Shown here: positions 1-64,000 of the stretch, one piece after another | How positions within the stretch are numbered: the first letter of the stretch is position 1 | Layout: each line of letters begins with the position of its first letter | Origin: Macrostomum lignano | Lineage: Eukaryota | Assembly: GCA_002269645.1 (NCBI GenBank) | Contig: NIVC01000857.1 | Span: 62,001 to 126,000 of the forward strand | Length of the DNA stretch: 64,000 bases | Direction: 5' to 3' | Program-made: the position numbers and the translations under genes | Notes under the pieces: model-generated | Told to the model about the DNA's origin: nothing | Seen by the model: only the letters and a program-made list of their open reading frames with translations | Database searches by the model: none

Positions 1-454
1 CATTATTTATTACCCAGCCAGTTTAATCTGCGGATGACATTGCTATCGATCGGCTTTAATAAGCTGGGCAGAGGGATTTTTATTACCTTTACAATGTCCA
101 GTGGGCTTTAGCATTTTTTGAATTCTCTATTATGGACCCCCCCATCCAGAGATGGAGACCTGGCAGCTGACTCAGGCGGGGAGGCAGGTGTGGCAGCCCA
201 ATCAGGCCTGAGCTGCCACAGTTGCGGGCAAAATTTTTATCTATCGGAAAAATTCCAATCGCTGAATTGCCAACCAGACAAGCTCTGGTGCAATAAAATA
301 CCTGGCTGGGGAGGCGGGTGGTCGGCTTGAGCTGAGGGCTCTGACAGTCAGTTCTGCATTGCAGCCTGCCCAGTTTAATGCGATGGCGCCTGTGGATTAA
401 CAATGTTTTATGTTTTCAAAGAGTTGGCTTTCGTGTTAGCTAAACCATCGTATA

Positions 455-900
455 ATAGTCTAATTAGATTCAGGAGTCTCACCTATTAGTCTAATTGGAT
501 TCAGGAGTCTCACCTATTAGTCTAACTGAATTCAGGAGTCTCACCTATTAGTCTAATTAGATCCAAGAGTCTCACCTATTAGTCTAATTGGATTCAGGAG
601 TCTCACCTATTAGTCTAATTGGATTCAGGAGTCTCATCTATTAGTCTAATTGGATTCAGGAGTCTCACCTAATAGTCTAATTGGATTCAGGAATCTCACC
701 TATTAGTATAATTAGATTCAGGAGTCTCATCTAATAGTCTAATTGGATTCAGGAGTCTCACCTATTAGTCTAATTGGATTCAGGAGTCTCACCTATTAGT
801 CTAATTAGATTCAGGAGTCTCACCTATTAGTCTAATTAAATTCAGGAGTTTCACCTATTAGTCTAATTGAATTCAGGAGTCTTACCATTAGTCTAATTGG
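455..900. repeat. 31-bp minisatellite (GATTCAGGAGTCTCACCTATTAGTCTAATTG), about 14 copies, in the last UMPS intron
   Basis: Directly visible tandem array ending about 50 bp before the splice acceptor at 948-949. Confidence 0.95.
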
Positions 901-949
901 CCTCGTCAGCTTTATCACCCATTAGTCAACTCCGCCACCAACCCGCCAG

Positions 950-1573
950 GTGGGCCCGCACATCTGCGTCCTGAAGGTGCACTGCGACATCCTTGATGAC
1001 TTCAGTCCGGACTTCGTCTCCAGACTGCGGGACCTGGCCAAGCGGCACAACTTCCTGATTATGGAGGACCGGAAGCTGGCCGACATCGGTCACGTGACCC
1101 GGCTGCAGGCCACCGGCGGCCAGTTCCGCATAGCTGACTGGGCGGACCTGGTCACCGCGCACGCCCTGCCGGGCCCCGGCCTGCTGTCCGGCCTGGAGGG
1201 AGCCCACGGCATGGCCGCGGTGCTGGTGGCCGAGATGAGCTCCGAGGGCAGCCCGATCAACGAGGAGTACTCGGCAGCCGCCCTGGCCATGGCTGAGACG
1301 CACGGCCACCTGGTGGCCGGCCTGGTGTGCCAGTCCGACCTGGCCACCGACCCCGGCCTGCTGCAGTTCACGCCGGGCGTCAGCTTCTCCGGCGGCGCCT
1401 CGGACGGCCTCGGCCAGCGCTACAGGGAGCCGGGTCACGTGGTCGGCCGGGGCGGCTGCGACGTTATCATTGTTGGCCGTGGCGTGGCCGAGGCCAGCGA
1501 CCCCAGATCGGCTGCTGAGAGCTACCGGCAGGCCGCTTTCCGGGCCTACAGAGAGCGGCTGAAGACCGAGTAG
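950..1573 (+). CDS. UMPS: UMP synthase, terminal coding exon (OMP decarboxylase domain); upstream exons not found in the window
   Basis: Acceptor cccgccag|GTG at 950 (phase 0). Translation has GPHICVLKVHCDIL, the catalytic DxKxxD motif (EDRKLADIG), WADLVTAH and GQRY...DVIIVGRG, all matching eukaryotic OMPDC. Stop TAG at 1571-1573. UMPS fusion is assumed because this is an animal gene. Confidence 0.92.
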   Translation: MGPHICVLKVHCDILDDFSPDFVSRLRDLAKRHNFLIMEDRKLADIGHVTRLQATGGQFRIADWADLVTAHALPGPGLLSGLEGAHGMAAVLVAEMSSEGSPINEEYSAAALAMAETHGHLVAGLVCQSDLATDPGLLQFTPGVSFSGGASDGLGQRYREPGHVVGRGGCDVIIVGRGVAEASDPRSAAESYRQAAFRAYRERLKTE

Positions 1574-2944
1574 CCTTTCGAGGACTCACCGCGCCCTGGG
1601 CCTGCGTGTAGGCATTTCCTGCCATTACCGTTACTGCCATTTCCGGGAGGCTTTTAAACTACATGCGTTTGTCCCATAGACAGTGGCGAGTGCGTCCGTT
1701 GTGCCGGCTTTGATCTGTCGGAAAGGGGTTTGGGCCATAGACTGGGCCATATGCAGGAGCTTGAATTACGGATGTATATTTTTCCAGCAGTTAATTTCGA
1801 GCATGTTTTACTGAAACCGGTTTCAACTATTTGCTTTTCCCGCCGCCTCTTGTATTTCGTCGTGTTAAATTAAAAGTACTCAATGTTCTATTTTGTGCTT
1901 AGCACCTGAAGTCTAATGCGAGTCTAAGTTTCCCGGATGTCAATTCGCTCACCCTCATCGTATCGCTCAGTGTCAGTTTTCTGTATTTTTGCCAAACACC
2001 TCCCCGAGTCAGCTGCTGCTTGGCATTTTTATTCCCTAATGTGGCTATATTTTCCTGTTGCCATGGAGAAGCTCGCTTTTTATCCTTCGCCCCCCCCCCC
2101 AGTTCCTCCCGGCAATTAGCGTCGCTTCTTTGTCTGTCTTATTCTGCCAGCTCTCCGCAGCCCCTGTGCAAATATAGTGTGGGCCCTGCGGCACTACAGC
2201 GGCCTGCTGAACAAGTGAAAAATGAACTGACATTGTCTTCCAGGTTTTCACCCCCTTTTTGTTCAATTGAAGCTTTGCAAATTGGCATTGTAGGATGTGG
2301 GATAAATGGAACACAATGGCAGAGCTGATCTCTGAGTGGCTGGGGAGGCTGTTCGGTTTTGTGTTGAGCAGTTTGCAATGAAGTCTCGGGGTCGCGGCCT
2401 GCTTTTTACGCGATCAGCGGTCCTAGCGGTGACTTCAAAGCGATCGGATTAATTCTGCGGCATCGTTGAATTTATTGTTTCTGACTGCGGCCGAAATCCA
2501 GCCTCACCGCTTCTCAGATCTCCCAGGTCTCACGGTGCAGCCGATGATGGCGCTTATTTATCTCTGCCGCTCGCAACTTCTGCTTTCTTAGCGCCTGATG
2601 AATCTGATGGATCCCGAGCTGGAGGCTGACATGAACATCGCTGCATGCCTGGCAGCGATCGGCGATCTCGATACTCCGGTATCGGGGAGAGATCTCTGAT
2701 AGGGCAGCGCTCCTTGGGCACCCTGCGTGCTGCCGCGGGACCTTTCTTAAGATTTGAACTGTATTAAAATAATCGGTGCTAAACACGGAATTCCATCGAA
2801 TCATCTGAAAAGATTCATGGTGAATCAGTCATGAACTTCCCCTGGACAGTCAACGGATTGCCTTAAACTTGTCAGAATCTCCCTCTGAACTGTACGAGAA
2901 TCGCTTGAAACTGTCCGATCGTATCGCTTCTAAACTGTCCCAGA

Positions 2945-3720
2945 CTCGCCCCTGAACAGCCTTGAGAATCGCTCCTGAACAGCCTTGAGAATCGCTCCTG
3001 AACAGCCTTGATAGCCGCTCCTGAACAGCCTTGAGAATCGCTCCTGAACAGCCTTGAGAATCGCTCCTGAACAGCCTTGAGAATCGCTCCTGAACAGCCT
3101 TGATAGCCGCTCCTGAACAGCCTTGAGAATCGCTCCCGAACAGCCTTGAGAATCGCTCCCGAACAGCCTTGAGAATCGCTCCTGAACAGCCTTGAGAATC
3201 GCTCCTGAACAGCCTTGATAGCCGCTCCTGAACAGCCTTGAGAATCGCTCCTGAACAGCCTTGAGAATCGCTCCTGAACAGCCTTGATAGCCGCTCCTGA
3301 ACAGCCTTGAGAATCGCTCCTGAACAGCCTTAAGAATCGCTCATGAACAGCCTTGAGAATCGCTCCTGAACAGCCTTGATAGCCGCTTCTGAACAGCCTT
3401 GAGAATCGCTCCCGAACAGCCTTGAGAATTACTCCTGAACAGCCTTGGGAATCGCTCCTGAACAGCCTTGAGAATCGCTCCTGAACAGCCTTGAGAATTA
3501 CTCCTGAACAGCCTTGAGAATCGCTCCTGAACAGCCTTGAGAATTACTCCTGAACAGCCTTGAGAATTACTCCTGAACAGCCTTGAGAATCGCTCCTGAA
3601 CAGCCTTGAGAATTACTCCTGAACAGCCTTGAGAATTACTCCTGAACAGCCTTGAGAATCGCTCCTGAACAGCCTTGAGAATTACTCCTGAACAACCCTA
3701 AGAGTCGCCCCTGAACTACC
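2945..3720. repeat. 23-bp minisatellite (CGCTCCTGAACAGCCTTGAGAAT), about 33 copies
   Basis: Visible tandem array with variant units (GATAGCCG, GAATTACT). Confidence 0.95.
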
Positions 3721-4581
3721 TAAGAATCGTCCTCAGAATCAGAAGGAATTGTCTTGAATTGTCACTGCTGCATTGATCAGCGAGAGTGCAATAACCCGAG
3801 CTCTGAGAGTCGCTTCCAGGCTTATCCCAATAACGATAGTTTCCCATCAATCGCTTTAATAAAAGCTACTCGATTCAAGTGCGCCAAATTTTGCATTTGC
3901 CAGCCGATGCACTTTGAGCTCCCTGAGAAGCCGGAAACTTCTTCAATCAAAGTCCCTCAGCAGCTCTCCGAGCCCACCCCCCCCCCTGACAAATTGCGCG
4001 GCAACCATGGGGGCAGTTTGGCGACTAATTGGCAGGGGACTCGCGAGTTCGGAGTGCCCCGAGAGCCTGCCATCAGTCATAACTTCTCTCGGTGCATTTC
4101 CCGCTCAGTGTCAGCAAGTGTCTGCATTTATTAGCCAATCAATGGGTATTGCGCATCCACAGTCGATTCCCAACTGGGAAGCTGGGGAGCTCGGGTTGCT
4201 GCGAGCAAATCCTCTTTGCAAAGCTCCTGACACTGCGGCCAGCCCTGTGTTATTCAATCCAGTTGTGCATGAAAATCCCAGAGCTCAGGTTTGCAGACGA
4301 GAGCCAAGATTAGAAAAAAAAGTGCCTGCTGTTTCCAAGTTGGAGAACTCACTGAGGAACAGGATGGGACGGGGAGATTGTGTCAGGTTTGAGCAATGCA
4401 AGAAGTCGAAGCAGTTTAGAAAGGAAACTACAGTTCTCGAGGGCGCACTGGGCTTCCGAATGGGCCGCCCCGTCTCGGCACCAGGCTGCTTGGAAACTAG
4501 CAAGAAGGCAAAGTTTTTGTTCACGCAGTCATCGCACAGGCATCGCTTCATCGCAGTGAGGCTGAGCGAGTCTAAGAATTC

Positions 4582-4587
4582 TTTATT
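4582..4587 (-). terminator. Candidate polyadenylation signal AATAAA of the DEG/ENaC gene
   Basis: TTTATT on + strand, about 250 bp downstream of the ENaC stop codon. Confidence 0.4.
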
Positions 4588-4834
4588 TAGCAACTTGTGC
4601 TCATCCAGCCAAGCTATAATGAAATAGCGAAATAGCATTTGATAAAGGACCGAGCCGTGCGAAGTGCCGGCTCTTTGCCTCGCATTCAAGTCACATTTGG
4701 GAATGAATTCACACAAATTATATGTTGTAAAGCTAGTTGATTGGGAGAGGCGAGATGGCGAACGGAGGCTGGGGTTTGTACAAGTACAGACAGACAGATG
4801 TGCGAGTCGGGGAGGAGGAGCGGGGGCGCCAGAC

Positions 4835-9524
<4,690 letters not shown>

Positions 9525-10199
9525 CGCGGACTGCGCTGGCGGGTGTCTCGGGGTCACTGTCCGCTGAAGTCACTGTCCACTGGGGTCACAGCTTGACCTC
9601 CAGGGTCAAGAGTCCTGCCAGCAGTTCATAGCGCGGCCTCCCCCTCTTTTATCTTTCCAGTTTGATTTTCGGTTCTTCTTCTGGCAACCGCTGCGACTGA
9701 ATTTGCTGGCCGTGGGATTTCGGATTTCTGGATTTGAGGACTTAGACTTCTGGATTTGGGGATTTGAGGATCAGCGCCACAAGCGCTGGTTGGGTCGGCA
9801 GGCAGCCGGCCGGCTGTCCAATGCCGCGAGAGCAGCGGCCTGCAGTCACCTGCAGCCCTCCACAACCCCCTCGCCTCAGCGGCTAAAAACTTGTGAATGA
9901 AAAGTTCACCAGCCGCTGGCCGGACCACCCGGGCTCTCAGCCCCACTAACGAATCCCCGCTGTTTGCTCAAACACGCCTGGCCGCGCAGACAGCCGCTTC
10001 TCAGCTAAAATATTTGACATGGCTGGATGGTCAATGCCGAGTAGGGAGAGATGGGGGGTCGCAGGATAAATCCCAAATCCTTGTTGGGCCGCACTTTTGC
10101 TTTTATACGCTTCAAAGCTGCTCAAGTTGACAAGGACTCAGTGCCGTCTGGCTCGCAATTTTTTCTGCTTTGTAGTGTGAAGTGAGATGCGTAGGTGTG

Positions 10200-10462
10200 C
10201 AGTGAGACACCTGAGAATGCGGTGAGACACCTGCGAATGCGGTGAGACACCTGCGAATACGGTGAGACACCTGAGAATGCGGTGAGACACCTGCGAATGC
10301 GGTGAGACACCTGCGAATACGGTGAGACACCTGAGAATGCGGTGAGACACCTGCGAATGCGGTGAGACACCTGCGAATACGGTGAGACACCTGAGAATGC
10401 GGTGAGACACCTGCGAATGCGGTGAGACACCTGCGAATACGGTGAGACACCTGCGAATGCGA
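10200..10462. repeat. 20-bp minisatellite (GCGGTGAGACACCTGCGAAT), about 13 copies with a 60-bp higher-order period
   Basis: Units cycle GAGAATGC / GCGAATGC / GCGAATAC. Confidence 0.95.
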
Positions 10463-10467
10463 GAGTA

Positions 10468-10986
<519 letters not shown>

Positions 10987-11345
10987 TGAGGTGCCGGGCG
11001 TGTTTTGATGTACTGCACTGCACCTGACTCACCTGAGTCCAATAATGAGTAACTCTAACTAGCCAGCCAGCCTAACTAACCAAACCGGCCTACTCCGGTG
11101 TACGCTGCTCTGCGTACTTTCTCTCTCTCTCCCCCTTGACATGATAATATTCAGTAGTGATCGATTCTGAGTTTTAAGCCCACTTACTTGTTTGTCTTTT
11201 AAGCCTATATATTGGTCTCGCCACCTACCACCTCGTATCTCACAATCATTGCAATAATTCGCTCGTCTCAAATACACAACTTCGTACTTGACTCAAACCA
11301 AGCCCACGGGCGGCCTTGTCATCGTTTACTGGGAGCGACTTGACA

Positions 11346-11418
<73 letters not shown>

Positions 11419-11488
11419 GACTGACTAACTAACTAACTCACTAACTAACTAGCTAACTAACTAACTAACTAGCTAACTAACTAACCCA
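11346..11488. repeat. Second (AACT)n microsatellite, about 35 units
   Basis: Direct read; ends about 30 bp upstream of the glutaminase TATA box. Confidence 0.95.
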
Positions 11489-11517
11489 ACCAACCAATAA
11501 ACGGCTCCATCCACTTG

Positions 11518-11525
11518 TATAAATA
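11518..11525 (+). promoter_or_regulatory. TATA box (TATAAATA) of the glutaminase gene
   Basis: Consensus match 160 bp upstream of the in-frame ATG at 11678. Confidence 0.55.
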
Positions 11526-11677
11526 TAGGCTATTTAAAGCTCTCCTGAGGCGACAGCGAGCTACTCAGCCGGAGTTCGCGCAGCTGTCTATGTCCAAAAC
11601 CTTGAAGCGGCTTCAGTCCAACTCCATTTCAATTGCACTACAATGCTGCCCAGCTGTTTCTCAGCTCTCCCGCCTCC

Positions 11678-13887
11678 ATGCTGGTGACCGAGGCGCGCAC
11701 CGAACCGCTTCAGCTGCTCCCCGCCTCGTCCCTGGCCGGCTCGATGAAGCCGGAGCCGTCGCAGTCTCCGCCGCGCCTCCTGGAAACTCTGTCGGAGGCT
11801 CGTCGAGTCCGAAACGAAGCGGAGCGCCAGTACCGCGCCGCGCAGGCCAGCCGCGGCTCCTGCGACGCCGTGTTCGACATTCTGAAGGACCGCGCCACCG
11901 ACCGGGTGCCCGTGTCCCGCCTGCTCGGCGTGGTGGAGGCGGCCGGCATCCAGCTCAGCGACCCGCGGCTCCGCCAGTGCGTGGCCAGCATCCGCGAGCG
12001 CCAAAAGCGGGCGGTGATGTGCGACGAGGAGGCGCGCAACTCCTTCTTCCTGGACCGCGCCGCCTTCGCCGAGGTGGCGCGGGCGAGCATTGCCCTGATG
12101 CTGCAGGTGCTGCGCAAGGACTTCGTGCTGCCCGACTTCCAGGAGTTCACCGGCGAGCTGGCCGCCATCTTCGAGCGCTGCCGGGCCAACACGGAGGGCC
12201 GCGTGGCCAACTGCATCCCGCAGCTGGCCCGGGCTGACCCCGCCAGGTGGGGCGCCGCCGTCTGCACCGTCGATGGGCAGCGGGCGGGCTTTGGGGACCA
12301 TCAGGCAAGCTGGGGGAGTAACGGGTAACTTTCTCCCGTCTCCTGTCCCCCGAGTGACATGCCGGACACAGTCCATGTCACCTCACCTGTCCCCTGATTG
12401 ACATGCTGGACACTGTCCATGTCACCTCACTGTCCCCTGATTGACATGCCGGACACTGTCCATGTCACCTCACTGTCCCCCCCGAGTGACATGCCGGACA
12501 CTGTCCATGTCACCTCACCTGTCCCCCGAGTGACATGCCGGACACTGTCCATGTCACCTCACCTGTCCCCTGATTGACATGCCGGACACTGTTTATGTCA
12601 CCTCTCCCACAGGTTCCATTCTGCCTCCAGTCGGTCAGCAAGCCGCTGAACTACGCGCTGGCCATGACGGAGGCGGGCTCCGACCGGGTGCACCAGTTCG
12701 TTGGCTACGAGCCCTCCGGCATCAGCTTCAACTCCATCGCGCTGAACTCGGAGAACAAGCCGCACAACCCGATGATCAACAGCGGCGCCATCGCCGTCTG
12801 CAGCCTCCTGGCGCGCGGCCAGCGACTCGCCGACCGCTTCGACTACGTGCTCCGCCAGTACCTGCGAATGTCCGCCGGCGAGCGCCTCGGCTTCTCCAAC
12901 TCCACCTTCCTGTCCGAGAGGGAGAGCTCGGACAGGAACTACGCCATTGGCTACTACATGCGCGAGAACGGCTGCTTCCCCCCCGACACCGACCTGCGCG
13001 AGACGCTCGACTTCTACCTGCAGCTCTGCGCCCTGGAGGCCACCTGCGACTCCGCTGCCGTCATCGCTGCCACCCTGGCGAACGGCGGTGTCTGCCCGCT
13101 GACCGGCGACCCGGTGCTGTCGGCCGAGGCCGTCCGGGACACCCTTTCACTCATGCACAGCTGCGGCCTGTACGATTACAGCGGCCAATTCGCCTTCAAG
13201 TGCGGCCTGCCGGCCAAGTCGGGCGTGTCCGGCGCCATCCTGCTGGTGATTCCCGGCCTCATGGGCATCGCGCTGTGGTCCCCGCCGCTGGACAGGCAGG
13301 GCAACTCGTGCCGCGGCATCCAGTTCTGCCGGGAGCTGGTGGCCCGCTTCAGCCTGCACAACTTCGACTCCACCGTGCGGCGCCGCCCCGACCGCGCCGA
13401 CTCCCGGCGCCGCCTGACGGAGACGCAGAGCGCCGAGATTGTCGGCCTGCTGTTCGCCGCCAGCAACAACGACGTGACCGCCCTGCGCGGCGCCTTCCTG
13501 AAGGGCCTCTGCATGGACCAGGCCGACTACGATGGCCGGACGGCGCTTCACGTTGCCGCGGCGGAGGGCCACGCAGAGGCCGTGCAGTTCCTGCTGGTCA
13601 CCTGCGGCGTGGCGGTCGGGCCGCGCGACCGCTGGGGCTTCACGCCGCTGAACGACGCCGAGCGGTTCGGGCGCACCGAAGTGGCGGAGCTGCTGCGCGC
13701 GGCCGCCGTTGCGGCTGCCGTGGAAGAATCGGATGAGGCGGAGGTCGGAGGGAAGGAGGAGGCTGCGGCAGAGCTTTCGGACACCACAGTGGAGGTGGAG
13801 TCCGAGACTGGGACGCCGTCCGCAGCGGTGGAAGCGGAGGTTCTGATGCCGTCAACTGCGTCGATTGACTGGCCGGATAAATTATAG
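11678..13887 (+). CDS. GLS: Glutaminase (GLS/GLS2-type) with C-terminal ankyrin repeats, 2 exons, about 633 aa; true start uncertain
   Basis: Exons 11678-12304 and 12613-13887, joined by a GC-AG intron giving GDHQ|VPFCLQSVSKP (catalytic SxxK). Also SDPRLRQC, EGRVANCIPQLA, HNPMINSGAI, SCGLYDYSGQFAFKCGLPAKSGVSG and ankyrin DYDGRTALHVAAAEGH / DRWGFTPL. Confidence 0.93.
12352..12608. repeat. ~44-bp minisatellite with internal dyad (GACATGCCGGACACTGTCCATGTC), about 6 copies, glutaminase intron
   Basis: Fills most of the 308-bp intron. Each unit pairs GACAT..ATGTC and GGACA..TGTCC. Confidence 0.9.
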
Positions 13888-14174
13888 TTGCAATACGCCA
13901 ATTGTGCTACTTGAAATCAGCAGAGTAGTTGTAACGGGTCGCCATATTTTTTGTATACTTTTATTTTCCATCTTTCATTGGAGTTTTTTATTTTTGAGAG
14001 AGCGTAAAGTTTTTATTTCCTTTGTGATTTTTCCAATAAAGCTTCTTTCAAAAAATCATTAATATTTATTCCTTTGTTGTTACTTTCAGACACAAGTCCA
14101 GCTGGCCCAGGTTAAGCAGAGTTAGCTTCGGTTAGTTAGCCAACCGTGAGCAACTGGCAAACTGATCTGAGCTG

Positions 14175-14655
14175 CAGTCACAGTCCCTGCTGTGATGGGG
14201 TGAGCAGAGTCACAGTCCCTGATGTGATGGGGTGAGCAGAGTCACTGTCCCTGCTGTGATGGGGTGAGCAGAGTCACAGTCCCTGATGTGATGGGGTGAG
14301 CAGAGTCACTGTCCCTGCTGTGATGGGGTGAGCAGAGTCACTGTCCCTGATGTGATGGGGTGAGTAGAGTCACTGTCCCTGCTGTGATGGGATGAGCAGA
14401 GTCACTGTCCCTGCTGTGATGGGGTGAGCAGAGTCACAGTCCCTGCTGTGATGGGGTGAACAGAGTCACTGTCCCTGCTGTGATGGGGTGAGCAGAGTCA
14501 CTGTCCCTGATGTGATGGGGTGAGTAGAGTCACTGTCCCTGCTGTGATGGGGTGAGCAGAGTCACTGTCCCTGATGTGATGGGGTGAGTAGAGTCACAGT
14601 CCCTGCTGTGATGGGGTGAGCAGAGTCAGTCCCTGATGTGATGGGGTGAGCAGTT
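14175..14655. repeat. 32-bp minisatellite (AGTCACTGTCCCTGCTGTGATGGGGTGAGCAG), about 15 copies
   Basis: Direct read. Confidence 0.95.
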
Positions 14656-15564
14656 CTGAGCTGGGGCAGAAATGGAGGTTCGAGTCTTGTCACCGCATTA
14701 GCTGTATGCTGCAGTATTCTATCGATAATTTCTCACCTCTTTCTGCTTCACGCTACTCATAGTAGGTCGAAAACCCGACTGCACCAGCATTGATCCGTCG
14801 GGGATGTTTGGCTTATCGATTTGCCAAAAACAAGCCAACTTTGTCTGAGAGCATTGTAGAAGAGTGGAAAAGAATCCGGTGCAAAGGAAGTGCAATTGAA
14901 AGCAATTCTCTCCATGGTGCAACCATAATGCAGCCTGTTATTCATGCAATGTGGCCAAGGTTTTGGGGTGAGCGCTCGTCTGGGCTTCCAGTCCAGGTGG
15001 ATGCAGTAGTCCCTGAGCCTCCACTGCCGCTTGCCAATCTTTCCGGGGCCGAGTGAAAATCAAAACAGGGAGAGATGAGCTGCTCACTCGGCTCCCCAGC
15101 ACTCAGGTTTCCCAGCCATTTGCCTACCTGCCCCCCCCCCGCGAGCTCAGCAACAATGGGGGGAGGCGAGGATCCCCAGCCTCCCCCGAGAGCACTTATC
15201 GTCTCCTTATGCAGTCTGAGCCAAACCAGAAAGAAACTTTTCTCTGCAAAAATCTTTTTTGCTCAAGAGACAAACAGCCGGCCATTGTCTCCCGGCTGCA
15301 GCGCATTTCCTGCCTGCCCGCGGCCCCGAGGCTGTTTGAGATTTCCTTCTCAGCCCCCGAGTTCGTGCTCCCCAGTCGCCTCTGGCCACGCTGTTTCAGC
15401 TGGCAGCTGCGCAGTCTGCAACTCTGGCTGAGAATTTCTCACGCTGAACTGAGGGTGAGCTGAGCCCAGCCTCCCCTGTGCTCCATCATCTTCTCTCCGG
15501 TATTGCCGCTCGAGAGCCCGTGACACTCACCGAACTGTGCCGGACTTCGTTTTACTGGGACGAA

Positions 15565-15890
15565 GTCTGCGAGCTCTCCGCGATTCTGAGGTCTCCGAGG
15601 TGCTGAGTTCTCCGAGGTGCTGAGATCTCCGAGGTGCTGAGATCTCCGAGGTGCTGAGATCTCCGAGGTTGCTGAGGTCTCCGAGATTCTGAGTTCTCCG
15701 AGGTGCTGAGATCTTCGAGGTTGCTGAGGTCTCCGAGGTTGCTGAGGTCTCCGAGGTGCTGAGATCTCCGAGGTTGCTGAGGTCTCCGAGGTGCTGAGGT
15801 CTCCGAGGTTGCTGAGGTCTCCGAGGTGCTGAGGTCTCCGAGGTGCTGAGATCTCCGAGGTGCTGAGGTCTCCGAAGTCGCTGAGGTCTG
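15565..15890. repeat. 17/20-bp minisatellite (TCTCCGAGGTGCTGAGA/G); mirror at about 62870-63180
   Basis: Direct read in both arms. Confidence 0.9.
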
Positions 15891-16708
15891 CAAGCGCGGC
15901 CTGGCAGCGCCCATGCGTCTATTTGAGGTGCCGAGCCCCGCCCGCCCCATCCTCAGCCAGGCCGGCCAACCTTCGCACGGATTGTCAGGCTGCCGCAGCT
16001 CTCCAATCCCAGAGAGCCCTGGGAGCGGGCATTGTGGGGCAGCAGGGAGACGGACAGACGGATTGGAGGGGAAGCTGCTGCTGGGACGGCCTGCTGCAGA
16101 TCTCAGTCTGGGAGGCTGGAGGCTAAAGATGAGGCAGGCAGCCGGGGAATCTGGATGTTGCGATGCAGCCACCCCCTCCCCCTTACTCAGGGCTCTCAAT
16201 GGTCCTTCATCGCAGGGGCATCCGAGTGGCGGCCCTCGTCGTCTTGTGAGCTTTAATTAAATATGCAGGCCGGGCCAACCGAGAGGCGGAGATGAGGGGG
16301 GTGGCGACTTTCGGAGATGCTGCCGCCAAAGTGCAGTGAGATGCGGAGTGCGCGGCCGCTGCTGAGGCGTCCCCGCGGGCCCGCAGCCCCCCAACCCTCA
16401 TGGGAAGAATCTGGGATCTCCACGCTCGCTGCCCGAGCACTCGAAGACAAGGAGGAGGAGGCGGCGGCGACTCCGGCCCGCGGCACCTGCCCTCGGGGCG
16501 CGCGCTTCCTCCGGGATTGCCCGCCTTCTGCCGACAGAAATTATAGATGAGTTTCTCGCCTCACTACTTGATGGGGAGCTCGGGTGTCTCCGGGGAGGAT
16601 GAGGACAGAGTGGCACCGGAATCGGAGAAAACATTCAGGAAGGCTGCCCTGCAGAGGAGGACTCCACTGGAGTATCCTAACGCTCTTAGGCTTTATCGTT
16701 TTTTGGTA

Positions 16709-16803
16709 AACCACCGGGAACCACCGGGAACCACCGGGAACCACCGGGAACCACCGGGAACCACCGGGAACCACCGGGAACCACCGGGAACCACCGGGAA
16801 ACC
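16709..16803. repeat. 10-bp repeat (AACCACCGGG) x9; mirror at about 61956-62052
   Basis: Direct read. Confidence 0.93.
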
Positions 16804-17199
16804 ACTTTCTGTGTTGAAACAACTTCAGTAATGCTGAAGCTATAGATTTATTGCTTTTCGAATCCTAACAGAAAAGCTGCAGTCATATCTGAACTTTTGG
16901 TCAATTTCGCAATTCCGCCAGTTCTCGCAGGGCAACGCCGCGCTGAAGGCAGACTGTGCCACTGCGCGACTGGCTGGCGATTCCCCGGTCGAGATGGCGG
17001 GGCCAGGCAGCTGGCTGGCTTGGCTGGGGGGGGGGGGACAAGATGCAATTTTCACTCCAGCGGAAAATGCTTTTGAGAGCTGCCTGCTAATGGGGCCCCA
17101 GGCTGTCAATCAAAAACTTCTGCTCAAGCTGTCACTTCATAGGGAGCCAAGCTTTTCATCAAAAACATTTTGGGATGCAGAGGCACTTAGGAGTGCGTT

Positions 17200-18086
17200 C
17201 CCAGATCTCCCAGATCCCAGATCTCCCAGATCCCAGATCTCCCAGATCCCAGATCTCCCAGATCCCAGATCTCCCAGATCCCAGATCTCCCAGATCCCAG
17301 ATCTCCCAGATCCCAGATCTCCCAGATCCCAGATCTCCCAGATCCCAGATCTCCCAGATCTCCCAGATCCCAGATCTCCCAGATCCCAGATCTCCCAGAT
17401 CCCAGATCTCCCAGATCCCAGATCTCCCAGATCCCAGATCTCCCAGATCCCAGATCTCCCAGATCCCAGATCTCCCAGATCCCAGATCTCCCAGATCCCA
17501 GATCTCCCAGATCCCAGATCTCCCAGATCCCAGATCTCCCAGATCCCAGATCTCCCAGATCCCAGATCTCCCAGATCCCAGATCTCCCAGATCCCAGATC
17601 TCCCAGATCCCAGATCTCCCAGATCCCAGATCTCCCAGATCCCAGATCTCCCAGATCCCAGATCTCCCAGATCCCAGATCTCCCAGATCCCAGATCTCCC
17701 AGATCCCAGATCTCCCAGATCCCAGATCTCCCAGATCCCAGATCTCCCAGATCCCAGATCTCCCAGATCCCAGATCTCCCAGATCCCAGATCTCCCAGAT
17801 CCCAGATCTCCCAGATCCCAGATCTCCCAGATCCCAGATCTCCCAGATCCCAGATCTCCCAGATCCCAGATCTCCCAGATCCCAGATCTCCCAGATCCCA
17901 GATCTCCCAGATCCCAGATCTCCCAGATCCCAGATCTCCCAGATCCCAGATCTCCCAGATCCCAGATCTCCCAGATCCCAGATCTCCCAGATCCCAGATC
18001 TCCCAGATCCCAGATCTCCCAGATCCCAGATCTCCCAGATCCCAGATCTCCCAGATCCCAGATCTCCCAAATCTCCCAGATCCCAG
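17200..18086. repeat. 16-bp minisatellite (CCCAGATCTCCCAGAT), about 55 copies
   Basis: Near-perfect array; source of the spurious PDLPDPRSPRSQISQI and GDLGSGRSGIWEIWDL ORFs. Confidence 0.97.
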
Positions 18087-18769
18087 AATAAATTATCGTG
18101 GTGATTAAATTATAATGGCAATTTTTCTCCGAAAAAATCATCGTTGCTACTATGAGTAGCCGCCACGACCCCAGACTGATCTGCAAGCCTATACAGCTGA
18201 GCAAGTGTGTTCGCTCAAGCATCGAGTCTCAAATTTCCACCCCGGAGCCACTTGTGACCGAATGAGCTTCGAATTCCAGTAAGTCCTGCGCCGCCGCTGC
18301 GGCAACAAAGGAGGCTCCGTCCGTCCGGTTTCGATTTCCCGCGGGAAAAACCGTAGCTTTTGTTTCATTTTTCATGTCTTCCTGGGTTCGAGTTCGTGTT
18401 TTTTACTGCCCCCCCCCTTCGAGCTACTTAAATTTTGAAATTTTGTCACCAACCCCCGTCCCGGTTGCAGTTCCTCTTAGCAGCTGTAAACGGTTTTGTG
18501 TCCGGCATGTATTATTCATTGATTGACGGCGGCCCGGTGGCCGAGCGAAACCCGATCCGTCCGCAGGCCGCGGCGGGCAGATCGAACTCCCGGTTGCCGG
18601 GCGGACAGCAGCGAGAGCGGAACTGCGCCCGTAATTGAGCGGCGCGAAAATGCTTGTCAGTTTAAGTGGCTGTTCGCAAACTGACGGCCTCTTGGCAGGG
18701 CGGGAGAGAGGGACAGCGGGGCAGTGGGATACGGAGAGTCACTGGTGTTGGCCTGCGTGCGAGGTCGAC

Positions 18770-19558
18770 TGGGAGTGACGTCGAGTGTGAAAGTAAGAGC
18801 GACAGTGAGAGTGAAAGTTAGTAATATTGAGTGACAACCAGACTGACAATGAGCCTGGCAGTGAGTGAAATTGAGTGACTTAGAGAGCGAGAGTGACAAT
18901 GAGAGTGAGATTGAGTGACTCTGAGAGCAATGGTGACGCTGAGTGACACCGGGAACGAGAGTGACACTTAGGGACACTGAGAGTGATAGTGACAATAAGA
19001 GTGGCAGTGAGAGCGAGAGGGACAATGAAAGTGACAGTGAGAGTGACAATAAGAGCGACAGTGAGTGACACTGAAAGCGAGAGTGAAGATGAGAGTGACA
19101 GTGAGAGTGAAAATGACAGTGACAGTGAGAGTGAAAATGACAGTGACAGTGAGAGTGAAAATGAGAGTGACAGTGAGAGTGAAAATGAGAGTGACAGTGA
19201 GAGTGACAGTGAGAGTGAAAATGACAGTGACAGTGAGACTAACAGTGAGAGTGAAAATGAGAGTGACAGAGAGAGTGACAGTGAGAGTGAAAATGAGAGT
19301 GACAGTGAGAGTGACAGTGAGAGTGAAAATGACAGTGACAGTGAGAGTGACAGTGAGAGTGACAGTGAGAGTGAAAATAAGAGTGACAGTGAGAGTGACA
19401 GTGAGAGTGAAAATGAGAGTGACAGTGAGAGTGACAGTGAGAGTGAAAATGACAGTAACAGTGAGAGTGACAGTGAGAGTGAAAATGAGAGTGACAGTGA
19501 GAGTTACAGTGAGAGTGAAAATGAGAGTGACAGTGAGAGTGACAGTGAGAGTGACAGT
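18770..19558. repeat. Hexamer-based degenerate repeat (GAGAGT/GACAGT/GAAAAT); mirror at about 59485-60260
   Basis: Direct read; source of the SESE/NESD, VRV and HSHC ORFs. Confidence 0.9.
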
Positions 19559-20119
19559 CCGGCAACAAGCACAGGAGTTGGCCGTGGGCTGGCAACAAAG
19601 CGAGGCGGTTCAGCAGCGCACAGGGAAATCGATGAAGATTTTGCAGCCTCCCCGAGTATCAAATGATCCGAGCGGAGTCCGGGTCTCGCGCCCCGCAACT
19701 CGATAATCGAATTATGAACTCCATTGTCCCCCGCCGGGCCCGCCCCGCCCCTCTTGTCTCCGCCAATTCAACTCCCCGCTTTTCCCTCTTCTCCCCGCCC
19801 GCCCAAGTATCCGGGGCCCCGGTTTGCGCAAACAATTCGGCATCTCAGTGCCCTGAGCAATGCGGCTCGGTGCTCGGCCGGACTCTGAGCTCGAATTGCG
19901 CAACCCGCGAGAAGACGGGGAGTAGGCAATAAATCACTGAGAACTCGATTGAGCTGAGCTCGCGGACTGCTATTGATGGTTTTGTGTGTCCGGCAAGTTT
20001 TACGAGCTGGGGGTGGCGATTCGGGATGAAGATGTGCCCCGATGAGGGCCCCAGACTCCGCCGAAAACAGTATTTTAAGCAAACCTTTTCTAGATAAACT
20101 GAAGGTTTGTGAATTTAGC

Positions 20120-22460
20120 TATCTCACCCCATCTATCTCGTTATCCCATGCTATTGTCTGATATCTCACTCTGTCTATCTCATTATCCCATGCTATTCTC
20201 TGATATCTCACCCCATCTATCTCGTTATCCCATGCTATTCTCTGATATCTCACTCTGTCTATCTCATTATCCCATGCTATTCTCTGGTATCTCACCCCAT
20301 CTATCTCATTATCCCATGCTATTCTCTGATATCTCACCCTGTCTATCTCATTATCCCATGCTATTCTCTGATATCTCACTCTGTCTATCTCATTATCCCA
20401 TGCTATTCTCTGATATCTCACCCCATCTATCTCATTGTCTCATGCTATTCTCTGATATCCCACTCTGTCTATCTCATTATCCCATGCTATTGTCTGATAT
20501 CTCACTCTGTCTATCTCATTATCCCATGCTATTCTCTGATATCTCACCCCATCTATCTCATTATCCCATGCTATTGTCTGATATCTCACCCTGTCTATCT
20601 CATTCTCTCATGCTATTGTCTGATATCTCACCCTGTCTATCTCATTGTCTCATGCTATTGTCTGATATCCCACTCTGTCTATCTCATTATCCCATGCTAT
20701 TGTCTGATATCTCACCCTGTCTATCTCATTGTCTCATGCTATTGTCTGATATCTCACCCTGTCTATCTCATTATCTCATGCTATTGTCTGATATCTCACC
20801 CTGTCTATCTCATTCTCTCATGCTATTGTCTGATATCTCACCCTGTCTATCTCATTGTCTCATGCTATTCTCTGATATCCCACTCTGTCTATCTCATTAT
20901 CCCATGCTATTGTCTGATATCTCACCCTGTCTATCTCATTGTCTCATGCTATTGTCTGATATCTCACCCTGTCTATCTCATTGTCTCATGCTATTGTCTG
21001 ATATCTCACCCTGTCTATCTCATTGTCTCATGCTATTGTCTGATATCTCACCCTGTCTATCTCATTGTCTCATGCTATTGTCTGATATCTCACCCTGTCT
21101 ATCTCATTATCCCATGCTATTCTTTGATATCTCACTCTGTCTATCTCATTATCCCATGCTATTCTCTGATATCTCACCCCATCTATCTCATTATCCCATG
21201 CTATTGTCTGATATCTCACCCTGTCTATCTCATTCTCTCATGCTATTGTCTGATATCTCACCCTGTCTATCTCATTGTCTCATGCTATTCTCTGATATCC
21301 CACTCTGTCTATCTCGTTATCCCATGCTATTGTCTGATATCTCACTCTGTCTATCTCATTATCCCATGCTATTCTCTGATATCTCACCCCATCTATCTCG
21401 TTATCCCATGCTATTCTCTGATATCTCACTCTGTCTATCTCATTATCCCATGCTATTCTCTGGTATCTCACCCCATCTATCTCATTATCCCATGCTATTC
21501 TCTGATATCTCACCCTGTCTATCTCATTATCCCATGCTATTCTCTGATATCTCACTCTGTCTATCTCATTATCCCATGCTATTCTCTGATATCTCACCCC
21601 ATCTATCTCATTGTCTCATGCTATTCTCTGATATCCCACTCTGTCTATCTCATTATCCCATGCTATTGTCTGATATCTCACTCTGTCTATCTCATTATCC
21701 CATGCTATTCTCTGATATCTCACCCCATCTATCTCATTATCCCATGCTATTGTCTGATATCTCACCCTGTCTATCTCATTCTCTCATGCTATTGTCTGAT
21801 ATCTCACCCTGTCTATCTCATTGTCTCATGCTATTCTCTGATATCCCACTCTGTCTATCTCATTATCCCATGCTATTGTCTGATATCTCACCCTGTCTAT
21901 CTCATTGTCTCATGCTATTGTCTGATATCTCACCCTGTCTATCTCATTATCTCATGCTATTGTCTGATATCTCACCCTGTCTATCTCATTCTCTCATGCT
22001 ATTGTCTGATATCTCACCCTGTCTATCTCATTGTCTCATGCTATTCTCTGATATCCCACTCTGTCTATCTCATTATCCCATGCTATTGTCTGATATCTCA
22101 CCCTGTCTATCTCATTGTCTCATGCTATTGTCTGATATCTCACCCTGTCTATCTCATTGTCTCATGCTATTGTCTGATATCTCACCCTGTCTATCTCATT
22201 GTCTCATGCTATTGTCTGATATCTCACCCTGTCTATCTCATTGTCTCATGCTATTGTCTGATATCTCACCCTGTCTATCTCATTATCCCATGCTATTCTT
22301 TGATATCTCACTCTGTCTATCTCATTATCCCATGCTATTGTCTGATATCTCACCCTGTCTATCTCATTGTCTCATGCTATTGTCTGATATCTCACCCTGT
22401 CTATCTTATTGTCTCATGATTTTCTCGCATATCTCACCCGTCTATCTCTGTCTCATGATA
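20120..22460. repeat. 42-bp minisatellite (CTATTGTCTGATATCTCACCCTGTCTATCTCATTATCCCATG), about 56 copies
   Basis: Direct read; 14-aa period in the 797-aa repeat ORF. Confidence 0.97.
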
Positions 22461-23843
22461 TTCTCATATAGTGTGTGGTTAATAAATACATATATAATAT
22501 AGGTATTAACTCAGCCTCCAAGCTCGCATACTCACTCCACGCCATCAATTCAACGCAGCTCCTCCATCCACTTGAATTCAATAATGGGGTTGAGGATGTC
22601 ACACAGGTGTGAATTGGGGGCGTCAGTCTGAAAAAAAAACTGCATAATTCTGATGACTGTAATTAGGAACAGAGTTCAGCCACTTAGCAGAGCCTCATGC
22701 AGCCCTGGTGCGAACTAAATATTCGATCGCTTCGAATACAATTAAGCACCCGAAATTGGAGTCACCACTGGGGCCGGGAGTGACAAACTGATTTCAGAGT
22801 TCGAAAAAGTGTTCCGACGACACGGTTCATTGCCCGCGTGTTCAATGGCATATAAAATGTGTTTCAAGGTGTCCCCAGCACGGCATGGAGTTGAATAAAG
22901 CCGCGCACTGCAGTAGGGTTCGGGTCTGAGCGGTTGCGCAACACTGGAAGAAGAGACTGGCATTCGAGACAGATGAGGACTTGCTGTGGCACGCAGCCCC
23001 AGGGAAGCCTTCAATAGTCTGTTGCAATAAACACATTTTTTCGATCTTTCTGATCTTTATTTAAAAAATTCCTATTATAAACAGTGGGAAGTGGCGCACT
23101 GTGATCGGTCAGTGTTTGTTGCAACAGTCCACGGGTCTTGCAAGCGTGAGGCGGAGTTTCTAAATAAATAAGTAGCTGGCATCTCTGCCAAGCATTCCGC
23201 CGTAGTTGTAGTCTTTTTTGTGAACCAGTAGAAGGAAAGTTGGCTGCATAAACTTGCGTGTTTCAATTCTATAACTCTTTGCTTTGGCATTCTTTTACAC
23301 ACCTGATCCTCCGAGAGGTCTGAGCGAGCTGGCCAGGAGGGGGGGCATTTAATTTACAACACACTCAAAGTCACAACAACAGACAGGCGGGCAGTTCTGA
23401 CTGGCAAAACGGACCGGCGGCAAATTTTGGAACAATTAAAAAGGGGGTTGGCCAGAGCTGTGAGCAGCAAACTCTCAGTCCCAATCTCAACTCGAGTTTT
23501 ATTGTGTGCGGCGAGCCCGCATGCGAGGCCGGCCCGACTCTCGGTGGAGCAGCTGACCTGCCTGAGGGGGTGAATGGCGGCGGCAAACTTCTTGAGGCGG
23601 AGGGTGGGGTGGGGCGCCGGAGCCCGCGGATTGGTCGAGGATAAGTGGGGGGCGGCAGGCCACAGCTCGGTGAGGAATAAAGTGCGGCACGCATTCGCAG
23701 ACCAGCAGCATTGGGGCCAAACACAGACAGGCCGCTGCAGTGAAAGTCGCTGCTAGACTCGAATACTCGGATCGAGGACTGACTGACGGACAGGCGCATC
23801 CGGGCTGCAGGTTCGCACAGCAGGGAGCAAGGAGTCTGCCGCA

Positions 23844-25822
23844 ATGCTGCGTGAGTAACATCTGCATATCCCAGTCATTTTTGTCAGCCAAAAAACTGTA
23901 TTGCTCTCATGAGAGCTCCCGTGTTTTTTACTTCAAGCCTGAGCTTTCACTGTAGTTGATACACTTTTTCCTCCTCACTCCATTGTCCCAATGATGGGAG
24001 AATTATCCCCATTTCGATGCGCCGCGCTGCGTCCGCGAAATCAATCGGCCGCGAAGCCTCCCGGGAGCTGGCGGAGGGGGGCGGAGGCAGCTGACTCCCG
24101 CGCTGGGATGCAGCGAGTCAGCCAAGCGGCAAGGATCGGGGAACTCTCAATGATGCTTTGGGGAACAGAAAAATATCTCCAGAGAAAGGGGGAGTTTTTT
24201 CTGCAGCACACGCCAGCCCGGCACCCCGCGCAGTCCGCAGATCCCGTTACGGGGCTCCGCAACGCCTCAGCGGTCCCGGCTTTGCCCCCCCCCCCCCAGG
24301 CCGTGGAGTGTCTGGGAATGCAGTTTTGAGATCATCGGCTGGGCTCGATGCCCGGGCGACTGCAGCGGCGGCAGACAATGCCGGGCCGGCCGCTGCAGTC
24401 AGTGGGAAGCGCGCAGGCTCGGCAGCTGCTGTCGGGGGGTAGCGAATGATTTTTTGTGAGCTGAAAGCAGCGCTCGGTCTGGAAGCTGCTGCTGCTGCTG
24501 CCGCTGTCGCTAGCGACTCTCCGTGCGAAGCCCGCTAGGAAACAATGCTGCAGCTGTCGGCTCCCCAGCCTCCGCGATGCAGCCTCATCATCTCTATTTG
24601 AGCTCTGCTGCAGCTTCTCGATCTGCTTGGCTGCCCACAATCTCCCCCTGCTCTCGGCAGCCCCGCTGAGCGATCCTGCGACCCCGGCTGCGACCCCCCC
24701 CTGGCTTCATCTCCGTACCTAAGCCAGCCTCCTAAGCAACTAACGAGCGTACTGCATCAATTATTAAGGCAGAAATTTCAATTAACTACCTCTAGGAGAA
24801 GCAGGCAAGCAACTGCAGCGGATAATCCACTCTTCTGCATAGGACTGCTTTCATGAGGGGTTGCCGTGCCGCTGGGAGAGAAATTTCAATTGTGGGGCTG
24901 CTGGCATCATGAGATCCCTCTCCACCTGTGGATGGCTTTTCATTTTCTTATCCAAGCGGGCGAGCCTCTGATCCCGCCACCTGAGGAGCTCGGGGGGGGG
25001 GACACTTGACACGACTCTCCAGTCCCCTCGCCGATCGCCCAAGAGCCATTGACGCTGGCTGAGCTGTTGCGGGGGAACTCCGGGCTCCTTCTCGCTCCAA
25101 GGCAGCGGAATGCGAATGCCTTGCTCTCCCAGCAACCCGTCTCGCCCATCTTGAGCTGAGGGGGGAGGGTGGCAACCGGACCGTGACACGCTGCGCTGCT
25201 GCAGCCGCTGCCCGCCCAGCCAGCCGCGTCGCCCACACAAATGTTGCTCTTTGATTTTGGGCCTTCTGGCTGGGGGGACGCCTTGGAGACAGCAGCATTC
25301 AGACCCAGTGGGCTGTGACTCCCCGCCCCGTCAAACCTGCCCTGAGGACCCCCGCTGACCACCGCAGGCTGCCCCAGCTGTCCGACACCCCCGGCCGCCG
25401 CAGCCAGCAGAGCTTGAAGTCACACGCTCGGCCGGGCGTGCTCGAGCTGGGAGTCCGGGGGGCAAGGGGAGGGCCTCGACTTCCCGGCACGGGCCGCGGA
25501 GCACGGAGAGCTCGGCCGCAGCTGGCAGGCTATAAAGAGGCTTGAAGAGAGCGGGCAGTGAGGCTGGGAGCTCGGCACTTGAGCTGCTGCAACACCGAAT
25601 TTCTGCTTTGACCCGCAGATCACCAGGACCAGCTGCATCACCAGCAGCAGCTCGGACACCAGTTCCTTCTCGAGCAGCAGCAGCAGCAGCAATACCAGCA
25701 GAATTTCTGCAGCACCGGCGACAGTTTTGAGCACTTCGCCGCCATCATCGCCAGGGACCGGCAGCAGCACCAGCTGCACCTGCACGCGGACGAGGCTGTG
25801 AAAGGAGTGTCCGAACTCAAAG
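23844..25822 (+). CDS. Predicted distal 5' coding exons of Pax2/5/8 (left): 23844-23850 and 25619-25822, encoding MLHHQDQLHHQQQLGHQFLLEQQ...VKGVSELK(G)
   Basis: ATG CTG C|GTGAGT donor; tttgacccgcag|AT acceptor; 204-nt phase 1-1 exon ending AAA G|GTGAGT. Versus the right arm: 4 synonymous and 2 nonsynonymous changes plus an in-frame +6-nt CAG indel. Linkage to the paired-box exon is inferred from phase compatibility. Confidence 0.65.
25531..25537 (+). promoter_or_regulatory. TATA box (TATAAAG) 88 bp upstream of the 204-nt exon; mirror at 54591-54597
   Basis: Consensus match conserved in both arms while the adjacent 3' sequence diverges. Confidence 0.45.
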
Positions 25823-26699
25823 GTGAGTGAGCTGTCAATCAATTATTCTGGCAGACCGGTTTCATAGAATTAACATCGCAAATTGAGTGAGTAGGTGAAA
25901 ACAGGGCTCCCGGCAACTATAATCCTATGCAGATTTTAACTGACAAGCTTGAAGAACAATGGGATTTTCCTCAGAGTTTAATAATGTCCCTCTGTGTTTA
26001 TTTTCGCTCGGAATGTAATTTTCAATTTGCAATGACCTGGCAACCAGAACCCCGCTCTGTTCTGAAGGGAGAACTTTCTGTTATTCGCTCGCGAGAGGGA
26101 ATGAATGAAAATGTGCGAACCGAACCTGCGCAAGCGGTCGGTCACCGGACTGCCTGCAGGCACCCCGCTGTGAGGCTCCATTCGAAAGAGTTCGGTTGCG
26201 TCAGAGAGGGTTTATCAGAGAGTCCCCCTCCCAACCCCCGTCCGACCCAGAAGCCTCGCGGGCGCAGCGGCTTTCCGATGCTCTCTTTTTCGATGTTCTT
26301 CTTCTTCTAGGAGCAAGACTCGCCTGGTTTTTTGCGCAAGCCCGCAAGCCCCGGGGGCAAAGCGAGCGAGTTAAACCTGGGGGGGGGGGGGCTGGGTCGG
26401 GACAAAGTGTTGGGGCAATTCAACAATTACTTTTAGTTTGACACCCTCTGGAGAACTGGGAGGGTTTTTAGAATATAAATACTCGTAGCTCAGGATGATG
26501 CTCTGGACTATCCCGGGCTCTACTGGAATCGGGTGGAGCTCAAGCTGGTGTTTCTAATTCTGAGGCTGCGAATGCACTACCAGTTTTTGGCTGTAAATTT
26601 CTGTGTTTGAAGTAATATAGTCTGTAAACTGACTTGCTGAGGCTGCTAGGTTCAGGCTGTGACAAGTCTGTAAATTACTGTAACTGTGAGATTGGGACG

Positions 26700-27190
26700 G
26701 ATCGATATTGGCTGTAGAAGTTTGTAAATTCCTGTCAATATTGAGGTTGAGACATATCGATAGTGGCTGCAGATGTCTGTAAATTACTGTCAATATTGAG
26801 GTTAAGACATATCGATAGTGGCTGCAGAAGTCTGTAAATTACTGTCAATATTGAGGCTGAGACATATCGATAGTGGCTGTAGAAGTCTGTAAATTACTGT
26901 CAATATTGAGGCTGAGACATATCGATAGTGGCTGTAGAAGTCTGTAAATTACTGTCAATATTGAGGCTGAGACATATCGATAGTGGCTGCAGAAGTCTGT
27001 AAATTACTGTCGCTATTGAGGTTGAGACATATCGATAGTGGCTGTAGAAGTCTGTAAATTACTGTCAATATTGAGGCTGAGACATATCGATAGTGGCTGC
27101 AGAAGTCTGTAAATTACTGTCGCTATTGAGGTTGAGACATATCGATAGTGGCTGTAGAAGTCTGTAAATTACTGTCAATATTGAGGTTGA
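26700..27190. repeat. 55-bp minisatellite (GACATATCGATAGTGGCTGTAGAAGTCTGTAAATTACTGTCAATATTGAGGCTGA), about 8-9 copies
   Basis: Direct read; period of 55 verified. Confidence 0.93.
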
Positions 27191-29329
27191 GCCTGAAAAT
27201 CTCTACCCGTTCACCAAAGCCAAACAATCAAAGGCCGCATGACTCGAGTTCGTCTCCCCCCCCCAAGTCAAACAGGCCCACCAGAATGCGGGCTGCCCAG
27301 GTGAGGGGGGCAAACAGAAGGTCGCAGAGACCTGCACGGGAAGCCCCCAGCTGACTCGCCCCAGCGCAGTGATTTACTGCTCTCCGGGGTTGGGGCGAGG
27401 AAGTCCCGCCACTTTTTGCCCATCCTGTCAGCTCGATCGGGCATCACGCGAATGCGCCATTGAGGCTGCGGGCTCGAGTCCCGCCTGCTCCCGGCTCTCC
27501 ATTCCCCCTGTTGCTCAACCAACTTCCCACCCGCACCCAGCCCACGGGGTGATGAATTGGCTGGCACAGCTGACCCAACTGTCCCAATGCCGCTTGATGA
27601 AGCTGCCTCCTCCTCTCTTGATGGAGCTCGGGAGTCGCAGCGAATTTGGGATTCTCTGTCAGCTCGATTTGGGGCATTATAATTACAGAGCCCTTCTCCC
27701 TGGGGATTCGAACTCAAGACTTTCTCTGCGAGCTTCCAGTTTTTAGGATATCTTCATCGGCGCGTGACCGCCCCAGCCTCTGGGAAAATCGGGGAAACCG
27801 GGGGGGGCTTCGGGAGAAATGTCAGAATCAATTCCTCCCAACTGCAGGCTTTTGCATTCGAGCTATTGACTGGTTAGTGACTCGCCATGTAATTATTTGT
27901 GTCGTCTCATTGGAGGAGGAGAGGAGATCTCGCCCTCAGTGGCTACCGGGCTATTCGGGAAGAGCCGCGGTTGCTGGGCAAACTATTCGAAACCGTTGCC
28001 CAGGCCGCACGTGCAGCTTTCGGCAGCCGCGGAATTGTTTTACAAATTTGGTGTCGAAATTCGAATAAATCCAATCAATGGGTCCAGAGAGGAAGCAAAA
28101 AAGTGGCTGACTGAGGCCGGGTTGCTGGGGGCCCCGCGGTAGCCTCGGCTGAGTGGTGGGCGGTCTCGGCTTTCCAGCAAGCGCCCCACTTTCTCTTACA
28201 CAGCCAGCAGTCCTCATTAGCATTGCTAATTGCGGCATGTCCCCTGTGCGAGATTTCCAAGCCCGAGAACCGGCCGCGGAGCCTCGCACGCTGGCCGAAA
28301 AACGGCCGCCAACACAAATGCAAGCGAAGAGAAAGCAGAGTCTTTCAATCGCGCCCTCCATGCGGCCAGTGAGCACTGACTGCTTCTCAGCCCAGATGAC
28401 GCGGCTCCCATTCAGCCTCCCATTTGGACCCCATCAATCAGAGCGGCATTATGGACTGCTCAGGGGGGAGAATGGGAGACAGCATGCAGAGGGAGATGAG
28501 GCGAGGTGTCGCGGGGATCGGCCGAACAATTATCCCATGCGGCGGGAAGAATCCGCCGCGCGCCCTGCAGACCCCGCGGCCCGGCATTTTTAGGTCCGGG
28601 CGCAGAGGCTGGAAGGGAAGCAGAAAGTCCTCTGGGGATTCGGCGGGTCCGGGCGGTGCTGGATAAGCCAGCCGGGCCTGTCGCGCTCCGACGGCCTCGC
28701 AGATTTCTGCCGCCGCTGCTCAGTGAGCCGTTTAATGAACTGAGCTGGTGGGGGCGGCCTCAGAATCCCAGCGGCGGGGAGAAAGTGACTGCCCGGCCCC
28801 ATCTGCTTGGGATGCGGTTGGACTTGAACTTTCCCTATTAGGATTTTATTTATATTTTCGAGGGATTATAAATGTCGTTCGATCGGCCCTGGTGTCAGGT
28901 GGGCGCAGGCTTGGGCTGTCCAGGTGCTGAGTTGGGCGAATTGTCCCAGACTGCCCCGCGGTTCCCCATGCAGCTGCGTGAAGCTGCGCCATGCTTTGAC
29001 CTCCGGGATCGGAAAATTCGCGAGCCGAAAACCACTCAGACCAGCAGCCCTGCCCAGCTTTGCAGCAAATTTGAAAGCTTTTTTGTTTCCTTTATTCACT
29101 TTCTATGGGTGAGGCTCATCGGGATAATTTTCCCACTTCCTCGCGCTTCATCGTCACGCGATTTTCAACCGCCGGGATCTCCGGGATCAATACCGGGGGG
29201 GGGGGGTTGGCAGGTCAGGCGATGGGATCGAACCAAAGTGGAGGTGGCAAATCTGAGCGAGGCTGGCAATGGGGAGAATTCTGTCAGTTTTTGGGGAGGC
29301 TTTCGTTTCCCCTATTTACCTCATCAGTA

Positions 29330-29720
29330 GATGAGAGGAGAGGTGAGAGTCAGACAAGAGGAGATGGGAGAGTCAGACAAGAGGAGATGGGAGAGTCAGA
29401 GAAGAGGGGAGGGAAGAGTCAGACAAGGGGATAAGGGAGAGTCAGACAAGAGGAGATAGGAGAGTCAGAGAAGAGGAGATGGGAGAGTCAGAGAAGAGGG
29501 GATGGGAGAGTCAGAGAAGAGGAGATAGGAGAGTCAGAGAAGAGGGGATGGGAGAGTCAGAGAAGAGGAGAGATGAGAGTCAGATGAGAGGAGAGATGAG
29601 AGTCAGATGAGAGGAGATTGGAGTCAGACAAGAGGAGAGCTGGGAGTCAGATGAGAGAAGATGGGAGAGTCAGACAAGAGGAAATGGGAGAGTAAGCAGA
29701 ATAGGAGATGGGAGAGTCAG
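29330..29720. repeat. Purine-rich ~23-bp repeat (GGAGAGTCAGAGAAGAGGAGATG); shorter mirror at about 50690-50960
   Basis: Direct read. Confidence 0.85.
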
Positions 29721-30049
29721 GGAGAGAACTAAACTAGCGAACAAAATCGGAAGTGCATTTCTACAAAAGGTCATCGGAGACCAGAGAGAGTCAGGGCAGC
29801 AGGCAGTCAGGTCAGGGGGGTAAGGATTAACCAGAAGAGCCGTGAAGGACAGACTCGAGCAGAAGTAAAGAAGCAAAACCTCACTAAAAAGGATTCAAAG
29901 CATAAATATTTAATCCCGGGGTGTCACAAAAGCTCTCGAGGCCAGAAACCTGTTGGAGGCCTCCACTCTTCAATGCAGCCTGTCTCTCTTTCCCTTCCCT
30001 AACTAAAGCAGCGAAACCTCCCAGCTTCCGGGCTTCCGGATGAGGCTGC

Positions 30050-30130
30050 GGGCAGCCAATGGCTCGGAGGCCCCTAAAGCAGATCATTGGCTCGCTACGG
30101 GGGGCGGCGGAGGGCGGGGCGGGGCGCCGC
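30050..30130 (+). promoter_or_regulatory. CCAAT boxes plus GC box upstream of Pax2/5/8 exon 1a
   Basis: CAGCCAAT at about 30053-30060, ATTGG at about 30086 and GGGCGGGGCGGGGCG at about 30112-30126, 230-300 bp upstream of ATG 30358. Conserved in the right arm. Confidence 0.4.
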
Positions 30131-30357
30131 TTTCACTGGCGAGGCGCGATGAAGGGAATTTCGATGAGGCTTGGAGGCGGCTGGGGTGGCGCGCCGGTTT
30201 GCTGGGCTGCTGGAGCGGGGGAATTGCGAGCGGCGCTGAGAGAGCAAATAAAAAGGAGGCGGAGAGGGCGATGAGGCATCTTCTTGCGACTCTGCTGAAG
30301 CAGAAGATTTTGTCGACAATAAAAGCTGCAAGTTAAGCTTCTTTTGGGCCAGCTGAG

Positions 30358-33300
30358 ATGGACAGCCTGAAGTACCTGTGGCAGTGGTCCGCTCCCTCGG
30401 CCAGGGGAGCCGCTGAACTTCCCGGATCTGCCGAGGCCGCCGCCGCCTCCCAGTTTCTCAGCGCCGCGGCCGCCGGCGGCGGCGCAGGCGGCGGCGCAGG
30501 CGGCGGTTGCGGAGGCGGCAGCGGCGGCGGCGGGTCGCACGCGACTGCGATGGGCTACCACCGGGCCTGCCTGTACCCGCCGGGCCCGGGGCCCTCGCCC
30601 TACTGCCCCTACCCGTCGCCCTCCCAGGCCAGCTCGTTCTACGAGGACGTGTACATGCGGGCCAAGGGCGGCAAGGGAAAGGGTGAGTCTCCTCCGAGCT
30701 GCTCCCCGGGGGTGTCGCGTGCTGGTCTGGATGCTGAGCATTTCACAGGGCCCTGCCTCGCATCCGTGGCCCCGGCTCTTTGCCTTGTTTTCTAGCTGCA
30801 GATTTCCCAAAAGGCTGGGGAGCTGATCGCCTCTCATTGCTGTTTCTGGCGAATTCAATCGCTGAATTTTTCATGTACCTGAGACTCAGCTTCATCAGCT
30901 TCATTACAAAACAAAAAGCCGCAGTCTGCCAGGCTCCCTTGGGACCGGTAAAAAATTCATTGCTTTATGCTCATAGGTGATCTGGGACAAATTGGCGGAG
31001 CACCCGATCGCTGAATTATGCAGCACCGACTTTCCCTCACCATTTTATTGCCGAAAGTTTTTTCTTAAAAAAATTCAAACATCTGCTGAGAGCCGTCGCG
31101 GCGCTTATTTGTCCCCCCCCTTGATGGCGCTGGCACCTCCCTTAATTGGCTGGGACGCCTCGCTTTGTCAGATCTGTTTCTCTGATTTTGATTGTTTTAT
31201 TGCTGTGCTGTCTGAGTTCATTGCTTGGTGGCTCTCATGTTGGCACTGCTGCAGAGCGGGCTGCGCTCTCTGCGTGTCTTACGGAGTTTTTGGCCTCTTC
31301 CGCTGAATAATTAATCGGCTCTGCAGCCGGGGAGTCCCAGATCCTGACCAGCGCTGGTGAGATCGCAGCAGATCACTTTCGGAAGCAGGGCAAGAATTAA
31401 TGAATTTGTATTGGGGCTGGCAGGCGGGTTCTCACGCCAAGTTCATTATTTGTAAATGCAATATTTTTTGCACTGGCTAATTTGCACTGGCTAACTGGCT
31501 GAAATCGCAGGGCCAAGCCAGGCGGAAGTCAGGGGCGGGGAGTTGCGTATGCAAATTCGTTTGCGCAAGCGCAGAGACACGGGGGCGGAGAAAGTGAGAG
31601 AAACTCAGTCCTGTCAGCCACTTCAGCCGCTGGGCAGCCAGAACTGCTGTGGTTGGAAATGAACAACACCAACACTTCACTCAGCGGCCACCACTCATGA
31701 GAAGGCGCGCAGCTTCATCTCCAGTCTCCCTCTTCTTGTGCTTCATCGCGCCGACTCCGGCATCCTGCAGCAGCCGCCCCCCCCGCGGCGAAGCCTCAAA
31801 GAAGCCGCCGCCACGCCGCTGTCCCTTTGTGCGCGCCGGGGGGGGGCGGCCTCTCAGATCCACTCTTCTTTTCTTGTTGCCCAATTGCGCTAATTTAATT
31901 GCGTTACAAGTTGCAAGAAAAGTGATTTACGTCTCGTTACCCTCTGAGCAGCCACTCCGGGCCCGGCTCCCCATTCTCCATCGGCCCCAAATGCACATGC
32001 GTTTCCTGGAATGAGAGCCGTCCCTAACCCAGTTAAGTCCATGCCGGGACCTCCCTATAGCGCTCGCTAATCAAGAGGGGCTGATTTGGGGGGGGGTCAC
32101 GGCTCCGGGCGTATAAAATACGGAATTTCCGTGGCGTGGCTTTATTGCGTCCGCCAGCCCAGCTTCCTGGCCGCATCGGCATATATTGCTCAGGCCTGAG
32201 ATCCTCTCGCTTCTCCTTGGCTGGGGTTTTCCTCGCTTTGCAAGTGCGAATTCGCAGACTCGCGCCCGGCATAGCAGATGGACAGCGGCGGCAGCGGCCG
32301 CGGCAAAGGCGGAAACCCGCAGGAGTCCCTGCTGCGGTTGCACCTTCTTGGCATGTACCTGAAGAACATCGGTGAGCAGCATCATGGAGCTTCCATGGCC
32401 CTCAGAGATCTGAATAGCGCTCCCAGTGGCGCTCCCAGTGGCGCTCCCAGTGGCGCTCCCAGTGGCGCTCCCAGTGGCGCTCCTAGTGGCGCTCCCAGTG
32501 GCGCTCCTAGTGGCGCTCCCAGTGGCGCTCTCAGTGGCGCTCCCAGTGGCGCTCTCAGTGGCGCTCCCAGTGGCGCTCTCAGTGGCGCTCTCAGTGGCGC
32601 TCTCAGTGGCGCTCCCAGTGGCGCTCCCAGTGGCGCTCTCAGTGGCGCTCCAAGTGGCGCTCCCAGTGGCGCTCCCAGTGGCGCTCCCTGTGGTATTTAA
32701 AAAGGCGCTCCTGGGATCACTTCAAATGGCGCTCCCAAAAGAGCTACCACTGGCGCTTCTAATGGCGCTTCTAATGGCGCTTCTAGTGGCGCTTCTGATG
32801 GCGCTTCTTATGACGCTTCTAATGGCGCTTGTAATGGCGCTTTTAATGGCGCTTCTAATGGCGCTTCTAGTGGCGCTTCTAGTGGCGCTTCTAGTGGCGC
32901 TTCTAATGGCGCTTCCAATAGCCTTATAAGCAAGAATAACTTCCATGCCCCTTCATTGGTGACCCCAACGCCACTCTTGTTCGACCCCGCAGGCCACGGC
33001 GGCATCAACCAGCTGGGCGGAGCCTTCGTGAACGGCCGCCCGCTGCCTGACTTCACCCGCAACCAGATTGTCGAACTGGCGCAGCGCGGCGTCCGGCCCT
33101 GCGACATCAGCCGGCGGCTCCGCGTCAGCCACGGCTGCGTGTCGAAGATTCTCGGCCGGTTCTACGAGACCGGCAGCATCCGGCCTGGCGTCATCGGCGG
33201 CTCCAAGCCGAAGGTGGCCACCCCCTCGGTGGTGGACGCCATCTGCAAGTACAAGGCCGACAATCCCACCATGTTCGCCTGGGAGATCCGCGACATGCTG

Positions 33301-33608
33301 CTGTCCGAGGGCGTCTGCTCGCAGGACACCGTGCCCTCCGTGTCCTCCATCAACCGCATCGTGCGGAACAAGGCGGCCGAGCGGGGCGGCCAGTCCGGAG
33401 ATGACGAGGACGAGGGCCGCGCGCCCAGCTGCGATGGGCGGGAGCAGCAGCAGCAGCCGCCACCTCAGCAGGCCGCCAGCAGCAGCGCCGGCTCCCATCA
33501 GGGCTTGCTGCTGTCGAGCCACGCGGCCTACACCATCAAGGGGCTGCTGGGCGGTCTGAACTCCGCGGCCACTGCCAAAGACGGCCAGCAGCAGCAACAG
33601 CAACAGCA

Positions 33609-33644
<36 letters not shown>

Positions 33645-36600
33645 GAGTCAGCACCAGCAGCTGCTGCTGGCCGGTGACTCTTCGCCGGGAAGCTCTTCCG
33701 TCAGCAACGGCGCCCTGTCGGATGAGAATCAGAACAGCCTGCAGCAGCAGCAGCAACAGCAGCAGAGGAAACGCCGACACATGCAGATGCAGCACTTGAA
33801 TGACCCGGGTGAGCTGCTTTGATTTCTGTGGCGTTTCTCAAGCTCGAATCTTTACCAGCTCGAATCTTTACCAGCTCCAATCTTTACCAGCTCCAATCTT
33901 TACCAGCTCGAATCTTTACCAGCTCGAATCTTTACCAGCTCGAATCTTTACCAGCTCGAATCTTTACCAGCTCGAAACTTTACCAGCTCGAATCTTTACC
34001 AGCTCGAATCTTTACCAGCTCGAATCTTTACCAGCTCGAATCTTTACCAGCTCGAATCTTTACCAGCTCGAATCTTTACCAGCTCGAATCTTTACCAGCT
34101 AGAATCTTTACCAGCTCGAATCTTTACCAGCTCGAATATTTACCAGCTCCAATCTTTACCAGCTCGAATCTTTACCAGCTAGAATCTTTACCAGCTCGAA
34201 TCTTTACCAGCTCGAATCTTTACCAGCTCGAATCTTTACCAGCTAGAATCTTTACCAGCTCGAATCTTTACCAGCTCGCATCTTTACCAGCTCCAATCAT
34301 TACCAGCTCGAATCTTTACCAGCTCCAATCATTACCAGCTCGAATCTTTACCAGCTCGAATCTTTACCAGCTCGAATCTTTACCAGCTCGAATCTTTACC
34401 AGCTCGAATCTTTACCAGCTCGAATCTTTACCAGCTCGAATCTTTACCAGCTCGAATCTTTACCAGCTCGAATCTTTACCAGCTCGAATCTTTACCAGCT
34501 CGAATCTTTACCAGCTCGAATCTTTACCAGCTCGAATCTTTACCAGCTATTGTAGAATCTTTACCAGCTCCAATCTTTACCAGCTCCAATCTTTACCAGC
34601 TCGAATCTTTACCAGCTCGAATCTTTACCAGCTCGAATCTTTACCAGCTCGAATCTTTACCAGCTCGAATCTTTACCAGCTCGAATCTTTACCAGCTCGA
34701 ATCTTTACCAGCTCGAATCTTTACCAGCTCGAATCTTTACCAGCTCGAATCTTTACCAGCTCGAATCTTTACCAGCTCGAATCTTTACCAGCTCGAATCT
34801 TTACCAGCTCGAATCTTTACCAGCTCGAATCTTTACCAGCTCGAATCTTTACCAGCTCGAATCTTTACCAGCTCGAATCTTTACCAGCTCGAATCTTTAC
34901 CAGCTCGAATCTTTACCAGCTCGAATCTTTACCAGCTCGAATCTTTACCAGCTCGAATCTTTACCAGCTCGAATCTTTACCAGCTCGAATCTTTACCAGC
35001 TAGAATCTTTACCAGCTAGAATCTTTACCAGCTAGAATCTTTACAGCTAGAATCTTTACCAGCTCCAATCTTTACCAGCTAGAATCTTTACCAGCTAGAA
35101 TCTTTACCAGCTAGAATCTTTACCAGCTAGAATCTTTACCAGCTAGAATCTTTACCAGCTAGAATATTTACCAGCTCCAATCTTTACCAGCTAGAATCTT
35201 TACCAGCTAGAATCTTTACCAGCTAGAATCTTTTCCAGCTAGAATCTTTACCAGCTAGAATCTTTACCAGCTAGAATCTTTACCAGCTAGAATCTTTACC
35301 AGCTAGAATCTTTACCAGCTAGAATCTTTACCAGCTAGAATCTTTACCAGCTAGAATCTTTACCAGCTAGAATCTTTACCAGCTAGAATCTTTACCAGCT
35401 AGAATCTTTACCAGCTAGAATCTTTACCAGCTAGAATCTTTACCAGCTAGAATCTTTACCAGCTAGAATCTTTACCAGGGCCTGCAACCCGGCCTTCCAT
35501 TCATTTCAGACGCCACCAAGGAGCAGCAGTGCCACCGCCAGTCGCCACCGGATCGCCTAGAGGTGAGCATATTTGATTTATGTTTCCAAGGAATACAAAG
35601 CATTCCCATGGCCGAGTGACTCATTGAATAGAAATTCCAACCTCTTTCACAATCCAGTGGCTGTCACCGTCCAAGCGGATCAAAGTGGAGTCGCCAATTC
35701 CGGGCTCGAACCCCGGACTTCTGCCTGCACTCAGCGCCCAGCAGGCGGCGGCAGCGGCGGCGGCAGCGGCGGCGGCCTACGGCATCCCGCCGCAGGAGCC
35801 GCAGTTCTACCCGGCCTCCGCTGGCGTCCGGCACGCCGGGGCTATCACGGCCATAGCAACCACTTGGCAACCGAGCCGCAGTCGCTTCAGCCTCACCAGC
35901 CGCCTCAGCAGCCGCCGCCGCAGCATCAGCAACAGCCACCGCCTCCTCAGCCGCCGCAGCAGCCGGCGCTGCATCTGGAGTCGGACAGTCCGAAGCTGGA
36001 CGAGTTCCGAGCGCATTACGGACTGCCGGCAGCGCACCAGTACGGAGCCACCGCCAGCTACGCTGCGGAGTACGCGGCAGCCGCCGCCTATCAAGGCTAC
36101 GCCAGCCAGCACTACGCCAGCCAGCACTACGGCGCTCACCAAGATGCCACCGCCGCCTCCTCCTGGTTTCTGCAGTCCGCCTACGGCGCGCACACCAGGA
36201 TGAGTGAGTGCTGAGGGAGCCTCGCCAGGTTCAGGGGGTTGGTTTGTCGGGATCCCACGGGGCTTTAGGACATTGTTTCAACTGGGATTCATACGGGAGA
36301 TTCATCCGGGGTTCCGGAAACTTCAGGTTGGGGATTCATCCGGGGTTCCGGAAACTTCAGGTTGGGGATTCATCCGGGGTTCCGGAAACTTCAGTTTGGG
36401 GATTCATCCAGAGGTTCCGGAAACTTCAGGTTGGGGATTCATCCAGGGGTTCCGGAAACTTCAGGTTGGAGATTCATCCGGGGGTTTCTAAGAAAATTCA
36501 GAAGTTATCGATATAGGGAGCTTTAATTCATTTTAAAATCTCATTATTTTATTTAACAAAGCACCCAAAACGCCACTTTCACGACAGCCTACTATCAGTA

Positions 36601-36711
36601 GGCAAGCATCGCAAATTCGAATGAAATTAAATCAAGCCCGATCCTCCCGCAGACCCGCAGTACTATTACCCCTCAGCACCTGCCGCTGTCGCAAACGAAG
36701 GCCACTGCTGA
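30358..36711 (+). CDS. Pax2/5/8: Pax2/5/8 paired-box transcription factor, left copy (one apparent 1-nt frameshift in exon 4)
   Basis: Exons 30358-30682, 32993-33808, 35510-35562, 35658-36203 and 36653-36711, all GT-AG and phase-consistent. Paired domain [10 protein letters not shown]...[13 protein letters not shown]...[11 protein letters not shown]...[15 protein letters not shown]; octapeptide YTIKGLLG; polyQ tract; C-terminal NPQYYY. The G-run at 35838-35841 has 4 G versus 5 in the right copy. Confidence 0.92.
32112..32119 (+). promoter_or_regulatory. TATA box (TATAAAAT) of the proximal Pax2/5/8 promoter; mirror at 48274-48281
   Basis: Consensus match 166 bp upstream of ATG 32278. Confidence 0.55.
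32278..32371 (+). CDS. Alternative first coding exon 1b of Pax2/5/8 (left): [31 protein letters not shown](G)
   Basis: ATG downstream of a TATA box; ends ATC G|GTGAGC (phase 1), compatible with the paired-box acceptor at 32991-32992. Confidence 0.65.
32417..32915. repeat. Two related 12-bp arrays (GCGCTCCCAGTG about x23; GCGCTTCTAATG about x14); mirrors at about 47485-47975
   Basis: Direct read; located in the intron before the paired-box exon. Confidence 0.93.
33838..35478. repeat. 16-bp minisatellite (AGCTCGAATCTTTACC), about 100 copies, Pax intron
   Basis: Direct read; CTCG-type units 5', CTAG-type units 3'. Confidence 0.97.
36295..36485. repeat. ~33-bp repeat (GGGGATTCATCCGGGGTTCCGGAAACTTCAGGTT), about x5-6, last Pax intron; mirror at about 43915-44105
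   Basis: Direct read. Confidence 0.9.
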
Positions 36712-37189
36712 CCCAACCTGCCTGACTGCCACTGCGCGATGTTGCCTCTGCCGCTGCTTGTCCACTCCGCACTTTTCTGTCTACCTAGTCCCAGTGTTTG
36801 CAATCAGCCTCTCCGCCCTCCCTCAGCCTGTCAATTTCTGCTTTTTTGTCGTCACTTTTTGTTGTTGTTCTTGTTTTTCAAACTTCTTTTAGTCGCCTGT
36901 TGATGTTCTTGCCTGTAGCCACTTGTTGAACTTTCACCGCCGGACTCTCGTTTCCTCAGCTGTAAAACGCGCTCTGCAATGCTAAGATACTACTGGGGTT
37001 TCTCTCAGATATGCAGCTCTCTATACATTTAGTGTGTAGCAAAGTCTGCAAAATATACGCTGGAATATCTGTATTCTTCTTCTGCAAGAGGCCGCCTGTT
37101 CAGCGATAAGCCAACTGAATCCAATGATGCATTTTTCCTGTAGTCATTTTTCCTTTCTAAATTTGTCCGTATTGGCCTACTTAAAGTAG

Positions 37190-37195
37190 AATAAA
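37190..37195 (+). terminator. Candidate polyadenylation signal AATAAA of left Pax2/5/8
   Basis: About 480 bp after the stop codon and just before the 37250 array. Confidence 0.4.
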
Positions 37196-37247
37196 AGCGT
37201 ATTTTCCTAATTCTTTCTAAGCTTTGTATCGGAGAATGCTCTGTCTA

Positions 37248-38015
37248 GCACATTCTCTGTCTAGCACATTCTCTGTCCAACACATGATTTGTCTAACACA
37301 TTATCTCTCTAACACATTCCCTGTCTAACACATGATTTGTCTAACACAGTATCTCTCTAACACATTCCCTGTCTAACACATGATTTGTCTAACACAGTAT
37401 CTCTCTAACACATTCCCTGTCTAACACATGATTTGTCTAACACAGTATCTCTCTAACACATTATCTGTCTAACACATTATTTGTCTTAACACAGTCTCTG
37501 TCTAACACATTCCCTGTCTAACGAATTATCTCTCTAACACATTCCCTGTCTAACACATGATTTGTCTAACACAGTATCTCTCTATAACACATTCTCTGTC
37601 TAACACATTATCTGCCTAACACAGTCTCTGTCTAACACATTATCTGCCTAACACATCCCTTGTCTAACGAATTATATCTCTAACACATTCCCTGTCTAAA
37701 CATGATTTGTCTAACATAGTATCTCTCTATAACACATTCTCTGTCTAACACATTATCTGCCTAACACAGTCTCTGTCTAACACATTATCTGCCTAACACA
37801 GTCTCTGTCTAACACATTATCTGCCTAACACATCCCTTGTCTAACGAATTATATCTCTAACACATTCCCTGTCTAACACATGATTTGTCTAACATAGTAT
37901 CTCTCTATAACACATTCTCTGTCTAACACATTATCTGCCTAACACAGTCTCTGTCTAACACATTATCTGCCTAACACATCCCTTGTCTAACGAATTATAT
38001 CTCTAACACATCTCT
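37248..38015. repeat. Hierarchical 16-18-bp repeat (core CTAACACA), between the Pax and GATA 3' ends; mirror at about 42325-43160
   Basis: Direct read; higher-order blocks of about 120 bp. Confidence 0.92.
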
Positions 38016-38401
38016 GACACAAAGCAGTTGAGTGAAATTTTCAACTAAAATAAACCCAGTCAGTCGGCACCCAGGAGCTGGCAATAAAATTCCCAAAGAT
38101 ACACAATTGTTTCATTATATTAGCCCGCACAAACAACAACTCACACTCAAGTATAAGTTTTACACTGCTCATATTAAATAACAAGTAAATAAATACTGTA
38201 AAATTAAAAACTCAGTACACATTGCAAGAAAGCATCAAAAGTACGCAGTGTAAACGTAAAAAAGAAGAATTAAATGTGCGCTTGACGTGTGCATGCTGTG
38301 TGAACATCAAGACTCCATTTTTATGCTTTTTTGTTATCCACAACTGCGCCACCGTCCCTACTTGCAGTAGTCAGTTCAAGTAGTAAATATTTGCACAATT
38401 A

Positions 38402-38972
38402 TCAGTCGGCTTCACAGCAGCCCGAAAGGAGGTCGCCGCTGACGAAGGCGCCTCCCAGAATCCCTGCTGTGGATGCCGGGTACCGCGGCGGCGGCGCGGC
38501 GGCGGCTGTTGCTGCGCGCTGCTGCGGGGGCGGTGGTGGCGGAGGTGGAGGCGGCGGCTGCTGCTGCTGGTGCTGCGGTGGCGGCGGCGGTGGCAGCGCA
38601 GGCAGCCCCGAAGTCACGTGACTAAAGTGGCTTCCCGGAGCGGCGCTCTCCAAGCGCTGACGGTGCCGGCGCTAGCGCCACTGCCGGCCCTCCACCGAAG
38701 TAGTTCGCCGCCGGGAACTGGAAGCTGTGCATGGCGCTGCGCATCAGGTCGCTCATCGCGTCCAGCTCCTTCTTCTTCTTGCTCTTGATGGAGCTCTTGC
38801 GGTTGCGCGACTGGATTGAGTCCTTCTTCATGCTGATGGCCGGTCCACCTGGTGCAGCTTGAAGTACAGGCCGCAGGCGTTGCACACCGACGCCCTTGTG
38901 GTTGCGGCGCCACAAAGTCGTCTGCGTGTGGCGCAGTTCGAGGCAGGTCGTGCCGGCGCGGCGCTGCGCCGA
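38402..38972 (-). CDS. GATA1/2/3: GATA1/2/3 factor, left copy: only the last exon (C-terminal zinc finger to stop) is visible; several small indels
   Basis: cacgcag|TCG acceptor at 38972; [39 protein letters not shown]; stop at 38402-38404. Frame broken by +1/-1, -2 and -1 indels relative to the right copy. Upstream exons would lie in or beyond the N gap. Confidence 0.85.
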
Positions 38973-38984
38973 CTGCGTGTGGGT

Positions 38985-39400
38985 AGGAGTGACGGACTGT
39001 GAGTGACGGATTGTGAGTGACGGACTGTGAGTGACAGACTGTGAGTGACGGATGTGAGTGACGGACTGTGAGTGACGGACTGTGAGTGACGGACTGTGAG
39101 TGACGGACTGTGAGTGACGGATTGTGAGTGACGGACTGTGAGTGACGGATTGTGAGTGACGGACTGTGAGTGACGGACTGTGAGTGACGGATTGTGAGTG
39201 ATGGACTGTGAGTGACGGATTGTGAGTGACGACTGTGAGTGACGGACTAAGAGTGATGGATTGTGAGTGACCGACTGTGAGTGACGGATTGTGAGTGACG
39301 GACTGTGAGTGACGGACTGTGAGTGACGGACTTGAGTGACGGATTGTGAGTGACGGACTGTGAGTGACGGACTGTGAGTGACGGATTGTGAGTGACGGAT
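38985..39400. repeat. 14-bp minisatellite (GTGAGTGACGGA(C/T)T), GATA intron, runs into the gap
   Basis: Direct read; reverse complement of 40795-41340. Confidence 0.95.
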
Positions 39401-39815
39401 NNNNNNNNNNNNNNNNNNNNNNNNNNNNNNNNNNNNNNNNNNNNNNNNNNNNNNNNNNNNNNNNNNNNNNNNNNNNNNNNNNNNNNNNNNNNNNNNNNNN
39501 NNNNNNNNNNNNNNNNNNNNNNNNNNNNNNNNNNNNNNNNNNNNNNNNNNNNNNNNNNNNNNNNNNNNNNNNNNNNNNNNNNNNNNNNNNNNNNNNNNNN
39601 NNNNNNNNNNNNNNNNNNNNNNNNNNNNNNNNNNNNNNNNNNNNNNNNNNNNNNNNNNNNNNNNNNNNNNNNNNNNNNNNNNNNNNNNNNNNNNNNNNNN
39701 NNNNNNNNNNNNNNNNNNNNNNNNNNNNNNNNNNNNNNNNNNNNNNNNNNNNNNNNNNNNNNNNNNNNNNNNNNNNNNNNNNNNNNNNNNNNNNNNNNNN
39801 NNNNNNNNNNNNNNN
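39401..39815. other. Assembly gap (415 N) near the symmetry centre of the inverted duplication
   Basis: Direct read. Confidence 1.
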
Positions 39816-41930
39816 GGCGGCAGCGGCGGCAGCGGCGGCAGCAATGGCTTTGTTTCGCTTTCGGTCACCAGCCAAACTCAGAGGCCGGCTTCCCGGGCTC
39901 GTATCCGCCAGCTTCAGCTCCCCCTACCAGCCCTACTTCCCGCCAGCCGCAGCGGCCGCCGAATACGCCAGGAACCCGCTGGGGATTCACCCGTCACTGT
40001 TCCGCATGAACCCGCAGCACCAGCACCACCAGCACCACCAGCACTATCCAGGACACCTGGTTGGACGCCTGCCTGCACCAGTTTAAGGCTCGGGCCAGGA
40101 ACGCCTCGGGTGAGAATTTCGTAGCTTGATCTCATGGTGTGATCTCAATGGTGTGATCTCATAGTGTGATCTCTTATTGTGATCTCATAGTGTGATCTCA
40201 TAGTGTGATCTCATAGTGTGATCTCATAGTGTGATCTCATAGTGTGATCTCATAGTGTGATCTCATAGTGTGATCTCATTGTGTGATCTCATAGTGTGAT
40301 CTCTCAGAGTGATCTCATAGTGTGATCTCATAGTGTGATCTCATAGTATGATCTCATAGTGTGATCTCATAGTGTGATCTCATAATGTGATCTCATAGTG
40401 TGATCTTATAGTGTGATTCATAGTGTGATCTCATAGTGTGATCTCATAATGTGATCTCATAGTGTGATCTCATATTGTGATCGCATCTTAGAGCGCAATC
40501 TCTTCCCATTGAATCCCATAGAGTGATCCCATGGACCAGCGATCCTATTGCATAATATTACAGTATGTGTCCCGTGCCATCATCCTTCAGCACTCACTGC
40601 CGCACAACCCCACAGAGAGTCGCGAGTGCGTGAACTGCGGTGCCACGGCCACCCCACTGTGGCGCCGGACGGACAGGTGGCCACTACCTGTGCAACGCAT
40701 GCGGCCTGTACCATAAGATGAACGGGCAGAGCCGGCCGCTCATCAAGCCAAAACGGCGCATGGTGAGCAGGGGCTCGAATCTTTTCGATCACTCCCGATC
40801 CGTCACTCACAATCCGTCACTCACAATCCGTCACTCACAATCCGTCACTCACAATCCGTCACTCACAATCCGTCACTCACAATCCGTCACTCACAATCCG
40901 TCACTCACAATCCGTCACTCACAATCCGTCACTCACAATCCGTCACTCACAATCCGTCACTCACAGTCCGTCACTCACAATCCGTCACTCACAGTCCGTC
41001 ACTCACAGTCCGTCACTCACAGTCCGTCACTCACAGTCCGTCACTCACAATCCGTCACTCACAGTCGGTCACTCACAATCCGTCACTCTTAGTCCGTCAC
41101 TCACAGTCCGTCACTCACAATCCGTCACTCACAGTCTGTCACTCACAATCCGTCACTCACAATCCGTCACTCACAGTCCGTCACTCACAATCCGTCACTC
41201 ACAATCCGTCACTCACAGTCCGTCACTCACAGTCCGTCACTCACAGTCCGTCACTCACAGTCCGTCACTCACAATCCGTCACTCACAGTCTGTCACTCAC
41301 AGTCCGTCACTCACAATCCGTCACTCACAGTCCGTCACTCCTACCCACACGCAGTCGGCGCAGCGCCGCGCCGGCACGACCTGCTCGAACTGCGCCACCA
41401 CGCAGACGACTTTGTGGCGCCGCAACCACAAGGGCGAGTCGGTGTGCAACGCCTGCGGCCTGTACTTCAAGCTGCACCAGGTGGACCGGCCCATCAGCAT
41501 GAAGAAGGACTCAATCCAGTCGCGCAACCGCAAGAGCTCCATCAAGAGCAAGAAGAAGAAGGAGCTGGACGCGATGAGCGACCTGATGCGCAGCGCCATG
41601 CACAGCTTCCAGTTCCGGCGGCGAACTACTTCGGTGGAGGCGCCGGCAGTGGCGCTAGCGCCGGCACCGTCAGCGGCTTGGAGAGCGCCGCTCCGGGAAG
41701 CCACTTTAGTCACGTGACTTCGGGGCTGCCTGCGCTGCCACCGCCGCCGCCACCGCAGCACCAGCAGCAGCAGCCGCCGCCTCCACCTCCGCCACCACCG
41801 CCCCGCAGCAGCCGCAGCAACAGCCGCCGCCGCCGCCGCCGCCGCGGTACCCGGCATCCACAGCAGGGATTCTGGGAGGCGCCTTCGTCAGCGGCGACCT
41901 CCTTTCGGGCCTGCTGTGAAGCCCGACTGA
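39816..41930 (+). CDS. GATA1/2/3: GATA1/2/3 factor, right copy, 5'-partial, two C4 zinc fingers; several small indels
   Basis: Exons <39816-40109 (..[10 protein letters not shown]|GTGAGA), 40616-40762 ([45 protein letters not shown]|GTGAGC) and 41355-41930 ([41 protein letters not shown]). [17 protein letters not shown] and RRAGT indicate the 1/2/3 class rather than 4/5/6. Frame breaks near 40060, 40670 and 41615-41640. Confidence 0.9.
40130..40482. repeat. 13-bp minisatellite (ATAGTGTGATCTC), about 27 copies, GATA intron; single copy in the window
   Basis: Direct read; has no mirror in the left arm. Confidence 0.95.
40795..41340. repeat. 14-bp minisatellite (CCGTCACTCACA(A/G)T), about 39 copies, intron between the two GATA fingers
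   Basis: Direct read. Confidence 0.95.
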
Positions 41931-43691
41931 TAATTGTGCAAATATTTACTACTTGAACTGACTACTGCAAGTAGGGACGGTGGCGCAGTTGTGGATAACA
42001 AAAAAGCATAAAAATGGAGTCTTGATGTTCACACAGCATGCACACGTCAAGCGCACATTTAATTTTCTTTTTTTACGTTTACACTGCGTACTTTTGATGC
42101 TTTCTTGCAATGTGTACTGAGTTTTAATTTTACAGTATTTATTTACTTGTTATTTAATATGAGCAGTGTAAAACTTATACTTGAGTGTGAGTGTTGTTTG
42201 TGCGGGCTAATATATATGAAACAATTTGTGTATCTTTGGGAATTTTATTGCCAGCTCCTGGGAGTGCCGACTGACTGGGTTTATTTTAGTTGAAAATTTC
42301 ACTCAACTGCTTTGTGTCAGAGAATGTGTTAGAGATATAATTCGTTAGACAAGGGATGTGTTAGGCAGATAATGTGTTAGACAGAGACTGTGTTAGGCAG
42401 ATAATGTGTTAGACAGAGAATGTGTTATAGAGAGATACTATGTTAGACAAATCATGTGTTAGACAGGGAATGTGTTAGAGATATAATTCGTTAGACAAGG
42501 GATGTGTTAGGCAGATAATGTGTTAGACAGAGACTGTGTTAGGCAGATAATGTGTTAGACAGAGAATGTGTTATAGAGAGATACTATGTTAGACAAATCA
42601 TGTGTTAGACAGGGAATGTGTTAGAGATATAATTCGTTAGACAAGGGATGTGTTAGGCAGATAATGTGTTAGACAGAGACTGTGTTAGGCAGATAATGTG
42701 TTAGACAGAGAATGTGTTATAGAGAGATACTATGTTAGACAAATCATGTGTTAGACAGGGAATGTGTTAGAGATATAATTCGTTAGACAAGGGATGTGTT
42801 AGGCAGATAATGTGTTAGACAGAGAATGTGTTATAGAGAGATACTGTGTTAGACAAATCATGTGTTAGACAGGGAATGTGTTAGAGAGATAATTCGTTAG
42901 ACAGGGAATGTGTTAGACAGAGACTGTGTTAAGACAAATAATGTGTTAGACAGATAATGTGTTAGAGAGATACTGTGTTAGACAAATCATGTGTTAGACA
43001 GGGAATGTGTTAGAGAGATAATTCGTTAGACAGGGAATGTGTTAGACAGAGACTGTGTTAAGACAAATAATGTGTTAGACAGATAATGTGTTAGAGAGAT
43101 AATGTGTTAGACAAATCATGTGTTGGACAGAGAATGTGCTAGACAGAGAATGTGCTAGACAGAGCATTCTCCGATACAAAGCTTAGAAAGAATTAGGAAA
43201 ATACGCTTTTATTCTACTTTAAGTAGGCCAATACGGACAAATTTAGAAAGGAAAAATGACTACAGGAAAAATGCATCATTGGATTCAGTTGGCTTATCGC
43301 TGAACAGGCGGCCTCTTGCAGAAGAAGAATACAGATATTCCAGCGTATATTTTGCAGACTTTGCTACACACTAAATGTATAGAGAGCTGCATATCTGAGA
43401 GAAACCCCAGTAGTATCTTAGCATTGCAGAGCGCGTTTTACAGCTGAGGAAACGAGAGTCCGGCGGTGAAAGTTCAACAAGTGGCTACAGGCAAGAACAT
43501 CAACAGGCGACTAAAAGAAGTTTGAAAAACAAGAACAACAACAAAAAGTGACGACAAAAAAGCAGAAATTGACAGGCTGAGGGAGGGCGGAGAGGCTGAT
43601 TGCAAACACTGGGACTAGGTAGACAGAAAAGTGCGGAGTGGACAAGCAGCGGCAGAGGCAACATCGCGCAGTGGCAGTCAGGCAGGTTGGG

Positions 43692-46600
43692 TCAGCAGTG
43701 GCCTTCGTTTGCGACAGCGGCAGGTGCTGAGGGGTAATAGTACTGCGGGTCTGCGGGAGGATCGGGCTTGATTTAATTTCATTCGAATTTGCGATGCTTG
43801 CCTACTGATAGTAGGCTGTCGTGAAAGTGGCGTTTTGGGTGCTTTGTTAAATAAAATAATGAGATTTTAAAATGAATTAAAGCTCCCTATATCGATAACT
43901 TCTGAATTTTCTTAGAAACCCCCGGATGAATCTCCAACCTGAAGTTTCCGGAACCCCTGGATGAATCCCCAACCTGAAGTTTCCGGAACCTCTGGATGAA
44001 TCCCCAAACTGAAGTTTCCGGAACCCCGGATGAATCCCCAACCTGAAGTTTCCGGAACCCCGGATGAATCCCCAACCTGAAGTTTCCGGAACCCCGGATG
44101 AATCTCCCGTATGAATCCCAGTTGAAACAATGTCCTAAAGCCCCGTGGGATCCCGACAAACCAACCCCCTGAACCTGGCGAGGCTCCCTCAGCACTCACT
44201 CATCCTGGTGTGCGCGCCGTAGGCGGACTGCAGAAACCAGGAGGAGGCGGCGGTGGCATCTTGGTGAGCGCCGTAGTGCTGGCTGGCGTAGTGCTGGCTG
44301 GCGTAGCCTTGATAGGCGGCGGCTGCCGCGTACTCCGCAGCGTAGCTGGCGGCGGCTCCGTACTGGTGCGCTGCCGGCAGTCCGTAATGCGCTCGGAACT
44401 CGTCCAGCTTCGGACTGTCCGACTCCAGATGCAGCGCCGGCTGCTGCGGCGGCTGAGGAGGCGGTGGCTGTTGCTGATGCTGCGGCGGCGGCTGCTGAGG
44501 CGGCTGGTGAGGCTGAAGCGACTGCGGCTCGGTTGCCAAGTGGTTGCTATGGCCGTGATAGCCCCCGGCGTGCCGGATGCCAGCGGAGGCCGGGTAGAAC
44601 TGCGGCTCCTGCGGCGGGATGCCGTAGGCCGCCGCCGCTGCCGCCGCCGCTGCCGCCGCCTGCTGGGCGCTGAGTGCAGGCAGAAGTCCGGGGTTCGAGC
44701 CCGGAATTGGCGACTCCACTTTGATCCGCTTGGACGGTGACAGCCACTGGATTGTGAAAGAGGTTGGAATTTCTATTCAATGAGTCACTCGGCCATGGGA
44801 ATGCTTTGTATTCCTTGGAAACATAAATCAAATATGCTCACCTCTAGGCGATCCGGTGGCGACTGGCGGTGGCACTGCTGCTCCTTGGTGGCGTCTGAAA
44901 TGAATGGAAGGCCGGGTTGCAGGCCCTGGTAAAGATTCTAGCTGGTAAAGATTCTAGCTGGTAAAGATTCTAGCTGGTAAAGATTCTAGCTGGTAAAGAT
45001 TCTAGCTGGTAAAGATTCTAGCTGGTAAAGATTCTAGCTGGTAAAGATTCTAGCTGGTAAAGATTCTAGCTGGTAAAGATTCTAGCTGGTAAAGATTCTA
45101 GCTGGTAAAGATTCTAGCTGGTAAAGATTCTAGCTGGTAAAGATTCTAGCTGGTAAAGATTCTAGCTGGTAAAGATTCTAGCTGGTAAAGATTCTAGCTG
45201 GTAAAGATTCTAGCTGGTAAAGATTCTAGCTGGTAAAGATTCTAGCTGGTAAAGATTCTAGCTGGTAAAGATTCTAGCTGGTAAAGATTCTAGCTGGTAA
45301 AGATTCTAGCTGGTAAAGATTGGAGCTGGTAAATATTCTAGCTGGTAAAGATTCTAGCTGGTAAAGATTCTAGCTGGTAAAGATTCTAGCTGGTAAAGAT
45401 TCTAGCTGGTAAAGATTCTAGCTGGTAAAGATTGGAGCTGGTAAAGATTCTAGCTGGTAAAGATTCTAGCTGGTAAAGATTCTAGCTGGTAAAGATTCGA
45501 GCTGGTAAAGATTCGAGCTGGTAAAGATTCTAGCTGGTAAAGATTCGAGCTGGTAAAGATTCGAGCTGGTAAAGATTCGAGCTGGTAAAGATTCGAGCTG
45601 GTAAAGATTCGAGCTGGTAAAGATTGGAGCTGGTAAAGATTCGAGCTGGTAAAGATTGGAGCTGGTAAAGATTCGAGCTGGTAAAGATTCGAGCTGGTAA
45701 AGATTCGAGCTGGTAAAGATTCGAGCTGGTAAAGATTGGAGCTGGTAAAGATTCGAGCTGGTAAAGATTCGAGCTGGTAAAGATTCGAGCTGGTAAAGAT
45801 TCGAGCTGGTAAAGATTCGAGCTGGTAAAGATTGGAGCTGGTAAAGATTGGAGCTGGTAAAGATTCTACAATAGCTGGTAAAGATTCGAGCTGGTAAAGA
45901 TTCGAGCTGGTAAAGTTTCGAGCTGGTAAAGATTCGAGCTGGTAAAGATTCGAGCTGGTAAAGATTCGAGCTGGTAAAGATTCGAGCTGGTAAAGATTCG
46001 AGCTGGTAAAGATTCGAGCTGGTAAAGATTCGAGCTGGTAAAGATTCGAGCTGGTAAAGATTCGAGCTGGTAATGATTGGAGCTGGTAAAGATTCGAGCT
46101 GGTAATGATTGGAGCTGGTAAAGATGCGAGCTGGTAAAGATTCGAGCTGGTAAAGATTCTAGCTGGTAAAGATTCGAGCTGGTAAAGATTCGAGCTGGTA
46201 AAGATTCGAGCTGGTAAAGATTCTAGCTGGTAAAGATTCGAGCTGGTAAAGATTGGAGCTGGTAAATATTCGAGCTGGTAAAGATTCGAGCTGGTAAAGT
46301 TTCGAGCTGGTAAAGATTCGAGCTGGTAAAGATTCGAGCTGGTAAAGATTCGAGCTGGTAAAGATTCGAGCTGGTAAAGATTCGAGCTGGTAAAGATTCG
46401 AGCTGGTAAAGATTCGAGCTGGTAAAGATTCGAGCTGGTAAAGTTTCGAGCTGGTAAAGATTCGAGCTGGTAAAGATTCGAGCTGGTAAAGATTCGAGCT
46501 GGTAAAGATTGGAGCTGGTAAAGATTGGAGCTGGTAAAGATTCGAGCTGGTAAAGATTCGAGCTTGAGAAACGCCACAGAAATCAAAGCAGCTCACCCGG

Positions 46601-46760
46601 GTCATTCAAGTGCTGCATCTGCATGTGTCGGCGTTTCCTCTGCTGCTGTTGCTGCTGCTGCTGCAGGCTGTTCTGATTCTCATCCGACAGGGCGCCGTTG
46701 CTGACGGAAGAGCTTCCCGGCGAAGAGTCACCGGCCAGCAGCAGCTGCTGGTGCTGACTC

Positions 46761-46796
<36 letters not shown>

Positions 46797-49700
46797 TGCT
46801 GTTGCTGTTGCTGCTGCTGGCCGTCTTTGGCAGTGGCCGCGGAGTTCAGACCGCCCAGCAGCCCCTTGATGGTGTAGGCCGCGTGGCTCGACAGCAGCAA
46901 GCCCTGATGGGAGCCGGCGCTGCTGCTGGCGGCCTGCTGAGGTGGCGGCTGCTGCTGCTGCTCCCGCCCATCGCAGCTGGGCGCGCGGCCCTCGTCCTCG
47001 TCATCTCCGGACTGGCCGCCCCGCTCGGCCGCCTTGTTCCGCACGATGCGGTTGATGGAGGACACGGAGGGCACGGTGTCCTGCGAGCAGACGCCCTCGG
47101 ACAGCAGCATGTCGCGGATCTCCCAGGCGAACATGGTGGGATTGTCGGCCTTGTACTTGCAGATGGCGTCCACCACCGAGGGGGTGGCCACCTTCGGCTT
47201 GGAGCCGCCGATGACGCCAGGCCGGATGCTGCCGGTCTCGTAGAACCGGCCGAGAATCTTCGACACGCAGCCGTGGCTGACGCGGAGCCGCCGGCTGATG
47301 TCGCAGGGCCGGACGCCGCGCTGCGCCAGTTCGACAATCTGGTTGCGGGTGAAGTCAGGCAGCGGGCGGCCGTTCACGAAGGCTCCGCCCAGCTGGTTGA
47401 TGCCGCCGTGGCCTGCGGGGTCGAACAAGAGTGGCGTTGGGGTCACCAATGAAGGGGCATGGAAGTTATTCTTGCTTATAAGGCTATTGGAAGCGCCATT
47501 AGAAGCGCCACTAGAAGCGCCACTAGAAGCGCCATTAGAAGCGCCATTAAAAGCGCCATTACAAGCGCCATTAGAAGCGTCATAAGAAGCGCCATCAGAA
47601 GCGCCACTAGAAGCGCCATTAGAAGCGCCATTAGAAGCGCCAGTGGTAGCTCTTTTGGGAGCGCCATTTGAAGTGATCCCAGGAGCGCCTTTTTAAATAC
47701 CACAGGGAGCGCCACTGGGAGCGCCACTGGGAGCGCCACTTGGAGCGCCACTGAGAGCGCCACTGGGAGCGCCACTGGGAGCGCCACTGAGAGCGCCACT
47801 GAGAGCGCCACTGAGAGCGCCACTGGGAGCGCCACTGAGAGCGCCACTGGGAGCGCCACTGAGAGCGCCACTGGGAGCGCCACTAGGAGCGCCACTGGGA
47901 GCGCCACTAGGAGCGCCACTGGGAGCGCCACTGGGAGCGCCACTGGGAGCGCCACTGGGAGCGCCACTGGGAGCGCTATTCAGATCTCTGAGGGCCATGG
48001 AAGCTCCATGATGCTGCTCACCGATGTTCTTCAGGTACATGCCAAGAAGGTGCAACCGCAGCAGGGACTCCTGCGGGTTTCCGCCTTTGCCGCGGCCGCT
48101 GCCGCCGCTGTCCATCTGCTATGCCGGGCGCGAGTCTGCGAATTCGCACTTGCAAAGCGAGGAAAACCCCAGCCAAGGAGAAGCGAGAGGATCTCAGGCC
48201 TGAGCAATATATGCCGATGCGGCCAGGAAGCTGGGCTGGCGGACGCAATAAAGCCACGCCACGGAAATTCCGTATTTTATACGCCCGGAGCCGTGACCCC
48301 CCCCCAAATCAGCCCCTCTTGATTAGCGAGCGCTATAGGGAGGTCCCGGCATGGACTTAACTGGGTTAGGGACGGCTCTCATTCCAGGAAACGCATGTGC
48401 ATTTGGGGCCGATGGGAGAATGGGGAGCCGGGCCCGGAGTGGCTGCTCAGAGGGTAACGAGACGTAAATCACTTTTCTTGCAACTTGTAACGCAATTAAA
48501 TTAGCGCAATTGGGCAACAAGAAAAGAAGAGTGGATCTGAGAGGCCGCCCCCCCCCCGGCGCGCACAAAGGGACAGCGGCGTGGCGGCGGCTTCTTTGAG
48601 GCTTCGCCGCGGGGGGGGGGGCGGCTGCTGCAGGATGCCGGAGTCGGCGCGATGAAGCACAAGAAGAGGGAGACTGGAGATGAAGCTGCGCGCCTTCTCA
48701 TGAGTGGTGGCCGCTGAGTGAAGTGTTGGTGTTGTTCATTTCCAACCACAGCAGTTCTGGCTGCCCAGCGGCTGAAGTGGCTGACAGGACTGAGTTTCTC
48801 TCACTTTCTCCGCCCCCGTGTCTCTGCGCTTGCGCAAACGAATTTGCATACGCAACTCCCCGCCCCTGACTTCCGCCTGGCTTGGCCCTGCGATTTCAGC
48901 CAGTTAGCCAGTGCAAATTAGCCAGTGCAAAAAATATTGCATTTACAAATAATGAACTTGGCGTGAGAACCCGCCTGCCAGCCCCAATACAAATTCATTA
49001 ATTCTTGCCCTGCTTCCGAAAGTGATCTGCTGCGATCTCACCAGCGCTGGTCAGGATCTGGGACTCCCCGGCTGCAGAGCCGATTAATTATTCAGCGGAA
49101 GAGGCCAAAAACTCCGTAAGACACGCAGAGAGCGCAGCCCGCTCTGCAGCAGTGCCAACATGAGAGCCACCAAGCAATGAACTCAGACAGCACAGCAATA
49201 AAACAATCAAAATCAGAGAAACAGATCTGACAAAGCGAGGCGTCCCAGCCAATTAAGGGAGGTGCCAGCGCCATCAAGGGGGGGGACAAATAAGCGCCGC
49301 GACGGCTCTCAGCAGATGTTTGAATTTTTTTAAGAAAAAACTTTCGGCAATAAAATGGTGAGGGAAAGTCGGTGCTGCATAATTCAGCGATCGGGTGCTC
49401 CGCCAATTTGTCCCAGATCACCTATGAGCATGAAGCAATGAATTTTTACCTATCCCAAGGGAGCCTGGGAGACTGCGGCTTTTTGTTTTGCAGCGAAGCT
49501 GATGAAGCTGAGTCTCAGGTAGCTGGCGGGTTAAGCCATGAAAAATTCAGCGATTGAATTCGCCAGAAACAGCAATGAGAGGCGATCAGTTCCCCAGCCT
49601 TTTGGGAAATCTGCAGCTAGGAAACAAATCAAAGAGCCGGGGCCGTGGATGCGAGGCAGGGCCCTGTGAAATGCTCAGCATCCAGACCAGCACGCGACAC

Positions 49701-50054
49701 CCCCGGGGAGCTGCTCGGAGGAGACTCACCCTTTCCCTTGCCGCCCTTGGCCCGCATGTACACGTCCTCGTAGAACGAGCTGGCCTGGGAGGGCGACGGG
49801 TAGGGGCAGTAGGGCGAGGGCCCCGGGCCCGGCGGGTACAGGCAGGCCCGGTGGTAGCCCATTGAGGTCGCGTGCGACCCGCCGCCGCCGCTGCCACCTC
49901 CGCAACCGCCGCCTGCGCCGCCGCCTACGCCGCCGCCGGCGGCCGCGGCGCTGAGAAACTGGGAGGCGGCGGCGGCCTCGGCAGATCCGGGAAGTTCGGC
50001 GGCTCCCCTGGCCGAGGGAGCGGACCACTGCCACAGGTACTTCAGGCTGTCCAT
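43692..50054 (-). CDS. Pax2/5/8: Pax2/5/8 paired-box transcription factor, right copy, intact reading frame
   Basis: Exons complement(49730-50054, 46597-47412, 44842-44894, 44200-44746, 43692-43750), phases 1/1/0/1. Same paired domain and octapeptide as the left copy; exon 4 is 547 nt and in frame. Confidence 0.93.
44927..46562. repeat. 16-bp minisatellite (GGTAAAGATTCGAGCT), mirror of 33838-35478
   Basis: Direct read. Confidence 0.97.
48022..48115 (-). CDS. Alternative first coding exon 1b of Pax2/5/8 (right)
   Basis: Mirror of 32278-32371 with the same donor. Confidence 0.65.
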
Positions 50055-53000
50055 CTCAGCTGGCCCAACAGAAGCTTAACTTGCAACTTTTATGGTCGAC
50101 AAAATCTTCTGCTTCAGCAGAGTCGCAAGAAGATGCCTCATCGCCCTCTCCGCCTCCTTTTTATTTGCTCTCTCTGCGCCGCTCGCAATTCCCCCGCTCC
50201 AGCAGCCCAGCAAACCGGCGCGCCACCCCAGCCGCCTCCAAGCCTCATCGAAATTCCCTTCATCGCGCCTCGCCAGTGAAAGCGGCGCCCCGCCCGCCCT
50301 CCGCCGCCCCCGTAGCGAGCCAATGATCTGCTTTAGGGGCCTCCGAGCCATTGGCTGCCCGCAGCCTCATCCGGAAGCCCGGAAGCTGGGAGGTTTCGCT
50401 GCTTTAGTTAGGGAAGGGAAAGAGAGACAGGCTGCATTGAAGGGTGGAGGCCTCCAACAGGTTTCTGGCCTCGAGAGCTTCTGTGACACCCCGGGATTAA
50501 ATATTTATGCTTTGAATCCTTTTTAGTGAGGTTTTGCTTCTTTACTTCTGCTCGAGTTCTGTCCTTCACGGCTCTTCTGGTTAATCCTTACCCCCCCCCC
50601 TGACCTGACTGCCTGCTGCCCTGACTCTCTCTGGTCTCCAATGACCTTTTGTAGAAGTGCACTTCTAATTTTGTTCGCTAGTTTAGTTCTCTCCCTGACT
50701 CTCCCATCTCCTCTTTTCTGACTCTCCCATCTCCTCTTCCCTGACTCTCCCATCTCCTCTTGTCTGACTCTCCCATCTCCTCTTGTCTGACTCCCCATCT
50801 CCTCTTGTCTGACTCCCCATCACCTCTTCTCTGACTCTCCCATTTCCCCTTGTCTGACTATTTCCTTATACCCTTGTCTGACTCTCCCTTATCCCTTGTC
50901 TGACTCCCATCTCTCCTCTTGCCTGACTCTCTTCTGGCTCTCCATTTCTCCTCTCATCCACTGATGAGGTAAATAGGGGAAACTAAAGCCTCCCCAAAAC
51001 TGACAGAATTCTCCCCATTGCCAGCCTCGCTCAGATTTCCCACCTCTGCTCTGGTTCGATCCCATCGCCTGACCTGCCAACCCCTCCCCCCCCCCAGTAT
51101 TGATCCCGGAGATCCCGGCGGTTGAAAATCGCGTGACGATGAAGCGCGAGGAAGTGGGAAAATTATCCCGATGAGCCTCACCCATAGAAAGTGAATAAAG
51201 GAAACAAAAAAGCTTTCAAATTCGCTGCAAAGCTGGGCAGGGCTGCTGGTCTGAGTGGTTTTCGGCTCGCGAATTTTCCAATTCCGGAGGTCAAAGCATG
51301 GCGCAGCTTCGCGCAGCTGCATGGGGAACCGCGGGGCAGTCTGGGACCATTCGCCCAACACAGCACCTGGACAGCCCGCGGCCTGCGCCCACCTGACACC
51401 AGGGCAGATCGAACGACATTTATAATCCCTCGAAAATATAAAAAAATCCTAATAGGGAAAGTTCGAGTCCAACCGCATCCCAAGCAGATGGGGCCAGGCA
51501 GTCACTTTCTCCCCGCCGCCGGGATTCTGAGGCCGCCCCCACCAGCTCAGTTCATTAAACGGCTCACTGAGCAGCGGCGGCAGAAATCTGCGAGGCCGTC
51601 GGAGCGCGACAGCCCGGCTGGCTTATCCCGCACCGCCTGGACCCGCCGAATCCCCAGAGGACTTTCTGCTTCCCTTCCAGCCTCTGCGCCCGGACCTGAA
51701 AATGCCGGGCCGCGGGGTCTGCAGGCCGCGCGCCGGATTCTTCCCGCCGCATGGGATAATTGTTCGGCCGATCCCCCGCGACACCTCGCCTCATCTCCCT
51801 CTGCATGCTGTCTCCCATTCTCCCCCCTGAGCAGTCCATAATGCCGCTCTGATTGATGGGGTCCAAATGGGAGGCTGAATGGGAGCCGCGTCATCTGGGC
51901 TGAGAAGCAGTCAGTGCTCTCTGGCCGCATGGAGGGCGCGATTGAAAGACTCTGCTTTCTCTTCGCTTGCATCTGTGTTGGCGGCCGTTTCTCGGCCAGC
52001 GTGCGAGGCTCCGCGGCCGGCTCTCGGGGCTTGGAAATCTCGCACAGGGACTGCCGCAATTAGCAATGCTAATGAGGCCTGCTGGCTGTGTAAGAGAGAG
52101 TGGGGCGCTGGCTGGAAAGCCGAGACCGCCCACCACTCAGCCGAGGCTACCGCGGGGCCCCCAGCAACCCGGCCTCAGCCAGCCACTTTTTTGCTTCCCC
52201 TCTGGACCCACTGATTGGATTTATTCGAATTTCGACACCAAATTTGTAAAACAATTCCGCGGCTGCCGAAAGCTGCACGTGCGGCAACGGTTTCGAATAG
52301 TTTGCCCAACAACCGCGGCTCTTCCCGAATAGCCCGGTAGCCACCGAGGGCGAGATCTCCTTTCCTCCTCCAATGAGACGACACAAATAATTACATGGCG
52401 AGTCACTAACCAGTCAATAGCTCGAATGCAAAAGCCTGCAGTTGGGAGGAATTGATTCTGACATTTCTCCCAAGCCTCACCCCCCCCCCCCGGTTTCCCC
52501 GATTTTCCCAGAGGCTGGGGCGGTCACGCGCCGATGAAGATATCCCAAAAACTGGAAGCTCGCAGAGAAAGTCTTGAGTTCGAATCCCCAGGGAGAAGGG
52601 ATCTGTAATTATAATGCCCCAAATCGAGCTGACAGAGAATCCCAAATTCGCTGCGACTCCCGAGCTCCATCAAGAGAGGAGGAGGCAGCTTCATCAAGCG
52701 GCATTGGGACAGTTGGGTCAGCTGTGCCAGCCAATTCATCACCCCGTGGGCTGGGTGCGGGTGGGAAGTTGGTTGAGCAACAGGGGGAAATGGAGAGCCG
52801 GGAGCAGGCTGGACTCGAGCCCGCAGCCTCAATGGCGCACTCGCGTGATGCCCCATCGAGCTAACAGGATGGGCAAAAAGTGGCGGGATTTCCTCGCCCC
52901 AGCCCCGGAGAGCAGTAAATCACTGCGCTGGGGCGAGTCAGCTGGGGGCTTCCCGTGCAGGTCTCTGCGACCTTCTGTTTGCCCCCCTCACCTGGGCAGC

Positions 53001-53119
53001 CCGCATTCTGGTGGGACTTGTTTGACTTGGGGGGGGGGGCGAGACGAACTCGAGTCGTGCGGCCTTTGATTGTTTGGCGTGCTCGGGGCGGTGAACGGGC
53101 AGAGATTTTCAGGCTCACC

Positions 53120-53470
53120 TCAATTTTGACAGTAATTTACAGGCTTCTACAGCCAATATCAATCTGTTTCATTCTTAATAGTGACAGTAATTTACAGACT
53201 TCTACAGCCAATATCAATCTGTTTCATTCTTAATAGTGACAGTAATTTACAGACTTCTACAGCCAATATCAATCTGTTTCATTCTTGATAGTGACAGTAA
53301 TTTACAGACTACTGCAGCCAATATCGATCTGTCTCATCCTCGATAGTGACAGTAATTTACAGACTACTACAGCCAATATTAATCTATGTCATTCTTGATA
53401 GTGACAGTAATTTACAGACTTCTAGAGTCATTATCGATCCGTCCCAATCTCACAGTTACAGTACTTTACA
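53120..53470. repeat. 55-bp minisatellite, about 6 copies, arm-specific variant of the 26700-27190 array
   Basis: Direct read. Confidence 0.9.
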
Positions 53471-54301
53471 GACTTGTCACAGCCTGAACCTAGCAGCCTC
53501 AGCAAGTTAGTTTACAGACTATATTACTTCAAACACAGAAATTCACAGCCAAAAACTGGTAGTGCATTCGCAGACACAGAATTAGAAACGCCAACTTGTG
53601 CCCCACCCGATTCCAGTAGAGCCTGGGAGAGTCAAGAGCATCCTGAGCTACGAGTATTTAAATTCCAGTGTTTCAGAGGGTGTCAAACTTAAAGTAATTG
53701 TTAAATTGCCCCAACACTTTGTCCCGACCCAGCCCCCCCCCCCTCCAGGTTTAACTCGCTCGCTTTGCCCCCGGGGCTTGCGGGCTTGCGCAAAAAACCA
53801 GGCGAGTCTTGCTCCTAGAAGAAGAAGAACATCGAAAAAGAGAGCATCAGAAAGCCGCTGCGCCCGCGAGGCTTCTGGGTCAGACGGGTGTTGGGAGGGG
53901 ACTCTGATAAACCCTCTCTGACGCAACCGAACTCTTTCGAATGGAGCCTCACAGCGGGGTGCCTGCAGGCAGTCCGGTGACCGACCGCTTGCGCAGGTCC
54001 GGTTCGCACATTTTCATTCATTCCCTCTCGCGAGCGAATAACAGAAAGTTCTCCCTTCAAAACAGAGCGGGGTTCTGGTTGCCAGGTTATTGCAAATCGA
54101 ATATTACATTCCGAGCGAAAATAAACACAGAGGGACATTATTAAACTCTGAGGAAAATCCCATTGTTCTCCAAGCTTGTCAGTTAAAATCTGCATAGGAT
54201 TATAGTTGCCGGGAGCCCTGTTTTCACCTATACTCACTCAATTTGCGATGTTAATTCTATGAAACCGGTCAGCCAGGATAATTGATTGACAGCTCACTCA
54301 C

Positions 54302-56289
54302 CTTTGAGTTCGGACACTCCTTTCACAGCCTCGTCCGCGTGCAGCTGCAGCTGGTGCTGCTGCCGGTCCCTGGCGATGATGGCGGCAAAGTGCTCAAAAC
54401 TATCGCTGGTGCTGCAGAAATTCTGCTGGTATTGCTGCTGCTGCTGCTGCTGCTGCTCGAGCAGGAACTGGTGCCCGAGCTGCTGCTGGTGATGCAGCTG
54501 GTCCTGGTGATCTGCGGGTCAAAGCAGAAATTCGGTGTTGCAGCAGCTCAAGTCCCGAGCTCCCAGCCTCACTGCCCGCTCCACAGTCCTCTTTATAGCC
54601 TGCCAGCTGCGGGCCGAGCTCTCCGTGCTCCGCGGCCCGTGCCGGGAAGTCGAGGCCCCCCCTTGCCCCCCGGACTCCCAGCTCGAGCACGCCCGGCCGA
54701 GCGTGTGACTTCAAGCTCTGCTGGCTGCGACGGCCGGGAGTGTCGGACAGCTGGGGCAGCCTGCGGTGGTCAGCGGGGGTCCTCAGGGCAGGTTTGACGG
54801 GGCGGGGAGTCACAGCCCACTGGGTCTGAATGCTGCTGTCTCCAAGGCGCCCCCCCCCAGCCAGAAGGCCCAAAATCAAAGAGCAACATTTGTGTGGGCG
54901 ACGCGGCTGGCTGGGCGGGCAGCGGCTGCAGCAGCGCAGCGTGTCACGGTCCGGTTGCCACCCCCCCCTCAGCTCAAGATGGGCGAGACGGGTTGCTGGG
55001 AGAGCAAGGCATTCGCATTCCGCTGCCTTGGAGCGAGAATGAGCCCGGAGTTCCCTCGCAACAGCTCAGCCAGCGTCAATGGCACTTGGGCGATCGGCGA
55101 GGGGACTGGAGAGTCGTGTCAAGTGCCCCCCCCCCGAGCTCCTCAGGTGGCCGGGATCAGAGGCTCGCCCGCTTGGATAAGAAAATGAAAAGCCATCCAC
55201 AGGTGGAGAGGGATCTCATGATGTCAGCAGCCCCACAATTGAAATTTCTCTCCCAGCGGCACGGCAACCCCTCATGGAAGCAGTCCTATGCAGAAAAGAG
55301 TGGATTATCCGCTGCAGTTGCTTGCCTGCTTCTTCTAGAGGTAGGTAATTGAAATTTCTGCCTTAATTATTGATGCAGTACGCTCGTTAGTTGCTTAGGA
55401 GGCTGGGTTAGGTACGGAGATGAAGCCAGGGGGAATTCGCAGCCGGGGTCGCAGGATCGCTCAGCGGGTCTGCCGAGAGCAGGGGGAGATTGTGGGCAGC
55501 CAAGCAGATCGAGAAGCTGCAGCAGAGCTCAAATAGAGATGATGAGGCTGCATTGCGGAGGCTGGGGAGCCGACAGCTGCAGCATTGTTTCCTAGCGGGC
55601 TTCGCACGGAGAGTCGCTAGCGACAGCGGCAGCAGCAGCAGCAGCTTCCAGACCGAGCGCTGCTTTCAGCTCACAAAAAATCATTCGCTACCCCCCCCCC
55701 GACAGCAGCTGCCGAGCCTGCGCGCTTCCCACTGACTGCAGCGGCCGGCCCGGCATTGTCTGCCGCTGCTGCAGCCGCCCGGGCACCGAGCCCAGCCGAT
55801 GATCTCCAAACTGCATTCCCAGACACTCCACGGCCTGGGGGGGGAGGGCAAAGCCGGGACCGCTGAGGCGTTGCGGGGCCCCGTAACGGTATCTGCGGAC
55901 TGCGCGGGGTGCCGGGCTGGCGTGTGCTGCAGAAAAAGCTCCCCCTTTCTCTGGAGATATTTTTCTGTTTCCCAAAGCATCATTGAGAGTTCCCCGATCC
56001 TTGCCGCTTGGCTGACTCGCTGCATCCCAGCGCGGCAGTCAGCTGCCCCCGCCCCCCTCCGCCAGCTCCCGGGAGGCTTCGCGGCCGATTGATTTCGCGG
56101 ACGCAGCGCGGCGCATCGAAATGGGGATAATTCTCCCATCATTGGGACAATGGAGTGAGGAGGAAAAAGTGTATCAACTACAGTGAAAGCTCAGGCTTGA
56201 AGTAAAAAACACGGGAGCTCTCATGAGAGCAATACAGTTTTTTGGCTGACAAAAATGACTGGGATATGCAGATGTTACTCACGCAGCAT
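54302..56289 (-). CDS. Predicted distal 5' coding exons of Pax2/5/8 (right): complement(56283-56289, 54302-54511)
   Basis: ATG CTG C|GTGAGT conserved; 210-nt phase 1-1 exon with Q7 instead of Q5. Confidence 0.65.
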
Positions 56290-57711
56290 TGCGGCAGATT
56301 CCTTGCTCCCTGCTGTGCGAACCTGCAGCCCGGATGCGCCTGTCAGTCAGTCAGTCCTCGATCCGAGTATTTGAGTCCAGCAGCGACTTTCACTGCAGCG
56401 GCCTGTCTGTGTTTGGCCCCAATGCTGCTGGTCTGCGAATGCGTGCCGCACTTTATTCCTCACCGAGCTGTGGCCTGCCCCCCCACTTATCCTCGACCAA
56501 TCCGCGGGCTCCGGCGCCCCACCCCGCCCTCCGCCTCAAGAAGTTTGCCGCCGCCATTCACCCCCTCAGGCGGGTCAGCTGCCCCACTGAGAGTCAGGCT
56601 GGCCTCGCATGCGGGCTCGCCGCACAAATTAAACTCGAGTTGAGATTTGGACCGAGAGAGTTTGCTGCTCACAGCTCCCCCCCAAACCCCCTTTTTAATT
56701 GTTCCAAAATTTGCCGTCGGTCCGTTTTGCCAGTCTGACTGCCCGCCTGTCTGTTGTTGTGACTTTGAGTGTGTTGTAAATTAAATGCCCCCCTCCTGGC
56801 CAGCTCGCCCAGACCTCTCGGAGGATCAGGTGTGTAAAAGAATGCCAAAGCAAAGAGTTATAGAATTGAAACACGCAAGCTTATGCAGCCAGCTTTCCTT
56901 CTACTGGTTCACAAAAAAGACTACAACTACAAACAGCCACAATGGCGCACTCAGCTGACTGCTCCATTTTTCAGTGGACGGAATGCTTGGCAGAGATGCC
57001 AGCTACTTATTTATTTAGAAACTCCGCCTCACGCTTGCGAGACCCGTGGACTGTTGCAACAAACACTGACCGATCACAGTGCGCCACTTCCCACTGTTTA
57101 TAATCAGAATTTTTTAAATAAAGATCAGAAAGATGGAAAAAATGTGTTTATTGCAACAGACTTTTGAAGGCTTCCCTGGGGCTGCGTGCCACAGCAAGTC
57201 CTCATCTGTCTCGAATGCCAGTCTCTTCTTCCAGTGTTGCGCAACCGCTCAGACCCGAACCCTACTGCAGTGCGCGGCTTTATTCAACTCCATGCCGTGC
57301 TGGGGACACCTTGAAACACATTTTATATGCCATTGAACACGCGGGCAATGAACCGTGTCGTCGGAACACTTTTTCGAACTCTGAAATCAGTTTGTCACTC
57401 CCGGCCCCAGTGGTGACTCCAATTTCGGGTGCTTAATTGTATTCGAAGCGATCGAATATTTAGTTCGCACCAGGGCTGCATGAGGCTCTGCTAAGTGGCT
57501 GAACTCTGTTCCTAATTACAGTCATCAGAATTATGCAGTTTTTTTTTCAGACTGACGCCCCCAATTCACACCTGTGTGACATCCTCAACCCCATTATTGA
57601 ATTCAAGTGGATGGAGGAGCTGCGTTGAATTGATGGCGTGGAGTGAGTATGCGAGCTTGGAGGCTGAGTTAATACCTATATTATATATGTATTTATTAAC
57701 CACACACTATA

Positions 57712-58925
57712 TGAGAATATCATGAGACAGAGATAGACGGGTGAGATATGCGAGAAAATCATGAGACAATAAGATAGACAGGGTGAGATATCAGACAATA
57801 GCATGAGACAATGAGATAGACAGGGTGAGATATCAGACAATAGCATGGGATAATGAGATAGACAGAGTGAGATATCAAAGAATAGCATGGGATAATGAGA
57901 TAGACAGGGTGAGATATCAGACAATAGCATGAGACAATGAGATAGACAGGGTGAGATATCAGACAATAGCATGAGACAATGAGATAGACAGGGTGAGATA
58001 TCAGACAATAGCATGAGACAATGAGATAGACAGGGTGAGATATCAGACAATAGCATGAGACAATGAGATAGACAGGGTGAGATATCAGACAATAGCATGG
58101 GATAATGAGATAGACAGAGTGGGATATCAGAGAATAGCATGAGACAATGAGATAGACAGGGTGAGATATCAGACAATAGCATGAGAGAATGAGATAGACA
58201 GGGTGAGATATCAGACAATAGCATGAGATAATGAGATAGACAGGGTGAGATATCAGACAATAGCATGAGACAATGAGATGACAGGGTGAGATATCAGACA
58301 ATAGCATGGGATAATGAGATAGACAGAGTGGGATATCAGAGAATAGCATGAGACAATGAGATAGACAGGGTGAGATATCAGACAATAGCATGAGAGAATG
58401 AGATAGACAGGGTGAGATATCAGACAATAGCATGGGATAATGAGATAGATGGGGTGAGATATCAGAGAATAGCATGGGATAATGAGATAGACAGAGTGAG
58501 ATATCAGACAATAGCATGGGATAATGAGATAGACAGAGTGAGATATCAGACAATAGCATGGGATAATGAGATAGACAGAGTGGGATATCAGAGAATAGCA
58601 TGAGACAATGAGATAGATGGGGTGAGATATCAGAGAATAGCATGGGATAATGAGATAGACAGAGTGAGATATCAGAGAATAGCATGGGATAATGAGATAG
58701 ACAGGGTGAGATATCAGAGAATAGCATGGGATAATGAGATAGATGGGGTGAGATACCAGAGAATAGCATGGGATAATGAGATAGACAGAGTGAGATATCA
58801 GAGAATAGCATGGGATAACGAGATAGATGGGGTGAGATATCAGAGAATAGCATGGGATAATGAGATAGACAGAGTGAGATATCAGACAATAGCATGGGAT
58901 AACGAGATAGATGGGGTGAGATAGC
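57712..58925. repeat. 42-bp minisatellite, about 29 copies (mirror of 20120-22460, half as long)
   Basis: Direct read. Confidence 0.97.
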
Positions 58926-60954
58926 TAAATTCACAAACCTTCAGTTTATCTAGAAAAGGTTTGCTTAAAATACTGTTTTCGGCGGAGTCTGGGGCCCTCA
59001 TCGGGGCACATCTTCATCCCGAATCGCCACCCCCAGCTCGTAAAACTTGCCGGACACACAAAACCATCAATAGCAGTCCGCGAGCTCAGCTCAATCGAGT
59101 TCTCAGTGATTTATTGCCTACTCCCCGTCTTCTCGCGGGTTGCGCAATTCGAGCTCAGAGTCCGGCCGAGCACCGAGCCGCATTGCTCAGGGCACTGAGA
59201 TGCCGAATTGTTTGCGCAAACCGGGGCCCCGGATACTTGGGCGGGCGGGGAGAAGAGGGAAAAGCGGGGAGTTGAATTGGCGGAGACAAGAGGGGCGGGG
59301 CGGGCCCGGCGGGGGACAATGGAGTTCATAATTCGATTATCGAGTTGCGGGGCGCGAGACCCGGACTCCGCTCGGATCATTTGATACTCGGGGAGGCTGC
59401 AAAATCTTCATCGATTTCCCTGTGCGCTGCTGAACCGCCTCGCTTTGTTGCCAGCCCACGGCCAACTCCTGTGCTTGTTGCCGGACTGTCACTCTCACTG
59501 TCACTCTCACTGTCACTCTCATTTTCACTCTCACTGTAACTCTCACTGTCACTCTCATTTTCACTCTCACTGTCACTCTCACTGTTACTGTCATTTTCAC
59601 TCTCACTGTCACTCTCACTGTCACTCTCATTTTCACTCTCACTGTCACTCTCACTGTCACTCTTATTTTCACTCTCACTGTCACTCTCACTGTCACTCTC
59701 ACTGTCACTGTCATTTTCACTCTCACTGTCACTCTCACTGTCACTCTCATTTTCACTCTCACTGTCACTCTCTCTGTCACTCTCATTTTCACTCTCACTG
59801 TTAGTCTCACTGTCACTGTCATTTTCACTCTCACTGTCACTCTCACTGTCACTCTCATTTTCACTCTCACTGTCACTCTCATTTTCACTCTCACTGTCAC
59901 TGTCATTTTCACTCTCACTGTCACTGTCATTTTCACTCTCACTGTCACTCTCATCTTCACTCTCGCTTTCAGTGTCACTCACTGTCGCTCTTATTGTCAC
60001 TCTCACTGTCACTTTCATTGTCCCTCTCGCTCTCACTGCCACTCTTATTGTCACTATCACTCTCAGTGTCCCTAAGTGTCACTCTCGTTCCCGGTGTCAC
60101 TCAGCGTCACCATTGCTCTCAGAGTCACTCAATCTCACTCTCATTGTCACTCTCGCTCTCTAAGTCACTCAATTTCACTCACTGCCAGGCTCATTGTCAG
60201 TCTGGTTGTCACTCAATATTACTAACTTTCACTCTCACTGTCGCTCTTACTTTCACACTCGACGTCACTCCCAGTCGACCTCGCACGCAGGCCAACACCA
60301 GTGACTCTCCGTATCCCACTGCCCCGCTGCCCTCTCTCCCGCCCTGCCAAGAGGCCGTCAGTTTGCGAACAGCCACTTAAACTGACAAGCATTTTCGCGC
60401 CGCTCAATTACGGGCGCAGTTCCGCTCTCGCTGCTGTCCGCCCGGCAACCGGGAGTTCGATCTGCCCGCCGCGGCCTGCGGACGGATCGGGTTTCGCTCG
60501 GCCACCGGGCCGCCGTCAATCAATGAATAATACATGCCGGACACAAAACCGTTTACAGCTGCTAAGAGGAACTGCAACCGGGACGGGGGTTGGTGACAAA
60601 ATTTCAAAATTTAAGTAGCTCGAAGGGGGGGGGCAGTAAAAAACACGAACTCGAACCCAGGAAGACATGAAAAATGAAACAAAAGCTACGGTTTTTCCCG
60701 CGGGAAATCGAAACCGGACGGACGGAGCCTCCTTTGTTGCCGCAGCGGCGGCGCAGGACTTACTGGAATTCGAAGCTCATTCGGTCACAAGTGGCTCCGG
60801 GGTGGAAATTTGAGACTCGATGCTTGAGCGAACACACTTGCTCAGCTGTATAGGCTTGCAGATCAGTCTGGGGTCGTGGCGGCTACTCATAGTAGCAACG
60901 ATGATTTTTTCGGAGAAAAATTGCCATTATAATTTAATCACCACGATAATTTAT

Positions 60955-61562
60955 TCTGGGATCTGGGAGATTTGGGAGATCTGGGATCTGGGAGATCTGG
61001 GATCTGGGAGATCTGGGATCTGGGAGATCTGGGATCTGGGAGATCTGGGATCTGGGAGATCTGGGATCTGGGAGATCTGGGATCTGGGAGATCTGGGATC
61101 TGGGAGATCTGGGATCTGGGAGATCTGGGATCTGGGAGATCTGGGATCTGGGAGATCTGGGATCTGGGAGATCTGGGATCTGGGAGATCTGGGATCTGGG
61201 AGATCTGGGATCTGGGAGATCTGGGATCTGGGAGATCTGGGATCTGGGAGATCTGGGATCTGGGAGATCTGGGATCTGGGAGATCTGGGATCTGGGAGAT
61301 CTGGGATCTGGGAGATCTGGGATCTGGGAGATCTGGGATCTGGGAGATCTGGGATCTGGGAGATCTGGGATCTGGGAGATCTGGGATCTGGGAGATCTGG
61401 GATCTGGGAGATCTGGGATCTGGGAGATCTGGGATCTGGGAGATCTGGGATCTGGGAGATCTGGGATCTGGGAGATCTGGGATCTGGGAGATCTGGGATC
61501 TGGGAGATCTGGGATCTGGGAGATCTGGGATCTGGGAGATCTGGGATCTGGGAGATCTGGGA
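60955..61562. repeat. 16-bp minisatellite (ATCTGGGAGATCTGGG), about 38 copies (mirror of 17200-18086)
   Basis: Direct read. Confidence 0.97.
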
Positions 61563-64000
61563 ACGCACTCCTAAGTGCCTCTGCATCCCAAAATGTTTTT
61601 GATGAAAAGCTTGGCTCCCTATGAAGTGACAGCTTGAGCAGAAGTTTTTGATTGACAGCCTGGGGCCCCATTAGCAGGCAGCTCTCAAAAGCATTTTCCG
61701 CTGGAGTGAAAATTGCATCTTGTCCCCCCCCCCCAGCCAAGCCAGCCAGCTGCCTGGCCCCGCCATCTCGACCGGGGAATCGCCAGCCAGTCGCGCAGTG
61801 GCACAGTCTGCCTTCAGCGCGGCGTTGCCCTGCGAGAACTGGCGGAATTGCGAAATTGACCAAAAGTTCAGATATGACTGCAGCTTTTCTGTTAGGATTC
61901 GAAAAGCAATAAATCTATAGCTTCAGCATTACTGAAGTTGTTTCAACACAGAAAGTGGTTTCCCGGTGGTTCCCGGTGGTTCCCGGTGGTTCCCGGTGGT
62001 TCCCGGTGGTTCCCGGTGGTTCCCGGTGGTTCCCGGTGGTTCCCGGTGGTTTACCAAAAAACGATAAAGCCTAAGAGCGTTAGGATACTCCAGTGGAGTC
62101 CTCCTCTGCAGGGCAGCCTTCCTGAATGTTTTCTCCGATTCCGGTGCCACTCTGTCCTCATCCTCCCCGGAGACACCCGAGCTCCCCATCAAGTAGTGAG
62201 GCGAGAAACTCATCTATAATTTCTGTCGGCAGAAGGCGGGCAATCCCGGAGGAAGCGCGCGCCCGAGGGCAGGTGCCGCGGGCCGGAGTCGCCGCCGCCT
62301 CCTCCTCCTTGTCTTCGAGTGCTCGGGCAGCGAGCGTGGAGATCCCAGATTCTTCCCATGAGGGTTGGGGGGCTGCGGGCCCGCGGGGACGCCTCAGCAG
62401 CGGCCGCGCACTCCGCATCTCACTGCACTTTGGCGGCAGCATCTCCGAAAGTCGCCACCCCCCTCATCTCCGCCTCTCGGTTGGCCCGGCCTGCATATTT
62501 AATTAAAGCTCACAAGACGACGAGGGTCGCCACTCGGATGCCCCTGCGATGAAGGACCATTGAGAGCCCTGAGTAAGGGGGAGGGGGTGGCTGCATCGCA
62601 ACATCCAGATTCCCCGGCTGCCTGCCTCATCTTTAGCCTCCAGCCTCCCAGACTGAGATCTGCAGCAGGCCGTCCCAGCAGCAGCTTTCCCTCCAATCCG
62701 TCTGTCCGTCTCCCTGCTGCCCCACAATGCCCGCTCCCAGGGCTCTCTGGGATTGGAGAGCTGCGGCAGCCTGACAATCCGTGCGAAGGTTGGCCGGCCT
62801 GGCTGAGGATGGGGCGGGCGGGGCTCGGCACCTCAAATAGACGCATGGGCGCTGCCAGGCCGCGCTTGCAGACCTCAGCGACTTCGGAGACCTCAGCACC
62901 TCGGAGATCTCAGCACCTCGGAGACCTCAGCACCTCGGAGACCTCAGCAACCTCGGAGACCTCAGCACCTCGGAGACCTCAGCAACCTCGGAGATCTCAG
63001 CACCTCGGAGACCTCAGCAACCTCGGAGACCTCAGCAACCTCGGAGATCTCAGCACCTCGGAGAACTCAGAATCTCGGAGACCTCAGCAACCTCGGAGAT
63101 CTCAGCACCTCGGAGATCTCAGCACCTCGGAGATCTCAGCACCTCGGAGAACTCAGCACCTCGGAGACCTCAGAATCGCGGAGAGCTCGCAGACTTCGTC
63201 CCAGTAAAACGAAGTCCGGCACAGTTCGGTGAGTGTCACGGGCTCTCGAGCGGCAATACCGGAGAGAAGATGATGGAGCACAGGGGAGGCTGGGCTCAGC
63301 TCACCCTCAGTTCAGCGTGAGAAATTCTCAGCCAGAGTTGCAGACTGCGCAGCTGCCAGCTGAAACAGCGTGGCCAGAGGCGACTGGGGAGCACGAACTC
63401 GGGGGCTGAGAAGGAAATCTCAAACAGCCTCGGGGCCGCGGGCAGGCAGGAAATGCGCTGCAGCCGGGAGACAATGGCCGGCTGTTTGTCTCTTGAGCAA
63501 AAAAGATTTTTGCAGAGAAAAGTTTCTTTCTGGTTTGGCTCAGACTGCATAAGGAGACGATAAGTGCTCTCGGGGAGGCTGGGGATCCTCGCCTCCCCCC
63601 ATTGTTGCTGAGCTCGCGGGGGGGGGCAGGTAGGCAAATGGCTGGGAAACCTGAGTGCTGGGGAGCCGAGTGAGCAGCTCATCTCTCCCTGTTTTGATTT
63701 TCACTCGGCCCCGGAAAGATTGGCAAGCGGCAGTGGAGGCTCAGGGACTACTGCATCCACCTGGACTGGAAGCCCAGACGAGCGCTCACCCCAAAACCTT
63801 GGCCACATTGCATGAATAACAGGCTGCATTATGGTTGCACCATGGAGAGAATTGCTTTCAATTGCACTTCCTTTGCACCGGATTCTTTTCCACTCTTCTA
63901 CAATGCTCTCAGACAAAGTTGGCTTGTTTTTGGCAAATCGATAAGCCAAACATCCCCGACGGATCAATGCTGGTGCAGTCGGGTTTTCGACCTACTATGA

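Follow-up and report, generated by a model that had tools for sequence, protein, structure and literature searches.

The question raised by this locus is whether the genome of Macrostomum lignano carries a giant palindrome with the genes of two developmental regulators, Pax2/5/8 and GATA1/2/3, in duplicate, or whether this arrangement originated during genome assembly. The arrangement is found in a stretch of 64,000 nucleotides, here called the window, which corresponds to positions 62001-126000 of NIVC01000857.1 in the assembly Mlig_3_7. An earlier note on this DNA had offered two readings, a true palindrome and two haplotypes or homeologs of one locus joined head-to-head across a gap. A real palindrome would mean that two key developmental transcription factors are doubled and would hint at unusual chromosome mechanics in a neopolyploid. 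In a literature search no paper describing palindromes in M. lignano was found.

Background of the assembly

Mlig_3_7 was built from PacBio reads assembled with Canu, polished with Pilon and scaffolded with SSPACE v3 from paired-end as well as mate-pair reads, and 63.95% of its bases were rated error-free by REAPR (PMC5730564). Three subgenomes have been described in M. lignano, S, L1 and L2: S is carried by the small chromosomes, and the large chromosome exists in two variants, one with L1 and one with L2; the inbred DV1 line has three diverged versions of most loci. Three-copy paralogous blocks matching S, L1 and L2 constitute 69.6% of Mlig_3_7. The published divergence is 1.39% (k-mers) or 1.91% (SNPs) between L1 and L2 and 1.58% (k-mers) or 2.41% (SNPs) between L and S. 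Moreover, k-mer analysis showed that chimeric S/L scaffolds make up 36% of the assembly length (PMC10733133).

Extent and gene content of the mirrored structure

The inverted recurrence of 14757-39400 claimed in the earlier note was reproduced by BLASTN and MAFFT. The stretch 14757-39400 matches 64000-40798 in inverted orientation over 22,432 aligned columns with 98.6% identity, and in the BLASTN comparison of 1-39400 with 39816-64000 all HSPs (547/547) were on the minus strand and none on the plus strand. The inverted repeat is far beyond chance. In the MAFFT alignment of 14757-39400 with the reverse complement of 39816-64000, 22,121 columns match and 311 carry a substitution (1.39%), with a further 101 indel events that add up to 3,965 bp. 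The left limit proposed earlier was revised: 14757 is no true boundary but the mirror of the window end, because the window stops at 64000.

This became apparent from a further stretch of the same scaffold past the window (L002), in which positions 13212-22502 are identical (100%) to window 64000-54710 and sequence further out, including glutaminase and UMPS, aligns with window 971-14495 at 94-97.4%. The mirror extends at least 13 kb past the window end, and copy A is mirrored from at least 971. The inverted glutaminase copy that had been predicted beyond the window end is found there at about 0.7-3.2 kb, followed by ENaC and UMPS. No outer boundary was seen, with homology reaching the window start on one side and continuing on the other.

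Pfam matches were obtained for OMPdecase, ASC (DEG/ENaC), Glutaminase with Ank, PAX and GATA (Table 1). In copy A the genes follow each other as UMPS (3' exon), ENaC, glutaminase, a gene model of 541 aa, Pax2/5/8 and GATA1/2/3 (3' part). The proposed orientation, with Pax and GATA pointing toward each other in each arm and the two GATA copies away from each other, holds. For the glutaminase ORF, two BOX15 M. lignano proteins with 100% identity were found. The Pax2/5/8 exon, which is identical in the right arm, holds the whole paired domain (32992-33381) and the octapeptide YTIKGLLG. The Pax and GATA proteins of the window have no NCBI annotation, and a protein database search gave ML2/UniProt fragments only (P0008, P0241, P0281), with P0241 having no contig on record. 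The 541/563/560-aa gene model starts at 23844 with a first coding exon of just 8 nt, ATGCTGCG, followed by GT, after which no convincing ORFs were found. Rfam and tRNA scans of the window gave no matches.

Table 1. Features of the window (positions in window coordinates; array copy numbers are given as left versus right arm).
Feature	Position	Strand	Basis or remark
UMPS 3' exon, OMP decarboxylase domain, left copy	950-1573	+	Pfam
Contig/copy A, left arm	971-39400	+	BLASTN and MAFFT (14757-39400); 971-14495 against L002; L003 = NIVC01000857.1:63636-85887
DEG/ENaC (ASC) channel exons, left copy	4835-8508	-	Pfam
Glutaminase, left copy, A type, BOX15_Mlig006689g1	11633-13887	+	Pfam
32-mer array, first switch of nearest relative	14168-14653	.	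left: B close to C; right: A close to B
42-mer array with right flank, second switch of nearest relative	20120-23015	.	left: A close to B; from 23015: A close to C
42-mer array	20120-22448 and 57730-58923		55.5 versus 28.5 copies; 1,134 bp difference
16-mer array			55 versus 37 copies; 281 bp difference
55-mer array			9.8 versus 6.5 copies; 165 bp difference
23-mer array			16.9 versus 10.4 copies
14-mer array			29.7 versus 39.4 copies
Pax2/5/8 paired-domain exon, left copy	32956-33822	+	PF00292, E 5e-67
GATA C-terminal zinc-finger exon, left copy	38799-38993	-	
Scaffolder gap, 415 N, estimated length	39401-39815	.	sole N run of the window; sole link between the arms
Inner 982 bp of contig/copy B, without left counterpart	39816-40797	+	GATA first exon, 13-bp array and N-finger exon
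GATA first exon, right arm	first ATG 39844, open to about 40086	+	
13-bp array, right arm	40127-40486		
GATA N-finger exon, right arm	about 40591-40752	+	two +1 frameshifts relative to ML2 model P0241
Contig/copy B, right arm, reverse complement of 14757-39400	40798-64000	-	BLASTN, MAFFT; runs on beyond the window end
GATA C-terminal zinc-finger exon, right copy, intact	41334-41531	+	PF00320, E 4e-16
Pax2/5/8 paired-domain exon, right copy	46583-47449	-	

The gap between the arms

No sequence spans the centre. The arms are separate contigs on either side of the 415 N, and instead of one continuous sequenced molecule with both arms and the centre there is the N run of an SSPACE join. Both contigs terminate in repeats: contig A ends in a 14-bp minisatellite (38987-39399, unit GAGTGACGGACTGT) placed between both zinc-finger exons of the minus-strand GATA gene, and contig B in a (GGC AGC)n tract that precedes the first ATG of the plus-strand GATA exon by 28 nt. 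The gap is flanked by the same gene in opposite directions and 982 bp out of register, and the two sides are therefore neither continuous nor in frame. The right arm approaches the gap 982 bp nearer than the left arm, an offset exceeding what a 415-bp gap could hold. No inner boundary or spacer of the mirror was seen; homology enters the gap from both sides.

The consensus is poor at both contig ends. The left GATA C-finger exon departs from the right copy solely by indels of 1-2 nt, which break the frame, and in 37757-38757 the arms differ by 14 small indels versus 3 substitutions. The exons of Pax and GATA close to the contig ends contain frameshifts that are probably errors of the consensus. 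A complete GATA coding sequence is possibly present in the right contig, with the in-frame ATG at 39844 as true start. Truncation of GATA by the gap in both arms had been considered as an argument against a functional palindrome, and it was dropped because this ATG may be the true start.

These observations bear on the possibility that one M. lignano chromosome carries a real inverted duplication with arms of 38 kb or more and the GATA genes head-to-head at its centre, which we regard as unlikely. The lack of an assembled centre would then be due to the difficulty of assembling long inverted repeats, the 415-N gap suggests that the scaffolder had enough pairs to join the ends in this orientation, and with a complete GATA coding sequence in the right contig a divergent gene pair is conceivable. 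However, the assembly shows no continuity across the centre, and the offset between the arms and the missing inner boundary or spacer also speak against it.

Differences between the arms

The 311 substitutions show a Ts/Tv of 1.61, which indicates that they are real variants, and they are grouped in blocks of 2-7% divergence. The large indels are copy-number differences of tandem arrays, of which five are listed in Table 1. The earlier claim that real substitutions and array copy numbers distinguish the arms was borne out, as were the amino acid differences in Pax, which trace to 35826 (G/A) and 36050 (A/G) in the Pax C-terminal exon. Two runs are free of substitutions between the arms, 16232-23015 (6.8 kb) and 30966-33961 (3.0 kb); such runs are expected from gene conversion between the arms of a real palindrome and could have been produced in that way. 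At 1.39%, the divergence of the arms is at the level of the subgenomes (published 1.39-2.41%); known large palindromes, with their nearly identical arms, are far below it.

It is very improbable that one haplotype was assembled twice through PacBio read errors (homotype false duplication), with the arm differences being sequencing noise. The differences near the gap, almost all of which are small indels, and the 10 kb of the arms that are substitution-free would agree with such an origin, but the number of substitutions, their Ts/Tv and their clustering would not. It is in part refuted by the glutaminases, as both the A-type and the B-type amino acid differences recur in the independent ML2 gene set. 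Furthermore, one arm matches a third copy of the locus at most informative sites, an agreement not expected from random error.

Three copies of the locus and their mosaic relationships

The locus is present three times in Mlig_3_7, as copies A and B on NIVC01000857.1 and as copy C within the 1.55-Mb scaffold NIVC01000020.1. Exactly three glutaminases are annotated in this assembly, Mlig006689g1 (A), Mlig006689g2 (B) and Mlig026033g1 (C), and the independent ML2-based UniProt set also contains three, whose diagnostic residues pair P0362 with A, P0364 with B and P0363 with C. Locus copies and subgenomes are equal in number (3 versus 3). The glutaminase counts of the two assemblies argue against an extra copy per haploid subgenome, although a copy may have collapsed or been lost, and three copies are not strictly at odds with two in cis and one collapsed or lost. 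A real palindrome is disfavoured by two independent assemblies that contain only as many locus copies as there are subgenomes.

The pairwise divergence among A, B and C is 1.4-2.8%. At three-way informative sites the odd copy is A in 4-14 kb (about 185 sites; B about 42, C about 45), C in 14-23 kb (152 sites versus 6 and 3) and B in 23-25 kb (42 sites versus 7 and 11). As the odd copy differs by block, the arms are sisters in one block only, 14-23 kb. B groups with C in 4-14 kb and A with C in 23-25 kb, and along most of the length that can be compared, copy C is nearer to one of the arms than the arms are to each other. The switches of the nearest relative are located at two tandem arrays (Table 1); position 23015 is the first arm-to-arm substitution after the 6.8-kb substitution-free run. 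The grouping of one arm with C in 4-14 kb and 23-25 kb argues against a real palindrome. A real inverted duplication spanning 76 kb or more on one M. lignano chromosome would have arisen after the whole-genome duplication, would exchange sequence with the other subgenome copies and would carry two divergently transcribed GATA1/2/3 genes at its centre and two Pax2/5/8 genes, a scenario that we consider unlikely. If true, a neopolyploid animal would have a young autosomal palindrome that contains two developmental regulators.

Origin of the palindromic arrangement

The separate contigs, the three copies with their mosaic relationships, the subgenome-level divergence and the poor contig-end consensus observed here point to a false duplication by chimeric scaffolding, an assembly artefact in which two of the three subgenome copies were joined head-to-head across a gap, with a probability of roughly 85%. 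Of the two readings offered in the earlier note, the joining of haplotypes or homeologs is favoured and the true palindrome is not: the giant palindrome carrying the cassette twice is unsupported, with an uncrossed centre, exactly as many copies as subgenomes and an arm that is often nearer to copy C. The high rate of chimeric scaffolds documented for Mlig_3_7 further weakens the case for a palindrome.

The following sequence of events would explain the arrangement. Canu would have assembled the UMPS-ENaC-GLS-Pax-GATA locus three times, as A, B and C, with copy A forming the end of a long contig and copy B a separate contig. Both contigs would have broken within the repeat-rich GATA gene, and SSPACE would have linked their free ends head-to-head and written an estimated gap of 415 N, resulting in what looks like a palindrome of 76 kb or more. 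A and B would be derived from different chromosomes or homologues, and their join would be based on spurious read-pair links.

An SSPACE join requires several concordant read pairs. By our own reasoning, FR pairs that are cross-mapped between homologous contigs would have the wrong strand combination for a head-to-head link, and another source of pairs must therefore be assumed, e.g., same-strand artefact pairs or a mis-set library orientation. Cross-mapped FR pairs, RF pairs and short-insert contaminant pairs were considered as sources of the misjoin and rejected: to connect the contigs head-to-head, pairs of the same-strand (FF) type would be required. Repeats in plus/plus orientation shared by the contig ends, a possible trap for the scaffolder, were not detected by BLASTN at E <= 1e-10.

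Comparison with similar systems

In Adineta vaga, palindromes were present in the draft assembly AV13 and none was recovered in the chromosome-level assembly AV20, which was attributed to erroneous scaffolding of phased haplotypes (PMC8494291). In analogy, two diverged copies of a locus are inverted on one draft scaffold here, in a genome whose haplotypes or ohnologues were assembled separately. In contrast to A. vaga, M. lignano is a neopolyploid that reproduces sexually and has three subgenomes, and the artefact, which in A. vaga was checked by AV20, is deduced here.

A gap between duplicates on the same scaffold, as found here, is listed as a hallmark of false heterotype duplications (PMC9516828). 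As in the false heterotype duplications of the VGP, the copies appear as paralogues on one scaffold, separated by a gap and with haplotype-level divergence (PMC9516828), and gene models are duplicated, with glutaminase g1 and g2 sharing one scaffold. The present case differs in that the copies perhaps represent homeologous subgenomes rather than diploid alleles and are inverted rather than in tandem. The closest parallel within the same assembly is provided by the three-copy blocks and chimeric scaffolds of Mlig_3_7, which share with this locus the three copies and a similar divergence (1.4-2.8% here, with mosaic relationships; published SNP divergence 1.9-2.4%; PMC10733133), whereas head-to-head joins are not specifically described there.

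The ampliconic palindromes of the human Y chromosome have mirror-image arms of tens of kb with genes in two copies. In true large palindromes the centre is read through, spacer and outer boundaries are defined and the arms are homogenised to near identity. The mirror in NIVC01000857.1 resembles the human Y palindromes in the size of its arms and in containing genes twice. It differs from them by the absence of read-through and of a boundary, by its 1.39% divergence and by arms that are not consistently each other's closest relatives.

Implications for the use of the M. lignano reference

For the design of transgenesis, RNAi and CRISPR experiments and for gene-family counts, NIVC01000857.1 should be treated as chimeric at 101,401-101,815, and frameshifts that lie close to the contig ends in exons of Pax and GATA should be regarded by users of this reference as probable errors of the consensus. 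The locus provides a worked example of how Mlig_3_7 places two subgenome copies on one scaffold and thereby inflates the apparent local gene copy number, with the glutaminase models g1 and g2, the Pax genes and the GATA genes being doubled on one scaffold.

Extent of the inverted repeat

The inverted repeat is real as sequence. BLASTN of 1-39400 against 39816-64000 returned 547 HSPs, all 547 on the minus strand, and aligning 14757-39400 globally to the reverse-complemented 39816-64000 left 311 substitutions (1.39%) and 101 indel events beside 22,121 identical columns; the large indels are differences in the copy number of minisatellite arrays. Substitutions between the arms are clustered and show a Ts/Tv ratio of 1.61; 16232-23015 and 30966-33961 are free of them and 23-31 kb diverges by 2-7%. 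The limit of the arm at 14757, as set in the earlier note, simply mirrors the point at which the window stops. Past that end the predicted inverted glutaminase, followed by ENaC and UMPS, was found in L002, a stretch of the same scaffold that matches window 64000-54710 at 100% and aligns beyond it to window 971-14495 at 94-97.4%. The mirror covers at least 76 kb, more than had been proposed.

Pfam confirmed the genes OMPdecase (UMPS), ASC (DEG/ENaC), Glutaminase with Ank, PAX and GATA, and the order across the centre is forward Pax, reverse GATA, forward GATA, reverse Pax. Pax2/5/8 and GATA1/2/3 lie next to each other in convergent orientation, with about 2.5 kb between their 3' ends, and the paired domain of Pax2/5/8 lies entirely in a single intron-free exon. 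Introns and intergenic DNA are very dense in minisatellite and microsatellite arrays (44 TRF rows of score >=200 in window 1-64000, among them (TAAC)130), with copy numbers up to two-fold apart between subgenome copies.

Table. Coordinates and arm-to-arm comparison of features (window positions unless stated; L001 is a retrieved stretch of NIVC01000020.1)
Feature	Left arm or window	Right arm	Observation
Pax2/5/8	32956-36214 (+)	43700-47449	
GATA1/2/3	38500-39000 (-)	39816-41900	
Gene model without Pfam hit	23844 onward (+)	from 56289 (-)	copy C: L001 21172
ENaC model	4835-9524 (-)	L002 3569-14326 (-)	762 aa left, 809 aa right
N run	39401-39815		415 letters
42-mer array			55.5 copies left, 28.5 right
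16-mer array			55 vs 37 copies between arms
55-mer array			9.8 vs 6.5 copies between arms
23-mer array			16.9 vs 10.4 copies between arms
14-mer array			29.7 vs 39.4 copies between arms
Example arrays	2942-3716, 10466-10986, 17199-18073, 20120-22448, 33841-35478		
Block 4-14 kb			A-odd ~185, B-odd ~42, C-odd ~45 sites; B-C 0.1-1.9%, A-B 1-9% (mostly 1-5%)
Block 14-23 kb			A-odd 6, B-odd 3, C-odd 152 sites; A-B 0-0.7%
Block 23-25 kb			A-odd 7, B-odd 42, C-odd 11 sites; A-C 0.5-1.3%, A-B 2.2-2.7%
Nearest-relative switches	14168-14653; 20120-22448 up to 23015		at or beside tandem arrays

The gap and the contig ends

The sole connection between both flanks is the N run, the only one within the window. 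A 14-bp minisatellite (38987-39399), which sits between both zinc-finger exons of the minus-strand GATA gene, reaches its left edge; on its right the sequence resumes in a (GGC AGC)n repeat, 28 nt ahead of the first ATG (39844) of the plus-strand GATA exon. The flanks thus represent a single gene, once in each orientation and broken at points that do not correspond, and are neither continuous nor in frame; of the two arms, the right one comes nearer to the gap, by 982 bp. Mlig_3_7 was assembled with Canu from PacBio reads of the inbred DV1 line, polished with Pilon and scaffolded by SSPACE v3 with paired-end and mate-pair libraries from Illumina and 454 sequencing, and REAPR rated 63.95% of its bases as error-free (PMC5730564). 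Given this scaffolding and its odd length, the N run is a gap of estimated size that the scaffolder placed between two contigs from Canu, and each arm is one separate contig. Both contigs terminate in repeats, places where assemblies typically break off, not the boundaries of a palindrome.

In the final 1-2 kb left of the gap the arms differ almost exclusively by small indels, with 14 indels vs 3 substitutions in 37757-38757 and eight indels of 1-2 nt and 0 substitutions between the left GATA C-finger exon (38560-39030) and its right copy. The right GATA N-finger exon (40591-40752) is shifted by +1 at two points when compared with the ML2 protein model (...PLWRRDGGGHYLC), and 1 nt is deleted at 35837 in the left Pax C-terminal exon. 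This pattern is the signature of a poorly polished PacBio consensus, and the frameshifting 1-2 nt indels in conserved exons near contig ends are probably consensus errors rather than pseudogenes.

Three copies of the locus

Two Macrostomum lignano proteins with BOX15 locus tags match the glutaminase ORF at 100% identity; they are located on NIVC01000857.1 (163,141 bp) and NIVC01000020.1 (1.55 Mb) of GCA_002269645.1 (Mlig_3_7), and the stretch retrieved from the former (L003, 63636-85887) is the left glutaminase. Together, L002 and L003 place the window at 62001-126000 of NIVC01000857.1. Glutaminase genes of this type number exactly three in the Mlig_3_7 annotation, Mlig006689g1 (copy A, left arm), Mlig006689g2 (copy B, right arm) and Mlig026033g1 (copy C, scaffold 20). 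The independent ML2-based UniProt gene set likewise holds three, and diagnostic residues pair them one-to-one (P0362, A type; P0364, B type; P0363, C type). Three-copy paralogous blocks make up 69.6% of Mlig_3_7 and represent the subgenomes S (small chromosomes), L1 and L2 (diverged variants of the large chromosome), with divergences of 1.39% by k-mers and 1.91% by SNPs for L1-L2 and of 1.58% and 2.41% for L-S (PMC10733133). Three annotated copies with three ML2 counterparts therefore indicate three real sequence types, the number expected for S, L1 and L2. The apparent palindrome is two of these types; under a true duplication in cis one would expect a fourth copy.

In a three-way alignment of A (window 971-25418), B (L002) and C (L001), scored for the odd copy at informative sites, the odd copy changes by block, so that the arms are sister copies in one block only; within the compared 4-25 kb, one arm is closer to the copy on another scaffold everywhere outside 14-23 kb. 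The mosaic is the pattern expected of recombining or assembler-switched subgenome haplotypes and not of duplication of a single copy; it suggests that the contigs themselves may switch between subgenomes. That the second arm is purely a duplicate created by sequencing errors is rejected as extremely improbable, since the variants are transition-biased and blockwise, are common to copy C and are present in ML2.

Annotation of the locus

Neither Pax2/5/8 nor GATA1/2/3 was found among NCBI BOX15 proteins, so both seem unannotated in Mlig_3_7. The gene annotated from 23844 starts with a coding exon of 8 nt (ATGCTGCG followed by GTGAGT), and its products comprise 541, 563 and 560 aa in A, B and C. 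It lies in the 23-32 kb stretch, where arm-to-arm divergence is highest (2-7%); as no convincing long ORF was found in 23-32 kb, this model looks doubtful. The ENaC annotation is inconsistent between the arms, the right model crossing the glutaminase gene on the opposite strand. In the acidic C-terminal tail, the glutaminase model of copy C is short of 29 residues that A and B have (protein alignment columns 598-629) and that P0363 also possesses; either the contig carries an in-frame deletion or the annotation differs.

Origin of the head-to-head arrangement

The best explanation, to which we assign a probability of about 0.85, is a head-to-head linkage by SSPACE of two among the three subgenome copies. 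Each of these two contigs ends inside the repeat-rich GATA gene, and SSPACE would have joined both GATA-internal ends, with artefactual same-strand pairs, or a problem of library orientation, assumed as the source of the false links. An exact precedent for such chimeric joining of arms is given by the palindromes of the Adineta vaga draft AV13, which were no longer present once the assembly reached chromosome level and were put down to phased haplotypes having been scaffolded erroneously (PMC8494291). Among the listed hallmarks of false heterotype duplications is a gap that separates the duplicates on a single scaffold (PMC9516828), and the published analysis of Mlig_3_7 placed 36% of its length in chimeric scaffolds, a figure that refers to S/L chimerism (PMC10733133). 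A real palindrome, the first reading of the earlier note, is unlikely. In its favour, cross-mapped pairs of the ordinary kind should, as we reason, fail to yield a head-to-head orientation, and the long substitution-free blocks between the arms also speak for it; it finds no support in a join made by the N run only, in three copies of the locus and in arms that are sisters in one block. The same gap, copy number and mosaic support the alternative offered there, of homeologs or haplotypes joined across a gap. With SSPACE linkage of two subgenome copies as the preferred reading, the practical value of the finding is a warning flag on scaffold NIVC01000857.1.

Follow-up and report, generated by a model that had tools for sequence, protein, structure and literature searches.

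Two probable subgenome copies scaffolded head-to-head at a Pax2/5/8 and GATA locus of Macrostomum lignano

Copies of the locus and the scaffold gap

Ampliconic palindromes of the human Y and X chromosomes have inverted arms of tens of kilobases with stretches more than 99.9% identical, as is also the case here; in a true palindrome the spacer is sequenced, arm identity is almost the same throughout and copy number is raised. For the first Adineta vaga assembly, scaffold "palindromes" were reportedly later put down to assembly artefacts, and in young polyploids recent non-reciprocal homeologous exchange leaves sharp-ended identical tracts. The genome of Macrostomum lignano has three subgenome copies (S, L1 and L2), about 2.2–2.4% SNPs apart on average, with some 85% of the genome in three copies and SNP rates of 2.41% for L-S and 1.91% for L1-L2 (PMC10733133). 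Scaffolds chimeric for S and L account for 36% of the assembly by length, and the subgenomes are regarded as genetically isolated from each other (PMC10733133). The assembly, Mlig_3_7, was made with Canu 1.4 (errorRate 0.04), Pilon and SSPACE (PMC5730564).

The window analyzed here is the whole stretch of 64,000 nucleotides, positions 62,001 to 126,000 of NIVC01000857.1. It contains a left arm (L) and an inverted right arm (R), which together with a third copy (T) on NIVC01000020.1 are the three annotated copies of the locus, and the gene content per copy is UMP synthase, an ASC channel, glutaminase, Pax2/5/8 and GATA. The glutaminase gene is annotated three times (g1 and g2 on NIVC01000857.1, Mlig026033g1 on NIVC01000020.1), and so is the gene that begins at 23844, whose products have 541, 563 and 560 aa. 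By this count of annotated proteins, copy number does not exceed the baseline of three. The parts of the window are as follows, where X, Y1 and Y2 are lineages recognized in the three-way comparison below and d is the distance between the two copies named after it.

1–14030: left copy upstream of the near-identical tract; lineage X; mirror partner outside the window, at 1–13211 of flanking record L001
14042–23014: identical tract B; both arms Y1; intergenic and minisatellite-rich; dLR 0.05%
23015–30966, plus strand: diverged block, left arm; arms differ by 2.4–3.4%; carries Y1, at least to 25083
30967–39400: identical tract D, to the left contig end; Pax paired-box and C-terminal exons and the 3' part of GATA
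39401–39815: scaffold gap of 415 N, symmetry centre; SSPACE as scaffolder (PMC5730564)
39816–64000, minus strand: right arm, second contig, with the second locus copy inverted; continues beyond the window
49432–57163, minus strand: mirror of the block in the right arm; lineage X, probably throughout; R-odd sites 43 of 63 in 23015–25083, dRT 2.67%

Our preferred reading, to which we give a probability of about 0.62, is that two subgenome copies stand head-to-head over the gap, that the block has the ordinary inter-copy distance and that its flanks were recently homogenised. Two contigs, assembled separately, would each hold one locus copy, and the scaffolder would have joined them head-to-head across the 415 N, so that the arms resemble a palindrome; they would be two of the three copies (S, L1, L2) of the neopolyploid genome.

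Alignment of the arms shows mirror symmetry over at least 38 kb about a single point, and arm homology reaches at least to position 971 of the window (partner beyond 64000), at 2.5% divergence. The symmetry centre is the run of 415 N at 39401–39815, without sequence and of a non-standard size, flanked by a left contig that ends in a 14-bp array and a right contig that starts in a GCN repeat; arms and spacer are thus not contiguous on one sequenced molecule. The innermost 982 bp of the right arm (39816–40797) have no left-arm counterpart and are longer than the gap, which therefore could not hold their mirror image. Since SSPACE was the scaffolder used, the gap is probably a join made by it. 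Within the terminal 1.4 kb of the left contig, 16 one-base indels break a GATA finger that is intact in the right arm; we counted this poor consensus at the contig end for the preferred reading. Positions 13212–22502 of the flanking record L001 match window 54710–64000 at 100.000% over 9291 bp, gapless.

The diverged block and its near-identical flanks

An earlier note on this DNA described a sharply bounded diverged block between near-identical stretches of the arms. When window 14757–39400 was aligned by MAFFT to the reverse complement of 39816–64000, substitutions rose from 0.04% (3 in 6750 aligned bases, 14757–23010) to 3.4% (259 in 7621, 23011–30970) and then fell back to approximately 0% up to about 37.3 kb; the 18 substitutions in 6014 bases at 30971–37300 lie mostly inside a 16-bp array at 33841–35478, where the alignment slips register. 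Three sub-blocks without tandem repeats gave 2.43%, 2.46% and 2.30%. The differences of the block begin at 23015 (57163 in the right arm) and end at 30966 (49432 in the right arm), and beyond them none follows before a homopolymer indel at 31776. Divergence is not uniform (Poisson P under a uniform rate: left flank 7e-36, right flank 9e-18, block 5e-37), and the block is real. Both of the indels that had been named are present: a 46-bp insertion at right 56931–56976 against left 23201, missing from the left arm and from the third copy, and a 15-bp insertion at right 49521–49535 against left 30875. The near-identity reported for 14.8–23.0 kb also stood, while 14.8 kb proved to be the window edge and not the start of the arm, near-identity beginning at about 14.04–14.3 kb.

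By their spectrum, 165 transitions (57 of them at CpG) and 94 transversions, the block's differences resemble evolved divergence, and on this ground we rejected sequencing error as their source. No Pfam family was found in the ten longest ORFs of the block or the exon-1a ORF, so there is no sign in them of a transposon or other gene that would explain it, and Rfam at gathering thresholds had no match in the whole window. Because the 2.4–2.5% in the block equals the published genome-wide inter-copy divergence, copies that differ are the rule at this locus; the block shows the usual distance between copies, and it is the identical tracts of 8–9 kb that stand out.

Tract B (14.04–23.0 kb) is without coding sequence, lying between the glutaminase stop at 13887 and the annotated gene start at 23844, and has a 16-bp array at 17199–18073 and a 42-bp array at 20120–22448, the lengths of which differ between the arms by 281 bp and 1134 bp. 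In tract D there are zero substitutions outside tandem arrays up to approximately 35.8 kb, and at 38000–39050 there are 16 indels of one base and 2 of two bases between the arms. Since array lengths differ inside the identical tracts, the arms are not one consensus duplicated. Nor is arm identity near-uniform, at 0.05% divergence in the tracts against 2.5% and 2.4–3.4% elsewhere.

It had been proposed that arm-to-arm conversion keeps a DNA-binding and coding core alike while promoters diverge. This is not supported, because one of the identical tracts is wholly intergenic; moreover, the arms are 2.5% apart over window 1.5–14.0 kb, across the coding genes for UMP synthase, ASC channel and glutaminase, the centre is unsequenced and the locus has its normal three copies. 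The block begins 829 bp ahead of the annotated gene start and ends 284 bp beyond the exon-1a donor, and nothing links its boundaries to promoter function or promoter evolution. The other possibility raised at the time, a switch of haplotype or subgenome, is supported, being consistent with how the two arms compare with the third copy.

Genes in and around the block

The following features bear on the genes of the window.

About 4835–9524, minus strand: ASC channel gene, left arm, in the lineage X stretch
About 11633–13887, plus strand: glutaminase, left arm, in the lineage X stretch
23844–25822, plus strand: annotated gene start and putative distal non-coding first exon, donor CAAAG/GTGAGT at 25822
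30358–30682, plus strand: putative coding exon 1a, ATG to donor GAAAGG/GTGAGT, inside the block
32956–33822, plus strand: Pax2/5/8-type paired-domain exon, PF00292; mirror at 46583–47449 (minus strand)
35573–36214, plus strand: Pax C-terminal exon; in the left arm a frame-shifting one-base deletion at 35837
44189–44719, minus strand: Pax C-terminal exon, right copy, with open frame
38799–38965, minus strand: GATA C-terminal zinc finger, left copy, broken by one-base indels, from three-frame translation
39816–41700, plus strand: GATA gene, right copy, 5' coding exon open into the gap

Pfam PF00292 matched with E = 5.4e-67 over positions 1–125 of 125, i.e. a complete paired domain, with best hits to Pax-5, Pax-2, Pax-2a and Pax-2/5/8 or shaven at 76–86% identity and an octapeptide-like YTIKGLLG motif in the same exon; by these features the gene probably belongs to the Pax2/5/8 subfamily. 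The paired-box exon is identical in the two arms. Like the Pax exon for the C-terminus and the 3' part of GATA, it lies in tract D; the earlier note had likewise placed paired box, C-terminal exons and GATA outside the block. The gene coordinates were largely borne out as well, with starts at left 23844 and right 56289 (L003 22209 is window 23844, for the 541-aa product; L001 20923 is window 56289, corresponding to left 23844, for the 563-aa product) and strong donors, both GTGAGT, at 25822 and 30682. There is no in-frame ATG ahead of the donor in the distal exon (23844–25822). In the ORF at 30358–30682 the arms have 4 synonymous and 2 non-synonymous differences, compared with 0 synonymous and 6 non-synonymous or stop differences in the 113 bp past it (Fisher P = 0.06). 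A 10-residue peptide of exon 1a recurs, joined to the paired domain and C-terminus, in P0302, an independent M. lignano gene model that is full of frameshifts and on no recorded contig, which supports the linkage of exon 1a, paired domain and C-terminus. A splice model from strong sites gives 589 aa by our own arithmetic, and attempts to rebuild the annotated 563-aa product yielded 14 three-exon models of that length, every one with weak sites. The C-terminal ORF had no Pfam hit at E ≤ 0.01, and protein searches with the paired-domain exon, exon 1a, the Pax C-terminus and the GATA pieces returned no Mlig_3_7 protein of the locus.

For the right GATA copy, the N-finger at 40618–40771 has one frameshift and the C-finger at 41364–41531 is intact. 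The N-terminal 23 residues of gene model P0245 had no match within the window, and this model is too unreliable to serve as a GATA-exon marker. The frameshifts of the left arm, at 35837 and in the GATA finger, may be consensus errors.

Lineages and the origin of the mosaic

The three copies are collinear over window-equivalent 1.5–25.1 kb, T extending to 25083, and with repeats masked their pairwise distances in three segments were as follows.

A2, 6000–14007: dLR 2.51%, dLT 2.57%, dRT 0.89%
B, 14042–23014: dLR 0.05%, dLT 1.22%, dRT 1.22%
C, 23015–25083: dLR 2.48%, dLT 0.97%, dRT 2.67%

In the part at 1–14030 dLR was 2.50–2.51%, dLT 2.53–2.57% and dRT 0.89–1.52%, and sites at which L is the odd one out dominate; in tract B the odd-one-out sites were 46 for T, 1 for L and 1 for R. 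L gives way to T as the odd one out somewhere in 14007–14042, and T in turn to R in 22698–23015. T stays approximately 1% from lineage Y1 wherever compared. Lineage X differs from the other two by about 2.5%; the left arm carries it as far as about 14.0 kb, and the right arm from 23015 to at least 25083 and probably on to 30966. At 14.04–23.0 kb the lineage common to both arms is Y1. Under the preferred reading the tracts of 8–9 kb would be two chromosome copies lately homogenised by gene conversion, recombination or loss of heterozygosity, and phase swapping by the assembler, free within identical tracts, would account for the presence of X in different arms.

Among the alternatives the best supported, which we nevertheless consider unlikely, is that the mosaic was made by the assembler: full-length X, Y1 and Y2 would exist, Canu would have stitched reads of different subgenomes into contigs, the points at about 14.0, 23.0 and 30.97 kb would be chimera junctions, and X of the "identical" tracts would be lost or on another contig. 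Long reads of that period, assumed to be on the order of 8–9 kb, favour such an origin, as does the fact that the closest pair changes at points that abut to within 35 bp and 316 bp, a pattern that label switches should leave. It is also favoured by the Canu errorRate of 0.04 set against divergence of 1–2.5%, by the 36% of assembly length that is S/L-chimeric and by reported expanded and collapsed variants (PMC10733133). However, Y1 in both arms of tract B would mean that two contigs shared the Y1 reads and that X reads were dropped, the lineages are distinguishable on either side at 14.0 and 23.0 kb with junctions outside repeats, and the differing array lengths again speak against one duplicated consensus. 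In a variant of this explanation, the divergent lineage hops from L to T to R among the three contigs. This was our first choice, demoted after the masked distances, which better fit a model with a non-switching third contig: the T-odd density in B was 46 in 3850, close to the roughly 39 sites predicted from the Y1-Y2 distance, against about 78 from the X-Y distance, as the hopping variant would have it (tail probability about 6e-5), the expectation of 78 and the tail probability being our own Poisson estimates from masked counts under the assumption of a similar substitution rate in adjacent segments.

It is highly improbable that the arms are alleles segregating as residual polymorphism in the DV1 culture, the block being an old haplotype segment. 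Long identical tracts would be expected of alleles of recent common ancestry, karyotype varies among DV1 cultures and the DNA is assumed to come from pooled worms, but the line is described as highly inbred, within-subgenome heterozygosity is estimated as negligible, and post-inbreeding heterozygosity should leave blocks far longer than 8 kb. Least probable of all is a true palindrome on one chromosome in which arm-to-arm conversion operates but has spared the promoter and first-exon region of Pax2/5/8, or this region is diverging under selection, since the mirror symmetry about one point and the fit of the block to the stretch from gene start to exon-1a donor are set against a centre of N shorter than the adjoining unmatched 982 bp, 2.5% arm divergence at 1.5–14.0 kb such that identity is not the rule, a non-coding identical tract at 14.04–23.0 kb, a copy number of three that is the genome norm and not extra, and a left arm that within the block is 0.97% from the copy on another scaffold, which simple arm decay would not give.

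Two difficulties attend the preferred reading of two subgenome copies with homogenised flanks. For meiotic gene conversion tracts 8–9 kb is long, which weighs against it, and the published isolation of subgenomes sits uneasily with very recent exchange. That the identity at 14.04–23.0 and 30.97–39.4 kb is real and recent, by homeologous or inter-homolog conversion or by loss of heterozygosity between two subgenomes, is a tentative proposal that we hold at somewhat below even odds. If it is true, the subgenomes would lack the published genetic isolation, heterozygosity would be eroding in kilobase patches, and the tracts would offer a handle on ongoing subgenome exchange in a young animal polyploid. 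As a caution, a palindrome in Mlig_3_7 with a "promoter-specific" block can come from the scaffolder placing subgenome copies head-to-head, and designs for knock-outs, reporters or copy-specific expression of Pax2/5/8 or GATA should expect three copies and not a palindromic pair.

Compared with ampliconic palindromes, this locus has an N-gap centre, patchy identity (0.05% vs 2.5%) and genome-norm copy number. The Adineta vaga case is similar in that allelic or homeologous regions lay inverted on one draft scaffold, although it concerns another organism and other assemblers. Homeologous exchange is a putative parallel, with identical tracts within homeologs diverged by about 2.5%. Uncollapsed haplotigs or false duplications (HapSolo, PMC7788845) resemble the present case in that two versions of a locus are kept in a "haploid" assembly and scaffolded adjacent, with near-identical parts differing chiefly in repeat length and homopolymer indels; here, however, the two are probably fixed neopolyploid subgenome copies and not diploid alleles, and removing one would delete real sequence. 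The closest match is with the three-copy blocks of Mlig_3_7 (Zadesenets et al. 2023, PMC10733133), which are defined by about 2% SNPs and many indels. The locus belongs to the same assembly and has three collinear copies, pairwise distances are 0.9–2.7% outside the identical tracts, indels and array-length changes occur (array indels up to 1134 bp), the block's SNP divergence of 2.4–2.5% matches the 2.41% published for L-S, and chimeric scaffolds are known from the assembly. That study differs in using 5-kb windows and whole scaffolds, and describes neither head-to-head joins of copies nor kilobase tracts of complete identity between them.

Divergence between the two arms

Self-comparison of the window gave one long inverted match in which 14757–39400 pairs with 64000–39816, the left copy of the locus (left arm) facing a reverse-oriented right copy (right arm). 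When the left arm was aligned by MAFFT with the reverse complement of the right and differences were counted, the sharply bounded diverged block described in the earlier note was borne out, together with both indels quoted there.

Substitutions between the arms (left-arm coordinates; substitutions/aligned bases)
14757–23010: 3/6750, 0.04%
23011–30970: 259/7621, 3.4%
30971–37300: 18/6014, 0.3%

The first difference of the block falls at 23015 and the last at 30966, and under a uniform rate the Poisson probabilities are 7e-36 for the left flank, 9e-18 for the right flank and 5e-37 for the block. Three parts of the block free of tandem repeats had 2.43%, 2.46% and 2.30% substitutions, while most of the 18 differences in 30971–37300 lie within a 16-bp tandem array in which the alignment loses register. 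Block differences look like evolved divergence because they comprise 165 transitions and 94 transversions, with 57 CpG transitions. In the flanks the arms differ chiefly by single-base indels and by the lengths of their tandem arrays (by 281 bp and 1134 bp), which differ in this way even where SNPs are absent. The arrays also yield spurious ORFs of up to 797 aa.

Minisatellite arrays, each with its mirror in the right arm
17199–18073: 16-bp unit, 55 copies
20120–22448: 42-bp unit, 55 copies
33841–35478: 16-bp unit, 102 copies

A start of the arms at 14.8 kb, as previously proposed, proved to be only the window edge, and mirror homology runs on in the fetched right-copy locus (L001), which reaches 13 kb past the right edge of the window with extra sequence mirroring 971–14495 at 91–97% BLAST identity. 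The near-identity of the arms itself has limits.

Genes of the locus and their annotation

The proposed gene coordinates held, with an annotated start at exactly 23844 (right arm 56289) and strong GTGAGT donors at 25822 and 30682. Arm against arm, the ORF at 30358–30682 (putative exon 1a) has four synonymous and two non-synonymous differences, compared with none synonymous of six in the 113 bp after 30682, which weakly suggests that this ORF is a real coding exon under constraint (Fisher P = 0.06). In P0302, an independent, frameshift-ridden public M. lignano gene model, the exon 1a peptide is joined to a paired domain and C-terminus, and from its sequence the paired domain is clearly assignable to the Pax2/5/8 type. 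In the left copy the Pax C-terminal exon is thrown out of frame by a one-base deletion at 35837, versus right 44566; in the right copy this exon is open.

Public M. lignano gene models of the locus are unreliable. P0302 strings Pax pieces together via frameshifts, and in P0245 (UniProt A0A1I8FQF5) GATA is fused to the Pax C-terminal exon translated in antisense. The annotation of the gene upstream of glutaminase also differs between the arms.

Annotated gene upstream of glutaminase
Right copy, L001 3569–14326, minus strand: 809-aa product, 10.8 kb, overlaps the glutaminase gene, no Pfam hit on record
Left copy, fetched left-copy locus (L003) 3200–7889 (window about 4835–9524), minus strand: 762-aa ASC channel, PF00858

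The central gap

The centre of symmetry is a run of 415 N at 39401–39815. Positions 54710–64000 match NIVC01000857.1 116710–126000 at 100.000% over 9291 gapless bp, which places the window at 62001–126000 of this 163-kb scaffold. The assembly, Mlig_3_7, was built from PacBio data on the inbred line DV1 with Canu 1.4 (errorRate 0.04), Pilon polishing and SSPACE scaffolding with Illumina and 454 pairs (PMC5730564), and we infer that SSPACE joined two Canu contigs across the 415-N run. The left contig breaks off at the gap within a 14-bp array, and the right one opens in a GCN repeat. Over its final 1.4 kb the left contig differs from the right arm by 16 one-base indels and almost no substitutions (38000–39050 versus 41250–42300: 16 one-base indels, only three substitutions), the pattern expected where a long-read contig ends in thin coverage. 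In the right arm the GATA C-terminal zinc finger is intact (32 residues), and in the left several one-base indels break it; judged by sequence, the broken copy looks less like a pseudogene than like consensus error near the end of a contig. On the right contig beside the gap, 39816–40797 (982 bp) has no partner in the left arm; it contains the N-terminal finger and a GATA exon that runs open into the gap, and its mirror image would be too long to fit there. That N-terminal finger (right arm 40618–40771, with stretches of 15 and 13 residues) is divided between two reading frames, with the frameshift near 40677–40679, and its left-arm counterpart is absent. A scaffolding join between two copies of a single locus is the best explanation of the palindrome, the two contigs having broken off at one and the same repeat-rich spot in the GATA gene.

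Three copies and the origin of the mosaic

Published work on this assembly puts about 85% of the genome in three-copy form (subgenomes S, L1 and L2), the copies differing in SNPs by ~2.2% overall, by 2.41% between L and S and by 1.91% between L1 and L2 (PMC10733133). The glutaminase ORF at 12574–13887 has 99% identity to the Macrostomum lignano protein BOX15_Mlig006689g2, and three copies of this gene are annotated, g1 and g2 on this scaffold and one on the 1.55-Mb scaffold NIVC01000020.1. The gene starting at 23844 likewise has three annotated copies, with products of 541, 563 and 560 residues (left, right and third copy). Because each of these genes has three annotated copies, the arms are most simply two of the usual three, with no extra duplication.

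We aligned the left arm (L, 971–25420), the right copy (R, L001) and the third copy on NIVC01000020.1 (T, L002), which is reversed there and was compared as far as window-equivalent 25083, and distances were taken with tandem arrays masked.

Three-way distances and odd-one-out sites
1500–5999: dLR 2.50%, dLT 2.53%, dRT 1.52%; L 57, T 24, R 23
6000–14007: dLR 2.51%, dLT 2.57%, dRT 0.89%; L 124, T 27, R 23
14042–23014: dLR 0.05%, dLT 1.22%, dRT 1.22%; T 46, L 1, R 1
23015–25083: dLR 2.48%, dLT 0.97%, dRT 2.67%; R 43, T 12, L 8

The odd one out switches from L to T between 14007 and 14042, and from T to R between 22698 and 23015. A 46-bp insertion in the right arm (56931–56976) is missing from L and T, which fits R as the outlier there. 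The simplest reading of these distances is that there may be three lineages, with T being Y2 throughout and ~1% from Y1, and X ~2.5% from both; the left arm would carry X as far as ~14.0 kb, the right arm would carry it within the block, and both arms would carry Y1 in the identical tract 14042–23014. By our own estimates from the masked distances, this three-lineage reading predicts ~39 T-odd sites in 14042–23014, where 46 were observed; passage of X itself from L to T to R predicts ~78 and fits less well. Two local departures were seen. At 1500–5999 the copies are nearer equidistant (dRT 1.52% versus 0.89% further on), and therefore the copy relationship shifts again near 6 kb. Within the block, 24142–24367 holds a 230-bp cluster of T-odd or L-odd sites, with an L-T distance of 2% locally versus ~0.5% in neighbouring windows.

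The block is thus most likely a stretch at normal inter-copy distance, the flanking identical tracts being the exception. The data support the haplotype or subgenome switch that the earlier note had offered as its alternative. Its preferred explanation, selective homogenisation of the coding core, does not fit them: the identical 14.04–23.0 kb tract is intergenic and filled with minisatellites, whereas coding genes lie in the stretch left of 14.0 kb, where the arms are 2.5% apart. The exact coverage of the promoter region by the block is, on present evidence, a coincidence of three switch points 8–9 kb apart in a locus with recurrent switches.

As to what produced the mosaic, two chromosome copies may recently have been homogenised via gene conversion, recombination or loss of heterozygosity, and the assembler would then have been free to swap phase within tracts without SNPs, which would explain the presence of X in the left arm before such a tract and in the right arm beyond it. 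A less favoured candidate is that the alternation of identical with 2.5%-diverged tracts reflects assembler chimerism; 36% of assembly length lies in S/L-chimeric scaffolds (PMC10733133), but chimerism here would require Y1 reads to appear in two contigs while X reads were dropped, and its junctions would sit outside repeats, at points where the lineages can be told apart to either side. Real, recent homogenisation is therefore favoured. That the identical tracts stem from genuine, recent exchange among subgenomes which published work regards as genetically isolated has, we would say, roughly two chances in five; if true, it is this that would add something new. The three-copy structure, the ~2.4% divergence and the chimerism of Mlig_3_7 are already published, and in these respects the locus is one more instance.
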